A DNA stretch of 64,000 bases from a virus. The DNA lies in IMG/VR virus record IMGVR_UViG_3300027754_000060, positions 33,086 to 97,085 of that record; one strand, written 5' to 3'. Position numbers and translations under genes: made by a program. Shown piece after piece: positions 1 through 64,000 of the stretch. The notes beneath the pieces were generated by a model. That model was not told the DNA's origin, did not search any database, and was given only the letters and a program-made list of their open reading frames with translations. How positions within the stretch are numbered: the first letter of the stretch is position 1; each line of letters starts with the position of its first letter.

Positions 1-1
1 T

Positions 2-325
2 GCCAATATCATGGACTCTTTGATAGAATCCCCAAATGATTCTGATCCAAGTAAAAATTTTGAGTATGTAGTTTATTTATGTGGAAAAAAGCTTTTAAAT
101 TTATCAGCAATTGGATCCGAAAAATTCCTATCTATGCTAAAAGATTCTGATTATGGATATAGCCAAGTTTCCCCGACACAAATAACTCAGTATTCCTATT
201 CGCATATTACCGATTATTTGAGGCAGCATATCGAGAATAATAACCAGGCGGAACAAGTAAGATCTAATAAGACAGAATTTCAAGATGACTTTATATACTA
301 CTCTAAGATGAAAAATCAATCATGA
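2..325 (+). CDS. 5'-truncated ORF, possibly the C-terminus of a glycosyltransferase-like protein
   Basis: The frame is open from the window start and the stop overlaps the next ATG (ATGA). The 'YSYSHITDYLRQHIE' helix resembles a GT-B C-terminal helix; the call otherwise rests on gene context. Confidence 0.35.
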   Translation, partial: ANIMDSLIESPNDSDPSKNFEYVVYLCGKKLLNLSAIGSEKFLSMLKDSDYGYSQVSPTQITQYSYSHITDYLRQHIENNNQAEQVRSNKTEFQDDFIYYSKMKNQS

Positions 326-1338
326 ATATTTTATATATTGGACCATACAGACAATTAGATATGTGCGGGACACACTCCTTTGCAATTTTACAAAAACTGC
401 TAAAAATTCCAGATATCAATGTATCATCAAGACCAATTTATATACAAAACAATACGACTGATTCAATAAATAAAAATATCTCGAAAAGAGAAGTATTTAA
501 TGCTGAACATCAGAAATTAGATCATTATGACACAATAATACAAAACGTTCCAATAAAATGGTTCTGTTCAGATCTTAGATTTAAAAACAATATTTTTATA
601 CCTATTCTTGACAGTGAGAATTTTTTTGATGAAGACGTACAGAAACTAGAATATTGCGATAAAATACTCGTCGATTCGGACTACTCACAATTAAGGTTTA
701 ATGCAATAGGTCTAAAGGACAAAGTACACAGATATGTTTTATCTACAGAGCCAGATATCATAACAGATTTGTTTGGCACTACCGTTGACAAAAAAATGGA
801 TCTAAAGATATATAATAGTTTTATAAAAATATATACTATAGTTAACTATACGAAGGATACAGATATTATTCACGATACGATTATTTCTTTTCTGTCTACC
901 GAGAAGAGATCCAACTGTTGCTTTGTTCTGTTTTTACTGAATTTTAATCAAGATGAATCAACTAGACTTTCAGAGTTTCTCTCTCTGGTGTACCAATCTT
1001 TAAACAGGACTATGATTTTTCGAAAAGTGCTGATGGTGCCAATAGATGCTAACATAGAGAATCTATTGGCTGCTCATAAGACAGGAGACATATTCTTAAA
1101 TATCGGAGCAGCTAGCTATGATAGCCTAAATGAAATGCTATGCTCCTCTGCCAATAGTCAATTTGTGTCAAGTAAAAACTCAGATTTCACAAGGCCCAAT
1201 ATCCAAAATAACAGACTAAGCCCAGTAGGATACTCAATCACTGAACATGAAAACTTCTTTTCAACAAGCGACTCTTCTGCCACTCTAACGAACAATGCTT
1301 TTTCTTCATCAAAACTAGAAACTCTCATATGTCAATAG
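322..1338 (+). CDS. GT-B (GT4-like) glycosyltransferase-like protein, divergent
   Basis: N-terminal MNILYIGPYRQ..G start; 'YDTIIQN', 'CDKILVDS' and 'AAHKTGDIFLN' follow the GT4 layout. The E-x7-E motif is not retained. Confidence 0.55.
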   Translation: MNILYIGPYRQLDMCGTHSFAILQKLLKIPDINVSSRPIYIQNNTTDSINKNISKREVFNAEHQKLDHYDTIIQNVPIKWFCSDLRFKNNIFIPILDSENFFDEDVQKLEYCDKILVDSDYSQLRFNAIGLKDKVHRYVLSTEPDIITDLFGTTVDKKMDLKIYNSFIKIYTIVNYTKDTDIIHDTIISFLSTEKRSNCCFVLFLLNFNQDESTRLSEFLSLVYQSLNRTMIFRKVLMVPIDANIENLLAAHKTGDIFLNIGAASYDSLNEMLCSSANSQFVSSKNSDFTRPNIQNNRLSPVGYSITEHENFFSTSDSSATLTNNAFSSSKLETLICQ

Positions 1339-2216
1339 CTTTCAAAATACATAATATTATTAGTTCGTGCCTAGATAAGGAAATTAGCTCGGTTTTAGTT
1401 CCTCATCTAAGTGTTTTTGATAAGATTTATGAGATGCTAGACATATCTGTTTCTTTGTTAAAAAAAGAAGAAATAATCAAACCCTCGAACATATTTGTTA
1501 GTAATAATATCTTATCTCATTCTAAAGAGCGAAAAGCTTTGGGCGTTAAGTATCATATAAAAGATCTTATTTTCTTTCATGACATTCCGAATGCTCAATT
1601 TAAAAAAGAAGATAGGATGATACTAAGAAATGGATTGAACTCTTGTAATAAGATTGTTTTTCACGAACAGATAGCAAAAGCATGGGGATTATCTGAGGAT
1701 CAAAATACAAACATAATAGATTATGGCATTCCCATTATGCAAACAGAACAGATATCTCCTAAAAAGTCCAGGAAATCTGTTATAATATTAAATTTTAAAC
1801 ACGGACAAATAGCTAGGGACCTGCATAACTATATTAAACAAGCAAATGATGATTCTGTTTGTATCGAATCAATGCCAAGTAGCTTGCAGCAATTATCTGA
1901 TGTTGTGTCTGAATATAGGATATGTATAGATGTAAATGATTATATAAATGTTTTGTTTTCTGCTTCTTGTGGAGTTATTGCTATTGGGGCTGATAGTTTT
2001 GATCCAAATATAGACTCTATTATGAAGATGACAGATTATTCAAATATACACAAGGTTATTTCAGACATAATGTCTATTCCAGAAGAAAAATATCATGAGC
2101 TGATTAAAAAAAATAGTGATTATATTCATAGTAAATATTCTATGATTAATTTTACAAACAAGATGATGTCTCTTATGTCCTCTATTAAATCGGAACCCTT
2201 TTATCATGAAACGTAA
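1329..2216 (+). CDS. GT-B glycosyltransferase-like protein, divergent
   Basis: 'IIDYGIP', 'EYRICID...ASCGVIAI' and a C-terminal 'YIHSKYSMINF' helix match the GT4 C-domain layout. Confidence 0.5.
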   Translation: MSIAFKIHNIISSCLDKEISSVLVPHLSVFDKIYEMLDISVSLLKKEEIIKPSNIFVSNNILSHSKERKALGVKYHIKDLIFFHDIPNAQFKKEDRMILRNGLNSCNKIVFHEQIAKAWGLSEDQNTNIIDYGIPIMQTEQISPKKSRKSVIILNFKHGQIARDLHNYIKQANDDSVCIESMPSSLQQLSDVVSEYRICIDVNDYINVLFSASCGVIAIGADSFDPNIDSIMKMTDYSNIHKVISDIMSIPEEKYHELIKKNSDYIHSKYSMINFTNKMMSLMSSIKSEPFYHET

Positions 2217-2622
2217 TATATCCATAGTTGATAAGTATAAGTCCTATACTGTTGAAGGTGCGACATCTATCGATAGGAACAGTATTGAAACTATTATTAA
2301 TGATTCTATAGACAACATATTCTTCTTTTGTCTAGAATACTGCAATCCGGAAACTTTAAATTTAGATATTAAGATTTTATTAAATAAACTAAGACTAGAT
2401 GGATCATTAATTTTACAGTTTATGAATACAAAAAAAATATGCGAAGGATTAATAGCTGAAACCATATCTGAGGAGCTATTTCTTAAGTCTTTTATAAATA
2501 AAAAGCAGCTTATTTCTGTAGATAAAATATGTTCTTTAATAAGTGGTGATTCATTTACCATAATAAAACTGGATCACATAGAAAGCGAAACAGTCATGAT
2601 TATAAAAAGGATTTCAATATGA
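2206..2622 (+). CDS. Truncated SAM-dependent methyltransferase-like protein
   Basis: 'DSIDNIFFFCLEY...KLRLDGSLIL' resembles the class I MTase D..(v)leh...LkpgG.l segment. There is no GxG motif I. Confidence 0.4.
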   Translation: MKRNISIVDKYKSYTVEGATSIDRNSIETIINDSIDNIFFFCLEYCNPETLNLDIKILLNKLRLDGSLILQFMNTKKICEGLIAETISEELFLKSFINKKQLISVDKICSLISGDSFTIIKLDHIESETVMIIKRISI

Positions 2623-3368
2623 ATACAAGCTGTAAAGATTGCATGTTTGCTAATATCGCAGAACACAAAGAAAGCTGTGAGTTTGGAATCATAGAAGAGA
2701 TACAGAATGATCATCATGTAGAAGTAATAGATGGATACAATTATATAAAAGATTATACTTGTAAATATGGACTATCTAGATCCACGCACGATCAACATTT
2801 GCAACATTTTTCTCATGAAGAGACAAAAAAGACTATTGTTGACAAGGCCATCATACAGTATACTCTTTTTATAGATACATCATCAGATAATCAAGATATA
2901 GACTATCTGGATCTGTGTCAAGATATTAATAAGCTATCTATTATGCCCAACTATATTATATTTTTAGGTTGGGAGTTAAGCCCTATTGATTTAAGCACTC
3001 TTAAAAACACAATAAATCCAAATGTTCGATGGAAATTTCTGACATCAGCAGATAAAGAGAGTAGTGACATAAATATGTGGAGCATTTTTCAAACAAATAA
3101 AAATAATATTGGAACATATATATGGATAAATAAGGCTAATAATTTAAAAGATAGAGTAGAAAAAGATATGATTCGAAATATCAACCACTTAATAATGGTT
3201 AAGCAGCCTACTTGCAATTTCCTTAGATCAACAGTATCAGCAGGATCTAATTCCGACAGTCTCTTTATGACTAAGGAAAATTATATTGGAATAACAAAAA
3301 ATATCGATAAGTCTATAGGAATAGCTATTTGTGGAATGGGCGAAACGATAATAAAATATTATGATTAA
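2619..3368 (+). CDS. Hypothetical protein with N-terminal Cys cluster (CKDC..C..C)
   Basis: 249-aa ORF translationally coupled to both neighbours. Confidence 0.6.
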   Translation: MNTSCKDCMFANIAEHKESCEFGIIEEIQNDHHVEVIDGYNYIKDYTCKYGLSRSTHDQHLQHFSHEETKKTIVDKAIIQYTLFIDTSSDNQDIDYLDLCQDINKLSIMPNYIIFLGWELSPIDLSTLKNTINPNVRWKFLTSADKESSDINMWSIFQTNKNNIGTYIWINKANNLKDRVEKDMIRNINHLIMVKQPTCNFLRSTVSAGSNSDSLFMTKENYIGITKNIDKSIGIAICGMGETIIKYYD

Positions 3369-4041
3369 TGCTTTAATAATAACACCAGAGATAACTAAAG
3401 GAATGAAGTCTATTGGGTCTAAGTCCCTATTATTATTAAAAAACACCCAACTTGTTATAGATTACCAGATAGAGCAAATTTATAAAATATGTAAAAATAC
3501 AGATATCTCTATTGTGATCGGTTTTGACTCTGGTAGGATAATAGATCATATTAAAAGTAAGCATAAAAATATTAGAATTATAGAAAATAAAAGATATGAT
3601 AAAAGTAATCAATCAGAAGACTTATTCTTATATCTATCTAAGATGCGAAACAGAAGATTAAAAAATCTTATTATTATTTGTAGTGGAATATTAATTAGAG
3701 AAGATACTATAAATCTAAAAAATCTCTCAGGAAAATCCAAAATATTTTTATTAGACAAAGCCAAAAATAACTTTAATATAGGTTGTGCAGATACTGAGGA
3801 TACAGAATACCTGTTCTACGATCTCGCTCAACCCTGGTCAGAAATCTTATATTTTAATGAAGAAACGATAGAAAGAGCTGCTTTAATACTCAAAGAGAAC
3901 GCCTCGCATCTTTTCTTATTTGAGATTATAAATAAAATTATTGCTTCTGGAATTATTATAAAAAAACATCATATATCAAAAAATAATGTAATGAAAATAA
4001 TGGGAACGAAAGACTTAACCAAAGCTAAGATTTTTATATGA
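3361..4041 (+). CDS. Sugar-phosphate/phosphocholine nucleotidyltransferase-like protein (LicC/GlmU N-domain-like), divergent
   Basis: 'ALIITPEITKGMKSIGSKSLLLL...IDYQIE...IVIGF...IIENKRY..SN' aligns by eye with IILAAGxGxRM...PKxLl...iVvGy...i.N..y..tN. The GxGxR motif is lost. Confidence 0.6.
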   Translation: MINALIITPEITKGMKSIGSKSLLLLKNTQLVIDYQIEQIYKICKNTDISIVIGFDSGRIIDHIKSKHKNIRIIENKRYDKSNQSEDLFLYLSKMRNRRLKNLIIICSGILIREDTINLKNLSGKSKIFLLDKAKNNFNIGCADTEDTEYLFYDLAQPWSEILYFNEETIERAALILKENASHLFLFEIINKIIASGIIIKKHHISKNNVMKIMGTKDLTKAKIFI

Positions 4042-4769
4042 CAAAAAAGATACTTGTTCAAAATGCCGACAATAAGTTTATTAATAATTTATCCATAAGT
4101 CAGCTTTCTCCGCCAATACAGAGAATGGTTAAGACTATTCGAGATGACCTATATAAGACATTTTATAGTTATAGATTTGAATCGATTATTCTAGTTGCTT
4201 CTTTGCTTAATCCAGAATCAAAACAATTTATTCTAGAATATCATGGTGAAGTTAATATAATGATATATGATGATATTAATGGGGCAATTATTGATGAAGA
4301 TATAAAGAAAGTCTGCAAGATTTTAAGGAATAAAGCAAAAGATACGAATAAGAGTAAAGATAAGGGCGAGATTTCCATACCAAGACTACTAAATCAGGAT
4401 ATTTTTAAAGCAGACAACAATGTTACCAAAAAATCTCAAATAGCAGTCTTCTTGGATGGAATAAATATACTGCCAGACACTTTGATGGAAAAATATCTTC
4501 ATCCCTTTTCTGACCTGAGCATAAAAATGTTTAACAACACCTTAGTATCTCACTGCCAAAATCTAGGCAATGTACCAGAGAAAGGAAAAGCAAAAATACT
4601 TCAAGAGTCCGAATTCTACTTATGTCTCACAGAAGAATATTTAGCAGAAGCCTGGTCATGTGGATGCAAAGTTTTAGACATAAAGGAATTAGACAACCTT
4701 ATTCCAAAAAAATATGCCGTACCACAGACTTATCAATCTTACTCTAATTTTATAAAAAATATTATATGA
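4038..4769 (+). CDS. Glycosyltransferase-like protein
   Basis: C-terminal 'AKILQESEFYL...YLAEAWSCGCKV' matches the GT4 EA..cG.pv motif. Confidence 0.5.
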   Translation: MTKKILVQNADNKFINNLSISQLSPPIQRMVKTIRDDLYKTFYSYRFESIILVASLLNPESKQFILEYHGEVNIMIYDDINGAIIDEDIKKVCKILRNKAKDTNKSKDKGEISIPRLLNQDIFKADNNVTKKSQIAVFLDGINILPDTLMEKYLHPFSDLSIKMFNNTLVSHCQNLGNVPEKGKAKILQESEFYLCLTEEYLAEAWSCGCKVLDIKELDNLIPKKYAVPQTYQSYSNFIKNII

Positions 4770-5230
4770 CAACTACCAGAAACATAGGGTTCATACTACC
4801 CAAATTATCCAACCATGTTTTTTTTACAGACCTATTTAAAACAATTCATGAATTTATAGAAAAAAACCCATTTGACCAAATAGTCATATTTAATAGCTTT
4901 TCAGAAATAACCCAGCCTCTTAATATTCCCATATTCCATCTTAGCCATGCTCAATTTTTTACCGGGGATCTATTTTTATTTGATATAATTAGTGCGATAC
5001 TAACAAAATCTTTTCCAAGAGCAAACAATAGATATATCTACGCCCAAGATGTTCCTTGGATGACCAACCCAGGAGTAGCTTATTCTGAGTGGTTAGAGAT
5101 ATATGGCCAAGATAATCTAGAGATTATAGCGAAGAACAAAGATCTTTATGACCTGTATCATAAGTGTTGGAAGAAGCCAAAAGGAATTTCAGAAAGTTTT
5201 AAATATGAAGAAATTGCACAAATTATATGA
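4766..5230 (+). CDS. Hypothetical protein, possibly a stand-alone GT-B N-terminal domain
   Basis: Rossmann-like pattern 'NIGFIL...IVIF...YIYAQD.PW'; coupled to the upstream stop. Confidence 0.45.
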   Translation: MTTTRNIGFILPKLSNHVFFTDLFKTIHEFIEKNPFDQIVIFNSFSEITQPLNIPIFHLSHAQFFTGDLFLFDIISAILTKSFPRANNRYIYAQDVPWMTNPGVAYSEWLEIYGQDNLEIIAKNKDLYDLYHKCWKKPKGISESFKYEEIAQII

Positions 5231-6008
5231 AAATCTCTCGGACATAGAAAAAAAGACTATTATTAATAGTTTATATGTTACTGAGAAAAAAAGTTTTGCT
5301 GATATTGCCACTATCTATGGAACCTATTCTAATAGGATTAGAAGAGACGCTAAAAAACTACAAATAAATATTAGAGACAAATCCGAGGCTCAAAAGAATG
5401 CTCTAACAACAGGAAAACATGCTCATCCTACCAAAGGAAAAACCAGATCCTCCGAAACTAAAGAAAAAATTGGACTATCTGTTCTACAGTCATGGGAAAA
5501 TTTATCCGATGAAGAAATAGAAAAAAGAAAACAATCATCAAAAGCTAATTGGGACAATCTATCTGTGGAAGCAAAAGAACATATGCAAAAATCAGCAAAT
5601 GCAGCTATTAGGATATCTAGTAAGATTGGATCTAAATTAGAAAAATTTTTATACATCAAGTTAATTAATGATGGCTTTAAAGTCGAGTTTCACAAAGAGA
5701 ACACTCTTGCAAATACCAAGTTGCAAATAGACATGTTTATTCCTAGTATAAATACGGCTATTGAAATAGATGGGCCTTCACATTTTGAGCCGGTGTGGGG
5801 TCAGGATGCTTTATCTAAAAATATTACATATGATCAAAAAAAAGAGGGCTTAATATTTGGTAGGGGTTGGAGTTTAATAAGAATAAAACAAACCAAAGAT
5901 TTTTCTAAAGCTAGAAGTAACTTAATCTATAGCAAACTAGTAGAATTTATAAGTATTAATTCTAAAATTTTAAAAAGTGGTCAACAAAAAATGGAGATTC
6001 ATGACTAA
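5205..6008 (+). CDS. Vsr/DUF559-like endonuclease with NUMOD3-like DNA-binding motif (homing-endonuclease-like)
   Basis: HTH-like N-terminus, 'KGKTRSSETKEKIG' (NUMOD3), and 'SKLEKFL...IDMFIPSINTAIEIDGPSH...DQKK...GWSLIRI'. The start is taken as the ATG at 5205 rather than 5148. Confidence 0.75.
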   Translation: MKKLHKLYENLSDIEKKTIINSLYVTEKKSFADIATIYGTYSNRIRRDAKKLQINIRDKSEAQKNALTTGKHAHPTKGKTRSSETKEKIGLSVLQSWENLSDEEIEKRKQSSKANWDNLSVEAKEHMQKSANAAIRISSKIGSKLEKFLYIKLINDGFKVEFHKENTLANTKLQIDMFIPSINTAIEIDGPSHFEPVWGQDALSKNITYDQKKEGLIFGRGWSLIRIKQTKDFSKARSNLIYSKLVEFISINSKILKSGQQKMEIHD

Positions 6009-6726
6009 AATGGTTAAAAAAGAGAAGGTCTGTGAAGAAAAAGAAAATGTTGATATAAAGCAGCCTAAAATCACAGATATAGAATGGACGGATTATGTTC
6101 TTGGCCTTTTATCAGATGATGAAAAAATAGGTGGAAATCCAACTACTGATGGATTAAGAAGAATATTTGAGTTGGCCTTAAATTGTAGCGTAATATCGGC
6201 TATTAGTGATGTTGTTCAGGCTCCTAGCCCAGAAAATGAAAAAAGAGCCACTGTGGTTCACTCCATTTCCTATGTTTTAAAAGATACCGCTCCAGAGGAC
6301 GAAGACTTTAAACACAAGTCTGTAAGCGGCGCTGCGGACGTTTATTGGGGCAATTGTGATAAGGTGTACAGAAACCATCCGATAGCTGTGGCAGAGACCA
6401 GAGCTGAGGGAAGAGCCTTGAGAAGAGCTTTGAGACTAAGAAAGGTTGTTGCAGCAGAGGAGATATCTAAGGAGATAGATGATCATCCTGATGAGAATAC
6501 TGTTTCTAAAATAAGTAATAATCAGATAAATTTTATTGACGTAATAGCAAAAAGACTTAATATAAATATATCGAAGCTGTTAAAGAGCAATGATTTGTCT
6601 TGTGAAAATATCTACACTCTTTCTCATGAGAATGCAGTTAACATTATAAGATTGTTGTCAAAGTATCAGCAAAATATGGCGGACATATCAGAAAGTATTA
6701 TAGGTTATTCTAACGATTGGAAATAA
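6001..6726 (+). CDS. Probable Rad52/Sak-like ssDNA-annealing protein
   Basis: 'DGLRR', 'GAADV', 'AVAETRAEGRALRRAL', plus a C-terminal 'ISNNQINFI...LSHENAVNII' helical extension typical of phage annealing proteins. Start at 5977, 6001 or 6010. Confidence 0.5.
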   Translation: MTKMVKKEKVCEEKENVDIKQPKITDIEWTDYVLGLLSDDEKIGGNPTTDGLRRIFELALNCSVISAISDVVQAPSPENEKRATVVHSISYVLKDTAPEDEDFKHKSVSGAADVYWGNCDKVYRNHPIAVAETRAEGRALRRALRLRKVVAAEEISKEIDDHPDENTVSKISNNQINFIDVIAKRLNINISKLLKSNDLSCENIYTLSHENAVNIIRLLSKYQQNMADISESIIGYSNDWK

Positions 6727-6728
6727 AA

Positions 6729-7064
6729 ATGAAAGTAACATATAGGGCCACAGATAAACTTGTTTTTGAATTAGAGGGTTCTGGACAAAAGGAAATTTTT
6801 AAAGAGTTAGCTCTAATCCAAGAAATTTTTAGTGAAGAAAAGTGTGGACTATGTGGTAGTACAAACTTGAAGTTTATTGTTAGAAATGTAGATAATAATG
6901 ATTATTTTGAATTAAGGTGCAACGATTGTGGGGCAATCTTAGCATTCGGACAACATAAAAAGGGAGGCACATTGTTTCCAAAAAGAAAAGATGATAATGC
7001 AAACTATCTCCCCAACAAGGGGTGGCATAAATGGACAAAAGACAAAGAATCTTTATCAAAATAA
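6729..7064 (+). CDS. Zn-ribbon protein
   Basis: CGLC-x19-CNDC; the ATG at 6729 lies just after the upstream stop. Confidence 0.65.
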   Translation: MKVTYRATDKLVFELEGSGQKEIFKELALIQEIFSEEKCGLCGSTNLKFIVRNVDNNDYFELRCNDCGAILAFGQHKKGGTLFPKRKDDNANYLPNKGWHKWTKDKESLSK

Positions 7065-7074
7065 TAAACTTTGA

Positions 7075-7470
7075 TTATATTTCTTTCTTCCATTTTCCAA
7101 CAGGACACTCTTGATCTGCCCAAGCCAATTTACTAATATATCTTTTATTCCTAATAAGTAGGCATCCACATTTAGAGCATGTGTCTTCTTTAAAAAACTC
7201 ACAAGATCGACAGATATTATGTCTTTCGATAATCTTTTCTTCTGAACATAATTTCATCCCCGTAGATATATGTTCTATTGTAGCTTTGGCAAAATTTTTT
7301 AGTTTCTCGCTAAAAGTTTTATCGTCGCTTTGTCTATGTAGTGGTTTTTTACAGATGAAAACAGGAGGATCTCCATCAAAAGATCTAAGTTTTATGCCAC
7401 AATTATTACATTCATAGTTCATACCATCTTCGCTAGAAAACTCGCAAAAACTATTTTGTGAAATACTCAT
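7075..7470 (-). CDS. Small Cys-rich protein (DUF6171-like)
   Basis: 'R..IC.SC....CSKCGC...K......CPVGKW' pattern; last gene of the - strand virion module. Confidence 0.6.
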   Translation of the reverse strand: MSISQNSFCEFSSEDGMNYECNNCGIKLRSFDGDPPVFICKKPLHRQSDDKTFSEKLKNFAKATIEHISTGMKLCSEEKIIERHNICRSCEFFKEDTCSKCGCLLIRNKRYISKLAWADQECPVGKWKKEI

Positions 7471-10400
7471 AAGGTATCAACTCCCATGGAAAAAGGCTTC
7501 TCATATTTTCTGATTTATTTTCTATTCCATCTACACTTCCATAAAATGCCCTAAACATCATTTCGTTTTGCAGCTGCAGAAAATCTGTAATGGGTGCTTG
7601 TTCGAGTGCTTTTGCGGCATTTTTTTGCAAACATTGCCAAGCATAAAAATTATTAATCAGTAGATAACCAGAGGTTAGCTCTTCTGGACTAGGAGGATTG
7701 GCACTACTAATTTGTTGATAAGTACTATGTTTTCCATATCTAAATACGGACGTTAATAGATCTATGCCACGAACTTGTCTAGGTATTTTTCTAAATTGCA
7801 CTCGCAAATTCGCCGTATCATCAAGATTAAAAATATTATATACTCTCGCAACAGCACTTACTCTCGATCCCTCAGAATCCTGTAAGCCAAGACCCCCATC
7901 GGATGGAGATGTTACACACTGGATATCATTTGTTGGGCCAATTCCTGGAACATACGCGACATCTGCTGAAAAATCATTTTTTATAATCCCCTGGTTTAAT
8001 CTTTTTGCTAGATCTTTTTCATCATTTATTCTTTCGTGAGGAGCAAGAAGAATTTCATATGTTTCTTTTGCTCTTACCAGTATCTCTGAGCCAGGCAATA
8101 TCCCGTCGGTATCGGAGTTATAGCTGAACGATCTTTCTATGGTCGTTAGTTCCCAATTTGGAGCACCTGGCAACTTATAAAGATCGACTATTTTCTCTTT
8201 ATCCTGTTTTATTTTTTCATCTGGAATCTTATAAATGAAAACGTCTCCTCCTGAATAGAAATCCTCTATACCTCCGCTCTTTATGCCCTCACCAACACCA
8301 GCACTAACTGGACAAATATTACTATTTCCAAGAAATACCGCTGTTCCTTTTAATGTATTAATAAGAGAGCAGGCGTATTCAGTTTTAACTAAAACTCTAG
8401 GCCTCATCTCTTCTGCTATGCTACAAGATTGTTTTGGGTCTATATTGATCCAATAGTAATCATTACTAACATCTTTATATGTTATCTGATACGCTCCAGC
8501 TGAATCTGTTTTAAGATCGATATTTATATGTTGAAGCAGTTTAGTATCTCTTATAATTGCTGATTCTTTGTCCTGAATAAAAGACCTAATTATTCCAAGA
8601 TCTTTATTATTAGAATCTTTTAGAATCTTCGTTCCATGCTCCAAAGGTAATAATCGATCTGCCTCATTTCTTGTGGGAGACTCATCTCCAATTATGATGT
8701 GTCCATCTGTTTCAGCAAGGATTTTACCAAACTTAGAATCTGGAGACGAAATACTAGCTGCTACTTTTTCGCTATCTGGTGGTGGTGACTGAGTATAAAA
8801 AACTTTAGCAAAAGGAATTGCTTGATCTTCTAATACTTTAAGAATCTCGTTTCTTTCCAAATATTTGTCTTGTAGCGATCTATAAGTTCGTTTTTTATTG
8901 CATTGATTAATATCAGATCCTTTCCCATAACAAGATCCAGCATCGTCAGGTAGAGAGGCATAATGTTCTTGTAAGTATCTAATATTTGAGCTGTTGATTA
9001 TTAAGGTTGTACTAGCTGCGTCTGTTTTTCCAACACTATTATCAAGATTTGTAACATCTTCTGCTGACTCCATCTTTTGCAATCTGGCTGATAACCCTGA
9101 TATCTGTTCTGGGGTCAATCTTTGAATTGGAAATTTTTGGATATAATCGTCTTCAATTATTAATTCTCCAAAATCTTGAGAGATACTCTTAAATGAAGAA
9201 CTTTTTAAATACATAATATCATATTTATGGCTAGGGGAATTTAAAATAGCTCTAGATATTTCTTCTAGAGTAGCCTGTAACTCATCGACTAATGGAGTTT
9301 TTGTATTGGGGGACGCGATATCTGAGTTCTTTGTCTTTTCTGGAGCTGTTGGCCAGCCATATCCAGAGACTATTTGAAAATTGTCTCTCAATAATAGTCT
9401 TTTATATTCTTCAGAAGAGTAAGCATAACCAGCTATTTTTTCATCTTTAACAACCTTTATTGTTTTCTGTGTTCCGTCTGTGGAATAAAACAGAGTTACC
9501 TGATTATATTTTATCTTATCGTTTTCTATATTATTAAATATCTGATATATATTTTTTAAATTATTATGTTGTAATTGGCAAGTCAAGATATTTTTATTAA
9601 CAGTAGGAGAACCATCCCCATAGCTACCTAATCCTGACAAAGAAAAACTTGACTCTGGAGTTAAGGGCCTACTTTGATTTTTATCCAGACCCCAAAGACT
9701 TATGGGGCTATTGGTTGTTGAGGTTTTTTGATTTTTAAATACTAGTAGAGTCTCACCAAATCCACACAGAGTATCATTTTTACTCATGTCTATTGGGATT
9801 TCTAATAATGTGTAGTATTTGCCATCTTTCACAATAGAGGCTTTATTTAGTATCTTTGTATCAATAGTTTTGCTGTCATCTGTTTCCCCATTAGAATATA
9901 CTCTAATGCCAAAGTTTGAAACAACCGGAGTATCAGATGACTGAGCATTTGGATTTGACGATCCATACATTGAGTCTGAACTAGCAGTAGCCTCATCAGC
10001 AGAAACGCCAAATATATTATACGGAATATTAGTTTCCAGCAGAACAATTTGTTTATTTCTTAATTTTGTTAAAAAGCTACTATCAAAAATGCTTTTTTTA
10101 TAATTGGATATATGATTATACTGTAAAAATTTATTAGCGGATAAAAGAGCTGATGGATCATCAGATAAATTAACTAAAGAATCATCTTTTATAACATACA
10201 AACCAGGCGATGGAGAATCATCAGCATCTGGGTCACATGGTTCTACAAAAGAAACATCAACTATGTCTCCTTCTTCATAAGAGACATCTGAGACAGTAGA
10301 AAATGATCCAGAGTTAGGAGAAAAGCTTTTACAATCAATAATACTTAATTTTTTAATAAAAATAGGATCTATTAAATCTTCCATGCTTTCTACTACTGAA

Positions 10401-13400
10401 TACGAAAATTCTCCCAAAGATGGCAGGATTCCTTTTTTCAACCTTATAAACTTATATTTATTGTGCTCAAGTATTGGAGTATTAGCATATTTAAATATAG
10501 AAGCCTCTAACTTATACCAAAAACACCCATCTTTACTAGCATTTATTAATATTTTTTCTGGCGACCCAAAAGGATAAGAGTTATAATTTGGGGAATAGAT
10601 ATTTCTTACTGTTGCATCCAAAGCTCTCCCATAAGCCATGTCTTTAAACATGTTAAATAAAGCCTGATATCCAGCATAATATCCTGCTGTTGGTCCCGTC
10701 ATAGCTCCTACAAACGTTCCTGTCATAGCTCCGCCTAGTACTCCGAGTAAAATTTGTTGCATCGCTTCGGATGGAAATCTTACCGGTCCTAAAAAAGAAC
10801 CTTTTCCAACAAGTGACGGATTAGCAGATTCGCATGAGCCAGCGTCGTTCATAAATATATTTGGGGCATTTAAATTAACCAGAGGCAATAGATGTTTTTT
10901 ATCTGACATATTGGCTATGAAATTATATCCGGGGTATTGTGGATCTTTACCATACTCAATTAATGATAAGGCGTCAGCGTTTCCATATGTTGATAATCCA
11001 CCACCCATAGAAGGCGTAGGCTTCCTTGTTTTTCCAGTGTGCAATACTAGCTCCCAGCTGCATAATGATCCGTATATATCGGAAGATTTAGGTTTTTTTT
11101 CTATGTTGTCAAAATTAGTGTACGAATCATTCGAAGCAATCATGTCATAAGCAATCATATCATCTGGCTCATCTAGCACAGCTATGTTTAGGATAAAGGT
11201 TGTAGAAGAATCAAAGGCTGTTTGTTGTTGTTTTGATGAGCAGCCATCTGGTCCGCATCCATTACTTCTTGTAGCAGAAGAGAATAATTGTTTGTTTTTT
11301 AGTTTACTAAATTTATTATTTGTTATATTAAATCTATTAGTGTTAATAATCCTATTTATTAAAGAATGATCCCTTGTAGAATATCCAAAAGTAGCAGTGG
11401 TTGGAGAGACCTCTCCGTTATTTTTTATGATATTCTGTTCACTATTCGCCCCCATTGGATTCGCAGTACTTTGATCATATAAACAGTTGTGGCTTGAAGC
11501 ATGATCAGAGAACTTAATACTAAAATTATATTCCTTATTCTGTATTTGCTCTTGGTTCAATAAGTATATTTTAAAGTTTGAGGCTGGACCATCAGATGAG
11601 TTCATATCTGTTAAAGATTTTAGATATGATCCAACAAATTTATTTTTAATACCCTCTGGGATAAGATTTGATCCTGTTTCCGTTGGCCATTTATATCCAG
11701 TAGCATGGACTTGAGGAGGAAAGCTTTGATCTATAAATTCAACGTTTCCAGACACAACATCTGGATTGGGTGGATTGTAAGGGCCAGCATTTCCGCATGG
11801 GGCAGGAGGAAGAGGAAGCTGCCTATCTATCTCTGATAAGGATGGCTCTACTTCTAACCATATAACTAAATTTTTAGTATTAACATAATTTAAAAAGTTT
11901 AATTTTACCTCTATATCCTCTATGGTAAAACTGTTAACTCTAGGATTCCTTAATCCTAATGCTGGTGGAGCCCTACCATTATGAGGTATTCTTCTTGATG
12001 GTCCAGAAACAGCAAAACTATATGAGAATTGATTATTATTTTTACCAAGTTTTGAATAACCTTTATATGCCCGGGTATTCTTACCGCCAAGTGCTCCAAG
12101 AGTAGAGCTAAAAACAAATTCATCATTTACAGGATCAGACCCAGAAGCATTTAATTCAGAGGATCTTGGATTTCCTCCACCCAGAATCCTATATCCATGA
12201 GCATATCTAGCGCTGATCAGTTGATCCAAATACTCTTTATGTAGCTGATTTTTTTGATTCATAGCGCCGAATTCTGCTTGAAATTGTTCTGCTGTTTGGT
12301 TTTCTGTAATTCCCGTTGTGTCTTTCTGGTCTGCGGGAGGACACTTACACAAAGGTGCCCACCTAACATGTGGGGCTATATCTATCTTAATGGCGCTCCT
12401 ATAAATATTTGGCTCTATACCATTATTGTATCCATTTTTAAGACCAAACAATCCTGGACCAGTAAAGCTAAATGTATCTCTTGCTCCTGGATTAAATTTT
12501 AATACGCTACTACTATTTTTAGTTCCACTAGCTACTCCAATAGCAGTATATCCTGTTCCATCATAAGGCAACCACCCCGATCCAGGATGAAAGACCCCTT
12601 TGGAAAACTCAATATGTGCCGATGAAGGAGACAGACTTTTTTGATAACATAGTTTTAAACTTTTTTCTGATTCTAACATATTGGGGATATTGTTCTTATC
12701 ATTTAATGGGAATCCTGTTATTGATGGTAAATATATCGGAGACACTGATACACCACTTGGAATACCTTGTGGAAGATCTAATGGATTATTTGGCGGTGGG
12801 ATTTTATGATCTGGAATATCTATGCCTATATCTTCTTTAATAATTTTACTACTATATCCACCATAACTAGCTATCTTTGGAGATAGGTTGGTGCTTATTA
12901 AAGGATAAACATATGTCTGTGGCTCTTCTGGCACGAACATCTTTTTTTCATTGCTATAAGAATATTTTTGAAGATTGAAAGAGTCGGGATGTTTTTGAGT
13001 TCTACGATACTTCACAACAGTGTTTGTGATGCCATTGTCAAAATCTGTAGATGGCTGTCCTTCAAATTTTGGTTCGCACATACTCAAACACTGATAACAA
13101 TCTCCAGAATTATTTCGTAAATTTTCTAGAGAGACTCTCTCCAGTTTAACAACCGTATTATTTAGAGCATAGTTTATCTGAAGATTAGAGTCTTTTTCAT
13201 TTGGAACAAACAAGATATTTGATAATGAACTATCAAAAAAATTAAATTTATAGTTGTGAGATTCTAAAGAATCAATTATTGTGTCTCTTTCTACCTTAAA
13301 ATCAGTTTTAATAGGCCAGAACATTCCATGCCTATTAATAGCTATTTTATTCATGTTGCAGACTAACACTCTTAGATTATCCCTATTGGGTAAGACGGAT

Positions 13401-15607
13401 GGGGATTCCTTAAGAGCGAGATTATTTAGATCTATAGGGTCTGGAAATTTCCAAAGATTAATATCTTCATTACCGTTGTAGATGGCTACTCCGTATGGTA
13501 ATAGGCCGCTATTAGGATCGTCCCTGTATCTTCCAAAATATATATTATTTATAGGAGGACTATTATCTTTGTAAGGCACCTGTCTACCATCTACTACATA
13601 AAAAGTTTTTTGTTTAATAAAAGTTCCAAATGGCGTCAATACTGTACACTGTATCATTTGTCTGCCAGTCGCTCCTATACCAAAAGTAACATTTTGACTG
13701 GTGGAAGTGTCGAATCTGGATAAATCTTTTGTTTGTTTGTTTTCATCTGAAAAAAATCCTCTTGGTCCGCTGACCTGTTCCCAAAAACAAGATATTTGAC
13801 TTTTAGCTTCGTTCAGAGATGGAGCAAAGGGACTGTCAATTCTAGAATCTAAACAATCGTCAATATTTAACAGAACTTTAAATTTGATACCTCCGTCGCC
13901 CCCTGTGCCATCCCATCTAAAAATATGAGTTAGTGGAGAATTTTTAAGCTTTTCAGGAGTAGAATCATCTGCCTCTCCTATCATATTACCCTTCTTAACG
14001 TTCGTAACTTCTTCCATCACAATGTTTAATTCTAAATTATTCTTTATTTTTGTTTTTACTAAATCTCTGAGATAAACAGTATTTTTAGTTTCCCCCGCCA
14101 CTGCAAGTTTTATTTCACTAGATTGATCATTTAGAATAGTTTTAATCGCAAGCTTGCCTATGGTTATCTCCTGATTATTAAAAACGGTAGTATCTTTTAA
14201 AGTCTTCTTACATAGTGTTGATCCTATCTGACTAATAACTATACTATCTCCATGGATTAATTTGTTCTTATAGCTAAGGTTGTCTTTTATGACTAATTTT
14301 GCTCCATATTTTTCTATGAGCTTTTTAAATAAAGAGGATGATGTAGTAATAAGATTATTATTAAGAGTTGTTGTGGATAATCTAGTATCTAAATCAAAAC
14401 TAGTTATCGGTGCTTGCTGAATATTTTCAATCTTATTTTGTAAAAGACTGCTAATTTTAATTAATACGTCTCTTAAATTAATCAATTCTGTCGCTACAGA
14501 GTTTGACTGATTATTTAGATAATCTTTAATAAGTTCTTTTATTTCCATAGAGTCCAATGAATTAATGGCGAATTCTGAAATCCAAGGACTCGTACTTAGG
14601 TAATGTGATAATTTTTTAAATAGTCTAGATCTTTTAATATCTCTAATACCGAATGTCTTTTTTTCATCAAGAGTTAATATATGATAAATTTGAGTATATG
14701 TGTTATGCAGAGAGGCGGAGATATATGATGATGAGGGCTTATCCGAAGTAGATCCTATATTTAGTTCAGATAGTGTTTTATAGTATGAAAAACAATCTCC
14801 GTTCGCTATCCACAGTTCGCATCTACCTATATCGGGTATGAACTCTTTGAGTCTATCTTCTTCGACAGAGGAATTATCTGTTCTGTTTTCTGTAGTAACT
14901 ATTGGGGATAAAATAAATTTAATATTTGTTGCTGCTCCACCAAAAGATGAAATGGTTATAAAAGGATTTTCCTCAGAAAATTTTATCTTCTGAGTAGTGT
15001 CTGAGCTTGTTGAAAAAGTTGTTTCTTTTATCTTTGTTGAATATAATAAGTCGTCACTTAATTTAATATAAACATCTGTGGGGCTACCACCCACCCTAGA
15101 AATCCTGGAACCAATAGGAAAATTAGAGATACTATCAGGGTCCCCTTTTATTAACTGGGAGTTATCAGACTGTAAAACTCTAACCCAACACATAATCCCA
15201 TAAGTTAAAACATAAGGATTAGAAGATCTATTTAATATCCAATCTATTGACATTTTGCTATCACCAGCATTCCAATTATTAAATTCTGGCTTAAATTCTA
15301 TAAAATCTTCTATTCCTAGTCTTCCACTACTAGTTTTTCCTGTTTGACCAGAAATGCCCCCGTCATTGGACAGTACTTTATTAACGATATTGTTATCATT
15401 GTCTATAAATATGGGATACCAAATATTGGGAGGCATAGGATTAGCTGGAAGCATAAGAGATTTTAGAATAGATTTCTTATCGCTTATTGTATTAGAAACT
15501 CCATTTGAAAACTGAATATTTTGATCCATCAACTTATAGGATAATAGATCATCAGCAAAAGATTTGTTAAAAATCTCGCAATTGTCTTTGGTATTATATA
15601 TTGTCAT
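7451..15607 (-). CDS. Very large tail-tip/baseplate structural protein (2718 aa)
   Basis: Position distal to the TMP; PKD-like 'WEQVSGP'; split P-domain-like motifs 'IEDIEVKLNF..V..KNLVIWL' and 'GSLCSWELVL'; one glycine-zipper hydrophobic helix. Confidence 0.6.
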   Translation of the reverse strand: MTIYNTKDNCEIFNKSFADDLLSYKLMDQNIQFSNGVSNTISDKKSILKSLMLPANPMPPNIWYPIFIDNDNNIVNKVLSNDGGISGQTGKTSSGRLGIEDFIEFKPEFNNWNAGDSKMSIDWILNRSSNPYVLTYGIMCWVRVLQSDNSQLIKGDPDSISNFPIGSRISRVGGSPTDVYIKLSDDLLYSTKIKETTFSTSSDTTQKIKFSEENPFITISSFGGAATNIKFILSPIVTTENRTDNSSVEEDRLKEFIPDIGRCELWIANGDCFSYYKTLSELNIGSTSDKPSSSYISASLHNTYTQIYHILTLDEKKTFGIRDIKRSRLFKKLSHYLSTSPWISEFAINSLDSMEIKELIKDYLNNQSNSVATELINLRDVLIKISSLLQNKIENIQQAPITSFDLDTRLSTTTLNNNLITTSSSLFKKLIEKYGAKLVIKDNLSYKNKLIHGDSIVISQIGSTLCKKTLKDTTVFNNQEITIGKLAIKTILNDQSSEIKLAVAGETKNTVYLRDLVKTKIKNNLELNIVMEEVTNVKKGNMIGEADDSTPEKLKNSPLTHIFRWDGTGGDGGIKFKVLLNIDDCLDSRIDSPFAPSLNEAKSQISCFWEQVSGPRGFFSDENKQTKDLSRFDTSTSQNVTFGIGATGRQMIQCTVLTPFGTFIKQKTFYVVDGRQVPYKDNSPPINNIYFGRYRDDPNSGLLPYGVAIYNGNEDINLWKFPDPIDLNNLALKESPSVLPNRDNLRVLVCNMNKIAINRHGMFWPIKTDFKVERDTIIDSLESHNYKFNFFDSSLSNILFVPNEKDSNLQINYALNNTVVKLERVSLENLRNNSGDCYQCLSMCEPKFEGQPSTDFDNGITNTVVKYRRTQKHPDSFNLQKYSYSNEKKMFVPEEPQTYVYPLISTNLSPKIASYGGYSSKIIKEDIGIDIPDHKIPPPNNPLDLPQGIPSGVSVSPIYLPSITGFPLNDKNNIPNMLESEKSLKLCYQKSLSPSSAHIEFSKGVFHPGSGWLPYDGTGYTAIGVASGTKNSSSVLKFNPGARDTFSFTGPGLFGLKNGYNNGIEPNIYRSAIKIDIAPHVRWAPLCKCPPADQKDTTGITENQTAEQFQAEFGAMNQKNQLHKEYLDQLISARYAHGYRILGGGNPRSSELNASGSDPVNDEFVFSSTLGALGGKNTRAYKGYSKLGKNNNQFSYSFAVSGPSRRIPHNGRAPPALGLRNPRVNSFTIEDIEVKLNFLNYVNTKNLVIWLEVEPSLSEIDRQLPLPPAPCGNAGPYNPPNPDVVSGNVEFIDQSFPPQVHATGYKWPTETGSNLIPEGIKNKFVGSYLKSLTDMNSSDGPASNFKIYLLNQEQIQNKEYNFSIKFSDHASSHNCLYDQSTANPMGANSEQNIIKNNGEVSPTTATFGYSTRDHSLINRIINTNRFNITNNKFSKLKNKQLFSSATRSNGCGPDGCSSKQQQTAFDSSTTFILNIAVLDEPDDMIAYDMIASNDSYTNFDNIEKKPKSSDIYGSLCSWELVLHTGKTRKPTPSMGGGLSTYGNADALSLIEYGKDPQYPGYNFIANMSDKKHLLPLVNLNAPNIFMNDAGSCESANPSLVGKGSFLGPVRFPSEAMQQILLGVLGGAMTGTFVGAMTGPTAGYYAGYQALFNMFKDMAYGRALDATVRNIYSPNYNSYPFGSPEKILINASKDGCFWYKLEASIFKYANTPILEHNKYKFIRLKKGILPSLGEFSYSVVESMEDLIDPIFIKKLSIIDCKSFSPNSGSFSTVSDVSYEEGDIVDVSFVEPCDPDADDSPSPGLYVIKDDSLVNLSDDPSALLSANKFLQYNHISNYKKSIFDSSFLTKLRNKQIVLLETNIPYNIFGVSADEATASSDSMYGSSNPNAQSSDTPVVSNFGIRVYSNGETDDSKTIDTKILNKASIVKDGKYYTLLEIPIDMSKNDTLCGFGETLLVFKNQKTSTTNSPISLWGLDKNQSRPLTPESSFSLSGLGSYGDGSPTVNKNILTCQLQHNNLKNIYQIFNNIENDKIKYNQVTLFYSTDGTQKTIKVVKDEKIAGYAYSSEEYKRLLLRDNFQIVSGYGWPTAPEKTKNSDIASPNTKTPLVDELQATLEEISRAILNSPSHKYDIMYLKSSSFKSISQDFGELIIEDDYIQKFPIQRLTPEQISGLSARLQKMESAEDVTNLDNSVGKTDAASTTLIINSSNIRYLQEHYASLPDDAGSCYGKGSDINQCNKKRTYRSLQDKYLERNEILKVLEDQAIPFAKVFYTQSPPPDSEKVAASISSPDSKFGKILAETDGHIIIGDESPTRNEADRLLPLEHGTKILKDSNNKDLGIIRSFIQDKESAIIRDTKLLQHINIDLKTDSAGAYQITYKDVSNDYYWINIDPKQSCSIAEEMRPRVLVKTEYACSLINTLKGTAVFLGNSNICPVSAGVGEGIKSGGIEDFYSGGDVFIYKIPDEKIKQDKEKIVDLYKLPGAPNWELTTIERSFSYNSDTDGILPGSEILVRAKETYEILLAPHERINDEKDLAKRLNQGIIKNDFSADVAYVPGIGPTNDIQCVTSPSDGGLGLQDSEGSRVSAVARVYNIFNLDDTANLRVQFRKIPRQVRGIDLLTSVFRYGKHSTYQQISSANPPSPEELTSGYLLINNFYAWQCLQKNAAKALEQAPITDFLQLQNEMMFRAFYGSVDGIENKSENMRSLFPWELIPYEYFTK

Positions 15608-15609
15608 GC

Positions 15610-18600
15610 TTAATTCTTAATTGATGTGAGAGTCCATTTTCCATTTATGTATACAAACATTCCATTTTTTCCACTAGTTGTCTGAAACTCCATCGGATTA
15701 TCAAAAGGCACTACAAAACTAGGAACTATTCCAGCTCGTCTTCCTTGGATATAATGTTGTTCTATTTTTACATTAGTATTATTTACTATCTTACCCTTAG
15801 CCATAGTTACTGGCTTACTAATCGGCTCATAGAATCCAGAGTCTATACTATATTTACACAATAATTTAGTTCCTCTTGGGGCAGAATATCCCGCTTTATC
15901 TACAACATATACTAATCTTCTATATCCTCTTGTCAAAGGCTCCTTACTATATTCTATATCATCTATGAATCCTCGGGTAGCATATGTTTCATCTGAATCA
16001 TCTTCCTTAATAAGATCTTCTTCTAATGTTATATTAACCATCTTATATGGACAAGTATTACTCTCTTTAGATGATAAAAATTCATTTAAAGTAGAAATAT
16101 CTGTACTATTGGTTATTATAGATGGGGGCAATAATTCTTCTGTGCAGCCACCACCACCAGCTGCCCAAAGTTTTCTACTATCATCCCATCTAAGATCTAT
16201 TGGTCCAACAGGCCATAATTCTGGATGCTCCGCCCAATTAAGATGAAAGTATTTACTCGGTTTAGCTTTGATTTTTTTATATTTTACAGCGGCCGCATCC
16301 CATTCATAGTTTCTTCCAACAACATCTCCCAATAGTTGCCCCTCACTATTAATAAAAACTCCTTGTTGTTTATAATCATTTAATCCTCCACTAGTCAATA
16401 TAAATCTTCTAAATCTTCCATACTCATCCATATCTTTGGGTTCATCATTAAGATTTGGTACTGGATAACCAGCAGTATCATATCCCCAACTATGAAGCAT
16501 TAGTGGTCCTCTTAGTCCAAAAAATCTTTGATTCTGAAGAGTTTTTGCTCCTCCTCCCATCTGATTGAAAATATCATGCTCATAATAGTCTGATGAAACT
16601 CCAGTACTAGATATGTGTCCACTTAGATCTACTAGTTTTTCGCCGTATAAATTATTACTAATACCAAGAGTTAATTCTCCATCTATTGGCATTTCGCCTC
16701 TTCCGACAATAGATATACTGTGTCTACATTTATCCAATCCTAATCCTGAAGCACCAGTAACAGTTTGAGCATTTGGATTCCTAAATTCTCCATAAGGAAC
16801 AACAATAGGATTATAAGCATAAATATTTATTTCTGGCTTGGTATCCTTTAAGGCTATAGCTATTTGTTGTGCAACCGTCTTATTTTTCATCGAGTCTAAT
16901 ATCTTTGCGTTTTTTACCACCAGTTTAGATCTAGAGCATACTGGACACGGATACGAAATTTGCTGTGAAACACGAGGCACAGCTGTAGATTTATAGTCTA
17001 TAAAGCTGATTGGCAAATTTCCTGCTCCGTGGCACCTTGGACATACTACTGCTCCTACTGGAACCCCGGTAATATGAGAGCTAATAGAATAAGTACCAAC
17101 ATATTGAGTTGGGTAAAAAGAAAGAGGAGAGAAAATTCCATCCAAACTCATGACTGATTTAGACTCATAACCATTTATTAATTCTGCTCCTACTTCATCT
17201 CCCATATACAAACCAGTCCAAGTTCTAGTTCTTCCTAGCTTATATAAACCAGAAGGACTATTATCTGGTATCGCCGCTCCAATATCGCTCCCAGCAGTAT
17301 TCCCTAAACTAGGATACGGAATATGAAGTGTAGTTCTCCCTATTAGCGTTTCAACAGGACTGCTTCCATATAGCTTACTACCATATCCACTCATGGAGTC
17401 ACTATTACTATCTGACATTTTTTGTAATATTTTTTGACCATCTACTAAAAAATCATTTCCTATTTTTGATCTATTGCTGCTCATTGTTTTACGATCTTTG
17501 ATTATTTCAGCAGTTCTTTTTTTTACTAAGTCCGCATACTCCTTGCTGTATAGTCCTGTTTTTTTGTCATAAGTCTTAAAGCTATAATTGGTGGTGCTTG
17601 ATCCACCTCCTCCTAAACTCATGCTAATACTACTGATTATTGGAGCTGTTGCAAGATAATTATTTGGATTATATACCATAACAGTAGGATAGTTCAAAGG
17701 CGTTGCTATATAAGCATTGTTTATAATTTTTGCATCTATATAACCAATAATGTTTGTAAATTTGGTATATACTTCATTACCATATTTTAGAGAGTTTGCT
17801 GGTAGAGCCTGCGTGAACAATGGTTCAAATCGGCCTCCAAGATTAAATATTGGAGCTCCCTCTACTGTCATGGATCCTTTCTCCATAACAAACTGATAAT
17901 TCGCTTCCCTTTCCATGTCGCTAATGACTTTAGCATCTAGGAAACTCATTCCTCCATAATTCCAAGGAACTAGATCATCGAGGATGTCTATTTTTGTATT
18001 GGCGATCATATTTTCTATAGCAGTATTAGGATTAGCAGCATTGGGATATACAAGGTCTGCCCTGACAGAAGGATAGTTTGTCCATGGTCCATAACAGTAC
18101 TGGTTAGATATTAATGGAACAGCAGCAAATAAAGGATGGGCCATTTTTGGTAGCATGGTAGCAAATTTATATGACTGATTAGCAGGAGATCCTTGATACC
18201 CAATTTGACCAAGATCTACTTTTATTTGATTTGCAAAAGTACCTCCATATGTAAGACCTGTAAAAGTACTAAGAAATTGGAGTGACGCAAGTTCATCTAC
18301 AGTGACTGATCTACCAGATAGCTTAAGCATATGATCATAATAAATAAGATCTTCCATAGCTATATTAGATATTATTGTTAGGTTCGGATCATGAGTATAA
18401 GCATAACTAGTATTCTCCAAAGGTATGGACAATCCAGCAATTATTGCTCGTGGATCACTAAGATTATGAGGATTTAGATAAGCTATCTCTGAAGTATTTA
18501 CTGTTGTCGCAGAGTACAACTTTTTTGATCCTGCCAAAATAATGTTTCCAAAAGCATCTGATCGACCATGTGTTGCAACCATAACAAATGAAGAATTAGT

Positions 18601-21600
18601 TCCTAGTTTTGTTATATCTAAAGACTGAGTTAGAAATTGCGAAGATCCTATAGCGGTATATTGTTGTTTTTTCTTGCCTGCTGCGTGATAAGTTCTTGTT
18701 ATAGATGGATCGCATCCCATGTATCCGCCAATAATTTTATTTTGTTCTTTTATCTTTTTCGCCTGTGCAGCAACAGCAGGAGCATTTCCCTGAACAACTA
18801 GCATAGCTGCCTCTATTTTCTGTTGCCAGGCTTGATACTCCCCGAGGAGGCCAGGATTGGCGAATAAATCAGCATCTGGTTCCTCGTTAGCAATTGTATC
18901 AACTCTCAGTTGGTCCATAGCTATTTGCAGAGTTAGTTTGTCTAATACTGCTTGATGTTCTGCTAATATTTTTTGTTGAGCAGCTAAGTCTTTCATGCAC
19001 CATGATTGTTTTAGATAGTCAATATTGTCGGTAGCATTATATCCAATGATAGGTGGAATAAGACCGTTGTCTTCGCACAAAGTATAATAGTTTTCGTCTC
19101 CAATAATAATACAATCGTCTAAATAATTACCTACCTCTTCCCAAGCTTTATCTGCAATTTTATAATTTTGATTAATCTTCCTATTTCCCTTAAATACTGG
19201 TAAAGATCTTCCTCCTACTACAATATCTAGTTGGGCATATGACGAATCCTGAGAAGAAGATAGATCCAGAAGCTTAACCATATATTGCTTCCCATAATAC
19301 TTGTTACCTATATCTCTAACAAATTCAGCTAGAGTTTTAAGATCTTTTATAAAGTTATGATTCAAGTATATATTAAAATTTTGAAGATCCGATTTTGTAA
19401 CTACTGGAGCTGCAGGAGCAGCTGGAGCGGGCATCCCTGGTTCATTCACTGCCGAGTTAAGAAGCGAAGTCCCCAGGCCAGGGCCTTGACCTATCGTTAC
19501 GATAGCATCCGCTCCACCACCTGATGGTGGAGGAGCAGTACCAAAAAAGAGACCCCTTGACATATAGTGACCTACTAATAAGTTATATAAATCAGGCTTG
19601 GTATCTTTTGATTTTCCTAAACAGTAAGTAATATAGGCATCCGTATCTTTCATGGCGCATCTAAGTTCTGTCTCCCTTATCATAAATCCTATGGGTGAAG
19701 GATTAGGAGTATATTGAGCAGCTAAAGACCCGCTGGGATTTGGTGTTGGTGGTGGTGTTGTTGGTGGTGGTGTTGTTGGTGGTGGTGATGGCGGTGTTAC
19801 TCCTTGAGGAGCAGGGGATGCTGGAGCAGTCGCTGATCCTCCAGTTCCTCCAATAGGAGTGGAACCAGCCGTACCTGCTCCTCCAGCTGCTCCTGCAGCT
19901 CCAGGAAGATTAGCTATCTGCTGAGTAGATCCCACATATGCTGGCATTGGTAATAATCCCAAATTTAATAAAGGTATTTCGCTTACGTAAAAAGCTATTG
20001 CCAACTGACCATCCCAAGTGTCTTGATATACTGGTCTAATATGTCTAGATATGTTATTGTCTTTGCTAAGATCAATAATATTATCTCCGTGATATCCAAA
20101 AAATGGAGATATCGTGTCATAATATAACGGATTATATCTTGGGGGCACACATCCAGGAGGCAGAATAGTTTCTTGAGAGGGGTCTGCACTAGAAGAAGAA
20201 GGTTGTGTAGTCGTTGCCGTATCCGGGTCTTGTAATAGCTGAAATTTATTCAAGCACGTATATTTCGCAGGTATTCCAAAAGAATATGGATAATTCCCCA
20301 TTATAATATTTTCTGGATTAGGAGCTATTTCATGATCTTTCCATCTGTTGTCTAAAGAATAAAATTTGTTTCCAGTCATCAACTCTCTCATTGCTTCATC
20401 AGTATCGAATAAAGAATGAATATCAGCTCCCAAAACAGCGGAAGATAAACTTGTATTTCTAGTGCTAAAATAAGATGGGACTCTTAATTTTCCTCTTCCA
20501 TTAGCGCCGCCAAATCTATTCAGATTTACAAACTTATCTATTGATGGATGATATATATAATTAGTCTGGTTGTATGCTAATCTATAATTTTTTGCTTGTA
20601 ATAATCTTTGTTGTGGTCCTCCCACTTTCATTATTCTTGGAGCAACATTATTATTTTTTTCTTTTCCATAAGTTGTTGAAGATATTGAGAAGCCAGATTT
20701 TTCTAAAGAAAGAATAGTCTTCTCTACTGTAGAATCATGGGTTTCCATTGTTCTTTCGATAGTTTTTATTTTAATGATATTATGCACATTACCGTTTACA
20801 GCAAAAGATAGAGCTGCTGTGGTTCTGTCTGATCCATTTGCTTCTATTATATTGTCGATAAATTGGGAGATAGTCATCTTGTCTTCTGACATTCTGTGAG
20901 TCAGAGGAGGTCTTTTAATAGCCGATAAATCAAGACCAAATACACATCGTGGTATTGGGGTCACACTATCGCTTATTACCAAAGCTGTATTGGTTGTTGG
21001 AGGAATAACTCCAAAAGCATAAGTTTTAAAGTTCGGAGTAATCCTGATAGAGTTTGTGGTCTCCATAGTTTTAGACATAATTCTACCAAATGGAGAAAAG
21101 GCTGTTTTATTTAAATTCTTTAAAACGCTAGCATCTTCGCAACAGGTCAAGACAGCAAGAGCATCTAGAGCATAGGCAGAAGGAATTCCGTCCTCCGTTT
21201 TTTTTGCTCCACCAAAATTATTCATACCCATTGATTCTAAAAATCCGTAAACATTAAAAACATTAGGAATAGCTCCCTCTTTAATATTTCCCACATATTC
21301 AACTCCTGGCCCGACATAATTCTTAGGTCCCCCATAAGGTTTTCCTGCAATTTTTGAAAAAATAGACCCGGGATATTTATTAAGAATAACATAAGATTCA
21401 TTAAGCAGTGTCTCTACACTACTTATTTGAACACTATACGATACAGTACCAACCCTATTGTGTCTTTCCCAAGATTCTATCAATCCAGTAAATGTAAAAT
21501 CAGCCATCTTAAATACTACGGGAGTTCCGATTATATTATACTTATATATTCTCTTTTCATTTAGAGTTCCATCTGGAGCTACTCTGGTAGAAACCCCAAA

Positions 21601-21993
21601 GAATCCAGGATCTTCAAGGACCCAGTATCTTGAGACTAGACCAGAATCTGTCCAAGCATAATATAGTTTTCCAGGAATATTCTTAGTAGTATGAGCAGGT
21701 ATAGCATTAGAATTGTAGACTTCGCCCTTTTCATTAACATAGCAATAATCGTTAAGCGGGGCCCCACAGGTATAATAATGATCGTCTGGATATGATAAAG
21801 TTGCGGGATATTGAGCTACTGGAGAAGACGAACCCTCTGGATAGCAAACCAATGGCTGATTATCCTCTACAAGATCAACAGTCAAACTAGATCCTGATCC
21901 ACCCCAACCCATATTAGAGTTAAAACTAGATACGCTAGCTCCTAAGAATAAGGTTTGTCCTAATAATTTTACTGGAGATGCACAAACAGCCAT
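15610..21993 (-). CDS. Large tail-tip/hub-like structural protein (2127 aa)
   Basis: N-terminal hub-like strands (SFNSNMGWGG.GSSLTVDLVED; FTFTGLIESWE; YSVQISS), Pro/Gly-rich insert, coiled coil, and a CPRCHGAG...CPVC Zn finger. Confidence 0.6.
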   Translation of the reverse strand: MAVCASPVKLLGQTLFLGASVSSFNSNMGWGGSGSSLTVDLVEDNQPLVCYPEGSSSPVAQYPATLSYPDDHYYTCGAPLNDYCYVNEKGEVYNSNAIPAHTTKNIPGKLYYAWTDSGLVSRYWVLEDPGFFGVSTRVAPDGTLNEKRIYKYNIIGTPVVFKMADFTFTGLIESWERHNRVGTVSYSVQISSVETLLNESYVILNKYPGSIFSKIAGKPYGGPKNYVGPGVEYVGNIKEGAIPNVFNVYGFLESMGMNNFGGAKKTEDGIPSAYALDALAVLTCCEDASVLKNLNKTAFSPFGRIMSKTMETTNSIRITPNFKTYAFGVIPPTTNTALVISDSVTPIPRCVFGLDLSAIKRPPLTHRMSEDKMTISQFIDNIIEANGSDRTTAALSFAVNGNVHNIIKIKTIERTMETHDSTVEKTILSLEKSGFSISSTTYGKEKNNNVAPRIMKVGGPQQRLLQAKNYRLAYNQTNYIYHPSIDKFVNLNRFGGANGRGKLRVPSYFSTRNTSLSSAVLGADIHSLFDTDEAMRELMTGNKFYSLDNRWKDHEIAPNPENIIMGNYPYSFGIPAKYTCLNKFQLLQDPDTATTTQPSSSSADPSQETILPPGCVPPRYNPLYYDTISPFFGYHGDNIIDLSKDNNISRHIRPVYQDTWDGQLAIAFYVSEIPLLNLGLLPMPAYVGSTQQIANLPGAAGAAGGAGTAGSTPIGGTGGSATAPASPAPQGVTPPSPPPTTPPPTTPPPTPNPSGSLAAQYTPNPSPIGFMIRETELRCAMKDTDAYITYCLGKSKDTKPDLYNLLVGHYMSRGLFFGTAPPPSGGGADAIVTIGQGPGLGTSLLNSAVNEPGMPAPAAPAAPVVTKSDLQNFNIYLNHNFIKDLKTLAEFVRDIGNKYYGKQYMVKLLDLSSSQDSSYAQLDIVVGGRSLPVFKGNRKINQNYKIADKAWEEVGNYLDDCIIIGDENYYTLCEDNGLIPPIIGYNATDNIDYLKQSWCMKDLAAQQKILAEHQAVLDKLTLQIAMDQLRVDTIANEEPDADLFANPGLLGEYQAWQQKIEAAMLVVQGNAPAVAAQAKKIKEQNKIIGGYMGCDPSITRTYHAAGKKKQQYTAIGSSQFLTQSLDITKLGTNSSFVMVATHGRSDAFGNIILAGSKKLYSATTVNTSEIAYLNPHNLSDPRAIIAGLSIPLENTSYAYTHDPNLTIISNIAMEDLIYYDHMLKLSGRSVTVDELASLQFLSTFTGLTYGGTFANQIKVDLGQIGYQGSPANQSYKFATMLPKMAHPLFAAVPLISNQYCYGPWTNYPSVRADLVYPNAANPNTAIENMIANTKIDILDDLVPWNYGGMSFLDAKVISDMEREANYQFVMEKGSMTVEGAPIFNLGGRFEPLFTQALPANSLKYGNEVYTKFTNIIGYIDAKIINNAYIATPLNYPTVMVYNPNNYLATAPIISSISMSLGGGGSSTTNYSFKTYDKKTGLYSKEYADLVKKRTAEIIKDRKTMSSNRSKIGNDFLVDGQKILQKMSDSNSDSMSGYGSKLYGSSPVETLIGRTTLHIPYPSLGNTAGSDIGAAIPDNSPSGLYKLGRTRTWTGLYMGDEVGAELINGYESKSVMSLDGIFSPLSFYPTQYVGTYSISSHITGVPVGAVVCPRCHGAGNLPISFIDYKSTAVPRVSQQISYPCPVCSRSKLVVKNAKILDSMKNKTVAQQIAIALKDTKPEINIYAYNPIVVPYGEFRNPNAQTVTGASGLGLDKCRHSISIVGRGEMPIDGELTLGISNNLYGEKLVDLSGHISSTGVSSDYYEHDIFNQMGGGAKTLQNQRFFGLRGPLMLHSWGYDTAGYPVPNLNDEPKDMDEYGRFRRFILTSGGLNDYKQQGVFINSEGQLLGDVVGRNYEWDAAAVKYKKIKAKPSKYFHLNWAEHPELWPVGPIDLRWDDSRKLWAAGGGGCTEELLPPSIITNSTDISTLNEFLSSKESNTCPYKMVNITLEEDLIKEDDSDETYATRGFIDDIEYSKEPLTRGYRRLVYVVDKAGYSAPRGTKLLCKYSIDSGFYEPISKPVTMAKGKIVNNTNVKIEQHYIQGRRAGIVPSFVVPFDNPMEFQTTSGKNGMFVYINGKWTLTSIKN
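19741..19795 (-). repeat. Short 15-nt-period repeat encoding (T/S)PPP-T linker units
   Basis: ggtggtggtgttgtt units encode TPPSPPPTTPPPTTPPPTP. Confidence 0.8.
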
Positions 21994-21996
21994 GAT

Positions 21997-23937
21997 TTAA
22001 TGGTTCCTATAATCTATAGTTAAGCTACATGGCTGAAAAGTCCATGATACATTTCTTGAATATCTTCCTGTTGTTGGGCTCCAACTGTTTGTATCGCTGG
22101 TTACAAAAGCTATACCCAGTCTATTTTTTGCTAGACCAGGGAATATAGTCTGATCGGCTATTCCAAAGGGTCTGTTTCCCTCTATAAGACTTTCTATCGT
22201 CCTATATATCTCTCCACCGGTCCACACCGGACACAAAGGGTTCGTTTGAAAAAATCCATTTATTAGTATTGGAGGTCTAACCACGATATCAACATTGATT
22301 GTTTTTCTAGCAGAAGATCGTCCTGTTTTTGCTAATATTGGCCCAAGAGCCCGACCTATAACTTGTGTTTCGCTAATAGTATCTGTTGGAGCATCAACAT
22401 TAATAGAAACATTTTGACTGATTACTCCATCTATAAGGTTGTGATTATTGTTAAATTCATGAGTATATGAGATAGTGCCTTTTCTTGGATCGTGACCCTC
22501 TGATGTTGATGTTGGAATAACATTTAGAAGCGCGTCTGTTGAGTATATAGGATTTTTTGGATGGCCGTTAGGAGTGGGGAAATTTTCTGTCTGTCTATCA
22601 AGATTATGCATTCCATAACAAGCTCTTCTATATAAGAAGGGTTTTATATGATGCATCCACCCGCTTAAAGCATTTTCATATTTTGATGGTGCTATAGTAG
22701 CAGACTTTTTAGTATCTAGAGAAGTATAAGATCCTGTTATCTCCCCTGGCTTTAGAGAATAGCCCAAATCTATGTTCTGTGTTGGAGCTGATGCTGCAAG
22801 AGGTTGGACTATAGCAGGTACCCCGGTAGGAAGTATTCCAGATGCTCCAGATCGTATACCTGGGTCTTCATAGACTAATCCAGCAATATTCCCTTGTACT
22901 CTAACTGTTTTTGTGTGACCCTCAGATGTTGATAGTTCTATGGAATATGTTTCTGTGTATGGAACACCTGTTGGAAGAGATATCCATGAATCGCTAACCT
23001 CATAAGAAGCATTGGCAACATCCATTGTTGTTGATCTGGTATGGTTAAAGAAATGAGTTGTCGAAAATGGTAAAGAGACTGTTGGAGAATAGCCAATCTG
23101 ACTATTAACACCACCCGTACCACTAAATCCTCTGGCTATTCTATCGTGAACCCAGGTTTTAGCTTTATGAAAAGAATTTGTGCCTAAATCATATGTTTGA
23201 GCAGCAGTTCCAGTAGCCATTACCCGTAATCCTTTTGCTGATAACCTTCTAGTAATTCGAAACTGAGGAATTGTTATAATCGATAGAGCTTTAGATGTAG
23301 AAGTGCTGCCTACATTAGTTCCGCCAGATTCACCAAAAGGATTGAGCTCCTCTCCTTTCACTGTAATATTAGCATTAAGATTTGTATATGAAGTATCGTC
23401 CATTTGCTCTACAGACCAACTTTCGCCCCTTTCCTTTACTTGTTCATTTGGATCATCCGTTAAAGCTGTTTCGTGTTGCAAAGAAATTGAGTAGTCAGCT
23501 GTTCCTGTCCAATTGTTAGATGTTTCAGAAACACTAAAAGCTGTTACTACGACTCCGCTAGCTTCATACATGGGCAAGTCAGTACCGCATTTTATCTTAA
23601 AGGTTCCAGAGGTATTGTTTCTGAATAATTTCTTAAGATCACTGATTCCTCCTAGTATACCAGATATATTAGCATAGGGGAAAGTTACTGACTGACCAGG
23701 GCCAGTTCTAACAATTTTTCCCTTTAATTCGATACTGTGGGTCGTACTATCTGGTAATCCATTACCATTAAGATTTATTTGACTACTTAGACTAACTATC
23801 GGAACGGGGCCTGTTATAGAATGGATACCTGTTCCGTTAAATTCGACGACAACTGCTGGTGTTGTGGCTGGTGCAGGAGCGGCCAAAATCTCAAAAGAGG
23901 TATCTATATTTGTTGATTCAGGTGGGGTATAAACCAT
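21997..23937 (-). CDS. Tail-tip structural protein (distal-tail-like, beta-rich)
   Basis: Repeated tube-fold-like strand patterns (ESWSVE, TYSIEL..VRVQGNI.GL, GTISYTHEFNN, WSPTTGRYSRNVSW); synteny. Confidence 0.5.
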   Translation of the reverse strand: MVYTPPESTNIDTSFEILAAPAPATTPAVVVEFNGTGIHSITGPVPIVSLSSQINLNGNGLPDSTTHSIELKGKIVRTGPGQSVTFPYANISGILGGISDLKKLFRNNTSGTFKIKCGTDLPMYEASGVVVTAFSVSETSNNWTGTADYSISLQHETALTDDPNEQVKERGESWSVEQMDDTSYTNLNANITVKGEELNPFGESGGTNVGSTSTSKALSIITIPQFRITRRLSAKGLRVMATGTAAQTYDLGTNSFHKAKTWVHDRIARGFSGTGGVNSQIGYSPTVSLPFSTTHFFNHTRSTTMDVANASYEVSDSWISLPTGVPYTETYSIELSTSEGHTKTVRVQGNIAGLVYEDPGIRSGASGILPTGVPAIVQPLAASAPTQNIDLGYSLKPGEITGSYTSLDTKKSATIAPSKYENALSGWMHHIKPFLYRRACYGMHNLDRQTENFPTPNGHPKNPIYSTDALLNVIPTSTSEGHDPRKGTISYTHEFNNNHNLIDGVISQNVSINVDAPTDTISETQVIGRALGPILAKTGRSSARKTINVDIVVRPPILINGFFQTNPLCPVWTGGEIYRTIESLIEGNRPFGIADQTIFPGLAKNRLGIAFVTSDTNSWSPTTGRYSRNVSWTFQPCSLTIDYRNH

Positions 23938-23984
23938 AAATGAGCAATATCCTTCCTATAATATAATATATCCTTTCTTATATT

Positions 23985-23991
23985 TACACCA
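23985..23991 (-). promoter_or_regulatory. TGGTGTA candidate late-promoter motif
   Basis: Intergenic, 47 nt upstream of the ATG at 23937; same motif and similar spacing at two other gene starts. Confidence 0.5.
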
Positions 23992-24028
23992 AAAGAACTA
24001 ATGGCCATTTCTAGTTATTATTATTAGC

Positions 24029-24337
24029 TTACAGCTTATTACAGGTAGTAGATGGACAAGTTAATAATTGACTTAGATATAAGAATCTATTAGGACTCAT
24101 AATATCAACAGATAGATTTTCTGTTACAACTTCTACAATCATAGCTGGTAATAATATATCTTTTGTTAAAGTAATAAATATCTTTTGTCTAGTAGCAAAA
24201 GCAGTAAAGCTAATCGTGGGTCGATCTATTGTTGCTGTTAAGTTTGTTGGATTATGCAAAGTTATCTTAGACACATAATCATGAGTTATTGTTAAATCTG
24301 GAATTATTATTTGTACTATCTCTGTATAGTTTGCCAT
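24029..24337 (-). CDS. Small hypothetical virion-module protein
   Basis: 102-aa ORF filling the gap; beta-rich with a C-terminal C-x4-C. Confidence 0.55.
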   Translation of the reverse strand: MANYTEIVQIIIPDLTITHDYVSKITLHNPTNLTATIDRPTISFTAFATRQKIFITLTKDILLPAMIVEVVTENLSVDIMSPNRFLYLSQLLTCPSTTCNKL

Positions 24338-24359
24338 ATGATTTTACTTTATTTTTAAA

Positions 24360-27300
24360 TTAATTACAAGTAGTAACTCTGAGACCAGAACCACAAGTGA
24401 TTGCCATAAAGTCCAGAGAAGATACATTAGTGGCATTATGGGTTAATACACAACTAATCAAAGATTGTCCAGAAGGAGCTATATCTATAGTTCCGAGAGT
24501 ATTTATGACTCCAACCCCATTATTGAAATAAGCAGAGCCTGTTACTGGATAGAAGCTCCCAACATATGATCCAGAAAAAGCATAAGAATATTTCTCGCCA
24601 GGAATAGCATTAGTAACATTGACAGATAGGGCTTTAACTCCAGAACAACAGCCAGTTGGCAGAACTATTTCATTTCCATTGCCACCCCCAAAAGCTATAT
24701 TAGCATAACTAATTTTGGGCAGACAATTGGTGCAAGACAGTAATATTTCTTCGCTAGCAGTCTGAACAGTATCGCAAGATGAGTCAGTTATAATCAGTTT
24801 AACTTTAGTATACAGAAAATTATTTTGTATTTTTTGATCTAAATAGCTATCTAGATCATAATTAATTAAGCCCGGAGTTCCAGCTGGGCATAATCCTGTT
24901 GGTGAGCAAAAATAGTATCTGGACACTAGTGGAGAATTATATGGAAGCAGACCCAATTTAGTAGATGTAAAAGATCCAGTAGCTGGGCTAATAACGGTTG
25001 GCCAATTCGAATCTATACCACTAAAAGCATAAGAATATGTTTCCAATGGCTTCAGACCAATCATGGACACGGGCAAAATTCCCGTATTGCGATCAGTAAG
25101 AGTTGTTATTTGTGAGGGGGCAACAGATATTAGTGGGTTTAAGCACTTGTCGCAATTTAATGTAAAGTCTTGACTACCAGAGACATCCCCTCCACAAGAC
25201 TCTTGAACAATCTTTAAATTCAACTTAGCGAACGGATTACTGTCTGAGATTTGTCCGTATGGGCATGAAGAGGTTAGCTCATAGTCTAATACGTTTACGC
25301 CTGAAGACGGACAGCTTCCTGTAGTATGGCAAAACTTTAATGTGGAAACTATATTTTTAGTATTAGCCTTTGCTATAAAAGATCCTGATACAGGAAGGGC
25401 TACGACTGGCCAATTTGCCTCTGTCGAGCTAAATAAATAACTGTATTCTTGACCAATTATTAGCCCGCTAACAGAAGAAGCGAAAGAATGTGTGTTGGTC
25501 CCATTTGCGACAGTTATAGAATTATTAATAATATTTGCAGCGGCATCCAAAGATATATTAATTTTGGGCAAGCAATCAACACATCTTACTTTGACCAAAT
25601 CACTAAGTACAACATCTCCGTTATAGCTCTGTGGAGTTATCTGTAATTTAAAAGATGATTGTTTAATAGGATTTTTTAAAGAACCATAATTACAACCAGA
25701 GGTATTACTAGGATTATAATCTAAGATATTAGGGCTCCCAGAAGGACATAACCCAGTGCTATTACAAAATCTCACATCAAAATCCAGAACACTTGGCAAG
25801 ACATTCGAAAGAGATGTTATCTGTCCTGTCATTGGACTAAGATATGTTGGCCAATTAGAGTCTTGCTCTATAATCTCGTAACTGTATGTTTCCCCCATAG
25901 ATAATCCATCAATATATACTGGTAGAATAAATTTATCATCTCTGATATCAGTGCTTATCCGAGATGTATCAATAACTATTTTTGGTAAGCAGTCATCGCA
26001 ACTTATTTCTATATCCTCACTAATTACTTTTTCTTCAGGACAAGATGCTGGATATACCTCTAATCTCAGCTTTCCTCTTAACTTATCTAACTGTTTATAG
26101 ACGTTGGTATCTTTTATGTCTAAGTTATATGGGATTAAATTAGCATCGCCCGCTGAGCAGCTCCCTGTTGTTGCGCAAAAAATAAAACTCGTTGATATAT
26201 TATGTCTTGCCTGAAGATTTCCATCCAGGGTTCCTGATTTTGGAAATACAATAATCGGCCAATTCGCTTCTGACCCAATAAATGAATATACATACTGCTT
26301 TTGTAGCTCTAATCCCTGAGCAATAATATTAACGTTTGCTATGTTACCAGCCAAAGATCCCCTTAAAGAGACGGTCTCTGGCGATGTTATTCTCACCCTT
26401 GGAATACAGTCGCGACAGTTAAGACTAATTATTTCTGATTTAATAATCGGGTCATAACAAGATAATGGAGTTATTACTATTCGAATATTTGAAAATCTAT
26501 CAACGGTATCTTTGTAAACACAGGAAGATCCAGTTTGAGACACATAGTCAATAACATTCTCTGAACCATTTGGACAATCGCCAGTTGATGGACAAAAAAT
26601 ATAGTTTGTAGCTATGCGTCCAGTAGTCAGAGATGATGTGGTTAAAATTCCAGAAATTGGATAACACACAACGGGCCAATTTGCATCAATAGGTTCTATC
26701 TCATATGCATATGTTTGATATGGCCGTAAATTATAAATAGGAGCCGAAAGGCTACCTCTGTTATTCCCTATTCCTACGAGAGAAGGAACGCTCGGAATTT
26801 GTACAACTGTTTTAGGTAAACAATTATCACAAGATATTGTAAAATCCCTAGTTGTAATGCTTGGAGCATTGCCGTTCGCTGCAGACAGAGTTATGCTCAT
26901 CTTAGAATACTTGTTTTTTTGCTCAAGACACTCATCGCCGGGTATTTCGTAATCCATAATTTTATCTGCTCCAACAGGACATTCCCCTGTTGATAAACAG
27001 AACGTGGCTTTGCTATATATCGTTGCTTGTGACTGATTTCTAATATATCCAGATACTGGATTTACGGACACAGGCCAATTTGCCTCTGATGAATTTATAG
27101 TATAGATATATTCTATATCGTCGTCAAGACCTTCTATGATGGAAGAGATAACTGCTACGTTTCCATTTGCCGAGTTTACATTGCTTGGAGCTAATATCAA
27201 ATCCCTTGGCTCTATAGAGACAGATAATTTGGGCAGGCAGTCATTGCAATACATAGACATAGGAGCGCTAGTTACAGGATTTCCGTTACAGCGATTTGGA

Positions 27301-28025
27301 GTAATAGTTAAGTCAAAAATATTTCTTAAAGATTGTTTTTCCACAAAGCTATCTTCAGTATAATTTAGAAGATTTTCATTACCAGAGCATTCTCCTGAAG
27401 ATTGACAAAATTTCATGCTGGCGAATATTGAGGCCTTACCTGTTGATGAAGTTATATACCCAGATATTGGAGTAATAGTAACTGGCCAGTTATTCATGTT
27501 TAGAGAACCAAATGAATAGGCGTATTCTTCAAATCTTTGCAAACCAGATACAGGCACATAGAAATCAATACTATTATTAAGCTTAGTACTTAGTGTTCTT
27601 CTAAGTGGAGAGGATCTTTGCAAAAGAACATTGTTTAAAGTCAGGGGTTCGCTGATACTGACTGGAGAAAAACAGTCTGTGCATAGAACCTGTACAGGAT
27701 ATCCAATTATTTCTAGATCAGTAGCTTCTTCTATGATCGATAGCTTGACACTTGTCTGCAATACCTGGGCATCTATACCACATTGAGTAATGTCGTAATC
27801 TAGAAGTCCTATTGACTCACCAGTCTGGCAGTGTCCTGTTATTGCGCAAAAAGTAATGGTCGTATATATTACATTATCTCCTAATCGATTACCTATTATT
27901 ATTCCAGAGTTTGGAGACACCTGAGCTGGCCAATTTCCTCCAGCTGATTTAATCTCATAAATATAGCTTTTATTTGACGCTAAGCCATTTAAATTAAATT
28001 TAATTTCTTTTGAATTATTGATCAT
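24360..28025 (-). CDS. Cys-rich repeat protein with 8 full plus 1 degenerate 'NWP' modules; putative fibre/adhesin
   Basis: Repeats of GL-x4-YxY...NWP-x4-P-x-(S/T)G...(F/Y)C-x4-C...C-x2-C with a period of about 135-140 aa. Confidence 0.75.
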   Translation of the reverse strand: MINNSKEIKFNLNGLASNKSYIYEIKSAGGNWPAQVSPNSGIIIGNRLGDNVIYTTITFCAITGHCQTGESIGLLDYDITQCGIDAQVLQTSVKLSIIEEATDLEIIGYPVQVLCTDCFSPVSISEPLTLNNVLLQRSSPLRRTLSTKLNNSIDFYVPVSGLQRFEEYAYSFGSLNMNNWPVTITPISGYITSSTGKASIFASMKFCQSSGECSGNENLLNYTEDSFVEKQSLRNIFDLTITPNRCNGNPVTSAPMSMYCNDCLPKLSVSIEPRDLILAPSNVNSANGNVAVISSIIEGLDDDIEYIYTINSSEANWPVSVNPVSGYIRNQSQATIYSKATFCLSTGECPVGADKIMDYEIPGDECLEQKNKYSKMSITLSAANGNAPSITTRDFTISCDNCLPKTVVQIPSVPSLVGIGNNRGSLSAPIYNLRPYQTYAYEIEPIDANWPVVCYPISGILTTSSLTTGRIATNYIFCPSTGDCPNGSENVIDYVSQTGSSCVYKDTVDRFSNIRIVITPLSCYDPIIKSEIISLNCRDCIPRVRITSPETVSLRGSLAGNIANVNIIAQGLELQKQYVYSFIGSEANWPIIVFPKSGTLDGNLQARHNISTSFIFCATTGSCSAGDANLIPYNLDIKDTNVYKQLDKLRGKLRLEVYPASCPEEKVISEDIEISCDDCLPKIVIDTSRISTDIRDDKFILPVYIDGLSMGETYSYEIIEQDSNWPTYLSPMTGQITSLSNVLPSVLDFDVRFCNSTGLCPSGSPNILDYNPSNTSGCNYGSLKNPIKQSSFKLQITPQSYNGDVVLSDLVKVRCVDCLPKINISLDAAANIINNSITVANGTNTHSFASSVSGLIIGQEYSYLFSSTEANWPVVALPVSGSFIAKANTKNIVSTLKFCHTTGSCPSSGVNVLDYELTSSCPYGQISDSNPFAKLNLKIVQESCGGDVSGSQDFTLNCDKCLNPLISVAPSQITTLTDRNTGILPVSMIGLKPLETYSYAFSGIDSNWPTVISPATGSFTSTKLGLLPYNSPLVSRYYFCSPTGLCPAGTPGLINYDLDSYLDQKIQNNFLYTKVKLIITDSSCDTVQTASEEILLSCTNCLPKISYANIAFGGGNGNEIVLPTGCCSGVKALSVNVTNAIPGEKYSYAFSGSYVGSFYPVTGSAYFNNGVGVINTLGTIDIAPSGQSLISCVLTHNATNVSSLDFMAITCGSGLRVTTCN

Positions 28026-28043
28026 AATTACTACCTACCCGTG

Positions 28044-29264
28044 TTAAATTGGTTGTGAAGAAATCTTTATGTCGGATGGACGCAAGCAGTCATTACAGTA
28101 TATAGTAAAAGTATCACTAGAATATTGGTCACCCGAACAAGCCTCTGAGTATATTAGCATCTGTAGAGTTACATATGGATCATATCTATATCTTTTTGAT
28201 TGAGTATCTAAGTCCATATCATATGATAATACACCCTTGGTCCCGTTGGGACACAGGCCAGAACTAGAGCAAAAGAATAACTGAGAAATTATTGATGAGC
28301 TACTAGAGCTAGACTGTAAAATTCCAGACATAGGACTTATAAATACTGGCCAATTTGAATCGACACTAATGAACTCATAGGCATAATTTTTATCTATAGT
28401 TAGACCAGATATCTTGGCTTGAAGTAAATAGGTGTCATCATTTTGTTCTTTAGAAAGAGAATAAACATTTGTGCCGCTATTGCTTATTTTTACTGAAACT
28501 TTTGGCAAACATTTTTCGCAATAAAAAGATAATTGATCACTTGTAATTTTCTCTCCTACGCATGATACTGGAGTAACAGAAAGCTGGACCGTAGAAAATA
28601 AATGACTATCTAAAGAACAGGTCTCTACTAAAGAATAATCTAGAACAGAAGATGAACCATTGGGGCAAATCCCAGTATTTAGGCAAAAGGTTAAACTGGA
28701 AGATAAATTAAATTCATTTTTTGAAGGACTAATCAATCCAGATATCGGGGTAATTTTTACTGGCCAGTTTGAATCTACCCCTTTAAACTCATAAGCATAT
28801 GTTTCATTAGGACTCAATCCCATGATACGAGAAGTAAACTTAATATGATTTGTAGTTGAGCTATCTAAAGTTGTAGAAGTTGGTGAAATAATCTGTATTT
28901 GGGGTAAACAATCCTTGCAATCTAAATGTATAACATCGCTATAGAATACCTCGTTAGTAGTTGTAGCAGAGAATCCAGCAACTATATTTGCAAAAAGATG
29001 ATTATTATTAAGATTACAAGATAGGATATCATTGTATTTTAATAGACCTTCAGTACCACTTGGACAAAGGCTTTTATTCTCACAGAAAGATAAGCTTGCT
29101 TTTACTGAGATATTATCAGATAGAGGCTGAACAAAACCTGTTATCGGAGTTATAATACATGGCCAATTAGCTCCAGCTGTTGAAAAAGAATAGTCGTATC
29201 TTTCTTGAGGCTTTAGCCCAGAAAGCTTTACAGTTATGTCTATAATATTATTTTTTGACATCAT
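28044..29264 (-). CDS. Cys-rich repeat protein with 3 'NWP' modules
   Basis: ANWPCIITPITG, SNWPVKITPISG and SNWPVFISPMSG, each followed by FC-x4-CP-x-G and C-x2-C. Confidence 0.75.
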   Translation of the reverse strand: MMSKNNIIDITVKLSGLKPQERYDYSFSTAGANWPCIITPITGFVQPLSDNISVKASLSFCENKSLCPSGTEGLLKYNDILSCNLNNNHLFANIVAGFSATTTNEVFYSDVIHLDCKDCLPQIQIISPTSTTLDSSTTNHIKFTSRIMGLSPNETYAYEFKGVDSNWPVKITPISGLISPSKNEFNLSSSLTFCLNTGICPNGSSSVLDYSLVETCSLDSHLFSTVQLSVTPVSCVGEKITSDQLSFYCEKCLPKVSVKISNSGTNVYSLSKEQNDDTYLLQAKISGLTIDKNYAYEFISVDSNWPVFISPMSGILQSSSSSSSIISQLFFCSSSGLCPNGTKGVLSYDMDLDTQSKRYRYDPYVTLQMLIYSEACSGDQYSSDTFTIYCNDCLRPSDIKISSQPI

Positions 29265-29273
29265 AATTATGCC

Positions 29274-30980
29274 TTATATAGTGGGTGGATAGTTGGAAGG
29301 ATATGGATTCTGAGGCATAGGCATCGGCATCGATGGATTGGCTGGTACTGGGGCTGGTACTGGGGCTGGTACTGGGGCTGGTACTGGGGCTGGTACTGGG
29401 GCTGGTACTGGGGCTGGTACTGGGGCTGGTGGAACTGGTGGATTAGCACAAGGCACTTCTATTATTGGATCATTTTCCCTGATGTCTGCGTGTATCGTTA
29501 TTTCCGGAACAGAAGATATAAATCTAGATAAATTATTGACGCACGATGGACAAGATACTGATAATAGACTACTAGTCATTTCTGAAGCATTAGTATCTGT
29601 AGAAAGTAAGACTATCTCCAAATCAACATAAGGAGCAGAAGCCCTAGTAAATAGTCCACTTTCAACAACATAATTTAAAAGCCCCGGTGTTCCACTAGGA
29701 CATTTGATTAATGAGTCGCAAAATGTTAATTTTGTATTAACTCTTGCTCTATGAGCAGGAGTACTTTTTAGCAGTCCTGTTGCCTGTAATATTACTGCCG
29801 GATAATTTGATTGTTTACTTCTTATAGTGTAAGTATGGTCTTGATATATGTTCTCAATACCAATAAATATATCTGTGATACCTCCGGCTATAACGGTTTT
29901 ATTTTTTTCTTGACGAATAATAGCTGTAGCTGTTGCTCCTGCTCCTCCTCCTCCATCTACAATGACTGTAGGAGCAAACAAATAATTTTTCCCACCATTG
30001 TCCACAGTTATATTAAAATCCTTATTTGCAGTATTGAATAATGCCTTAGCTATTGCTCCTTCTCCTGAGCTATCTTCAGAAACTGGAACTATAGTCACGT
30101 TTGGAGCTGATTTATATCCAATCCCTGGATTTGTTAAAGATATATTTGCGACATAACCAGGAACAACTACCTTTAATTTTGGCAAGCAGTCCTGGCAATA
30201 TAGTGTAAATTGATCACTAATGGTTTCTATTCCATTATATGATATCGGCTGTATTCCTATTTGAAAAACGCCATATAAGTCTCTCGTATCATTTTCTGAT
30301 ACTGGTGGATTTTGAGTATAATTAATAACATTAGCTGATCCAGAAGGACAAGCTCCTGTAGAAGAACAAAAAGCTGCTCTTATATCAAGCTTTAATTGTT
30401 GACTAGATGGCCGGATTAATCCTGAGCCAGGAACCATTGTTATCGGCCAATTAGAATCTACCCCGTACACCTGATATTTATATGTCTCATATGCCTGTAA
30501 ATTATTAATAATCGGGGAAAAATTATAAGTATTATTCCCAGCTTCTTTCAATGTTGTGGTTAAAATACTATCTTTTTGAACAAATGGCAGAAATATATTA
30601 TCTGTGAATCCTATTACTGGAAATCCTACTGTTGGTATTTTTAATGGAATATAAGATATATCTCTTAATATAATATAGTATGATTGTTTAGGTCTTAATT
30701 TTTCGAGAGTAGAATCTGGGCTTGCTTTATAGGAATATCTATCATTTCCAGAAGAGTCTTTAGATAACGATCTTACTGTCCAAAATACCGGAATTTCACC
30801 AGCAATAGCACTACTAGCACCAAAAGACTGGGTAGCGTAAATAGATGATATTGCTTCTATAAATCTATTATAATCTGAAATTTTACCAATATCTCCAACA
30901 AAAGATGCTGGCATAGCCATTAGATCAAGTTCCTCAGAACCCGTATAGTACGTAATAAAAAATTGGCTAGTAATATTCAT
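29274..30980 (-). CDS. Virion protein with 2 'NWP' modules, a fibre-type beta insert and a (PAPV)n tail
   Basis: SNWP/SNYP modules; 'ITNPGxGYxxAPxV...GGGGAGATATA'-type repeats common in phage fibre/baseplate proteins. Confidence 0.7.
   Translation of the reverse strand: MNITSQFFITYYTGSEELDLMAMPASFVGDIGKISDYNRFIEAISSIYATQSFGASSAIAGEIPVFWTVRSLSKDSSGNDRYSYKASPDSTLEKLRPKQSYYIILRDISYIPLKIPTVGFPVIGFTDNIFLPFVQKDSILTTTLKEAGNNTYNFSPIINNLQAYETYKYQVYGVDSNWPITMVPGSGLIRPSSQQLKLDIRAAFCSSTGACPSGSANVINYTQNPPVSENDTRDLYGVFQIGIQPISYNGIETISDQFTLYCQDCLPKLKVVVPGYVANISLTNPGIGYKSAPNVTIVPVSEDSSGEGAIAKALFNTANKDFNITVDNGGKNYLFAPTVIVDGGGGAGATATAIIRQEKNKTVIAGGITDIFIGIENIYQDHTYTIRSKQSNYPAVILQATGLLKSTPAHRARVNTKLTFCDSLIKCPSGTPGLLNYVVESGLFTRASAPYVDLEIVLLSTDTNASEMTSSLLSVSCPSCVNNLSRFISSVPEITIHADIRENDPIIEVPCANPPVPPAPVPAPVPAPVPAPVPAPVPAPVPAPVPANPSMPMPMPQNPYPSNYPPTI
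29341..29430. repeat. Perfect 12-bp tandem repeat (gctggtactggg) x7.5 encoding PAPV
   Basis: Directly visible in the sequence. Confidence 0.95.
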
Positions 30981-31023
30981 TTTTTTGATTTTTATATGTT
31001 AAAAAGATTGAACTATAATGGTA

Positions 31024-31030
31024 TACACCA
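31024..31030 (-). promoter_or_regulatory. TGGTGTA candidate late-promoter motif
   Basis: Intergenic, 43 nt upstream of the ATG at 30980. Confidence 0.5.
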
Positions 31031-31042
31031 TACGAAAGACCC

Positions 31043-31897
31043 TTAATTTATTGGATAATTGTCCCCAGACACCCGACCTCCAACATATATTAGAGCAATA
31101 TCTGGGATATTAACCCGAGTATTCTCTGCTACAAACAATGATTTATTTTTAGCTGGAAGAATAACGCTAATATCTTGATCTGTTGGATCTGTTCTTATAA
31201 ATTTTAATGCTGTTTTACCGTTTAATATATATGTCCAATTATTTGATTTGTCTAATACTATATATTGTGCTTGGATTTCTCTCTTTTTTAATGTTGCTGG
31301 GTCTACACAACTAGTTGTTCTTGTAAAAGTATACTTATCGGATGATCCAGCAGTAGTGCCAGGGATATTTGTGGTAGTTATCGAAGAAGATAGTTCTATT
31401 TCTGACTCTCCAATAATAGTTAGTATGAATGTATTAGGAGGTATTCCCGGACCAGCCACTATCATTCCCACATCTAAACTATTTGTTCCTGTTGGCACAG
31501 ATAAGATAGAGTTACCATTTGGTCCTGATCGTCCAGTAACGATAGTAACGTTGTTGCTCTCAACAATATTCTGTGGAGCACAAACCACTTTATTATAGTC
31601 TGTATATAAAAGTACATTGTATTTATCTTTTACAGACATCTTGAGTAAAGTCTGAGTTTCTCCTCTGTGTACGGATCCTATCTTTATTCCCACTTTTCCT
31701 ATAAAGTTATTATCTGATATGATATTGTAAGATTTTGGAAAAACGCTGATGGTGCTAGGGGGACTAACTGGTAGAGAAGATTCTATGTCAAAATATACTA
31801 AATATTCATCTCTTCTAAGTAATGATTTTCCTGGTGATGGAAAACTTATAGATACTCCGCATTCGCATTCAGTTAAAGTAAAACTAGAGTTATTCAT
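31043..31897 (-). CDS. Tail-fibre-associated structural protein
   Basis: 'VGMIVAGPGIPPNTFILTI....IELSS' small beta-barrel motif recurrent in phage fibres. Confidence 0.5.
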   Translation of the reverse strand: MNNSSFTLTECECGVSISFPSPGKSLLRRDEYLVYFDIESSLPVSPPSTISVFPKSYNIISDNNFIGKVGIKIGSVHRGETQTLLKMSVKDKYNVLLYTDYNKVVCAPQNIVESNNVTIVTGRSGPNGNSILSVPTGTNSLDVGMIVAGPGIPPNTFILTIIGESEIELSSSITTTNIPGTTAGSSDKYTFTRTTSCVDPATLKKREIQAQYIVLDKSNNWTYILNGKTALKFIRTDPTDQDISVILPAKNKSLFVAENTRVNIPDIALIYVGGRVSGDNYPIN

Positions 31898-31906
31898 AAT
31901 TATTCC

Positions 31907-32476
31907 TTAGCTAGACTTTGCTGCGCATGACTCTTCAAAACATCTAATCGTAATAACTTGTTCTGATACTTTTTTATTATCTAAAAGTACAGTAAATTTA
32001 AATATGCTTATATTGTCACTTAGAGCTATGCTTAGGTTAATAGGAATTTCTGCTTTTCTATCATATACGTCTGGATCTTCTTTCTTTATTTTTGGAAGAG
32101 TGTATATTGAGAATTGGGGGGACAGAATAGAAATACTCCCAGCCGTAGTATTTTCTGTTAATTCTATAAAATCAAATGTATAATTCGCTGGGGCATCTTT
32201 TAAGTTCGTAACATCAGCAAGCAATGTATCTCCAGCACAACAAAAGCTCGATAATATATCTGTTATTTTTTTTGAGTTATGACTAAATCCAATTACTGGT
32301 ACGGGCTCAAAACAAACCTTTTGACTAATCCATTCAACGACAGACCCATTAGTAAGTTTACTATAAAGCTTTCCAGTTGAACTATTAATAACCAACTCAC
32401 CCACGTCCAGTTGATCTGCATGAGGAGCTGATTCCGTCTGGTCATCTCTTTTTAATAATAATTTCATACTGTGCAA
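31907..32476 (-). CDS. Fibre protein with Mtd-N/hyaluronidase-type N-terminal attachment motif
   Basis: 'LLLKR...P....LDVGELVINSSTGKLY'. Confidence 0.6.
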   Translation of the reverse strand: MHSMKLLLKRDDQTESAPHADQLDVGELVINSSTGKLYSKLTNGSVVEWISQKVCFEPVPVIGFSHNSKKITDILSSFCCAGDTLLADVTNLKDAPANYTFDFIELTENTTAGSISILSPQFSIYTLPKIKKEDPDVYDRKAEIPINLSIALSDNISIFKFTVLLDNKKVSEQVITIRCFEESCAAKSS

Positions 32477-34878
32477 ACTCCTGTGAATAATATAGATCCA
32501 AAATCCCAGTTACTCAAAACATCTTTTATCGCTTCGTCAACCTCTTCGTCTAATAAAGAATTCCCACCACTTCTAACAAAAGCATATGCACTTTCTCCAG
32601 AATCATTAATAGCAGATACTCGGTATAGATAATCTATATTATTAGATAGGCCATAAATAGTTTCATATGTATTAATTATTAGACTGCTCGAAGTATTATA
32701 GTTGACCCAAGATATACCATCGTTTTCGGACTCTTCTATGATGTATCCAGATACTGCGGAAGATCCAGCAGAAGTTGGTGCTGTCCAAGACAAAGCTATG
32801 TCTGATGTTGATTCTCCGAATGTTCTTGTCTGAGAAATGTCTTTAGGGCACTCTGGAACAGATTCATTAGAGATCATTGAAATAGAAGCTTCTGATGGAT
32901 TACTAATGCCAACAGCATTTTGAGCACTTACTCTAAATAAATAATTGACAGATGCACCCAACCCTATAACGGTACAAGATGTTTGATTCGCTATTCCTCT
33001 TAATATTAAATATGGTCCTTGTGGGAGAGTTGTCCAAGTACTTCCACTATTGGCTGAAAACTCAATAATATAGTTAACAATTTTTTTACCACCATCAGAA
33101 CTTTGGGTCCAACTGATACTAAATTCATTATGTCCAGATACTAATGAAGAAACATTTGTTGGGGATGGCGGAGCTGTTGGATTTATTGTTGGTTTTCTAG
33201 AAATAATTTTTCCATCAGAATTAATTGTTAATAAAGCATTTACGACATATTCACTAGATATTGTTATTCCTGGTTTAGGAGTTATATATAGTTCTTTTGT
33301 TATCAAACTATCAGTATATGTTGATCCATTTACGGTCAATGAAGAATAAGAAGAAAGCAAATTACCGGCCGTTTTATTATTTATACTAGCCATGACATAT
33401 GGGGTTCTTGTATTTATGCAAACTTTTGGTGATTCATCTACATGATATCCTATTGGGAGCAACTTCTCTCTGTCTGAATATCCTGTTAAAATTACTCCAG
33501 TCATACTCCCGCTAACAGCGTTGTTAATATTCGAGTCGATTAGAAAAGCTGGAATCAAACCAGTATTATTACCACTGCCATCTAACGAAAATAAATTAAC
33601 GTCATAATTCCCCCTAGTTGTGGATTTATATCCATATATTGAAAAATCGATATTCTCTGCTAACATATTGAAAGATGTACTAGTGTTAGGACGAGTACTA
33701 ATGTGATTAAGAGTATTGGGCTTGAATGTATTAGCGTCCGCATTATTAAATGGACCGGGTCCACAACCCCATTTGCTAGTAGCGTCAGGCTCTAACTGCA
33801 TAGAAAGATATCCTCCTTTTTTAACAGAAAAAGCATAACCATTAACACAAGTAACTCCAGCAGGAATCACAGAAGTGCCTATGTCTGGACAGATGAGCAT
33901 GACATATCCAGGATTCGAGTCACCATTAGCATCCGTAAAAGCATTTGTGGACTCGAAGATTGAAGCAAAGGAAGTGCTTGGGTCTGGCTCGTCCGCTGGG
34001 AATGTTATACTAACAGCAGCTTTTACATAAGTAACAGCAAGAGTATCTGCTTTAATAATAGCTATTGTGTCGCCTAAGGAAAATTCTTCGTCTAGTGTAT
34101 CTAATGTAAATCCAGCATAGTCATCGGCTGATCCTAGGAGAGCCCAGGTTGGTTTGCTTCTGTAGAAAATTATTCTATCCTCAAAAATACTTATTGCTCT
34201 TTTTGGATATCTATTCCATTTTACTCCTTCTGCTTTTAGATATACTGCTGGCATCCATGCTGCTGGTCCACTTCCTTGGTGAGTTAAGATAGTATCTTTA
34301 TAAGAACTAATATTCGCCCCTATTTGAATGTTACTAACTGTTAAATTTGCCCCACTAATATTAACTTCTGCAGGTATTATTGAACCCTCAACAGTTTTTT
34401 GGGGAATATATTCAACGGGTGAAAATATAGCTAGTTCTCTTGTTGGGTTTGCAGTACTACCTCCATCACTAACAAATATGGGCCTATTAACAGTTACATT
34501 TGGCATAGTTAGCTTGTTTATTCCAGTATTAACAATGAATGTACTGTTAGTATTTACTGTTTGATTATCGACTTTATATACCAAAGATCCAGTTGTTCCA
34601 GGATATTGTGTTAGTATATTCCCGGCAGCATCTATTTTATTTAATTGTTGAGTAAAAAGTTTTTGCACTATCATTCCACTAGCAGTCACATATCCAGGAG
34701 TTATTAGTTCTATTCCACTGTTTGATACAAGATGCATTTTTCCACTAGCTGCAAGACTAACATAATCGCTGCTAATTATATCATAGTATGTACCATCTAC
34801 TTTTGGATTGTTGGTTGATATTGTAACTCCACCCCATCCTGTAGGGCTCATGACATTTGACCAGATTGGCGTAGGCAT
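32464..34878 (-). CDS. Tail fibre/adhesin with two C-terminal fibronectin type III domains
   Basis: 'PPSPTNV..ISW..SSDGG..IVNYIIE..Y.FRVSAQNAVG.S' and 'LSWTAP..GS.AVSGYIIE..YLYRVSAIND.G.S'; preceded by AAGGA. Confidence 0.8.
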   Translation of the reverse strand: MPTPIWSNVMSPTGWGGVTISTNNPKVDGTYYDIISSDYVSLAASGKMHLVSNSGIELITPGYVTASGMIVQKLFTQQLNKIDAAGNILTQYPGTTGSLVYKVDNQTVNTNSTFIVNTGINKLTMPNVTVNRPIFVSDGGSTANPTRELAIFSPVEYIPQKTVEGSIIPAEVNISGANLTVSNIQIGANISSYKDTILTHQGSGPAAWMPAVYLKAEGVKWNRYPKRAISIFEDRIIFYRSKPTWALLGSADDYAGFTLDTLDEEFSLGDTIAIIKADTLAVTYVKAAVSITFPADEPDPSTSFASIFESTNAFTDANGDSNPGYVMLICPDIGTSVIPAGVTCVNGYAFSVKKGGYLSMQLEPDATSKWGCGPGPFNNADANTFKPNTLNHISTRPNTSTSFNMLAENIDFSIYGYKSTTRGNYDVNLFSLDGSGNNTGLIPAFLIDSNINNAVSGSMTGVILTGYSDREKLLPIGYHVDESPKVCINTRTPYVMASINNKTAGNLLSSYSSLTVNGSTYTDSLITKELYITPKPGITISSEYVVNALLTINSDGKIISRKPTINPTAPPSPTNVSSLVSGHNEFSISWTQSSDGGKKIVNYIIEFSANSGSTWTTLPQGPYLILRGIANQTSCTVIGLGASVNYLFRVSAQNAVGISNPSEASISMISNESVPECPKDISQTRTFGESTSDIALSWTAPTSAGSSAVSGYIIEESENDGISWVNYNTSSSLIINTYETIYGLSNNIDYLYRVSAINDSGESAYAFVRSGGNSLLDEEVDEAIKDVLSNWDFGSILFTGVCTV

Positions 34879-34904
34879 ATATTGTCCTTATTATATAAAA
34901 TATG

Positions 34905-37900
34905 TTAGGTGGGCTTGATGTCTGCAAAAAAGTTAGTGCAATTATTAGTATCTTCATTCCGCTCTTCACAATCTTCACAAAGAGCAGTATTAATGTTAAT
35001 AGTTTTTCTGCCAATACAAGGAGGAAAAATCCCAATAGAATTTCCCTGACGGTCACGATTTTCGAAAAGAGCTATGAGTATTTGAGCCATTATCTCAGCA
35101 TCTGTTAGACGATTATCTCCAGTAAGTTTTGTTGTATTAACTCCCGTGTCCCCCACCACTATCTGGTCCGTCTGCTCCACCACCTCATCCATTTCCGTGT
35201 CCGTGTCCACCACTGTATTTCTATTTGGGTTTACAAATGTACCGGAAGGTAGAAATTCAGCTAGGCTTTTAGGAGACAATACAGTTCCGTCTCCTATAAC
35301 TATATGATCAGCATATAGCCATCCTCTAACACTGAGATTTGCAAAAGTTGTACCAGGTTGACCCGCTGCATTTATTCCAGCAGAAACCGGATATGGATTA
35401 TCCCTTTTTATCATTACAGAAGAAGATCCCGTAGATATTAAACTAGTTCTTGGCTCAAAATATGCTGCTTTGTGCCACTCATTAATATTCGGTAGCCAAT
35501 ATTTTTGATAAGTATTTTTATTGATTAAATAAGAATTGTTTCCAACATCAAGAATATCATATGCCCCATTATTAATAGTGCTATCAATATAGGCAATATT
35601 ATCCACTGATAATATGGCTCCGTTGTGCAACCAGTTCATATACTTAATACTGTTTAGATAATTAACAAATACAACAGGCTTATTTCCCATATTGGCTTTA
35701 ACACTATAAAAATATGGATTACCAGTTCTTGTTATTCCTCCGATACTGGAGCTAGACATAGCTGGATCATATAAAGATCTATCGTTACCAGTATCAGTAG
35801 CAACAGCATTTAAGAATCTAACATATTGACTATTAGTAACTTCATACTTTCCGATACGATAGTTTTTTGCTACTACTCCCAAGTCATCTGCTCCATAAGC
35901 AGCATAAGTATTGTCTGAGTATAAGTACAAATTAGTTTCATCTGGCAGATTGTTGACATTTGTAACATTGGTAAATTCTAAGTTTAGGCCTGTGGCCGCA
36001 GAAATATGCGCGATGTCCGTGATGCCATATTGGGCAGCTATTCTAAAGCCTATATTTTCATACCCACTGTTTCTTACAAAAGATGTTATATTTCTTAAAC
36101 CTGTAACTCCTATAGAATTATCTAAACCTGTTTTCCATGATCCGCCAGCTGCGAATTGAGACAAATTAGTTGAGCTGGAAATAGAGTCTTCGATCCACTC
36201 AGCAGCATTTCCGTTCTGATCATAAGTGCCGTAGTATGATGGTAAACCATTGGTTCCAACTGATGTTACCATTCCAGAAAAAGTGCCAGAGGCAATATTT
36301 AAAAAGTTTACTGAGGGATTTTGAGAGCTAACTCCTGATCCACCAGAATTAACAATTATAGCAAATGGTGGGATATCGGTGGCTGAATAAGAAATTTCAC
36401 ACGGTTCGCATTGAGGTTTTTGAGTAGCGAAAACATGATACGTCCCAGAAGGAACTGTTGATCTTCCAACATTTGCCTTTACAGATATTGCTGGACTACC
36501 ACCCAAACCATAAACAGAAAAATTAATATCTTTTTTCAATGTATTAAATACTGTATCTGTTTCTGGTCGAATACTAATTATATTGGTGGTGGCAGTAGAA
36601 ATATTTCCCACGTCTGATAAATTTTTCTTAATTAATAAATAGCCACCCTTTGTTACAGATAAGATAGTAGCTGGAACAATAGTATTCGTTGTTACGTTTT
36701 GATTTAATAACATCGATGAAATAATTCCATTACTAATATCTAGACTAGCAATATCTCTGTACTCGGTAGATCCACTCATAACTATAGAGATTTGATCTCC
36801 TACAGAAAATTCTGCTACTGGCACAGTTTCATTAAGGGTTACTTGTCTAAGAGCTATAGATGCAGATCTACCAGAATAAGTATTCCAGGTTATGTCTTGA
36901 TTTGTCAGAAAATAATCATCGACATCATAAATGCCTGTTATGGCTCCGTAAGTAGTTGTGCTCAGTATCTTATTGGCTGGTATCGAGGTTCTGATGGTCC
37001 CATTACTATATGATAAGCCACTAGCAGCAGAAATCTTATTGGCTGAATTAATTACTAAGATACTACTAGGAGCTATTGAATTCATAGTAATATCAGATGA
37101 AACTAATTTAGTTACTGTTAATGTACCAGCACACGCTAGAGCAGGGTCTGCTCCACTACCTAAACCTATAGTGCTTGCGTTTAAAGTAATAGTTGGAGAG
37201 TTAACTGTCAGTCCAGAAGATGTTATGGTCGATGACGATGAAGAAAATTGTATTTTACTATTATCGTATCCGAGAGAAGTATTTCCATCTTTTTGAATAG
37301 TTATATTATTACCTGAATACCCAAGAATAGTACTATCAGCATTAGTTTGAAGAGTTTTTACTGCTGATGATCCAGAAGACACAATAATGTTTAGTTGTCC
37401 CTTTGTTAAATCAGTACTATAAGCTATCGACTCTATTTGTGAATAATCTATTTTATTTCCAGCAGAATTTTTAGCAGACAGATTGATTCGTGAAACAACA
37501 TCATTATTAGAAATGACACCAGTAGGCTTATGATACAATGTCATATTTGCTGGATGACAAGCATTTCTGTTTTCTAATCTAAATCCTTCTTGGCAGATAG
37601 TATTCACAACATGAAAGATTGTGCTGGGTCTTGATCCAGATGGAATATTTAATCCTAATCTTCCATCATAAGAAAAGAATAAATTGCGGTTTCCACTACC
37701 ATTAACAATAAAGTCGCTGTTCTGTTTTGTATTGTTGAATATTGTGGGACTATCACCAGAAATAGGTATAATAGTTCTTGCTGTTCCAGAAACAGATGAT
37801 CCCAAAAACAAAAGACTATTATTGTTGCCCGAACTCAAATATATGGGGGCTGATCCTAATGCCCCATTATTATTATATTGTAAAGCTTGATAGTCTCCCG

Positions 37901-38594
37901 TGGGTTCAGACATTATGCTAAAGTCCATTTGTGGAGGATCATTACCATCTGATTCTGATGACAAAGAAGATATGCTAAAATTAGAATTACTAACAATATT
38001 TTCAGTTAATATCTTCCAAGAGTTTCCATCACATACAAACTTTATATAATTTTTATTATTTTTTAATATAGTCATAATATGACCAATATCGTCCCTAATA
38101 ATCACAGAGTTATTACCACTCATGGATTTTATTTCAATAACTAAATTTTCAGACAAATTACTAGGGGGCAATGAGGTATAAATATCTTGTGATGAAGAAT
38201 CCACTAAAAAGGTAGACTGAATAGGTTCAATAATAAAATCTTTATCTTTAACTATAATATTATTAAAACCAGTATTAAAATTACTAATATTAGCAAATAT
38301 AAAAAACTCACAATTTGACCCAATAAAATTTTCTGGTTCATTATTATTGGAAGATAAGACTATCCTGTGTCTAACGGCTATTATTTGTCCATTATTATCA
38401 TAACTTACTTTTGCTACTCCAACCTCATTCTTATTAGAGCTAGTTTGTCTTGCTAAATAAGGTATATAATATCCTATATGTTTTGAAATTAAAGGATTAT
38501 ACCCAGATATAGTATTGATCTGTGAAAAAGACCCGTCTATAATCTTAAAATTAAAGCCTATAGTATCAAATATTTGCGTTATAATAGAGTTCAT
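34905..38594 (-). CDS. Tail fibre protein carrying a circularly permuted FGE-sulfatase (C-type lectin fold) domain
   Basis: Fibre-like motifs 'GRLGLN.P' and 'DFIVNG'; FGE motifs YGTYDQNGNAAEW/GGSW/GFR followed by YRIGKYEVTN/PVVFV/LPNINEWHKAA. Confidence 0.8.
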   Translation of the reverse strand: MNSIITQIFDTIGFNFKIIDGSFSQINTISGYNPLISKHIGYYIPYLARQTSSNKNEVGVAKVSYDNNGQIIAVRHRIVLSSNNNEPENFIGSNCEFFIFANISNFNTGFNNIIVKDKDFIIEPIQSTFLVDSSSQDIYTSLPPSNLSENLVIEIKSMSGNNSVIIRDDIGHIMTILKNNKNYIKFVCDGNSWKILTENIVSNSNFSISSLSSESDGNDPPQMDFSIMSEPTGDYQALQYNNNGALGSAPIYLSSGNNNSLLFLGSSVSGTARTIIPISGDSPTIFNNTKQNSDFIVNGSGNRNLFFSYDGRLGLNIPSGSRPSTIFHVVNTICQEGFRLENRNACHPANMTLYHKPTGVISNNDVVSRINLSAKNSAGNKIDYSQIESIAYSTDLTKGQLNIIVSSGSSAVKTLQTNADSTILGYSGNNITIQKDGNTSLGYDNSKIQFSSSSSTITSSGLTVNSPTITLNASTIGLGSGADPALACAGTLTVTKLVSSDITMNSIAPSSILVINSANKISAASGLSYSNGTIRTSIPANKILSTTTYGAITGIYDVDDYFLTNQDITWNTYSGRSASIALRQVTLNETVPVAEFSVGDQISIVMSGSTEYRDIASLDISNGIISSMLLNQNVTTNTIVPATILSVTKGGYLLIKKNLSDVGNISTATTNIISIRPETDTVFNTLKKDINFSVYGLGGSPAISVKANVGRSTVPSGTYHVFATQKPQCEPCEISYSATDIPPFAIIVNSGGSGVSSQNPSVNFLNIASGTFSGMVTSVGTNGLPSYYGTYDQNGNAAEWIEDSISSSTNLSQFAAGGSWKTGLDNSIGVTGLRNITSFVRNSGYENIGFRIAAQYGITDIAHISAATGLNLEFTNVTNVNNLPDETNLYLYSDNTYAAYGADDLGVVAKNYRIGKYEVTNSQYVRFLNAVATDTGNDRSLYDPAMSSSSIGGITRTGNPYFYSVKANMGNKPVVFVNYLNSIKYMNWLHNGAILSVDNIAYIDSTINNGAYDILDVGNNSYLINKNTYQKYWLPNINEWHKAAYFEPRTSLISTGSSSVMIKRDNPYPVSAGINAAGQPGTTFANLSVRGWLYADHIVIGDGTVLSPKSLAEFLPSGTFVNPNRNTVVDTDTEMDEVVEQTDQIVVGDTGVNTTKLTGDNRLTDAEIMAQILIALFENRDRQGNSIGIFPPCIGRKTININTALCEDCEERNEDTNNCTNFFADIKPT

Positions 38595-38621
38595 TTATAT
38601 CCCTAATTTTTTTTTATAGAT

Positions 38622-41600
38622 TTATATATCAAAGTTCATTGTTTCCGATGAGGATGGGTTAAGAGCCTTAAAATCTTGGAAAGCCTTTTTAATAGAAGAG
38701 GCTACAATATTTGCTATGTCTGGTTTTAACTGATTTAACACTGTGTCTCCATTGATTATAACGTTTATGTCATGTTTTCCTGTTATTTTGATCTCTGGTG
38801 GGATATTTAAAGAGGCCAATGTTGTTGCTATTTTATCTAGTCTAGAGACGAAATTATCTATACTAGATACTGATCCTTGACTACTATCAGATACACCGGA
38901 CGACTTGGGAGATAAACTTTTTAATGTGTCCAGACCTGTTTTAAGCATATCTTTAAAAGTGTTCATAAATGACGTAAAATCAAAAGCTTGACTAGAACCT
39001 TGACTAGGACCTTGACCAGTAGCTGGGACACCGTTGTTAGTGCCATTAAGATAATATCTGGGTACTGATAATCCACCCCTACTTAGATTTCTTACTATGT
39101 CTCCATGACTATATGTTCCACTGTTGATAGCTTTTAATACTGGTAGGTTTTGTTGTGTTGATTGACGATTAACAACAAATTCACCCGGCGTTAGCATAGC
39201 TGGTACAGTGTCTGTGCCTCTTGGCTGAAAATTTATATGACTGCCCTTGCTAGCATAAACAGTTCCTCCTAACGATAGTTGCTGAGCTCCATGTCTACTA
39301 TTCCCTGTGTTAGTTGTCGCCAATAATGTTGACGAGTCGCTGCTAATGCCCTTGCTCTCATTAGCTGCAAATTGGTTGGCTCCTTCATCTCCTGGAAAGC
39401 TTCCTCCCATGCTCCTAATGTCGGTCATGGTGCTATATATCTGATCTTGCTTCGAGGTATACTCTTTTGATCCCATAGCAAGCTGGTCTCTTTGTTCTAT
39501 TTGCTGCTTCAGGACTACTCTGTATGCTTGTCTTTTGTGCAATCTCTCAAATTCAGCATCTAGCTTCTTTTGCCTAGCTGCGTTCTCACTCCGAAGACTC
39601 CATACCTGGGTCTGAACTTTGTAGGGCTCACTTGCTGCTCCAAGTATTGCTCCAGCTGCTAATCCAAGACCCCCAGGAACAATATCATTTCCAATCAGAG
39701 CTCCGCGAGCTGTTGCTTCTAAAGCAGCTACCATTTCATCTTCATTTTCTGATAATGGTCTTCCTATCGCATAGCTCACTGATCCATTCGTGTAAGCTCC
39801 TCCAGAGCTAGCACTACCACTTATAACTCCAAGAACAATCCTGGTGGCTGGGTCCATACCCTGTGCTATCGCTTTTTCATCCATATATCCATCATAAGCG
39901 CCCTGAAGCATCTCTAAATAAGCGGCTCCTTTCTCTGAAACTCCCCCTAAAAATTTCTTTCCTAGAGGACCGCCCCTTAATAACTTAATAGCATCAACAA
40001 AATTAGCTGTGTCAGCTGCCAACTTTACTGCGTCCAATGATTTTGCAGCCATATTTGTTGCCGCCGAGCTATCCTCTCCAGTTTGAGCAGATTCTCCTAG
40101 ATATAGGCCATATGCACCAGTAATCATATCTACCGCACTGGCTAGCGCGTCAAACCCAGGTACATATTTTTCTAGATAATCAAGCGTCATTGGTTTAAGT
40201 AGTCCGTCTTTCATTTTTAACAACAGGGGTTCAAGAGCTGTCTTTGCTAATCCAGAAGCTGTCTCCAAGGCTGCTACTATTCCTCCCCCGTTATAATATC
40301 CTACAGATCCGCCCTTTTGATATCTTCCAGCTCCACTATTAATGCTTTTTAACAAAGGTAAATTTTGCTGAGTAGATGCTCTGTTAACAACAAATTCGCC
40401 TGGTGTTAGCATAGCGGGCACAGTATCTGTTCCCTTTGGTTCAAAGTTTATATGTTGGCCCTTGCTAGCATAAACCATCCCTCCTCTATTAATTAGCTGA
40501 GGTAGTTCTTTTCCTTTCTCGACCTTTTGCTCTGTTCCGTAATCTTTCTGATTCTCGGGTAACAGACCAGTCATACCAGCTATTATTTTTTCCTTACCCC
40601 AAAGTAAACCATAATTATTCCCCGTCCAACGAGCACTCTGTTCTTGGGGCAAGAAATCCTTCAGATAATCTAACATGGTTTTTATGGCATCTTCATTTCC
40701 CACAGCCAGGCTGGGATCTTCCTCCTGTAAAGCTGCAATATTGTCTTTAAGACTCTTGACGGCATCGTCAGTTACTTTGCCATATACCCCAGAGGTATTT
40801 AATATCGTATCCCTAGCCTCATAATAATTTCTTAATGCTGACCCCTCCTTTAGTATCTCTTTAATCTCAAGAGTCCCAGGGTCCCTGTCATTAAAAACAC
40901 GCAGACCATTCTCATCTATACGATTATTATAGTCATTTTCAATAATCCTCATCAGGGCTATTCTATCGAATGGATTGTAAAATATACTTTCAGGACTATA
41001 CGCAAGACCAATCATATCATTTATTGACCTTGCTTTAGGATCTTCCACCCTGGTCTTCTTTACAATATTTCCATTCTCATCTTTATCTAATTTATAAAAA
41101 ATTCCCCTATCTAAGGCCATTTCTGAGGCAGCAGCATCCTCATCAGATAATTTATAATTAGTTTTATTTAATAACTTAGTTTCTACTTCCCTATTTATTA
41201 AATCTCCTAGATTGCCATCGCCGGTCCAATTATGCCAATACTTAGTAGTCATTTCACCTAATCGAATTTTAGAAGGTTCCTCTTCTTTAACGGAAAAAGC
41301 ATTATCATCTGTGCTAAGACCTAGACCATTATAGTATTGTAGCAATCTCTGTAATTGAGCTTCCCCCTTATATAAATCTGTAAAACCAGCTCTATAAGCA
41401 TCTTTTCTTAAGTAAGCAGCAGATTTTTTATCAGTAATGTTTGTCATGTCATCATTAAGAGGACTAAGCACTGACAAAATATCTTCTACGCTTTGAATAT
41501 TAGCTCCTCCGAGCAGCTGCTGATCTTGTACGCCTTGATTGTACAGAGCTCTTGCAATAGTTACTCGTTTAGCATCAGTAAATTTAAACTGCTGACTTTC

Positions 41601-44600
41601 CACCTCTTTTGGAGTGAGAGACTGATCGACTTGGTTATAATTAGTTATAGATGCCTGTTTCTTCGCTTTTTCTATCCGTGCTTTTCTAGAGTCTTCAAAT
41701 GCTTTAGCTTGGAAAGTAAACGGTACCGGCTTATAACTACCGTCCTCACTAGTGACTATAGAGTTCTTAGCTTGTGGAGTTTTTGAAAATAGATTTTTCG
41801 ATAAATCATTTGCCTTCAGATCATCCTCTGTGGCCATTTTGTGAGTTTGCAAGTTATACTGAAATGGAACGCCAAGAGCGGGATCTTCCATTCCAGTCTG
41901 AGCATTATAAACGGGAGTATGGATTTGTAATTCATCTAATAACTCCTTAATGCTTGGATAGACTATCGGATCTCCTGTTAATGGATATTCAATAAATGGA
42001 TTGGAACTATTTACATCTTTTGTTGCTGCCAATCCTTCTGCTACTATATACGACTTTTTATCTTTTCCCCAACTCCTATTGGTGTTATTCCATACTGGGC
42101 TTTCAACTTCTTTATAACCAAATTGAAATTGACCCTGATGATATTCTTTTTGTTGCACTTTAAATATATCAGCTACTTCTGCTCCTGGTTTAAATCCCTC
42201 AAGGGATTTGTCACCCTCCTCTGAGAGATACTGGTTAGCTCTGTCCGATAGCCACCGATAAGTTTGCTCTTTTCCCGTGATATTTGAGTCGGTATCATGC
42301 TCGAACAGAGAGATACCCCGTGGAGGTGGACCTGCTTCATGATAATAAGTACCTGGACCATCTGGCTCCTCGCCTTTATCAAGATATTTTTGTTTTAGTT
42401 TGGTCTCAATATCAGCCCATTTAACGGCCTTGTTAGAGGTTGGTCCCAGAAGAGTTATGGGAAAAGCTGAACCCTCAAACCCCAAGGTATCAAGATTAGC
42501 AAAATCTTTCTCTGAGATTTTTACTTCAGGTATTTTCTCATCATAGAACTCGTCTAGGGCAGTTAGATTTCTCTTGACCCGTATAGATTCGCCAGACTCT
42601 TTATAATTTGCAGATTTTAACTGCTTGACTTCCTCATACTGCTTACTAACGTTATTAAAATAGTCCTTTTGATTGGTTATGAAATCGTCTTTTACATTTG
42701 CAAGAACGATTTCATTCGTTTTTGCTTGATTATCTATATTCCATAAGATTTCTCCTCCTGTATTTACGATTCCGATATTATGAGGAGTTGCTGTATTGCT
42801 CAAGTTTTTTGGACTCAAGTTGTCTTCGTAGAATGTTGCGAATTTCATGCCTGGTGTTTTTGCAGCTAATCCCTTTGCTAAAACCATATTATTACCAAGT
42901 ACACTTAGCATTCCCAGCGGGTTGAAATTATCAGGAGACTGCTTGTAATACTTTAGAGTGGCATCCATAGTTTCATTCTGAGTTTTTAATATGTCTTCTA
43001 TTGTCGGCTCTTTTCTATGTGGATCATATGAATTTGCCCAACTAATTATCTTCTCCATATTTTTCATATATTCTGGCCGATTTTTTTCACTCAGAGGCAC
43101 TCTAGACTTCTCATCACTAATAGTAGCTAATTTCAAATCGCCCATCGATTTCGGACCAAGTATTTTTCCTACAGATTTCTGAGCTGATAGTTTAGTTCCA
43201 TCGCCAACATCTTGGTCTATTTTATTATTGAACTCCCTCACATTGTCATATCCATAACCAGCTGTTGCTTTTACGCCGTCTTGAGTCTTGAGTGCCAAAG
43301 GATTATTTGTCGTTTCCCTTATCAAAGGATTTACAGTAGAAGACGAGTCAATGCTTGTTCTTGCACTCGCTGTCGGGCCAGTAGCGACCCACTGAGCATC
43401 TCCTATTTGAAGAGTTTTTCCGCTGGTATCAGCAATAACACTAGCTGCCGCCTTTTGCACATCCTCATATTTAGGAAAGGGACTTGTAGTCTCTCTAATT
43501 CTTTTGTTCCTATCTAACACATCGGACTTCAAGGCGCTATAATTTTCTATTGCCCCCTCATCAGGAGGTTTACCTTCGAGAGCTGCTACTACTCCTCCCC
43601 TGTCATAATATCCTACAGATCCGCCCTTTTGATATCTTCCAGCTCCACTATTAATGCTTTTTAACAAAGGTAAATTTTGCTGAGTAGCTGATCTATTAAC
43701 AACAAATTCGCCCGGTGTTAGCATAGCAGGTACAGTATCTGTTCCTTTGGGCTGAAAATTAATATGCCTGCCCTCGCTAGCATAAACCATGCCCCCAGAA
43801 GACAAACCACCAGCTCCCTTGTTCTTTTTTACTTCTGCGATAAGATCCTGAATACCCTTATTAATATCATCCAGTTTTTTATCATTATAGCTAATTGCAA
43901 CATCTGTAGTAGCACTACTAAGTTTTATAGCAGCTGTTTCTGCTGTTTGCTCAGCCATAAGCTTGCTTATATTTCCTAATTCTTTATTAGCCTCCGATTG
44001 TAAAGTATTCCCGAGATTATAAGCATCTTGAGCAGCTGTCATTTGAGGATCGTCTTCTGGATTCCTTAAGCTATCCAAGACCTGTTGCATCATAGGATCA
44101 ACACCTATGCCAGCTTCTGATAACTGGCTCTCTAAAACATTCGCTTTTAGCTCCGATTGTTTTTTGCCATTTCCAAGCAAAGGAGCAATAGAATTAAAAT
44201 CTTGTAAACTTTGACTTCTTTGTTCAGATGTTGTTCCTACATTAGCTACGCCTTTCATATTATTATTTAATCTTAACATGCTAGAATTAAATTTTGCTAT
44301 ACCTTCTTGATCTGAAGTTACCAGTCTTTCTATTAAATTTTCTCCAGATTTGCGTTGTTCTTTGATCTCAGACATTCTTGCTAGAGCAGCACTAGCAATA
44401 TCTGTATTTTCAGCCATATCTTTTAGAGCATCATAATTTTCTTTAAGAGCAACATTTGTAGCATTTAGTCTAGTCCTCATCATCTTGTATTCTTCTATTC
44501 CTCCCTGTCCTTTTTCTCTAACCAATGAATCACTAGATTTTTGTTGCTGTTCTCTCGTATCATTTAATCTTCTTACTGATTCTCCAATAGCTGTTGGATC

Positions 44601-47600
44601 AGAGGTTGCTCCTGTTGTTCTAGCCTTAAAAGAATCTTGAGTAATTTTTATTTGGCTATTCATGCTTGGGGAATTTCCCAAAGTTTTATTCAATTCATTA
44701 TCAGCTCTTATTTTAATGTCTGATGCTTTCCTCATTCTGCTATTGCTCTCTACTTGATATCCAGCAGCCTGGTTCATGCTTTCTGAATATTCATTAAGAT
44801 TCTTCTGCCAAAATTCCAAGGCCCTATTAGCCATGTCTTGTGCTCTTTCAGCACTACTAATAGTTTTACTAAAAGCTCCAACATTTTCAGTTAGTTCATC
44901 ATAACTTATAGATGAGTCTTCTCCTCCTTTACCTTTAAAGTCTTTAAAAGCTACTCCTGTTTCTCTAGCTAACTTATCAGCTAATTCTGGTGGAAGGTTT
45001 AAATCTTTAAGAGCTTTGTCTAGATCCATAGTGATATTAGAAGATAGGGATTCGTTACTAGCTGATGGATTCTTTTTAAGGGTCTTATTAACACTGGATA
45101 AAACAGTATCTTGTAGTTTATCTGGAACTTTCAATAAACCCTTAATATTTTCTGAATCGGCTCCAAAAAAAGCTCCAGCTTGACCTCGAGCTCTTTCGTT
45201 ATCTTTCTCAGAATATGCTCCTTGATTTTTCAATATATTTATACTATCTAATGATGTTGCTCCTGATTTAGCATTTCCGCTCAGAGCGTCGTTTGATAAA
45301 CTTAAAGAGCTAGACAATGCATCTAATTCAAAAGATGTTTTATTTATAGCCCCATCCATGTTTTTCAACATTCTGTCTACATTTAGCCCAAAGGTTCTTG
45401 CTGCTTTGTCTAGATCCTCTATAGCCATTTGTCTTTTAACAGCATTAACACTTAGGACAGTTCTTTTTTCTGCTTCTCTGGCTATTATTCCTTCCCTTAT
45501 TTTATTTTTTTCTTCGTCCTTTAGACCCTTTTGCTGCTCCAACAATAATAACTCTTCCTCGATTGCTGGATTAGCTCGAGCTATACTCTCTGCAAAAGTA
45601 CTAACACCACCACTAGAATTTTTTAATTCTCCAAATACTTCGTCAACAGTTTTTTCTCCATTCCGTAGTTCTGCTTCAAAAACTTTGAATATGCCTTCTT
45701 TAACTGGACTAAATGTTGCAGCATTCTTTTTAGCTTGTTCAGGAGCATATTCCTTCATTTTCTTTTGCCTATAGTCGTCTGCGTATGGGTTTAACCCGTA
45801 ATAACTAGAAGATTTAAGATAACCCATAGTACCTTCTTTTTGCAATATTTGAGATCTTTCAGATGCTTGTTTTGTATTTCCTGAGCCGAGAGCATCAAAA
45901 AGATTAACCCACATAGCATCAGGAACTTGAACATCTAAATTTATTAGTCCCTTGGCAGCATCTCCTGCTGTACCTAGTTGAGACTTAGCTTTATTCAAAG
46001 CTCCAATATCTGTATTATCTTTGGCGAAATCATTAAGTGCTTCGCTAGCTTTTTCTAGAGAGGTCTCTAGATTTTTAGTCTGTAGTGCTTTATCAAAAGC
46101 TTTTGCTGCATTGTGAGCTGCCATAAAAGCAGCAGCTATACCAACAGCAGCAGCAACAGCAATAGCTCCAGCTGCTACGTATGGGTTTGCCAGCATAGGT
46201 AGCAGCTTCTGAGCTGCGGAACCCATTACTCCTGGCATCTTCGACATCTCCGTTAGGCCTTTCGCTGCAGTATCCATTCCTGTACGTATTGCAGTGAATG
46301 CACCAGTACCCGCAGATGCTCCTGCTGAAATAGCAGCTCCAGCCACTTTAGATCCTCTACCAGCTTCAGGACCACCAGAAATAAAAGATCCAAGGTTATC
46401 TCCTAAAACAGCAACCAAAGACGAATATTTTATCATCTTAGCAGATGTTGCCTGTACAGCATCACTCATTTGTTTCATAGATCTATCAATACGGATATCT
46501 CTTGCTGAAACCCCCAGTGTTTTTAAGCTGTCTGCAGATAGTCCTGTTTGAGTGGACATTTCTTGTATAGCTTTATCGTAAGCAGCCATGTCGCTAGTCA
46601 TGTACCCCACCATCTCTTTAAAGCCTGTGGTTTGAAATACATCTTCCATGCTCTTATTATTCTCAGCAGCACTCATCATTTCATTAACTTGATCAGCAAT
46701 CTTAGCTGCGTTTTTTGGGTCTTCCGCCTTAGAGCCAGCAGCTGTAGTAAGGGTATCTGTCAGTTTCTTTCTTGTGTCATCAACATCCTTTTGATATGCC
46801 TCTGCTGTATCGGCACCCCCTGCTATAGCAGCAGCTTTTTGCCCTGGTCCTAATCTAGTAGCTGCTAAAAGCGCCTCTCCTTTTACATTAGTGTTGATCG
46901 CAGTAGCACTATCTGCTTTTATCCTATGTGCTCTCTCCAAAATACTTTGTTGAATATTGAGCTTCATTTGGTCAGCAGTTAATCCAGCTTGTCTTCCTAA
47001 TTCAGCTACAGCCTTTAGAGTATCTGCATTTGCCGTTCCACCAGTAATAAATCTCTGAACATATCCTCCACTAGCAAATCCCTGAACATTCCCAACGCTT
47101 CCTCCTTTAGCAAATCCCTGAGCCTTGTCAGCATGATTCATTTTTTCTAGTTTGTTATAACCAATACTCTCAGCAGCTTTTTTATTAATAACAAATTCAC
47201 CCGGAGTTAATAGGGCGGGCACCGTATCTGATGTTGCTCCACCCATAGCAAATCTTTCAACCAAGTTTGGATTTTTAATATCTGATGGACTCTTGGTATA
47301 TCCAGTTTGCAATACCCATGCTTCATCACTATGAGGAGGCCATGTTTTAGGATCTTCAGAAGGAAACTTAGTTTGATCAAACCATTTTGACCCATGATAC
47401 CAATTTTCTGGAGCTAATGGGGTTTTATTAACATCTCCACGATTTTTAAAATAATATTTCCATACATTATATGCTGATGAACTAACACTATGTCTATCAG
47501 AGACTAATTGATTTCCACTTTCTGTTACCCCCTCCATAACGGCATCGTATAATTTAGGTCCGTATCCACTAGTAGCGCTAGAACTTTGAACAGAAAACAA

Positions 47601-50600
47601 AGGAGCTGATCCTAGTTCTTGCAGCCTGTCTGCTACAACCTCACCACTAGCATTAGCATTGTCCAAATACTTAGCGCTAACTCTTCCTGGTTTAACCGTT
47701 AATCCTATTTTTTCATCTTTTCTAATCTTTTTCGCTTCTGCTGCTTCTGCTACTCCGCCCACAGCAAATCTTCGAGCTTGTGCCATACCCCCTGCCATAA
47801 ATCCCGATGGTCCAACAGGGCCCATCATTCTGGTGGCCTTATCTGCATGGTCTAGTACAAACTCCCTTTTATGATTTGCAGAGTTTCGAGCAAATTGACT
47901 CATTCCTCCTTCTTTACCAACATTATATTTCTGTAATTCATTATTTAGAACATCCATATAGTATATTCTAAGATCTGACAAGATATCGCTATTATCTCGT
48001 ATATAAAAGTCTAACTCTTCAGGAGCATCAGTAAACCATTTTCCTCTAGCTGCTTTGGGACTAGAGCTTGTAGCACTCTCGCCCATCAGCCGTTCCTTTT
48101 TTTCAGGAGTCATTTCTGTTCCCATATACCTCACTGTTTTTGGAGTAATATGATCCCTTGGAACATCTCCAACTCGATAAAGTCTAGTCTGCCCCTCGTC
48201 TGCTGGTTTTAGTTTTGATTTTAAATCTAGGAATTGTTTAAAAAAAACATCGGATTCTGATGGAGGCTTGGGAATATTGCTAATAGAAGGTTTTGGAGGG
48301 GGAGGGGGAGGTGGAGGCATAATAGGAGACCCCGGCCTATTAACTGCTGCTACTACTGGTTTTCGTGGTGGAGGTGGGGGAGGAGGTGGAGGAGGTGGAG
48401 GAGGGGCATGGAGAACCATTGATCCTGCTGCATATCGCTGAACTTTTGCTGCTCCACCAATAGCGAACTTTTTGGATGGTGGTGGAGGTGGTGGAAGTGG
48501 AGGACCGAGTTTTTTAGGTGCGGGTGGTGGAAGCGACGGACCAAGTTTTTTAGGTGCGGGTGGTGGAAGTGGCGGACCGAGTTTTTTAGGCGGAGGTGGA
48601 GGCATAGTAGGAGAACCCGGTTTATTAACTGCTGCTACTTTATTATCATAATTTTGCGTTGGCAATGAAGAAGAATTTCTTTGATAAAAAGCTGCAAGAT
48701 CATGCAAATATTTTTGTCTTTGTGGTACACTAGCACTACTTAGAAAACCATTAGCAGCAAATGCAGCGCTTCGTAATTTAGATTCTTCTGCGTCAAGACT
48801 TGTGCCCTTAAATTTTCTTCCACTGTTAACCCAATTAGGGTCTGTTATTGGTATCCTGGCAGATGGAGGTACAGCTTCCCCTCCTGCTGCATATCCCCTT
48901 GTTGCTCTGTTAACTGATACCATATCTTCAGCTAGCGATGGTGTTGGAGTATAAGCAGCATCTGAAGGCCCCTTTAATTTTGCTGCTAAAGCTAATTGAG
49001 CAGGAGTAGATGTCTTCCCCGGTTCTTTCAAAGATCCTAATAGTGCCTTAGAATCAATTTTCATTCCAGCCTTAGATTTTTTTTGCTCAATTATTTTTGC
49101 AAGATATGTTTTAAATTCTGGGATAGTATATCCCATAGTATCTCCATACTTTTTAGCTTGGTCAAACTCAAAATCTTTTAGACCCGTACCCTTTTGGAGA
49201 TCATATACTTCTCCACCAAGAGCAAGATGTAGACCATATTTCTCAGGATCTTGTTCTGCTAATTTACGCATAAGAGTAAAAGGTTCAAAGCCAGCGTGAC
49301 TTTGTATTTTCTTTTTACGTTCTCTAAGAGCATCAACCTGGTCTCCCATCATTTTATATGCTGGATCTTTTTCCATCTGCTTTCTATCCAGTCTGGCTGG
49401 AAAATTAGCTAGTTCTGCATCAATATCTGCAAGAGATAAGTCCTTTCTCGACTTAACCCCCGCCATAATTTCAGGCAATACTTTTTCTCGATTTTGTAGT
49501 TGAGTTAGATTCTTTTGCACTATATCAAATACAGCAGGAGACAAGAATTTTCTCATAGCTGGAATATCACCACTCAATATAGCTGCTCTAGTTGCTGTTC
49601 CACTTATCTCGTCTTCTCCTCCCTCAGCAGTAGTTCTCTTGCCCATTGGGGCTATCCTATATCCTTTGTCCTTATATTTCTGAAGCTGTTGCTCACTTTT
49701 TTCCGGTCCGGCCATATATACACTACTAGAATAGTCAGGACGAACAAAATGCCTTCTACCATCCTCGCCAGGCTTTCCCTCAAAAATATCAGGCATCCCA
49801 AAATCCTGATTTGCTTTATTAACTATAGATTTACTAAAAGCTGCCTTAGCTAATATCGTTCTAAAATCTTGATCAAAATTAACAGTTCTAAAATCATGAG
49901 CATCAGGATCTTTTGCTGTTATTGCTTCATTACTGCCCACCAAAACTGCAAAGTCTTCTTCGCTGAATCCAAGAGCTTTTGCCGCATCCAAGATAGACTC
50001 ATGACCCAGTGTGGTTGGAGCAAAACCCCCTTTTATTACTGCTAATGATTTTGTTTCTGCTGTTGGTCCTTGTAGTCTTTCTCCTTTTTCGTTCTTTAGC
50101 TTAAAACCCCCAACATCAACACCCATAGTCCTTAACTTTTTCGGATCTATCTCAGAAGCTAGCATCCCTTGCATTGATCCACTATCAGTAGGGGCTCCAG
50201 CAGTAGTTCCTGGACTTCTACCAAAAAGAGTATCCTTAAGAGGATCTTTGTTAGCATCTCTTGAACCCCTTCTTCTTTTGATCTCATCCCTTTGTTCTTT
50301 TGTTGAAGATTCTAAACTATATACTTTGTCTGCTGATGTTAAATATCCACTCAGTTTTTCTGGTGTTACAGTAGCAGAAACATCTACAATTTGTGAAACT
50401 GAAGCTATGTCTTCTGGAGTTAAAATAGCACTTCTTGTTGTTTTTCTTAAACTAGCATTATCTGCCTCCGATGATTTAGAACCCCCCAACATAAGAGAAC
50501 TTTTACCCGATCCTGCTACTCCCACTATAGCACTGAGACGATCTAATGATCCCTCTCCTCTAGCAGTAGCAGCTAATTTAGACAGATGCATTTTGTAATC

Positions 50601-53600
50601 AGACACTTTCTTCATGCCCAACTTACTCATCTCTGCACCAACGACAGCTGAATTTTCTGGATTTGCTAAAACATCACTATCTATATATCCAATATTTCTT
50701 TGAGCAGTAGCCTCAGATTTTTGAGTATTATTTTTAGCACCCACAGATGCGCCCACAGATGCGGCCACAGCCTTTTTTACAGAAACCTTAGTTGCTGCTC
50801 CTCCTCCAGGAACCTTAGTTGCTGCTCCTCCTCCAGAACCTTTTGTTCCAAAGACCCCGTCTCTATTTTCTAGAAAACTTAAAACCTCTGCCCTATACTT
50901 ACTTATTGAGGCACTATCTATTGTTCTTTTAACATCTGTGGGAATATTATCTTCCATTCCAAAGAATTGAGCAGCAGGCCCCAACCCGGATGGAAAGTCT
51001 ATAGACATCGCTCCCTTTGTAGCAGCTTTAGCTCCTAGTTGTGTTAAAATCTGTTGTATAGTATATCCTTCCATTTCTGCTTTGCCTGTTATCGCAAGAT
51101 CTTCTTGAGACATAGGAGTAACAGGAGTCAGATAATGAGCAGTTTTATTAGCTTTCCTAGCTGCTAAAATATTCTGTAAATTATCATCTATTAAATCTTC
51201 ATCATATCCTAAGTTTTTTGCTTTAGCTTGTGCTACGTCATCTCCTGTCATTCCAGGAGTTGATACTCCAGTTACTCTATCAGCACCGATTGGAATACCT
51301 AATCTAGTAAGCGTAGAAGCAATTAAATCAGCTGATGCTTGAGGTCTTGCTGATAATACTCTTATCTTTTTTATAAAGTTTGGATCCTTGTCTAATATTT
51401 CTTTTAGATGAGTTCCTATGGGGGATTTTAATTTAGCGTTTTGTAATGCTTTAGAAACTGCTACCAGATCAGAATATGCTGCAATGTCTGGTTGCCCCTT
51501 ATCATTAAATATGTCTGCTCCACTAACTAGTGTCTCATCAAAATCAATAGCTAAATTTTTTCCAGATCCTAAGAATTCTTCAGCTTGTATAGATTCGGCC
51601 ATATTTTTTGTTGAAGAAGCATTTACTCCCTCCATCTGTTTTTGCAAACTAGCACTCGTCTTTTCAGAAAGTATTCCTATTTTAGTATAAATAGATTTTC
51701 CATTAATCATCTCTGGACCAATAGACATATGTTTGGTTTTTCCTATTAATCCGACTAATCCAAAAATCTCAGATCCAGCGATTGCTTTTTGAGCTATAGC
51801 CTCTTCATCTGCAAAACTTTCAATCACAAGACGGTTCATAAGATCATCGTGCTTATTGGGCACTCTTGATACAAAATCTTTGTCTCTTATGCCTGTACCA
51901 TCTAATCTGCCTTCGTTAACTAATCTTCTATACATATCTCTAAGTGGAATCTTAGCTTCTCCCATTTTTGCCTTAGCTACTCCACCAATACCAAGTTGTT
52001 GAATATCCATTGAATAGAATGGATCATGATCAACGTCATATGATGGATCAGTCCAAGGAACAGCCATAGACATATTTGCAGAATTATAATTAGCAGAAGC
52101 TTTTAAGATTTTTAATGATGATGATCTAGGAAGAATAACTTCTTGTTCTGCTCTTTGCGTTTCTTGAATTCTTTGCTTATGAGGTTCAGCAAGCATCTTT
52201 TCTGGAAGAGCAGCATTAACATCAATACCAGTAGCATCCTTTTTAGTTTTGATATCTAAAAATCCTCGTTGACTAAAATTCATGCCAATTGTTTTTGCTT
52301 TTGAAGTTGATAAAAACCCAGGAAGAGCAAAAGTACTACCAGCGGCACTATCAACATCTTTCTGTGATCTTAATTGATTTCCAATTTGTTTTTTAATAAT
52401 ATCTAATCTAGTTTCTCCAATACCAGTATAAACATTGTCTGGAACTTTAGTTTTTGGTGAAGAATCTAGCTTTTTAATAGTTTCTTTAATGCTCTCCATA
52501 TAAGCTTTATCAGACTCAGAAACTTGCCCCGGTGGACCATAACCCAGATTTCCATCATCTGGATAGGCTAAATGAGTATTAATATCACGAGACCTATTTT
52601 GATAGGTTGCTATAGCATCAACAGGATAAACCGCACCTGCGTCTTTGAATTTTTGAATCCTTCCACCCGCTTTTAATCCCAAAGAATTTTTATAGGCTTC
52701 GTCTATTTCTATGAGAATAGCGTCCCCAGCGTTAACACTAGGATCAAGATCAATCTTATTGGTAAAACCGACCTCCGCAGGCGATTGCTGCTGTGTTTCC
52801 ATCAAATATCTTAATTTTTTAGCATACATAGTCTCATCAGAAGTTCTCTCGTCTCTAAATCTAGTTTCTATCGGAGTTGCAGCAACTGCTGTAAAATCCA
52901 TTGGATCATATTGACCCCCTGTTTTTGAATATCCTGGATATCCCATAATTGGCAGGTATTCGCCCATGAAATCTTCAAATGCAAAACCTTTGCTGAGTTG
53001 ATACTTCTTCTCGTGTCTCTTATCTGTAAAGTTTGTCGCTTGCGCCGCTTGTCTGATATCTGTTGCAAAATCTTGGTTTATAGTCTCTTTGTTTGCATAA
53101 AACTTGTCTATGTCTGTTTTGTCTATCGTGATACGCTGAATATTTCCCTTTACGATATCTTCATTTTGTATATTTGGATCTTCTGAATAATTCTTGTCTG
53201 TAAGGTAACTGCCACTTTTTGCCTGCTTAATCTCTTCTATTTTTTTGCCCTGATTAGCATAGACAGGTGCCACTCCTCCTCTAGCAAATTTTCTAACAAA
53301 ACCCCCACCAGCTAATTGAACGGTTCCTTTATCCCACGTTCTACCAGTTGTATAGTCCTTATCCATAGTAAATCCCTTTGCGAGATATCTACCAAATCCT
53401 CCGCTTTGTGTCTTTACTACATTATCAACTGTAAAGTCCTTTAATTGACCCTCTAGCTCGTTCTTACCCAGTTCAGCTATTTGGCCCGCTGTTGCTCCTT
53501 CAAAAACTTTCTCGTTTCTTGGAATTTTATATCCCGATGCTGTCTCTGGATATTTTTCTGGTCTATTATTTAGCTTCTGTATATTTTGGGCTTTAGATTG

Positions 53601-55928
53601 TGATACAAAACTATCTTTCTTGATCTCATATGTATCAAAATCATTAACTCTAAAGTTTGCTTTAAATTCTTTTCCATCTGGGATAACAGTAGCTGAAAAT
53701 GTATCTCCGTCTGATGCTACTGCTGTATCTTTTACAACTTTGCTAATTCCTACTGTATTTGCTAGACCTCCACCAGCAAACTTTTGAATCCTGCCTCCAC
53801 CAGCATATCCTTGAATACTTCCACCCCTATTCTTATTCATCTTATGCAAGTTACTAGCACCCAGAGTTTCCACAGCTTTTTTACGAATAACAAATTCCCC
53901 CGGTTCTAACATTGCTGGCACAGTATCTCCATTACCTTGACCAGGTACTACTCCTCCTCTGGCAAATTTTCTAACAAAACCCCCACTATTTAATCCAGTA
54001 CCAGGTGGAAATTGAAGATTGTCTATAATACTAGATAATCTATCTATGCTTGCTGTATTTGTAGACAAAGAAACAGTATTACTCTCAAGAGCAATAATAT
54101 AACTATTTATAGCAGTCATACCATATGTTAAAGAAACAATATTATTTGATAAAGTATCTATAGCAGAAGTTAAAGTTCCCATAGCTGCTGAAGAAGCGAT
54201 TATATTAGATGACAGAGAACTAACATTATTTGATAAAGCATCTATAGCAGCAGTTAAGGCGCTATTATCTACTGAAGAACCACTGCCACCAGTAACTAAT
54301 CCACTCAGCCTATTTCCCATATTTCTAACTGCTGATGATCTACCACTAGAATCATCTTCACCCGATCCTTTGTCTGATTTTTTTCCTAATCCTCCAACAA
54401 ATCCACTACCAAACTCAACCATCGCAGACATTCCCTTACTAACTGCTAGAATAGCTAAGATAGGAAGAAGACCCTTGAGACTACCTGCTACAGTTATTAA
54501 AGCACTAGCAAATCCTAAAGCTGTTTTAGCAAGAGTTTGAAATGTGTTACTGGATCCTACAGTTCTCACCAAGGATAAAAATTCTTCTCTAACTTTCATC
54601 ATTTGATTAGCTAATGATAACTGTGCAATACCAGCATCTTTAGCTAATGATCCCTGACCCTGTTGAGCTATTTTTAAAGCATCTTGAGCTGTTGCAAATT
54701 CATGAATCAAAGGAATAACTTTACCAATTTGACGAAATCCACCAAGCTGTTCCACAATCTCACTAAATTTTAAATCTCTAGGATCAATGCTACCTAGTCC
54801 TTCGCTTAAAAGTTGTATAGCTTTGTATGCTCCAACAAACTTACCTTCATTATCTGTTAATACAACTCCAAATTCCTTTAGAGCATCTATAGTATCTCTT
54901 CTTTGTATTCTTGTAAAAATAGTTCTTAAACCCGTAGCAATAGTTTCAGCGCTTTCTCTAGTTGTTGCTCTAACACTAGTAAATACTGCGATAAATTCAT
55001 TTAAAGCGTCCGACCCCTCACTAACTCCTTTGCTAGCTGAAGCAAATACTCCTCCAGTCCTTTGAATAGCTGTAATAATATCACTTGCTTCAACAGCAAA
55101 AGCAGCAGACACAGCATTAATAGATCCTAGAGCACTTTCCAGATCTCCCGCACCAATTTGAAACTGTTTCATTAAAGCAATAGATCCCTCTACAGTTTCA
55201 TTCATACTATCAAAACTTGGAGCAAGATCAGTAAGGGCCAAAGCTCGTAATGCTCTTTCAGTATCCTTGGCGCTTAAACCAGCTTGAGCAAGAGTTCCAG
55301 CCACGCCAATTAATTCAGTAGAAGCTACTCCTAATGTTGTGGACAATGTTGTAATTTCTGACGACAAAGATCCTAACTCTTGTCCATTTTTTCCAGTAAC
55401 TTGTTGAAGCTTAACTAGTTCTTTGTCAAACTGAACAAATGTTGCTAGGCCACTTTTAAGAGCATTAGTAACGCTAAAGATAATAGTAGTAACAGCTGAA
55501 AAAGCAGCAAATCTTTTAACAGCTAGAGCGGATTGTCTACCAAACTCTTCGATCTGAGTACTAGATGCCGAGATTTTTTGAGCAGTATTAGTTTGAGCTT
55601 TTGCTAAATTATTCGACGCTGTTGCTGCAGAATTTAAAGCACTAGAGGTAGAAGCCGATGCTTTATTTGCAGCTCCCATAGCTCCAATAAATGACTTAAT
55701 AGCTCTTTCAGCATCAGTAGCATTGGTTTTTGTTATAGCTAGAGTATTGTTGAGGGTTTGTAGAGCAGAAGTTAACTGGGTCGCATTTCTTATTGACGAT
55801 GCATCGACCTGTATTTTAATATCGCCAGTAATAGTACCAAGTTGTCTTTTTATATCAGATACTATATTTCCAATATTAGAGGGGCCCCTAAGATTTAACT
55901 GTGCAGTTAGATTAAATGCTTGTGCCAT
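38622..55928 (-). CDS. Giant tail tape measure protein (TP901/PhageMin_Tail-type N-terminus) with multiple inserted enzymatic domains
   Basis: 'FDKELVKLQQVTG...LAQAGLS...AVEASDIITAIQRTG...RESAETIATGLRTIFTRI' TMP core; position after tube and chaperone genes; 5768 aa. Confidence 0.9.
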   Translation of the reverse strand: MAQAFNLTAQLNLRGPSNIGNIVSDIKRQLGTITGDIKIQVDASSIRNATQLTSALQTLNNTLAITKTNATDAERAIKSFIGAMGAANKASASTSSALNSAATASNNLAKAQTNTAQKISASSTQIEEFGRQSALAVKRFAAFSAVTTIIFSVTNALKSGLATFVQFDKELVKLQQVTGKNGQELGSLSSEITTLSTTLGVASTELIGVAGTLAQAGLSAKDTERALRALALTDLAPSFDSMNETVEGSIALMKQFQIGAGDLESALGSINAVSAAFAVEASDIITAIQRTGGVFASASKGVSEGSDALNEFIAVFTSVRATTRESAETIATGLRTIFTRIQRRDTIDALKEFGVVLTDNEGKFVGAYKAIQLLSEGLGSIDPRDLKFSEIVEQLGGFRQIGKVIPLIHEFATAQDALKIAQQGQGSLAKDAGIAQLSLANQMMKVREEFLSLVRTVGSSNTFQTLAKTALGFASALITVAGSLKGLLPILAILAVSKGMSAMVEFGSGFVGGLGKKSDKGSGEDDSSGRSSAVRNMGNRLSGLVTGGSGSSVDNSALTAAIDALSNNVSSLSSNIIASSAAMGTLTSAIDTLSNNIVSLTYGMTAINSYIIALESNTVSLSTNTASIDRLSSIIDNLQFPPGTGLNSGGFVRKFARGGVVPGQGNGDTVPAMLEPGEFVIRKKAVETLGASNLHKMNKNRGGSIQGYAGGGRIQKFAGGGLANTVGISKVVKDTAVASDGDTFSATVIPDGKEFKANFRVNDFDTYEIKKDSFVSQSKAQNIQKLNNRPEKYPETASGYKIPRNEKVFEGATAGQIAELGKNELEGQLKDFTVDNVVKTQSGGFGRYLAKGFTMDKDYTTGRTWDKGTVQLAGGGFVRKFARGGVAPVYANQGKKIEEIKQAKSGSYLTDKNYSEDPNIQNEDIVKGNIQRITIDKTDIDKFYANKETINQDFATDIRQAAQATNFTDKRHEKKYQLSKGFAFEDFMGEYLPIMGYPGYSKTGGQYDPMDFTAVAATPIETRFRDERTSDETMYAKKLRYLMETQQQSPAEVGFTNKIDLDPSVNAGDAILIEIDEAYKNSLGLKAGGRIQKFKDAGAVYPVDAIATYQNRSRDINTHLAYPDDGNLGYGPPGQVSESDKAYMESIKETIKKLDSSPKTKVPDNVYTGIGETRLDIIKKQIGNQLRSQKDVDSAAGSTFALPGFLSTSKAKTIGMNFSQRGFLDIKTKKDATGIDVNAALPEKMLAEPHKQRIQETQRAEQEVILPRSSSLKILKASANYNSANMSMAVPWTDPSYDVDHDPFYSMDIQQLGIGGVAKAKMGEAKIPLRDMYRRLVNEGRLDGTGIRDKDFVSRVPNKHDDLMNRLVIESFADEEAIAQKAIAGSEIFGLVGLIGKTKHMSIGPEMINGKSIYTKIGILSEKTSASLQKQMEGVNASSTKNMAESIQAEEFLGSGKNLAIDFDETLVSGADIFNDKGQPDIAAYSDLVAVSKALQNAKLKSPIGTHLKEILDKDPNFIKKIRVLSARPQASADLIASTLTRLGIPIGADRVTGVSTPGMTGDDVAQAKAKNLGYDEDLIDDNLQNILAARKANKTAHYLTPVTPMSQEDLAITGKAEMEGYTIQQILTQLGAKAATKGAMSIDFPSGLGPAAQFFGMEDNIPTDVKRTIDSASISKYRAEVLSFLENRDGVFGTKGSGGGAATKVPGGGAATKVSVKKAVAASVGASVGAKNNTQKSEATAQRNIGYIDSDVLANPENSAVVGAEMSKLGMKKVSDYKMHLSKLAATARGEGSLDRLSAIVGVAGSGKSSLMLGGSKSSEADNASLRKTTRSAILTPEDIASVSQIVDVSATVTPEKLSGYLTSADKVYSLESSTKEQRDEIKRRRGSRDANKDPLKDTLFGRSPGTTAGAPTDSGSMQGMLASEIDPKKLRTMGVDVGGFKLKNEKGERLQGPTAETKSLAVIKGGFAPTTLGHESILDAAKALGFSEEDFAVLVGSNEAITAKDPDAHDFRTVNFDQDFRTILAKAAFSKSIVNKANQDFGMPDIFEGKPGEDGRRHFVRPDYSSSVYMAGPEKSEQQLQKYKDKGYRIAPMGKRTTAEGGEDEISGTATRAAILSGDIPAMRKFLSPAVFDIVQKNLTQLQNREKVLPEIMAGVKSRKDLSLADIDAELANFPARLDRKQMEKDPAYKMMGDQVDALRERKKKIQSHAGFEPFTLMRKLAEQDPEKYGLHLALGGEVYDLQKGTGLKDFEFDQAKKYGDTMGYTIPEFKTYLAKIIEQKKSKAGMKIDSKALLGSLKEPGKTSTPAQLALAAKLKGPSDAAYTPTPSLAEDMVSVNRATRGYAAGGEAVPPSARIPITDPNWVNSGRKFKGTSLDAEESKLRSAAFAANGFLSSASVPQRQKYLHDLAAFYQRNSSSLPTQNYDNKVAAVNKPGSPTMPPPPPKKLGPPLPPPAPKKLGPSLPPPAPKKLGPPLPPPPPPSKKFAIGGAAKVQRYAAGSMVLHAPPPPPPPPPPPPPRKPVVAAVNRPGSPIMPPPPPPPPKPSISNIPKPPSESDVFFKQFLDLKSKLKPADEGQTRLYRVGDVPRDHITPKTVRYMGTEMTPEKKERLMGESATSSSPKAARGKWFTDAPEELDFYIRDNSDILSDLRIYYMDVLNNELQKYNVGKEGGMSQFARNSANHKREFVLDHADKATRMMGPVGPSGFMAGGMAQARRFAVGGVAEAAEAKKIRKDEKIGLTVKPGRVSAKYLDNANASGEVVADRLQELGSAPLFSVQSSSATSGYGPKLYDAVMEGVTESGNQLVSDRHSVSSSAYNVWKYYFKNRGDVNKTPLAPENWYHGSKWFDQTKFPSEDPKTWPPHSDEAWVLQTGYTKSPSDIKNPNLVERFAMGGATSDTVPALLTPGEFVINKKAAESIGYNKLEKMNHADKAQGFAKGGSVGNVQGFASGGYVQRFITGGTANADTLKAVAELGRQAGLTADQMKLNIQQSILERAHRIKADSATAINTNVKGEALLAATRLGPGQKAAAIAGGADTAEAYQKDVDDTRKKLTDTLTTAAGSKAEDPKNAAKIADQVNEMMSAAENNKSMEDVFQTTGFKEMVGYMTSDMAAYDKAIQEMSTQTGLSADSLKTLGVSARDIRIDRSMKQMSDAVQATSAKMIKYSSLVAVLGDNLGSFISGGPEAGRGSKVAGAAISAGASAGTGAFTAIRTGMDTAAKGLTEMSKMPGVMGSAAQKLLPMLANPYVAAGAIAVAAAVGIAAAFMAAHNAAKAFDKALQTKNLETSLEKASEALNDFAKDNTDIGALNKAKSQLGTAGDAAKGLINLDVQVPDAMWVNLFDALGSGNTKQASERSQILQKEGTMGYLKSSSYYGLNPYADDYRQKKMKEYAPEQAKKNAATFSPVKEGIFKVFEAELRNGEKTVDEVFGELKNSSGGVSTFAESIARANPAIEEELLLLEQQKGLKDEEKNKIREGIIAREAEKRTVLSVNAVKRQMAIEDLDKAARTFGLNVDRMLKNMDGAINKTSFELDALSSSLSLSNDALSGNAKSGATSLDSINILKNQGAYSEKDNERARGQAGAFFGADSENIKGLLKVPDKLQDTVLSSVNKTLKKNPSASNESLSSNITMDLDKALKDLNLPPELADKLARETGVAFKDFKGKGGEDSSISYDELTENVGAFSKTISSAERAQDMANRALEFWQKNLNEYSESMNQAAGYQVESNSRMRKASDIKIRADNELNKTLGNSPSMNSQIKITQDSFKARTTGATSDPTAIGESVRRLNDTREQQQKSSDSLVREKGQGGIEEYKMMRTRLNATNVALKENYDALKDMAENTDIASAALARMSEIKEQRKSGENLIERLVTSDQEGIAKFNSSMLRLNNNMKGVANVGTTSEQRSQSLQDFNSIAPLLGNGKKQSELKANVLESQLSEAGIGVDPMMQQVLDSLRNPEDDPQMTAAQDAYNLGNTLQSEANKELGNISKLMAEQTAETAAIKLSSATTDVAISYNDKKLDDINKGIQDLIAEVKKNKGAGGLSSGGMVYASEGRHINFQPKGTDTVPAMLTPGEFVVNRSATQQNLPLLKSINSGAGRYQKGGSVGYYDRGGVVAALEGKPPDEGAIENYSALKSDVLDRNKRIRETTSPFPKYEDVQKAAASVIADTSGKTLQIGDAQWVATGPTASARTSIDSSSTVNPLIRETTNNPLALKTQDGVKATAGYGYDNVREFNNKIDQDVGDGTKLSAQKSVGKILGPKSMGDLKLATISDEKSRVPLSEKNRPEYMKNMEKIISWANSYDPHRKEPTIEDILKTQNETMDATLKYYKQSPDNFNPLGMLSVLGNNMVLAKGLAAKTPGMKFATFYEDNLSPKNLSNTATPHNIGIVNTGGEILWNIDNQAKTNEIVLANVKDDFITNQKDYFNNVSKQYEEVKQLKSANYKESGESIRVKRNLTALDEFYDEKIPEVKISEKDFANLDTLGFEGSAFPITLLGPTSNKAVKWADIETKLKQKYLDKGEEPDGPGTYYHEAGPPPRGISLFEHDTDSNITGKEQTYRWLSDRANQYLSEEGDKSLEGFKPGAEVADIFKVQQKEYHQGQFQFGYKEVESPVWNNTNRSWGKDKKSYIVAEGLAATKDVNSSNPFIEYPLTGDPIVYPSIKELLDELQIHTPVYNAQTGMEDPALGVPFQYNLQTHKMATEDDLKANDLSKNLFSKTPQAKNSIVTSEDGSYKPVPFTFQAKAFEDSRKARIEKAKKQASITNYNQVDQSLTPKEVESQQFKFTDAKRVTIARALYNQGVQDQQLLGGANIQSVEDILSVLSPLNDDMTNITDKKSAAYLRKDAYRAGFTDLYKGEAQLQRLLQYYNGLGLSTDDNAFSVKEEEPSKIRLGEMTTKYWHNWTGDGNLGDLINREVETKLLNKTNYKLSDEDAAASEMALDRGIFYKLDKDENGNIVKKTRVEDPKARSINDMIGLAYSPESIFYNPFDRIALMRIIENDYNNRIDENGLRVFNDRDPGTLEIKEILKEGSALRNYYEARDTILNTSGVYGKVTDDAVKSLKDNIAALQEEDPSLAVGNEDAIKTMLDYLKDFLPQEQSARWTGNNYGLLWGKEKIIAGMTGLLPENQKDYGTEQKVEKGKELPQLINRGGMVYASKGQHINFEPKGTDTVPAMLTPGEFVVNRASTQQNLPLLKSINSGAGRYQKGGSVGYYNGGGIVAALETASGLAKTALEPLLLKMKDGLLKPMTLDYLEKYVPGFDALASAVDMITGAYGLYLGESAQTGEDSSAATNMAAKSLDAVKLAADTANFVDAIKLLRGGPLGKKFLGGVSEKGAAYLEMLQGAYDGYMDEKAIAQGMDPATRIVLGVISGSASSGGAYTNGSVSYAIGRPLSENEDEMVAALEATARGALIGNDIVPGGLGLAAGAILGAASEPYKVQTQVWSLRSENAARQKKLDAEFERLHKRQAYRVVLKQQIEQRDQLAMGSKEYTSKQDQIYSTMTDIRSMGGSFPGDEGANQFAANESKGISSDSSTLLATTNTGNSRHGAQQLSLGGTVYASKGSHINFQPRGTDTVPAMLTPGEFVVNRQSTQQNLPVLKAINSGTYSHGDIVRNLSRGGLSVPRYYLNGTNNGVPATGQGPSQGSSQAFDFTSFMNTFKDMLKTGLDTLKSLSPKSSGVSDSSQGSVSSIDNFVSRLDKIATTLASLNIPPEIKITGKHDINVIINGDTVLNQLKPDIANIVASSIKKAFQDFKALNPSSSETMNFDI
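40293..40375. repeat. 83-bp perfect direct repeat, copy B
   Basis: Identical to 43605-43687; a third, diverged copy of the block lies at about 39120-39260. Confidence 0.95.
43605..43687. repeat. 83-bp perfect direct repeat, copy A (within a ~190-bp similar block)
   Basis: ataatatcctacagatccgcc...aaattttgctgagtag is identical to 40293-40375. Confidence 0.95.
47410..47710 (-). other. TMP cassette: GNAT acetyltransferase-like domain
   Basis: ATSGYGPKLYD...LVSD..SVSSSAYNVW. Confidence 0.6.
47845..48200 (-). other. TMP cassette: second, ART-PolyVal-like ADP-ribosyltransferase domain
   Basis: RLYR...GKWFTD...FY...IYYMDV...REFVL. Confidence 0.6.
48295..48640 (-). repeat. Pro-rich repeats in TMP: 3 x 36-nt KKLGP(P/S)LPPP(A/P)P units, poly-Pro, and duplicated VAAVN(K/R)PGSPxMPPPPP
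   Basis: Visible in both DNA and translation. Confidence 0.85.
49530..50050 (-). other. TMP cassette: HIGH-class nucleotidyltransferase (NMNAT/PPAT/cytidylyltransferase-like)
   Basis: GGFAPTTLGH and ISGTATR motifs. Confidence 0.8.
50250..50545 (-). other. TMP cassette: P-loop kinase domain
   Basis: AIVGVAGSGKSS Walker A; IVD strand; RRRGSR lid-like motif. Confidence 0.7.
51150..51560 (-). other. TMP cassette: HAD-superfamily phosphatase domain
   Basis: DFDET (motif I), LSAR (II), K (III), IDDN..N (IV). Confidence 0.8.
52095..52630 (-). other. TMP cassette: VIP2/C3/Alt-like ADP-ribosyltransferase domain
   Basis: Y....INxxL, VYTG (canonical VYRG), GFLSTS, EQEVILPR. Confidence 0.8.
52700..53010 (-). 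other. TMP cassette: PD-(D/E)xK-like nuclease domain
   Basis: KGFAFE...DPMDF...IETR (K replaced by R). Confidence 0.5.
53370..53745 (-). other. TMP cassette: thermonuclease (SNase)-like domain
   Basis: SDGDTF...FRVNDFDTYE...GGFGRYLA corresponds to DGDT / R..gid.pE / yGR.La. Confidence 0.65.
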
Positions 55929-55953
55929 AAGCTATGCTCTATTCTAAATGGTT

Positions 55954-56003
55954 AATAAAAGACACTCCCCACCTAGAAAAGATCTTCTAAATGGGGTAGT
56001 ATC
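55954..56003 (-). terminator. Intrinsic terminator/attenuator-like hairpin immediately upstream of the TMP gene
   Basis: - strand GATACT-A-CCCCATTTAGAA-(GATCTT)-TTCTAGGTGGGG-AGTGTC-TTTTATT: an 18-bp stem with 3 G-U pairs followed by a U-rich tract. Confidence 0.7.
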
Positions 56004-56031
56004 CTCTATTTTTGTTATAATTATAATAAAA

Positions 56032-56982
56032 CTAGCTAACTGGTGATTCAACCTTTGTTCCCACAGGAGAGACTTCTGGAGCAACTGCAACAACTTCTGA
56101 TACTTGTTGAGCCACTGGTTCAACAGCAACAACAGGAGCTGGTACATCGTTGGTTTTTGAGTTATCATTTTTTATGTCTTCGTCTATAAGAACAGGTTTT
56201 CCGTCTTCGTCCAAAAATGGCTCTGGAACTACAATATAATCTCCTTCAACAGTTACCTTACTACCATACTGATCAGTAAAAGCACCGTTTTCATCAATAA
56301 ACCTACCATTCTCATCTATTAATTTATTGTCTCTGTTTATCAGTCTTCCTTTTTTGTCTACATATCTAAGCTTGTCGTCTATAAACTTATACTTTTTCAA
56401 AAACTTATTTTCTGGCAGATTAATCTCGTAGTCATTATCTAACCCATATAACATATTGGCTAAATTCTGAGCACCAAGAGAACCTACCTTGTCTGTGGAC
56501 CTATTCAAATAATCTTCCATATTTTCAAAATACGGCTTCTTATCATTATCATTATACACCACACAAGCACTCACTAGGTAATTAAACCTAGCATTATCTG
56601 CTTGTCCTTCAGCACTATGATTATCCAAAGAGGTTCTAGCACTAATTAGCTCTCTTATTTCATCTCGTACCTTTTTCATCTTTATCGCTAAGTCTTTAGC
56701 TTCGTTTAGACTAAAACCACCCTGAGCAAGTTTCTTTTCGCCGTCGAGTAATTCTTTCTGTAAACCTGTGAACTTAGCCTGTTTTTCATCATTCCACAAT
56801 CCCTGATCCTCTAATAGATCGTCTAATTTTGCCCTCACAACACTTTTGCTTTTGATAGCATCTGTAAAAGCTTGGTTATATGCTTTCTGACCTTCTCTTT
56901 GGTCTTGTAGTGATGGACTCCTCACAAGAAATTCCTTCTCTATATTATCGACAGTAACCTTAAAAGTTTTAGTTTTCATCAT
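56032..56982 (-). CDS. Probable tail assembly chaperone
   Basis: Lies directly before the TMP; GGAG Shine-Dalgarno upstream of the ATGs at 56982/56979; helical body plus 'D..G' beta-hairpin repeats. Confidence 0.55.
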   Translation of the reverse strand: MMKTKTFKVTVDNIEKEFLVRSPSLQDQREGQKAYNQAFTDAIKSKSVVRAKLDDLLEDQGLWNDEKQAKFTGLQKELLDGEKKLAQGGFSLNEAKDLAIKMKKVRDEIRELISARTSLDNHSAEGQADNARFNYLVSACVVYNDNDKKPYFENMEDYLNRSTDKVGSLGAQNLANMLYGLDNDYEINLPENKFLKKYKFIDDKLRYVDKKGRLINRDNKLIDENGRFIDENGAFTDQYGSKVTVEGDYIVVPEPFLDEDGKPVLIDEDIKNDNSKTNDVPAPVVAVEPVAQQVSEVVAVAPEVSPVGTKVESPVS

Positions 56983-57292
56983 TTTCTCCGTGTTGTTGGT
57001 CATTATTGAATTTAAAATCATAATGATATTTTTGTTTCACATTTATCCCAGATCTAGATCTATTAACAAGAAAATCCCCAATATCATCCATTGCTGCCCT
57101 AGCCTGTTTATTACCATTGTTCAGAATACTATTTCTAGTATCTTCCCATAGATTTTCCATAGCTAAAGATTGCTTAGACTCATTGTCCCACAAGTACCCA
57201 AAATTATTTTCAAATCTAGCAATAGCTCCTATCATAGTAGTTTGAAATTTCTTATAAACATTATCCAGTAGTCTTTGTTCATTTTGTTCCAT
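56969..57292 (-). CDS. Hypothetical protein in the tail chaperone region
   Basis: AAGGA Shine-Dalgarno; overlaps the next gene. Confidence 0.65.
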   Translation of the reverse strand: MEQNEQRLLDNVYKKFQTTMIGAIARFENNFGYLWDNESKQSLAMENLWEDTRNSILNNGNKQARAAMDDIGDFLVNRSRSGINVKQKYHYDFKFNNDQQHGENDEN

Positions 57293-57301
57293 GTTTTATC
57301 C

Positions 57302-58354
57302 TTACTTTTTAGAAGATTTTATCTGTTCTGTCATTTTATTTCTTAGATCCATCTGAACATCAGGTAGTTCTATAGAAGATACTGATCCGCGAGCATTAAT
57401 AAAGTCAGATCTTTGATTGATAGTATTTAGGGTTTCTTGAGTATTAAAAGATGTTATCTCTTGTGCTTCCTGACTGTCATTCGCCATAATAAAAACCTCT
57501 TGAGCATTTCTCAGTTTTGGATGAAGAGCATCAACAGCTGTTTTCTTCTTTTGAATATCTACCAATCTTCTTTGTAAGATCATCCAACCGTCCAACATAT
57601 CATCATCCTCAATAACTTGATCACTCGGACATTCAGGATGCTCATAAACATTATCATACATTCTGCTCATGCTAGCTAGTACTCTTTGATCGTCTGACCA
57701 TTCAGAGACAGATCCCGCAAAAAGACTCGCTCCATTTTTTGAGCTAGTCCAATATGATCTCCACATATTGCTTCTTGCTAATTTTTTAAAAGACTCTATC
57801 TGTATGGTAAACTTATTTATTTCATTAACAATGTCGTTAAATAAGACATATGATGATGAGCTACCAGATAACTTAGTATTGAATACTTTTTTATTATTTT
57901 TTAAAAGAGTTTCACAAATAATATGCTCATTTTTTATAGATAAAGCATATCCTTCTAATGTGTGAGTCAAGAAATCTTGTTTTTTAGACAATATGGTATT
58001 TAGCTGAGTCTTAGAAAGAAGCAAAGCTTTTCTAGCTTTCTTTTCTTTGTCTACAAATAATGCAGACTTAAATAGTTCCACTTTTTGATCATCTATTTTG
58101 GTCTCTAAACTTTTTATAATTTTCATAGTATCCTTTGTCCACAATCCACAGAAGATTAACGTTTCCACTAAATCATACTGTCTAATCCAGTCGTTAAATT
58201 TTTCATCATTAATAATATTCTCATATATTAAATCTGCCTCGTACTTTATTTCAAATGTTGGTTGGATTAATTCATATCTTTCATTTTTATAAAATACTAA
58301 TAATTTTTTACATAGTATTCTATCTAATAAAGATTCAAGATAGTCATCATTCAT
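57302..58354 (-). CDS. Probable tail assembly chaperone-like protein
   Basis: Helical protein between tube and TMP with a 'YDNVYEHPECPSDQVIEDDDMLDGW' motif. Confidence 0.5.
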   Translation of the reverse strand: MNDDYLESLLDRILCKKLLVFYKNERYELIQPTFEIKYEADLIYENIINDEKFNDWIRQYDLVETLIFCGLWTKDTMKIIKSLETKIDDQKVELFKSALFVDKEKKARKALLLSKTQLNTILSKKQDFLTHTLEGYALSIKNEHIICETLLKNNKKVFNTKLSGSSSSYVLFNDIVNEINKFTIQIESFKKLARSNMWRSYWTSSKNGASLFAGSVSEWSDDQRVLASMSRMYDNVYEHPECPSDQVIEDDDMLDGWMILQRRLVDIQKKKTAVDALHPKLRNAQEVFIMANDSQEAQEITSFNTQETLNTINQRSDFINARGSVSSIELPDVQMDLRNKMTEQIKSSKK

Positions 58355-58490
58355 CCTTTGTCCTAGTTTGTTTCAGCCTAGCTATTTCAGTATCCTGTTC
58401 CTGAATCTGCTTTTGTAGCATGTCTAATACCTTTTGAGTATTATATATATCTACGTATAGTTTTCCTATTATATTAAATAACTCTTCCAT
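58347..58490 (-). CDS. Unannotated 47-aa coiled-coil protein (MEELFNIIGKLYVDIYNTQKVLDMLQKQIQEQDTEIARLKQTRTKDE)
   Basis: AAGGA Shine-Dalgarno upstream; the stop overlaps the start of the next gene; heptad pattern. Confidence 0.7.
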   Translation of the reverse strand: MEELFNIIGKLYVDIYNTQKVLDMLQKQIQEQDTEIARLKQTRTKDE

Positions 58491-58494
58491 TTTT

Positions 58495-58560
58495 ACTTTT
58501 CCTTATCCTTATCCTGTCCTTGTCCACCATACCATACAATGTCCATAGATCTTGATTATA
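58495..58560 (-). promoter_or_regulatory. TATAAT box followed by a leader with six GGA motifs (CsrA/RsmA-site-like)
   Basis: - strand TATAATcaagatctatGGAcattgtatggtatggtGGAcaaGGAcaGGAtaaGGAtaaGGAaaag. Confidence 0.5.
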
Positions 58561-58580
58561 CTTTCTACAGAATCTTACTA

Positions 58581-59603
58581 CTATTGTCCTGCGCCAGTAG
58601 CAAATGATCCAGAAACACTTACTACTAACTTATTAAACGTTTGAAAACTATATGTGATAGTAGCATTACCACCACCAGCATCTCCACCCGTATAGTTAAC
58701 ACTAGTTAATTTATTCTTGGCTCCAAGGTCTAATTGTAGGGAATCATTAGCTCCGGTTCCACAAACTTTAACAATTATGGTCTTGTCTGTGAGATTTTTA
58801 TAGACCCTATCACAACTTCCAGCTCCGGGAAAATCACTAGCGTTGATTTGATCTCCAGATGTAGCAATAATTTCAAATTCGCTAGTAACTTCAAGAGGAA
58901 ATGTTACAAATCTAAAATAAGGACCCATGCTGCCCAATTCATTAATTGCTTCTCTTCCCATGTCTGTGCTAACGGAGATGCTCTGCAAGTGACTACCAGA
59001 TGGAATGCCTCCTGCGCCAAGTGGCAATGTACATTGAGACGGTAATACTTTGTATCTCCTTGCTATTGAAGGAGCAGTTTGAGTCCCGATATTGGTAATT
59101 GCATTAGCGGTACCACTATTCCAGGTTTTATTATTACCAACTAATGTAACATCTTCTGTGCCATTTCCATCAACCTGAAACTTATATGATACGCTAGATA
59201 AATACAGACCAGTGGCGCTAACAAATTGATCGTGGGCTCCTGTAGCAGCAGTAGCTGAGTCTTTGTAAATCTGTAGTGTAAAATCAACCCTATTATTTAC
59301 TAAGGTAGCTAATTCTTTACCGCTACCAGAAGCTCCGCCACCCATACACATTAAATATAGTGGCAGTGTTCCATCGATAACTTTATTCATAGTAACTTGT
59401 ACTTCTGGAACATCTTCTACATTGTCATATAGCTCTAATTGCCCTAATTGAAAAACCTGCTCTAGTTTAAAATTAGTCGTAATTCCTACGCTTTGGAGAC
59501 CTCTTGGAACACAGACAGTTTGTGCTGACCAAGTGTCACCAGATTGTAGCAGTGGCGTTAGTGTAACAGCTTGACTAGCATAAAAAATTCTATTATTTGC
59601 CAT
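58581..59603 (-). CDS. Major tail tube protein (two tandem tube-fold repeats)
   Basis: 'GLQSVGITTNFKLEQVFQLG...PEVQVTM' and 'HLQSISVSTDMGREAINELG...PLEVTSEF'; GGAG Shine-Dalgarno; synteny. Confidence 0.7.
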   Translation of the reverse strand: MANNRIFYASQAVTLTPLLQSGDTWSAQTVCVPRGLQSVGITTNFKLEQVFQLGQLELYDNVEDVPEVQVTMNKVIDGTLPLYLMCMGGGASGSGKELATLVNNRVDFTLQIYKDSATAATGAHDQFVSATGLYLSSVSYKFQVDGNGTEDVTLVGNNKTWNSGTANAITNIGTQTAPSIARRYKVLPSQCTLPLGAGGIPSGSHLQSISVSTDMGREAINELGSMGPYFRFVTFPLEVTSEFEIIATSGDQINASDFPGAGSCDRVYKNLTDKTIIVKVCGTGANDSLQLDLGAKNKLTSVNYTGGDAGGGNATITYSFQTFNKLVVSVSGSFATGAGQ

Positions 59604-59665
59604 TTTTCATTCTCCGATTAAAGGGATAATTCATACCACATATTAAAAAAATTTTGTTTTGGAAT

Positions 59666-60613
59666 CTAAGGATAGATCTCAATGGACCACCTAATAATCC
59701 CATTATATAAGCTAGAACTCAAGATGTTTAATTCTCCAATAGTACTATCCTTTATAGTACACCAATGACTTTTATAATTGGCAGAAAGATTTGGATAATT
59801 TTGACCTGATGGATTAATATTCCCATATTTGTTTAATGGGTAAACACTATTTTTGACCACATTATTAACATCATATAGATTTAAAACCTTATCTTTTTGA
59901 TGTAATAGTATGTCCATTAAGCTATTTCTTTGGTTTGCATTTTGTGCAAAAATATGCAATAATATGTCTTGAATAATAATATTGGATGAATCTCCAATCT
60001 GATATGGTTTTAATACTGTTCTAGGAATAAGCTCTATAACAATAGCTGGTAGTTGAACCCTGTGATTACTAGTTATGGAATAGTCTTCATTCGTCTTAAA
60101 GTTTGTTGGATTATATGTTTCCTTCTGGACTTCTTTCCACCAAAATGAATCATTGGACTTATAAGTCTGAACATATCTATATGAATATTGAGCAGTTACC
60201 GTGCTATTAGCAGCTATCGAGTTTGTAAAAACTACCCTACCAAGAGGATAATTTATATTATACCCATAGCTTCCAGAACCTGTTGGAGCTGGTAAAAAAC
60301 TATTATTTACATATATACCAGAAAAAGCTGTGGGCGAAGAGCTATCATAAACAATGCCGCTTTCATAAACCCAGTCTTTTCTTGATGTTTCCCATATTTT
60401 ATTTTTTTGAGTAGGATCAGTAGCAGGCTGAAAAGTATGAAAATTAGAAGGATTGACTACTCCACTAACTGGAATACCGCTAGTTGGAATTTTAACATTA
60501 ATAAACCCCCCTATATTAATAAAAGACCAATCTAAAAAACCCTTTATATTATCTTCTAAAATAGAGATAGTGTCTTTATGGCCGATAGAGGAGACATTAT
60601 GAAATGTTGTCAT
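59666..60613 (-). CDS. Tail terminator/completion protein
   Basis: 'VQLPAIVIE...IIIQDILLHIFA....RNSLMDIL' terminator-like C-domain plus a 'YNINYPLGRVVF...VTAQYSY' beta insert; lies upstream of the tube gene. Confidence 0.55.
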   Translation of the reverse strand: MTTFHNVSSIGHKDTISILEDNIKGFLDWSFINIGGFINVKIPTSGIPVSGVVNPSNFHTFQPATDPTQKNKIWETSRKDWVYESGIVYDSSSPTAFSGIYVNNSFLPAPTGSGSYGYNINYPLGRVVFTNSIAANSTVTAQYSYRYVQTYKSNDSFWWKEVQKETYNPTNFKTNEDYSITSNHRVQLPAIVIELIPRTVLKPYQIGDSSNIIIQDILLHIFAQNANQRNSLMDILLHQKDKVLNLYDVNNVVKNSVYPLNKYGNINPSGQNYPNLSANYKSHWCTIKDSTIGELNILSSSLYNGIIRWSIEIYP

Positions 60614-61251
60614 ATGTATTTCTCCGCACTATTTTGAATAAGTCTATATATTTCATCTTCTACTCTTGCAACAGCTCTTGTTGTCCAGTTGCTTGATTCT
60701 GATCCAGCAAACTCTGGTGGGACTCGCCAGTTGTCTCCAGAAGGCACCATGATAGCTAGTCCTGACCTTGAATTTTGATTGCTGCCAAAACGAACCTTAT
60801 AATTTTTTATAATAGCTTGATTATTTCTTAACAATAACCATTCTAACCAAGGCAAAGATTGTCCCTGATTATCAGTAACACTTGCAATCTCATCATAGAT
60901 AACCCCACCCAAATCATCAGATTTCATCATAGTAAGAGAAAACCCCCCGGACAAACCTCTACTTGTAGCTGTTACTGGATTTGATACTATTTGTAGAGTT
61001 TCAGTCATAGCTAGTATTACTCTTTCGATAGAAGAAGAATCGGGAATTCCAAATTCTGCTCTTAGTGTTCCAGACATCAAAGAGACATATTCTGGTTCTT
61101 GTCTTAGGCTATTCTGGACCAGTAATTTAACACTATCAGCTACATCGTCAGCTGCCTTGCTTAAAGCTTGTTCAATAACTATCTTCATTTGCTCAAGAAT
61201 CAATGTTCTTATTTTTGAATTAGATTCTACTAGTTTAATATTGAATTTCAT
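60610..61251 (-). CDS. Neck/tail-completion protein (HK97 gp10-like position)
   Basis: Synteny; 'SGTLRAEFG', 'LPWLEWLL'; the ATG at 61251 overlaps the upstream stop. Confidence 0.5.
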   Translation of the reverse strand: MKFNIKLVESNSKIRTLILEQMKIVIEQALSKAADDVADSVKLLVQNSLRQEPEYVSLMSGTLRAEFGIPDSSSIERVILAMTETLQIVSNPVTATSRGLSGGFSLTMMKSDDLGGVIYDEIASVTDNQGQSLPWLEWLLLRNNQAIIKNYKVRFGSNQNSRSGLAIMVPSGDNWRVPPEFAGSESSNWTTRAVARVEDEIYRLIQNSAEKYI

Positions 61252-61778
61252 TTTCTCTTCCACATAGTTATAATGTATCTGTTATCACCAAGACCAACAG
61301 GCTCAGGATCTCCTGCTCTTTCATAGACATAGTTTCCATAATCAGCTAAACTACTATCCAAAACTATCTCACTACAATTTCTAATTTTTGATAACAAATC
61401 AATACTACATATACTTTGAGCCATACCATTTGGAATATTCAAGATATTTGCAGATTTATTCATCCAAAATTTACTATCGAATATAAAGGCCAAATTAATA
61501 TTTTCTGAAAAATCATTTCTTAAGAGTCCCATACCTAAACATACCGGGCATATCAATCCTTCGCCAAATGGGTTGGGCCCCGTACTATTATAAAAATTAG
61601 AGGATAATAAAGAAATTGGATCAAAAATACAGTTATTACAATATGTTGAGTTTTGTTGACCCGAATATTTTATTTTACAAGATATTGATAGGGAGTTTTC
61701 AGACAGTAGTCCATCTATAGCATTGTTGAATAGTTTTTTTAGTTCTGGGGATATTATTTTATCAAAAGGATTACTCAT
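61248..61778 (-). CDS. Head closure/stopper-like protein with Zn-binding insert
   Basis: CNNC...CPVCLG.G; synteny between adaptor and neck genes. Confidence 0.55.
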   Translation of the reverse strand: MSNPFDKIISPELKKLFNNAIDGLLSENSLSISCKIKYSGQQNSTYCNNCIFDPISLLSSNFYNSTGPNPFGEGLICPVCLGMGLLRNDFSENINLAFIFDSKFWMNKSANILNIPNGMAQSICSIDLLSKIRNCSEIVLDSSLADYGNYVYERAGDPEPVGLGDNRYIITMWKRK

Positions 61779-61977
61779 TTAAGTCTCTTGCTAATGGTAG
61801 GATTGGTAATTCTGTAAAATCAATATTTATATTGTCTGATAATAGTCCTTTGATTTCAGAATAAATAATATGGTTTATAGTGATAATCTTTGGTAAATTT
61901 TGAATAGCATTAATCTTAAGATCAAGTATACTAACCCCAATAGTTGGGCCTGTTTTATCCAATTTAGATAGTTTCAT
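61771..61977 (-). CDS. Small hypothetical protein
   Basis: 68-aa ORF that fills the gap and overlaps the next start. Confidence 0.45.
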   Translation of the reverse strand: MKLSKLDKTGPTIGVSILDLKINAIQNLPKIITINHIIYSEIKGLLSDNINIDFTELPILPLARDLNE

Positions 61978-62004
61978 TTTTCTTTTTCCCCCAGATATTC
62001 ATTA

Positions 62005-63003
62005 TTATTCAACTGGTTTATATGTTACTATCAATTTCCAAGAGTCTAATGATCCAGAAGACAAAGGATCAGTATCCTTGGCGTAAAGAGTCCATACTCC
62101 TGTTGTAGAAGTATCAAAAAGATGATCAAAACTATATAGGAGGTTCTCATTGTTGTATTTATAAGAACTAGTCTTATCATATATGTTGCATAATCCACCA
62201 TTGCTAATGTTATGTAGATAGGACGTAGCTGTTGCTTTATTGGAAAACATAAAACTAAAATTATTGTTATTGTTGACAATTTTATGATTAGCAGATAGTA
62301 ATATCTTGTTTCCAGAAGGAGGAGCTAGTAAAAAAGCAATATCTTGTGGACTACTATGGGCCAATTTATTAATTGCTAATTCTATATTTTCTATCATTCT
62401 AGTATCTGTTGAGGTTATACTTCCACTGGATGTTGATAGATCATTTATATTTAATCCGCTCCCAGCATAAACCACAGAGTAGATATCGAGTTCAACACAA
62501 TCATAGGGTAAGCACAAATCCTCAAATTCATTTGGAGCTGGGGTTGGGGTAGGGGTAGGGGCAGTTGGCGTTGACGTAGTCGGCGTTTGAGTAGCGGTAA
62601 GTTTTTTTGGATCAGTAGATACTGAACAAGAACCAAGGTCAAGAGGATCTATATTCCTAGAAACAAAAGATATTGATCCAGCAGCTAGTCTAATATTACC
62701 AGTAGCATCACTAACGTCTAAATCGTATACGCAAGAAGTTCCTATAAAACCCAACGTTGTGGTAGAAAGAATTTTTAAAGATATTTTTCCTAAATTGTCT
62801 GCTGATAAACTCCAACCATCAGAACTATAAGTTGCTGGTGCTGCTGATGAAAAAACATATTGGTCACCATTTGACATCAACATTTTAAGTTGTACACATT
62901 TGCCCGATAGATCTATTGGGACACCAGCAGCGTCATTGTACTGAAAAGATATTGAAAAATCTGATCCTTTTTCTATTTCAAAATTATAAATAGCAGCTGG
63001 CAT
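62005..63003 (-). CDS. Virion protein: BppU-like Ig N-domain, Pro/Thr linker, and proprotein-convertase P-domain
   Basis: 'IEKGSDF..FQYND..G.PIDLSG...YDLDV' and 'IENIEL.I....H....DI...L.PPSG...GVWTL...D....SGSLDSWKL'. Confidence 0.7.
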   Translation of the reverse strand: MPAAIYNFEIEKGSDFSISFQYNDAAGVPIDLSGKCVQLKMLMSNGDQYVFSSAAPATYSSDGWSLSADNLGKISLKILSTTTLGFIGTSCVYDLDVSDATGNIRLAAGSISFVSRNIDPLDLGSCSVSTDPKKLTATQTPTTSTPTAPTPTPTPAPNEFEDLCLPYDCVELDIYSVVYAGSGLNINDLSTSSGSITSTDTRMIENIELAINKLAHSSPQDIAFLLAPPSGNKILLSANHKIVNNNNNFSFMFSNKATATSYLHNISNGGLCNIYDKTSSYKYNNENLLYSFDHLFDTSTTGVWTLYAKDTDPLSSGSLDSWKLIVTYKPVE

Positions 63004-63014
63004 AAAAAATTTCC

Positions 63015-63533
63015 TTAACTATACATGTTTCTGATATAATCTCCCGCTGAGCTATATACGTCTTGTGGGTAAAACTTATTTCCAACAAAAGGACTAAGAA
63101 TAGCGGTACAGTAAGTGGCTTGGGCAGTATCCCAATGTTCAGTAAGCTCAGAGTATGTTGCACACGGGCCATTTTGCAAGATCATTTGTATGCCTGCTAA
63201 AGTACCTCTGGCACTCAATCTGGCTCCTCCAAGAGATGCTGTTATACCCTCAAGAGCAGCTTTTGTTCTAAGGGAACTTTGATCAATAATACAACAAGCT
63301 TTTAAGCAGACTAGTCCTACAAAAAGAGTATCTTGGGATACTACTGGATCTGGAGTAATCTGGGGCGAAGTAATATCGACAGAATAATCTACAGGAAGTT
63401 GAATGTCTAAAAGAACATATCTTGCTGCTACAGAAATAACCTGAAGAAGTCTCTCGTCTGAGTATGTTGGAGTATTAGATAGGTCATCTATGAGTACTCT
63501 AATCATAAGTGGTATTTCAACTGTCCATGACAT
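63015..63533 (-). CDS. Head-tail adaptor-like protein
   Basis: 'IRVLIDD....TYSDERLLQVI' adaptor-type N-terminal helices; first gene of the neck cluster. Confidence 0.55.
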   Translation of the reverse strand: MSWTVEIPLMIRVLIDDLSNTPTYSDERLLQVISVAARYVLLDIQLPVDYSVDITSPQITPDPVVSQDTLFVGLVCLKACCIIDQSSLRTKAALEGITASLGGARLSARGTLAGIQMILQNGPCATYSELTEHWDTAQATYCTAILSPFVGNKFYPQDVYSSAGDYIRNMYS

Positions 63534-63582
63534 AAGGCTTCTCTCGATAAAAATGGGGTATTTGATATAGTATATTCAGTAT

Positions 63583-63589
63583 TACACCA
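63583..63589 (-). promoter_or_regulatory. TGGTGTA candidate late-promoter motif
   Basis: Intergenic, 49 nt upstream of the ATG at 63533. Confidence 0.5.
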
Positions 63590-63664
63590 TTCTAGAGAGC
63601 TATGTTTAAATGGTCAATGTTTAAGAAATTAAAAGTTATTTATCCCTTATAAGAATAATATTTA

Positions 63665-64000
63665 TTAAACTAGAGATAATTTTTCACTACCATCTCCAAA
63701 AGGATCACTCTTTATATTTACACTATCTAATAGACTCAACCATAGATTATTCAAAGGGGTCTCATTGGGATATAATATATGTTTTCCCCCAGTTAATCCG
63801 CCTCCCCCAACCATTATTGGTAAATTATGATGAGCATGACTATTACCATCTTCTATTCCACAACCATATGAGATTATAGTATCATCAAGAATAGACGACC
63901 CATTGTGTTGTAATGAGTTTAATTTATCAAATAAGTAAGCTACTTGTTCAGAATGATGTTTATTAATTTTAGCAATACTTTCCTGCTTAATAATATCATT
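63665..64000 (-). CDS. C-terminal part of a DUF1552 (HXXSHH) family protein; not in the ORF track
   Basis: Manual translation: ...IAKINKHHSEQVAYLFDKLNSLQHNGSSILDDTIISYGCGIEDGNSHAHHNLPIMVGGGGLTGGKHILYPNETPLNNLWLSLLDSVNIKSDPFGDGSEKLSLV*. Confidence 0.75.
   Translation of the reverse strand, partial: NDIIKQESIAKINKHHSEQVAYLFDKLNSLQHNGSSILDDTIISYGCGIEDGNSHAHHNLPIMVGGGGLTGGKHILYPNETPLNNLWLSLLDSVNIKSDPFGDGSEKLSLV

What the first reader, a model, noticed from the sequence alone, without database searches (positions are those of the whole stretch)
38622..55928. Tape measure protein as a polyvalent effector-delivery polyprotein
Seen: a 5768-aa ORF with a TP901-type TMP core (aa ~1-640) and a second helical/membrane segment (aa ~2965-4040). 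Between them are about 2300 aa of globular cassettes, in order: SNase-like, PD-(D/E)xK-like, ART, HAD phosphatase, second PD-(D/E)xK-like remnant, P-loop kinase, HIGH nucleotidyltransferase, Pro-rich spacer, second ART, GNAT. Two further cassettes of unknown function follow near the C-terminus. Known: TMPs are ejected into the host ahead of or with the DNA, and these enzyme classes are typical of phage 'polyvalent' and MuF-fused proteins; enzymatic additions to TMPs are usually peptidoglycan hydrolases. Inference: this phage uses the tail lumen protein as a magazine that delivers host-takeover or anti-defence enzymes before any phage transcription. At ~0.15 nm per residue the whole chain would imply an ~860-nm tail, so much of it is probably cargo rather than ruler.
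Basis: partly seen in the sequence, partly recalled or inferred. Interest (0 to 1): 0.93.

Follow-up and report, generated by a model that had tools for sequence, protein, structure and literature searches.

The report
Giant enzyme-carrying phage tape measure protein
The tail "ruler" protein of this uncultured lake phage is a real 5,768-residue giant that carries a string of swappable enzyme-like domains between conserved ruler segments and contains no cysteine at all, so the tail probably delivers ready-made enzymes into the host with the DNA, though delivery itself is untested.

Summary
Window 38622-55928 (-) is one 5,768-aa ORF with a TP901-type tape measure core. Five copies of a ~75-aa DTVPAMLTPGEFV module cut it into sections.

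Cassettes:
- Confirmed: first ADP-ribosyltransferase (Pfam), HIGH-type nucleotidyltransferase (profile hits), GNAT-like fold (three structure searches).
- Motif level only: HAD phosphatase, P-loop.
- Weak but consistent fold hints: SNase-like and first PD-(D/E)xK-like.
- Not supported: second ART.
- Not tested: second PD-(D/E)xK remnant.

At least 282 giant relatives (3,400-7,700 aa) exist in metagenomes. They keep the ruler parts and vary the cassettes.

Added here:
- Independent lake metagenomes hold strains that lack whole cassettes, with the joints at the modules or linkers.
- The protein has 0 cysteines, against 1.56% in its neighbours. 103 of 121 family members also have none, as do lambda gpH and the RNA-polymerase-carrying P23-45 tape measure.

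Delivery of the cassettes into the host is the best reading (about 0.55) but rests on inference. An ~860-nm tail is not excluded, because P23-45 has 5,002 aa and an 800-nm tail.

This scan has already reported such cassette-built tape measures on other DNA. In the paper library searched I found only the single-enzyme P23-45 case.

The parts
38622..55928 (-). Whole tape measure ORF, 5,768 aa, no cysteine
53994..55928 (-). TP901-type tape measure core, aa 1-645, with hydrophobic stretches at aa 135-153 and 470-504
   Evidence: TIGR01760 E 2e-23; PF10145; present in 116-119 of 120 relatives; hydropathy
53763..53996 (-). Junction module 1 (DTVPAMLEPGEFV), aa 645-722
53304..53765 (-). SNase-like cassette, aa 722-875. 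Motifs DGDT, FRV..DTYE and GRYLA; fold unproven
52629..53297 (-). PD-(D/E)xK-like cassette, aa 878-1100. Conserved E...D...ExK/R pattern
51954..52616 (-). ADP-ribosyltransferase cassette 1, aa ~1105-1325. STS and ExE present; Arg of the first strand replaced by Thr
   Evidence: PF03496 E 2e-9; A7
50829..51611 (-). HAD-type phosphatase-like cassette, aa ~1440-1700. Motifs DFDxT, (S/T)AR, K and DD
   Evidence: A3: D83 F84 D85 T87 and D202 D203 invariant, K190 nearly invariant, in 18 sequences; no Pfam or PDB hit; in 68-98 of 120 relatives
50049..50720 (-). P-loop NTPase cassette, aa ~1737-1960 (Walker A GVAGSGKS)
   Evidence: A15; generic AAA and P-loop hits only
48909..50051 (-). HIGH-type (cytidylyltransferase-like) nucleotidyltransferase cassette, aa ~1960-2340. 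Motifs GGFAPTTxGH and ISGTxxR
   Evidence: 3gmi 9e-6, NMNAT 1.3e-3, NaMNAT 2.7e-3; PF16581 in 19 of 24 homologues and PF01467 in 9 of 24
48129..48521 (-). Proline-rich spacer, aa ~2470-2600, with short DNA repeats
47793..48131 (-). Proposed second ART, aa ~2600-2712: not supported
   Evidence: pLDDT below 50 and helical; Atlas no hit; homologue in only 2 of 120 relatives
47274..47723 (-). GNAT-like acyltransferase-fold cassette, aa ~2736-2885
   Evidence: 1,920 representative proteins at E<=1e-3, giant and free-standing
47040..47276 (-). Junction module 2, aa 2885-2963
43815..47042 (-). Second conserved ruler/membrane segment, aa 2963-4038, with a hydrophobic stretch at 3242-3269
43569..43817 (-). 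Junction module 3, aa 4038-4120
40503..43571 (-). Unknown ~1,020-aa block, aa 4120-5142, with no internal linker. The C-terminal two thirds are shared with 20-48 of 120 relatives
40263..40505 (-). Junction module 4, aa 5142-5222
39288..40265 (-). Variable Gly/Ala-rich section, aa 5222-5547. Absent from related strains in two other lake metagenomes (1,215-nt in-frame skip)
39054..39290 (-). Junction module 5, aa 5547-5625
38625..39056 (-). Conserved C-terminal end, aa 5625-5768. By position it corresponds to the tail-tip end of lambda gpH
   Evidence: inference from PMC10721106

Best explanation
This is the genuine tape measure protein of an uncultured freshwater long-tailed phage.

It has a conserved scaffold: the TP901 core, a second helical/hydrophobic segment and a C-terminal tip end. 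Five copies of a very conserved junction module, which lambda gpH carries once, interrupt this scaffold, together with about 17 short [FY]xxGG linkers. Between the junctions sit globular cassettes that related phages gain, lose and reorder.

Inferred mechanism. The whole cysteine-free chain is built into the tail lumen and leaves the tail tip first, ahead of the DNA. The cassettes are an ART, a P-loop plus HIGH nucleotidyltransferase pair, a HAD-like phosphatase, a GNAT-like acyltransferase, and probable nucleases. Their cofactors (NAD+, NTPs, acyl-CoA) exist only in cytoplasm. They would therefore act in the newly infected cell before any phage gene is expressed, either still tethered to the channel-forming scaffold or after cutting at the junctions.

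Shown: the architecture, several fold and family assignments, cassette variability and the absence of cysteine. Inferred: presence of the cassettes in the virion, ejection, refolding, activity and cutting.
For: - Tape measure identity.
- Family: at least 282 giant tape measures of 3,172-10,094 aa, with the core, the modules, aa 3240-4130 and the C-terminus conserved and the cassettes variable.
- Cassette order differs between relatives, for example kinase-NTase before HAD in many loci.
- [FY]xxGG occurs 17 times against 2.6 expected. 34% of homology breakpoints lie within 25 aa of a linker, against 10.8 +/- 0.7% for random points.
- Contigs from other lake studies join 39186 to 40402 (1,215 nt, 405 codons, inside the module repeat) and 47257 to 48562 (net 1,296 nt), and skip 52631 to 53767, which runs from one linker to the next.
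- Catalytic-type motifs are kept: HAD motifs I-IV (I and IV invariant); TxGH and ISGT; STS and ExE.
- Cysteine: 0 in 5,768 aa, against 223 in 14,309 aa (1.56%) in 25 neighbouring ORFs. About 90 would be expected, so the chance of none is about e^-90. 103 of 121 family members have none. Lambda gpH has 0 of 853 and P23-45 gp96, which carries a proven virion RNA polymerase, has 0 of 5,002 (PMC10770324).
- The HAD and kinase-NTase cassettes have no free-standing relatives in 5.8 billion clusters apart from fragments, so they have evolved within tape measures.
Against: - There is no virion proteome, no image and no host, so delivery is inference.
- Folded 20-30 kDa domains, in three to six copies, do not obviously fit a ~4-nm tail lumen or pass its exit. 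They would have to be stored and ejected unfolded.
- ART 1 lacks the canonical Arg in this protein and in its four aligned relatives, so it may be inactive or atypical.
- Two AlphaFold models were mostly of low confidence, with mean pLDDT 48.
- SNase, PD-(D/E)xK and HAD lack significant fold or profile matches.
- P23-45 shows that a 5,000-aa tape measure can go with an 800-nm tail, so great length alone does not prove cargo.
- No protease domain was detected in the protein.
Confidence: 0.55

Rival explanations
1. Pure ruler. The whole chain sets the length of an extremely long tail (about 800-900 nm). The globular inserts are spacers, or decayed passengers with no role after ejection.
For: P23-45 has a 5,002-aa tape measure and an 800-nm tail (10.1101/2022.12.01.518664), about 0.16 nm per residue with its enzyme domain included. 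ART 1 lacks its Arg. Several cassettes give no significant family match.
Against: HAD motifs I-IV and the TxGH/ISGT motifs are invariant or nearly so across homologues that are 30-47% identical. That is purifying selection on catalytic-type residues, not on length. Co-occurring strains differ by 378-432-codon cassettes, which would change tail length by about 60 nm each. Cassette order is shuffled among relatives.
Confidence: 0.15
2. Polyprotein for the producer cell. The cassettes are cut off at the linkers during or before tail assembly. They then act in the cell that makes the phage, or are discarded, and only the scaffold is packed.
For: Lambda gpH and T5 pb2 are cleaved during assembly (PMC12617516). 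The junction module matches lambda gpH aa 725-795, just after its presumed cleavage zone. The linkers are 6.5 times over-represented.
Against: Enzymes that stay in the cytoplasm have no reason to lose every cysteine, yet the cassette region (2,168 aa) has none where about 34 would be expected. In lambda both cleavage products stay in the virion. No protease domain was found.
Confidence: 0.2
3. Assembly artefact. The ORF is a chimera of several phages joined at the repeated modules.
For: Logan contigs of the probable source sample break at the module repeats, and no single independent contig spans the whole ORF. Related phages that share the N-terminal core co-occur, as the common loose end at 54947 shows.
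Against: All pieces in run X1 match with 0 differences and even depth of 11.5-15.1. A 17.9-kb contig from a different study bridges 40402-48566, crossing modules 3 and 2. More than 280 independent giant relatives have the same layout. The frame stays open for 17.3 kb.
Confidence: 0.03

Closest known systems
Thermus phage P23-45 gp96, a 5,002-aa tape measure with an N-terminal virion RNA polymerase (PMC10770324)
   Same: Both are giant tape measures that carry a cytoplasm-acting enzyme as part of the same chain. Both have no cysteine at all. The enzyme is proposed to act at the entry channel as the DNA comes in.
   Different: P23-45 has one enzyme at the N-terminus; this protein has at least five to eight cassettes in the middle. 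P23-45 has no DTVPAMLTPGEFV module (hmmsearch found none). It has a different core family. Its activity and virion location are shown by experiment; here they are not.
Phage lambda tape measure gpH, matured to gpH* plus gpHC (PMC12617516, PMC10721106)
   Same: A profile of 480 module copies matches gpH aa 725-795 (18.2 bits, E 8e-8 against that one sequence). This lies inside the unresolved N-terminal part of gpHC, next to the glycine-rich cleavage zone. gpH has no cysteine. The C-terminal helix sits at the tail tip.
   Different: Lambda has one module, 853 aa and no enzyme domain. A 5-copy profile of this protein's modules did not reach any PDB chain. Cutting at the modules of the giant proteins is untested.
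Polyvalent proteins of phages and conjugative elements (Iyer et al. 2017, PMC5512222)
   Same: The concept is the same: many unrelated effector-type domains (ART, GNAT, nucleases, nucleotide enzymes) on one polypeptide, thought to enter with the DNA.
   Different: Those proteins are built around MuF, zincin-like peptidase, ArdC-N, helicase or methylase domains. None of these was detected here. The paper never mentions tape measures. Here the carrier is the tail ruler, and the delimiters are the module and [FY]xxGG linkers.
Tape measures with cell-wall hydrolase domains (T5 pb2, mycobacteriophage tape measures; cited in PMC12617516)
   Same: Both have an enzymatic domain embedded in a tape measure and released on ejection.
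   Different: Those enzymes act on peptidoglycan in the periplasm. The cassettes here need NAD+, NTPs or acyl-CoA, so they would act in the cytoplasm. No lysin domain was found.

Membership tests
TP901-family phage tail tape measure protein (TIGR01760 / PF10145) | Match to the core-region model above the curated cut-off | tested here: met
   TIGR01760 82.9 bits against a cut-off of 28.8; PF10145 75.6 bits against 33.2
TP901-family phage tail tape measure protein (TIGR01760 / PF10145) | Position in a tail gene module, with tail-tip and fibre genes downstream | tested here: inconclusive
   Downstream ORFs carry fn3, FGE-sulfatase and tail-fibre-like PHROG hits. The upstream ORFs have no family match.
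Polyvalent proteins (Iyer et al. 2017) | Several unrelated effector-type domains on one chain of a mobile element | tested here: met
   ART, HIGH NTase, GNAT-like fold and HAD motifs
Polyvalent proteins (Iyer et al. 2017) | Hallmark anchor or processing domains (MuF, zincin-like metallopeptidase, ArdC-N, SNF2 or DNA methylase) | tested here: not met
   No such Pfam or NCBIfam hit at E<=0.1 over the whole protein
ADP-ribosyltransferase, exoenzyme/VIP2 type (PF03496) | Profile match above the curated cut-off | tested here: met
   37.4 bits against 23.4, aa 1142-1283
ADP-ribosyltransferase, exoenzyme/VIP2 type (PF03496) | R-S-E catalytic set (Arg in the first strand, STS, ExE) | tested here: not met
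   STS and ExE are present, but the Arg position is T here and A, T or S in four relatives
HAD-superfamily phosphatase | Motifs I (DxDxT), II (S/T), III (K) and IV (DD) in order | tested here: met
   D83 F84 D85 T87 and D202 D203 are invariant and K190 is at least 90% conserved in 18 sequences. Motif II is read from S/T before the invariant A148 R149.
HAD-superfamily phosphatase | Rossmannoid HAD fold or a profile match to a known HAD family | tested here: inconclusive
   None of the 18 members hits Pfam. The best PDB profile hit to a HAD is E 0.14. hhalign against T4 Pnkp matches motif IV only.
HIGH-signature nucleotidyltransferase (PF01467; HIGH_NTase1 with PF16581) | (H/T)xGH and ISxT motifs, and a profile match | tested here: met
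   P235 T237 H240 and I372 S373 T375 R378 are invariant, with G239 nearly so. 3gmi 9e-6, NMNAT 9x6f 1.3e-3, NaMNAT 5llt 2.7e-3. PF16581 in 19 of 24 homologues and PF01467 in 9 of 24, at a loose limit of E 0.1; best E 1e-5 and 0.001. The window's own copy alone is below threshold.
P-loop kinase | Walker A plus kinase-specific lid and catalytic residues or a kinase family match | tested here: inconclusive
   Walker A is conserved. Only generic AAA, PhoH and STAND hits appear. T4 Pnkp matches at Walker A only.
GNAT acyltransferase fold | GNAT beta-alpha core fold | tested here: met
GNAT acyltransferase fold | Acyl-CoA binding motif (Q/R)xxGx(G/A) and a Pfam GNAT match | tested here: inconclusive
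   The conserved ATxGYGP stretch resembles the motif but lacks Q/R. No PDB sequence hit. No GNAT Pfam hit for the window protein or for 10 free-standing relatives.
Staphylococcal-nuclease (SNase) fold | OB-like SNase fold with D, R, D-T-x-E and R residues | tested here: inconclusive
PD-(D/E)xK nuclease fold | Restriction-endonuclease-like alpha/beta core with E...D...(D/E)xK | tested here: inconclusive
Second ADP-ribosyltransferase (aa ~2600-2712) | ART fold or profile match | tested here: inconclusive
   The model has pLDDT below 50 and is mostly helical. Atlas gave no usable hit. No Pfam hit. There was no alignment depth, as only 2 of 120 relatives carry it.

The most novel reading that the evidence does not exclude
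A large, unrecognised family of freshwater phages uses the tape measure as a protein-injection magazine. It is a cysteine-free polyprotein stored in the tail lumen. Its repeated lambda-type junction modules and [FY]xxGG linkers serve as recombination points for cassette exchange and as cutting or hinge sites. Its widely kept P-loop / HIGH-nucleotidyltransferase / HAD set, private to these tape measures, pre-empts a host defence before any phage gene is expressed. Candidate activities are rebuilding NAD+ or another nucleotide cofactor, or repairing cleaved RNA.
Probability: 0.3. Interest if true: 0.9.

Novelty: new variant of a known kind. Interest (0 to 1): 0.78.

Why it matters
How phages win the first minutes of infection, before they can express anything, is an open question now that so many abortive and NAD+- or nucleotide-depleting defences are known.

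Known pre-made weapons travel in the head (T4 Alt, internal proteins, MuF-linked polyvalent proteins). One case is a single RNA polymerase on the P23-45 tape measure.

A family of hundreds of tape measures that each carry a different, recombining set of enzymes would make the tail lumen a second, general delivery route. It would also offer a catalogue of candidate counter-defence enzymes already sorted by natural cassette borders.

The absence of cysteine gives a simple sequence test for which domains travel with the tape measure.

Tried and rejected
Searches that found nothing or very little:
- Megablast of the ORF against 50,697 phage records: no match.
- tblastn of the core: only 26-29% matches to SPbeta-type tape measures.
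- The search for related loci with the single N-terminal sequence: nothing.
- phmmer of aa 721-2960 against PDB: nothing.
- 5-copy module profile against PDB: no tape measure chain.
- HAD and GNAT profiles against PDB: nothing significant.
- hhalign of the kinase and HAD alignments against T4 Pnkp: only Walker A and motif IV.
- PADLOC: nothing.
- ESM Atlas for aa 4125-5140: best score 0.76, to a viral hypothetical cluster. For the proposed second ART: no hit.
- Terminase family search in the 97-kb record: none, but the record is only 67% complete.

Searches that left a question open:
- The genome-contig scan with the core alignment found only two short MAG contigs, labelled Alphaproteobacteria and Chitinophagia. 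One relative is labelled Sphingobacteriia. The host stays unknown.
- The viral-contig scan for the SNase cassette gave one locus, from a contig already held. The PD-(D/E)xK alignment was too variable to scan with.

Analyses discarded or blocked:
- Aligning the cassette region with whole giant proteins gave a misaligned 11,417-column alignment, which I discarded.
- Single-linkage clustering of linker-cut segments collapsed into one component, so it gave no cassette census.
The closest relatives (P0002-P0008) therefore could not be used by sub-range, which kept the alignments for AlphaFold shallow.
Full report
WHAT IS THERE

The window is part of a 97-kb linear IMG/VR virus record that is estimated 67% complete. 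On the minus strand, 38622-55928 is a single open frame of 5,768 codons. Its first 645 residues are a TP901-family tape measure core:
- TIGR01760, aa 152-480, 82.9 bits against a cut-off of 28.8;
- PF10145, aa 191-384, E 6e-21;
- several PHROG tape measure families.

Genes downstream on the same strand carry fn3, FGE-sulfatase-type and tail-fibre-like domains. No cultured phage record is similar at DNA level. The closest cultured cores are SPbeta-type tape measures at 26-29% identity.

ARCHITECTURE

A ~75-aa module centred on DTVPAMLTPGEFV occurs five times: aa 645-722, 2885-2963, 4038-4120, 5142-5222 and 5547-5625.

Short [FY]xxGG linkers occur 17 times, where composition predicts 2.6.

Hydrophobic, membrane-like stretches lie at aa 135-153, 470-504 and 3242-3269.

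The enzyme-like cassettes therefore sit between the two main hydrophobic parts of the scaffold.

THE FAMILY

A word-seeded search restricted to 3,172-10,094 aa found at least 282 relatives.
- They come from ENA, JGI, Logan and NCBI assemblies, on contigs up to 241 kb.
- Many are named TP901-family tape measure by JGI.
- Among the 121 proteins analysed (this one plus the 120 listed relatives) the module occurs 1-8 times (two or more in all but one), 486 copies in all. 352 of these spell exactly DTVPAMLTPGEFV.

I mapped 120 relatives onto this protein.
- Conserved in 98-119 of 120: the core, the modules, aa 3240-4130 and the C-terminal end.
- Moderately common: the HAD-like block (68-98) and the P-loop/nucleotidyltransferase block (73).
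- Variable, as number of relatives out of 120:
  - aa 780-1380: 8-25;
  - aa 2340-2700: 0-3;
  - GNAT-like block: 28-42;
  - aa 4140-4440: 3-15;
  - aa 5220-5520: 2-20.

The same cassettes stand at different places and in different order in relatives. Homology breakpoints fall within 25 aa of a linker three times more often than random points do: 34% against 10.8 +/- 0.7%.

CASSETTE BY CASSETTE

1. ART 1.
   - PF03496, E 2e-9.
   - STS and ExE are conserved.
   - The first-strand Arg is Thr here and A, T or S in four relatives.

2. P-loop plus nucleotidyltransferase.
   - A 24-sequence alignment keeps the Walker A motif (K invariant, the glycines nearly so), together with GGFAPTTxGH and ISGTxxR.
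   - Its profile hits MJ0951 (3gmi) at 9e-6, an NMN adenylyltransferase (9x6f) at 1.3e-3 and a NaMN adenylyltransferase (5llt) at 2.7e-3.
   - 19 of 24 homologues match PF16581 and 9 match PF01467, at a loose limit of E 0.1; best E 1e-5 and 0.001.
   - The nucleotidyltransferase call is sound.
   - 'Kinase' for the P-loop part is not shown.

3. HAD.
   - DFDxT and the DD pair are invariant in 18 homologues of 29-47% identity. The lysine is conserved in at least 90% of them.
   - No member hits Pfam.
   - The PDB profile search is not significant.
   - The evidence is at motif level only.

4. GNAT.
   - AlphaFold gives pLDDT 60-84 for aa 2739-2884.
   - Foldseek against PDB lists almost only GNATs.
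   - BFVD gives E 6e-5 to ~200-aa phage proteins, some labelled NAT_SF.
   - An exhaustive profile search finds 1,920 representative proteins. The best ~60 are mostly large tape-measure-sized proteins. Many further hits are free-standing proteins of 110-560 aa. The ten small ones I scanned have no Pfam acetyltransferase match, and of the eight I looked up six carry no name and two only 'hypothetical protein'.

5. SNase-like and first PD-(D/E)xK-like.
   - The motif patterns are conserved in the few homologues.
   - The SNase part of the model has low confidence. The PD-(D/E)xK part is moderate.
   - Structure hits are thematically right: Tudor-SN, SNase and OB folds for one; FAN1, Hjc, alkaline exonuclease, CdiA-CT and restriction enzymes for the other.

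6. The proposed second ART is not supported.

7. aa 4120-5142 remains unknown.

The HAD and kinase/NTase blocks have no free-standing relatives of comparable size. The only hits are fragments on short contigs and one 951-aa tape measure fragment.

NEW EVIDENCE ON MODULARITY AND ASSEMBLY

Twenty freshwater or lake metagenome runs from 11 studies (2017-2025) hold parts of the gene. I laid contigs of four runs on 38000-56500.
- The probable source sample (X1) covers everything with 0 differences and even depth. It breaks at the module repeats and at a few other points, some of them polymorphic.
- A 17.9-kb contig from another study (X5, 2025) confirms the order 40402-48566. It joins 39186 directly to 40402. 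That is a 1,215-nt, 405-codon deletion whose ends lie inside the DTVPAMLTPGEFV-coding repeats of modules 5 and 4.
- Run X7 shows the same skip.
- X7 also joins 47257 to 48562 with 8 nt between (net 432 codons). This removes the Pro-rich spacer, the proposed second ART and the GNAT block, and ends at module 2. The support is thin: 38 nt on the shorter side of the joint, and laid at 90% likeness.
- X5 skips 52631 to 53767, that is aa 721-1099, from the linker after module 1 to the linker before ART 1.

Cassettes are therefore gained, lost or replaced at these junctions in nature. A chimeric assembly is unlikely.

ABSENCE OF CYSTEINE

| Protein or set | Cysteines | Residues |
|---|---|---|
| This tape measure | 0 | 5,768 |
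| 25 other ORFs of the window | 223 (1.56%) | 14,309 |
| Cassette region aa 722-2889 | 0 (about 34 expected) | 2,168 |
| Lambda gpH | 0 | 853 |
| P23-45 gp96 | 0 | 5,002 |

- At the neighbours' rate about 90 cysteines would be expected in the whole protein, so the chance of none is about e^-90.
- Of 121 family members, 103 have none, and the overall frequency is 5e-5.
- The N-terminal RNA polymerase of P23-45 gp96 is an experimentally shown virion enzyme (PMC10770324).

Enzymes that stayed in the cytoplasm would have no reason to lose every cysteine. A chain kept for long periods at very high local concentration in the tail lumen outside the cell would. So would a chain that must unfold and thread through a narrow exit and an oxidising periplasm. 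I take this as the strongest indirect sign that the cassettes share the fate of the scaffold.

THE JUNCTION MODULE

Following a lead from earlier notes of this scan, I built a profile of 480 module copies. It matches lambda gpH aa 725-795 at 18.2 bits, E 8e-8 against that single sequence. That stretch lies in the unresolved N-terminal part of gpHC, next to the glycine-rich zone where gpH is cut. The protease and the exact site are unknown (PMC12617516). Only residues 818-842 are resolved at the tail tip (PMC10721106). Cutting or hinging at the modules of the giant proteins is thus plausible but untested. P23-45 gp96 has no such module.

HOW IT MOST LIKELY WORKS

By analogy with lambda, the C-terminus sits at the tail tip and leaves first. 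The C-terminal 2,800 residues, including the hydrophobic stretch at 3242-3269, would form or line the trans-envelope channel. The cassettes would follow, and the core would come last, next to the DNA.

ART, nucleotidyltransferase, P-loop and GNAT-type domains need NAD+, NTPs and acyl-CoA. If they are active, they act in cytoplasm.

All of this paragraph is inference.

The rivals are:
- a pure ruler for an ~860-nm tail, which is possible because P23-45 pairs 5,002 aa with 800 nm;
- a polyprotein whose cassettes are removed before assembly;
- an assembly artefact.

They are weighed in the Rival explanations section.

COMPARISON AND NOVELTY

- Iyer et al. 2017 describe polyvalent proteins but never mention tape measures.
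- The P23-45 paper calls the enzyme-tape measure fusion 'a previously unsuspected association'.
- Full-text searches for multi-enzyme or giant tape measures returned nothing else relevant.
- This scan has already reported cassette-built giant tape measures on several other genomes, so the thing is recurrent.
- I class it as a new variant of a known kind: an enzyme-bearing tape measure or polyvalent protein.

Noticed in passing
window 24360-28025 and 28044-29264 (-): Two adjacent ORFs are unusually cysteine-rich (3.9% and 4.2%), in sharp contrast to the cysteine-free tape measure. An earlier first-reader note reports a repeated ~135-aa module with an FC-x4-C loop here.
   Followed up: no
window 7451-15607 and 15610-21993 (-): Two further very large ORFs (2,718 and 2,127 aa) lie downstream in the tail/fibre region. 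I did not examine them.
   Followed up: no
window 34905-38594 and 32464-34878 (-): The gene right after the tape measure has an FGE-sulfatase-type domain (PF03781, E 5e-12). The next gene has fn3 domains (E 1e-19). Both are probably tail-tip or fibre proteins.
   Followed up: partly
window 62005-63003 (-): A 332-aa ORF ends in a proprotein-convertase P-domain (PF01483, E 4e-9), which is unusual in a phage structural block.
   Followed up: no
window 56032-57292 (-): Two ORFs (107 and 329 aa) lie in the position of tail assembly chaperones and overlap by 53 nt. The second is in the +1 frame relative to the first and has its own ATG, and I saw no classical -1 slippery heptamer. It is an unusually long 'T-like' partner for a giant tape measure.
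   Followed up: partly
window ~54947: Contigs of three different lake runs (X1, X5, X7) leave the window sequence at the same place with the same 30-nt continuation. Co-occurring relatives therefore share the first ~327 codons of the tape measure nearly identically and then diverge.
   Followed up: no
relative P0017 (6,161 aa) and others: Some relatives carry cassettes that Pfam does recognise and that this protein lacks: SNase PF00565, EF-hands PF13202/PF00036 and SHD1 PF03983. The family's cassette repertoire is wider than what is seen here.
   Followed up: partly
L083, L084, L085 and other metagenome loci: In many relatives the P-loop/nucleotidyltransferase block comes before the HAD-like block. 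In this window the order is the reverse.
   Followed up: partly

Follow-up and report, generated by a model that had tools for sequence, protein, structure and literature searches.

A repeated module and its nine-residue glycine-bracketed unit as putative joints between enzyme cassettes in a giant viral tape measure protein

The tape measure protein gene

Tape measure proteins (TMPs) set the length of phage tails, form a conduit for DNA, and sometimes bear a cell-wall hydrolase. The window analyzed here is a 64,000-nucleotide stretch of a viral record that is only 67% complete. The longest ORF is a TMP gene:

38622..55928 (−): TMP ORF, 5,768 aa; translates stop-free; 17.8% of the 97,085-bp record

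Pfam PhageMin_Tail matches the protein at aa 191-384 (E 6e-21, 75.6 bits, cut-off 33.2), and the PHROG TMP families 4211, 28, 14917, and 167 also match, which identifies the protein as a tail TMP by profile. Hydrophobic segments are located at aa 470-506 and 3242-3275. Upstream of the gene, two overlapping ORFs (56969-57292 and 56032-57021) are positioned like the G/GT chaperone pair, with no family match for either, and the genes downstream feature FN3 and FGE-sulfatase-like domains. Pfam and PHROGs searches of the genes neighbouring the TMP gave almost no matches. The TMP contains 0 Cys in 5,768 aa, and the class of giant TMPs to which it belongs contains 35 in 627,085 residues; other large ORFs of this genome contain 24-48 Cys each. 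The TMP has no HExxH or HxxEH motif and no peptidase family identified by Pfam.

The module and its nine-residue unit

A first-pass annotation of the DNA had described about 25 [FYL]xxGG linkers and five DTVPA(M/L)LxPGEFV motifs in the TMP. A regular-expression count with 1,000 shuffles determined that [FYL]xxGG occurs 29 times versus 5.9 ± 2.3 expected (maximum 17). The long motif, DTVPA[ML]LxPGEFV, occurs exactly five times, at aa 668, 2901, 4064, 5168, and 5573, and its five cores (window coordinates 53889-53927, 47190-47228, 43701-43739, 40389-40427, and 39174-39212) lie within a few bases of where they had been placed. Every example peptide that had been listed (FVRKFARGG, YAGGG, LKAGG etc.) was found in the TMP. 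Self-comparison and alignment of the protein revealed five homologous modules of ~85 aa:

53763..54023 (−): module M1, aa 636-722; GG units followed by the DTVPAMLEPGEFV core, with YAGGG and FAGGG units after it
47034..47309 (−): module M2, aa 2874-2965; FAMGG, then the DTVPALLTPGEFV core, then FAKGG, FASGG, and FITGG
43563..43838 (−): module M3, aa 4031-4122; 90% nucleotide-identical to M4 over 215 nt (repeat family D1)
40251..40529 (−): module M4, aa 5134-5226; by self-comparison and alignment
39039..39311 (−): module M5, aa 5540-5630; core starts 196 aa before the C-terminus

Of the 29 short motifs, 17 fall within these modules and belong to a single larger repeat instead of being independent linkers. 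Outside the modules the TMP has 6 [FY]xxGG motifs versus about 2.4 expected (Poisson estimate, p about 0.04). The sub-unit of the module is a nine-residue unit with the consensus GG-x-[VI]-Q-[KR]-[FY]-A-x-GG, and the junction logo of 151 giant TMPs (proteins clustered at 50% identity) features a period of 9 residues with GG on each side. The isolated motifs and one rejected candidate are as follows:

53262..53315 (−): joint LAGGG-FVRKFARGG, aa 872-889; separates two cargo blocks; duplicate of the first M1 units, with 83% nucleotide identity to 53931-53994 over 64 nt (family D3)
52632..52682 (−): joint LKAGG-RIQKFKDAG, aa 1083-1099; upstream of the ADP-ribosyltransferase block; family D12
51975..52001 (−): joint LGIGG, aa 1310-1318; downstream of the ADP-ribosyltransferase block; individually weak, being L-type
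50781..50840 (−): Gly-rich linker with GGGAATKV twice, aa 1697-1716; two 27-nt units, family D14; AF2 pLDDT <50
50481..50495 (−): LMLGG, aa 1812-1816; inside the P-loop domain
49212..49226 (−): LALGG, aa 2235-2239; exact C-terminal end of a folded cassette; AF2 confidence <50 from aa 2238
48879..48893 (−): joint YAAGG, aa 2346-2350; low-pLDDT region
48420..48467 (−): joint FAIGG...VQRYAAGS, aa 2488-2503; flanked by proline-rich tracts
47754..47801 (−): double joint FMAGG / RRFAVGG, aa 2710-2725; AF2 pLDDT <50

LMLGG was rejected as a joint or linker since it follows Walker A, the model places it in a helix, and 18 homologues do not conserve it.

Across the 151 giant TMPs, [FY]xxGG was counted 532 times versus 213 expected, [KR][FY]xxGG 185 versus 26, and [FY]AxGG 163 versus 26. 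LxxGG is at chance (374 versus 323), so only the F/Y forms are enriched and some of the L-type examples may have arisen by chance. The TMP studied here contains 18 [FY]xxGG motifs versus 2.6 expected, compared with 6 versus 8.2 in all remaining ORFs of the genome, and [KR][FY]xxGG occurs 9 times in the TMP and 0 times in the other ORFs. Within this genome the motif is limited to the TMP.

The DNA of the repeat suggests one explanation that needs no function for it, namely that the units are recombination scars or neutral Gly linkers, where cassettes were inserted in a 27-nt array and carried the flanking repeats along. Tandem units of 27 nt are visible in the DNA (families D4, D14, and D15), and the duplicated joints of families D1, D3, and D4 share 83-90% nucleotide identity. 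At one junction the GGGAATKV linker replaces a GG-x-IQKFA-x-GG unit that is present at the same junction in homologues, which indicates that the exact joint sequence is dispensable at that site. However, V/I, Q, K/R, F/Y, and A are kept across the 151 clustered proteins with a 6-7-fold enrichment, and the third codon positions are only 59% identical (22 strict instances, a weak test); neutral linkers would drift. The codon use of the motif is close to that of the whole gene, and the conservation of the unit looks to be at the level of protein rather than DNA in this small set of instances. Scars or neutral linkers are therefore a very unlikely account of the units.

Cargo domains and cassette boundaries

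The cargo between the joints includes three regions:

52080..52505 (−): ADP-ribosyltransferase (ART) domain, aa 1142-1283; Pfam ADPrib_exo_Tox, E 2.7e-11, above the curated cut-off
49218..50708 (−): P-loop kinase-like and NMN-adenylyltransferase (NMNAT)-like cassette, aa 1741-2237; AF2 pLDDT mostly 80-95
47259..47720 (−): folded cargo domain, aa 2737-2890; flanked by the joints FAVGG and FAMGG; AF2 pLDDT 60-80

Pfam searches of ten separate cargo blocks gave nothing above cut-off except the ART domain. The model of the kinase-NMNAT cassette matches NadM/NMNAT structures in Foldseek (E 8e-7), and this cassette was found with the same ends in at least 24 other TMPs. The domain at aa 2737-2890 is also present in 19-23 other TMPs and has only a weak likeness to GNAT acetyltransferases (Foldseek on the aa 2700-3010 model, best E 0.06).

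AlphaFold models covered 661 and 311 residues with 9 of the 29 motifs, and the alignments for the cargo were shallow; a low pLDDT is weak evidence for disorder. The models feature folded cores at aa 1741-2237 and 2737-2890, and pLDDT is <50 at 1700-1740, from 2238, and at 2700-2736, 2891-2904, and 2938-2964. The flanks of M2 are likewise <50 and its core (aa 2905-2937) reaches 53-85. A complex prediction with three module copies scored 0.00, with the module's own fold at pLDDT under 50, an outcome that counts neither for nor against the joints. The expectation that motifs lie at domain boundaries held for 8 of the 9 modelled motifs, which are located in linkers with pLDDT <50 or at a domain end, and failed for the ninth, LMLGG, which is inside the folded P-loop domain. 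The joints are thus predicted to be disordered segments between independently folding domains.

Alignments with homologues terminate within 15 aa of a motif in 33-42% of cases versus 13.5% expected. The high conservation of the modules, which exceeds that of all other segments, inflates part of this enrichment. The alignments stop at aa 2233-2237, at LALGG, and begin at 2720-2721, at the FMAGG/RRFAVGG joint. Homologue coverage of the TMP is block-wise, and none of the cargo domains occurs throughout the class. The HAD block precedes the kinase-NMNAT block here and follows it in the relatives L054, L015, and L035. Recurring cassettes were accompanied by flanking units in 13/13, 18/24, 15/19, and 12/19 instances. 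These comparisons agree with the earlier proposal that the motifs mark cassette boundaries, and they show that it is at the joints that related phages acquire, drop, and rearrange cassettes. Naturally split TMPs, with modules on two ORFs, were sought in 80 loci and none was found; the modules are never divided between two ORFs.

The module in other phages

The first-pass annotation had also stated that a single motif of this kind is common near TMP C-termini. The module is indeed widespread in TMPs, normally as one C-terminal copy. It lies under TMP genes in 148 records of cultured phages, mostly once per genome, and the family norm is a single copy 100-250 aa before the C-terminus. The core of M5 occupies this usual position, and the last core is 143-310 aa from the C-terminus in most of the listed relatives; the four additional copies are the departure from the norm. 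The module matches 16,774 cluster representatives, 910 of them at E<=1e-30, and the top 150 matches are proteins of 889-7,872 aa with 2-12 copies (2-10 with a second HMM). Relatives are borne by at least 113 IMG/VR contigs.

A profile built from the 5 module sequences had no match in the PDB. A profile of 106 sequences searched against 177,635 PDB sequences matched the TMP of mycobacteriophage Douge twice (E 1e-11) and lambda gpH at 732-793 (8iyk_H, E 8.7e-5), and nothing else was significant. The lambda segment (aa ~727-793) has a layout like that of the module here, with K-F-H-F-A-T-GG, a P-A-x-x-x-x-G-E-F-V core, a short helix, and Y-A-T-GG, and it follows the last hydrophobic segment and precedes the tip-binding C-terminus. 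No Pfam family covers this part of gpH; Tape_meas_lam_C spans gpH 627-701. Lambda gpH features one module and no cargo, whereas the TMP here features five modules and about ten sub-units between enzymes. Lambda gpH is cut to gpH* and gpHC at an unmapped site of the Gly-rich region around the module (PMC12617516), and the homology is no proof of cutting. The lambda structure resolves only gpH 818-849, with the module outside (PMC12617516). The Douge TMP, gp16 (PDB 8ZDO), has two modules (aa 963-1038 and 1412-1460) in a protein of 1,699 aa, and its structure shows only residues 1658-1699, with the modules outside (PMC13033339). Douge has only these two copies and no multi-enzyme cargo has been described for it; its two copies indicate that duplication of the module within a TMP exists in a cultured phage.

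Additional giant or processed tail proteins share parts of this organization. T5 pb2 is converted to pb2* and pb2C by a cut between the hydrophobic stretch and the C-terminal enzymatic domain, which is thereby freed, and it is the only TMP whose cut has been mapped to a residue, after Arg1127 (PMC10038345). The logic is the same in that cargo follows a joint, but the cut is after Arg and not after GG, and the cargo is one domain, a cell-wall hydrolase. The Arg is three residues before a GG. In Thermus phage P23-45, gp96 (5,002 aa) combines a TMP with a virion RNA polymerase that is proposed to act while still fused, and it is a precedent for a working uncut fusion (PMC10770324). It is likewise a giant TMP that delivers a cytoplasm-acting enzyme via the tail and is free of Cys (0 in 5,002 aa). 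It differs in having no module, [FY]xxGG at chance (2 versus 1.7 expected), and one enzyme at the N-terminus. In polyvalent proteins, a single injected polypeptide combines numerous effector domains of unrelated kinds, ART among them, and domain shuffling is extensive (Iyer et al. 2017, PMC5512222); they are packaged in the head or transferred by conjugation, often with a zincin-like peptidase that is proposed to act in self-processing (PMC5512222). The TMP here resembles them in carrying an ART domain (Pfam), an NMNAT-like fold with a P-loop domain, and a further folded domain. It differs in having a dedicated repeated joint in place of a peptidase with HExxH. Tape measure proteins are mentioned 0 times in the survey by Iyer et al. 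2017 (PMC5512222), and our literature search found no published description of multi-cassette TMPs with a repeated joint.

Cleavage of the protein

The first-pass annotation had proposed that the motif is a possible di-glycine processing signal. In C39 double-glycine leaders, which are N-terminal, hydrophobic residues occupy positions -4, -7, and -12 before GG. The logo of the joints places A at -4, F/Y at -5, Q at -7, and V/I at -8, and the sites are internal and tandem. This register does not fit a C39 leader, and no C39 peptidase was found in the record or four relatives. Searches of the record and four relatives, two of them complete, for C39 (PF03412), C48, Prok-JAB, NlpC/P60, M23, and S78 gave no match, so the search for a C39, clan CE, or other protease that had been suggested came back empty for these families. 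The positive controls for C39 matched. The S77 search was also negative, although it is uninformative as its control matched in no genome, and clan CE was covered by Peptidase_C48. A ClpP-like protease was found in just two of the relatives, both complete, at a distance of 75-105 kb from the TMP gene.

One reading of the joints is that cleavage takes place after Gly-Gly at each [FY]xxGG, through an activity of the phage, of the host, or intrinsic to the protein, so that the TMP is a polyprotein that frees each enzyme in the host. The joints are conserved in sequence, restricted to the TMP, and located exactly between folded domains in sequence predicted to be disordered, which favors this reading. 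The parent module is in the region of the lambda gpH cut (PMC12617516), the 14-kDa size of gpHC places its start near aa 710-722 with several GG pairs just upstream of KFHFATGG, and release has been proposed for other polyvalent proteins (PMC5512222). However, the protease family searches in the record and four relatives found only the distant ClpP-like protein of the complete relatives, and the TMP itself lacks Cys and HExxH and has no class-universal cargo domain. The hydrophobic register of -5 and -8 is unlike that of C39 leaders (-4, -7) or adenain (-4), and the mapped T5 cut is after Arg. The residues that follow GG are often K, F, L, and R, which as N-termini are destabilizing under the bacterial N-end rule. 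Cutting of tandem units 9 aa apart would yield nonapeptides, and internal sites in the filled tail lumen of ~4 nm would be poorly accessible to a protease. Taken together, cutting at every joint is unlikely.

A narrower reading is that only a lambda-like maturation takes place, with ~six fragments produced by cuts in, or immediately ahead of, some or all of the five full modules and with the isolated units serving as uncut spacers. Homology to the lambda segment at the head of gpHC is restricted to the full module (PMC12617516), Douge has two modules, and conservation is much stronger in the module cores than in the short units. The new N-terminus of T5, AEGGMMYPG...GEHGTEVV, resembles the start of the module, GGMVYA...GEFVV, by eye, but the resemblance is not significant since the module HMM finds no match in T5 pb2 even with filters off. 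The lambda site and protease being unmapped (PMC12617516) also weighs against this reading, as does the absence of a protease candidate in the families searched in the record and four relatives. This narrower reading is improbable. An unfolding or threading signal, the second role proposed in the first-pass annotation, fits the predicted disorder of the joints and the near absence of Cys at least as well as cleavage does.

The joint model

The explanation that we favor, and to which as a whole we give an even chance, is that the units serve as conserved joints, disordered in structure, through which cargo is packed and exchanged, and that the full modules may also be cut as in lambda. The gene product is a polyvalent TMP that consists of an N-terminal TMP core, a second helical/transmembrane TMP-like unit, and a C-terminal tip-docking end, with enzyme cassettes interposed. 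The punctuation is one repeat family at two sizes, five full modules and about ten isolated 9-residue copies.

The units would act as joints and not necessarily as cut sites. The glycine pairs may serve as hinges, and the basic-aromatic strand between them may serve as a short recognition element. While the tail is assembled, the tail assembly chaperone or the tube wall would probably keep the Cys-free cargo chain in an extended state inside the lumen, and the chain would then exit through the tip and refold domain by domain. As the same joint is found at both ends of every cassette, recombination between joints would swap cargo and leave the ruler undisturbed. The joint model does not require a maturation cut; if there is one, the homology with lambda makes the Gly-rich N-terminal flank of the five full modules its most likely place. 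An uncut protein may be the wrong model for the full modules, because lambda and T5 cut their TMPs in this general region. The conservation of V-Q-K-F-A is stricter than a passive hinge needs, and this counts against the joint model.

Biological significance

A stronger possibility, which we put forward tentatively, is that the 9-residue GG-bracketed unit is a dedicated portable signal that is read by a partner such as a protease, the tail assembly chaperone, or the tube lumen. If this is true, the signal would let any enzyme be plugged into a TMP for delivery by way of the tail. With a protease as the partner, these TMPs would be true polyproteins, and the single copy in lambda would mark the determinant for cleavage of gpH to gpH*, a step for which, to our knowledge, neither site nor enzyme has been established in about 50 years. 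Cleavage, after GG or elsewhere, is here only a candidate reading. The link between a widespread TMP module and a maturation step of lambda gpH suggests experiments in lambda.

The multi-cassette TMPs form a large uncultured clade: no fewer than 113 contigs of IMG/VR belong to it, and 910 clusters of proteins have strong multi-copy matches. In this clade the ruler appears to have become a cartridge of interchangeable cytoplasmic enzymes (ART, NMNAT-like with kinase, and phosphatase-like) with a common joint. The joint provides a simple rule at the sequence level by which cargo boundaries, and new injected effectors, can be located in metagenomes, and it points to a natural design by which proteins could be loaded into phage tails.

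The tape measure gene and its five modules

The largest ORF in the window reads through 5,768 residues with no stop and makes up 17.8% of the 97,085-bp IMG/VR virus record, which is 67% complete by CheckV. The product is a tape measure protein (TMP), matched at aa 191-384 by Pfam PhageMin_Tail (E 6e-21) and by several PHROG TMP families. Regular-expression counts returned 29 [FYL]xxGG motifs against 5.9 ± 2.3 in 1,000 shuffles and exactly five DTVPA[ML]LxPGEFV cores, which bears out the abundance of linkers and all five core positions reported by the first-pass annotation. Self-comparison of the TMP places the five cores in five homologous modules of ~85 aa, numbered from the N-terminus, to which 17 of the 29 short motifs belong.

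Features of the tape measure protein gene
38622-55928, minus strand: TMP ORF
aa 636-722, minus strand: module M1 (self-comparison)
aa 1142-1283, minus strand: ADP-ribosyltransferase domain (Pfam, above cut-off)
49218-50708, minus strand: P-loop kinase-like and NMN-adenylyltransferase-like cassette, recurring in at least 24 related TMPs
47259-47720 (aa 2737-2890), minus strand: folded cargo domain (AlphaFold2)
aa 2874-2965, minus strand: module M2 (self-comparison)
aa 4031-4122, minus strand: module M3 (self-comparison)
aa 5134-5226, minus strand: module M4 (self-comparison)
aa 5540-5630, minus strand: module M5 (self-comparison)

The DNA of M3 and M4 is 90% identical over 215 nt (window 43582-43796 and 40270-40484), whereas M5 and M4 are 63% identical, which points to recent duplication or gene conversion within the gene. 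The two copies of the FVRKFARGG joint are 83% identical over 64 nt, and the gene contains 27-nt tandem units. Within the genome, [FY]xxGG occurs 18 times in the TMP (2.6 expected) and six times in all other ORFs (8.2 expected), while [KR][FY]xxGG occurs nine times and never, respectively; in this genome the motif is restricted to the TMP.

Other repeats include an 84-nt tandem duplication immediately upstream of M1 (window 54111-54278, minus strand; 74% identity), which codes for a 28-aa Ser/Ala/Leu-rich repeat, and proline-rich tracts around the FAIGG joint (window 48300-48640, minus strand; aa ~2430-2545). The tracts feature PPPPKKLGP-type units, 36-nt tandem repeats and proline runs of up to 13, and have no homologue among the 150 best relatives. 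Directly upstream of the TMP, two overlapping ORFs of 107 and 329 aa (window 56032-57292, minus strand; overlap 56969-57021) without a family match are placed like a candidate tail assembly chaperone G/GT frameshift pair. The tail region has two more giant ORFs downstream, of 2,718 and 2,127 aa (window 7451-21993, minus strand), which are cysteine-rich, with 33 and 24 Cys, and have no Pfam match.

The module in other phages

A search of the module profile against 1.84 billion cluster representatives matched 16,774 proteins at E<=1e-3, of which 910 reached E<=1e-30. The top-scoring 150 of the 16,774 range from 889 to 7,872 aa and have 2-12 matched stretches apiece; those looked up are all metagenomic. 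A separate HMM pass over the 150 and the window TMP found 757 modules, most commonly five per protein. With the modules excluded, [FY]xxGG (532 observed, 213 shuffled), [KR][FY]xxGG (185, 26) and [FY]AxGG (163, 26) are enriched in these 151 proteins but LxxGG is not (374, 323). The linker set proposed by the first-pass annotation therefore stands for its F/Y forms, while the leucine versions in the window TMP are individually uncertain. The position logo reveals a 9-residue period flanked by glycine pairs, which reads GG-x-[VI]-Q-[KR]-[FY]-A-x-GG and continues with x-V, so that the linkers are the module's own sub-unit.

Searching all PDB sequences with a 106-sequence module profile gave significant matches only to mycobacteriophage Douge TMP, which has the module twice (aa 963-1038 and 1412-1460, E 1e-11), and to lambda gpH (aa 732-793, E 9e-5). 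The gpH segment has the module's layout, in which KFHFATGG leads into a PAGIVHRGEFV core and a short helix is followed by YATGG. No Pfam family covers it, Tape_meas_lam_C spanning gpH 627-701, and it lies, like the Douge copies, outside the residues covered by cryo-EM (gpH 818-849, PMC12617516; Douge TMP 1658-1699, PMC13033339). Among cultured phages, tblastn found the module in 148 of 50,697 records, mostly as one copy per genome, and all annotated matches among those listed fall under TMP genes.

Cassette boundaries and predicted folds

The 150 relatives cover the window TMP in blocks: its N-terminal 510 aa are common to ~120 of them and its cargo blocks to 0-55. The claim that motifs mark cassette boundaries was upheld. 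For alignments of at least 100 aa, 33% of starts and 42% of ends lie within 15 aa of a motif (13.5% expected), figures partly inflated because the modules themselves are conserved. Whole-cassette comparison is a cleaner test. The kinase and nucleotidyltransferase block (aa ~1741-2237) turns up with constant ends in other TMPs, at positions 782, 1206, 1602 and elsewhere, and the HAD-like block precedes it in the window TMP but follows it in three of the others (L054, L015, L035). Downstream of the HAD block, a [FY]xxGG unit follows within 40 aa in 13/13 instances; such a unit is also present upstream of the kinase block in 18/24, and beside the aa 2726-2890 block in 15/19 on one side and 12/19 on the other. 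In 18 aligned homologues GG-x-IQKFA-x-GG stands immediately before the point where conservation of the kinase cassette begins; the window phage has a GGGAATKV repeat in its place.

AlphaFold2 models cover 972 of the 5,768 residues, namely aa 1700-2360 (19-row alignment) and aa 2700-3010 (78-row alignment). A confident two-domain fold is predicted for aa 1741-2237 (pLDDT mostly 80-95), and pLDDT is <50 at aa 1700-1740 and from aa 2238 on, which places LALGG (2235-2239) exactly at the domain end. The pLDDT is also <50 at aa 2700-2736 (FMAGG, FAVGG), aa 2891-2904 (FAMGG) and aa 2938-2964 (FAKGG, FASGG, FITGG), and the module core at aa 2905-2937 is moderate (53-85) with short helices. Eight of nine modelled motifs thus fall in linker sequence or at the end of a domain, as the first-pass annotation would have it, but LMLGG (aa 1812) does not; it is part of a helix in the P-loop domain, shows no conservation among homologues and was dismissed as a chance match. 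For the aa 2737-2890 domain, Foldseek returned only weak matches, almost all of them GNAT acetyltransferases (best E 0.06); this may be an acetyltransferase-like cargo domain.

Possible cleavage of the tape measure protein

Two readings invoke proteolysis. Lambda-like cutting at the five full modules only is unlikely. In its favour, gpH sheds a C-terminal piece of ~14 kDa "from the glycine-rich region" (PMC12617516); by calculation a fragment of this size would begin near aa 710-722, a stretch that has several GG pairs directly ahead of the module. The same loss can be cited for a polyprotein cut at every joint, as first proposed, which we likewise consider doubtful. Against cleavage, the only TMP cut mapped to a residue, in T5 pb2, follows Arg1127 (PMC10038345). 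The sequence after it, AEGGMMYPG..., resembles a module start by eye, but pb2 has no match to the module HMM. In none of 80 loci are the modules divided between ORFs, and P23-45 gp96, a 5,002-aa TMP fused to a virion RNA polymerase, lacks the module and is proposed to act while fused (PMC10770324).

For the C39, CE-clan or other protease suggested as a cutter, searches of the 67%-complete record and of four relatives, two of which are complete, detected no C39, C48, Prok-JAB, NlpC/P60, M23 or S78 peptidase. The S77 search was uninformative, as its control matched no genome. The only protease gene to appear is ClpP-like, in the complete relatives and far from the TMP gene.

ClpP-like protease genes (absent from the window record)
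G004:C1:14923-15402: locus L083, complete related genome
G003:C1:8934-9440: locus L084, complete related genome

This gene is probably a prohead protease, lost beyond the contig end in the window record. The TMP itself lacks both cysteine and HExxH, and none of the cargo domains is shared by all of the 151 proteins. Counting back from a cut placed after GG, the aromatic residue falls at -5 and V/I at -8, a register that does not fit the C39 leader consensus, and GG is often followed by K, F, L or R.

Proposed role of the joints

The reading favoured here, with roughly even confidence, takes the units to be joints that are both conserved and disordered. Each would consist of a short basic-aromatic strand, bracketed by glycine hinges and read by some assembly partner; the cargo chain would be kept extended inside the tail lumen, to refold once ejected, and the joints would supply common ends for recombinational cassette swapping. 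That the units are neutral scars is very improbable. Cysteine is absent from the window TMP, numbers 35 in the 627,085 residues of the 151 giant TMPs, 131 of which have none, and is likewise absent from the 5,002 aa of P23-45 gp96; other large ORFs of the window genome have 24-48 each. This near-absence supports a chain that travels unfolded, and looks like the cysteine avoidance of proteins exported unfolded.

TMPs with one embedded hydrolase, the P23-45 RNA-polymerase fusion and polyvalent proteins are already known. Tape measures go unmentioned in the survey of polyvalent proteins, and the literature searched yielded no account of TMPs that combine several cassettes with a repeated joint. 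The second domain of the aa 1741-2237 cassette resembles NMN adenylyltransferases (NadM, E 8e-7), and the cassette as a whole resembles a NadR-type pair. It could be a putative injected NAD+ salvage module against NAD-depleting defences.
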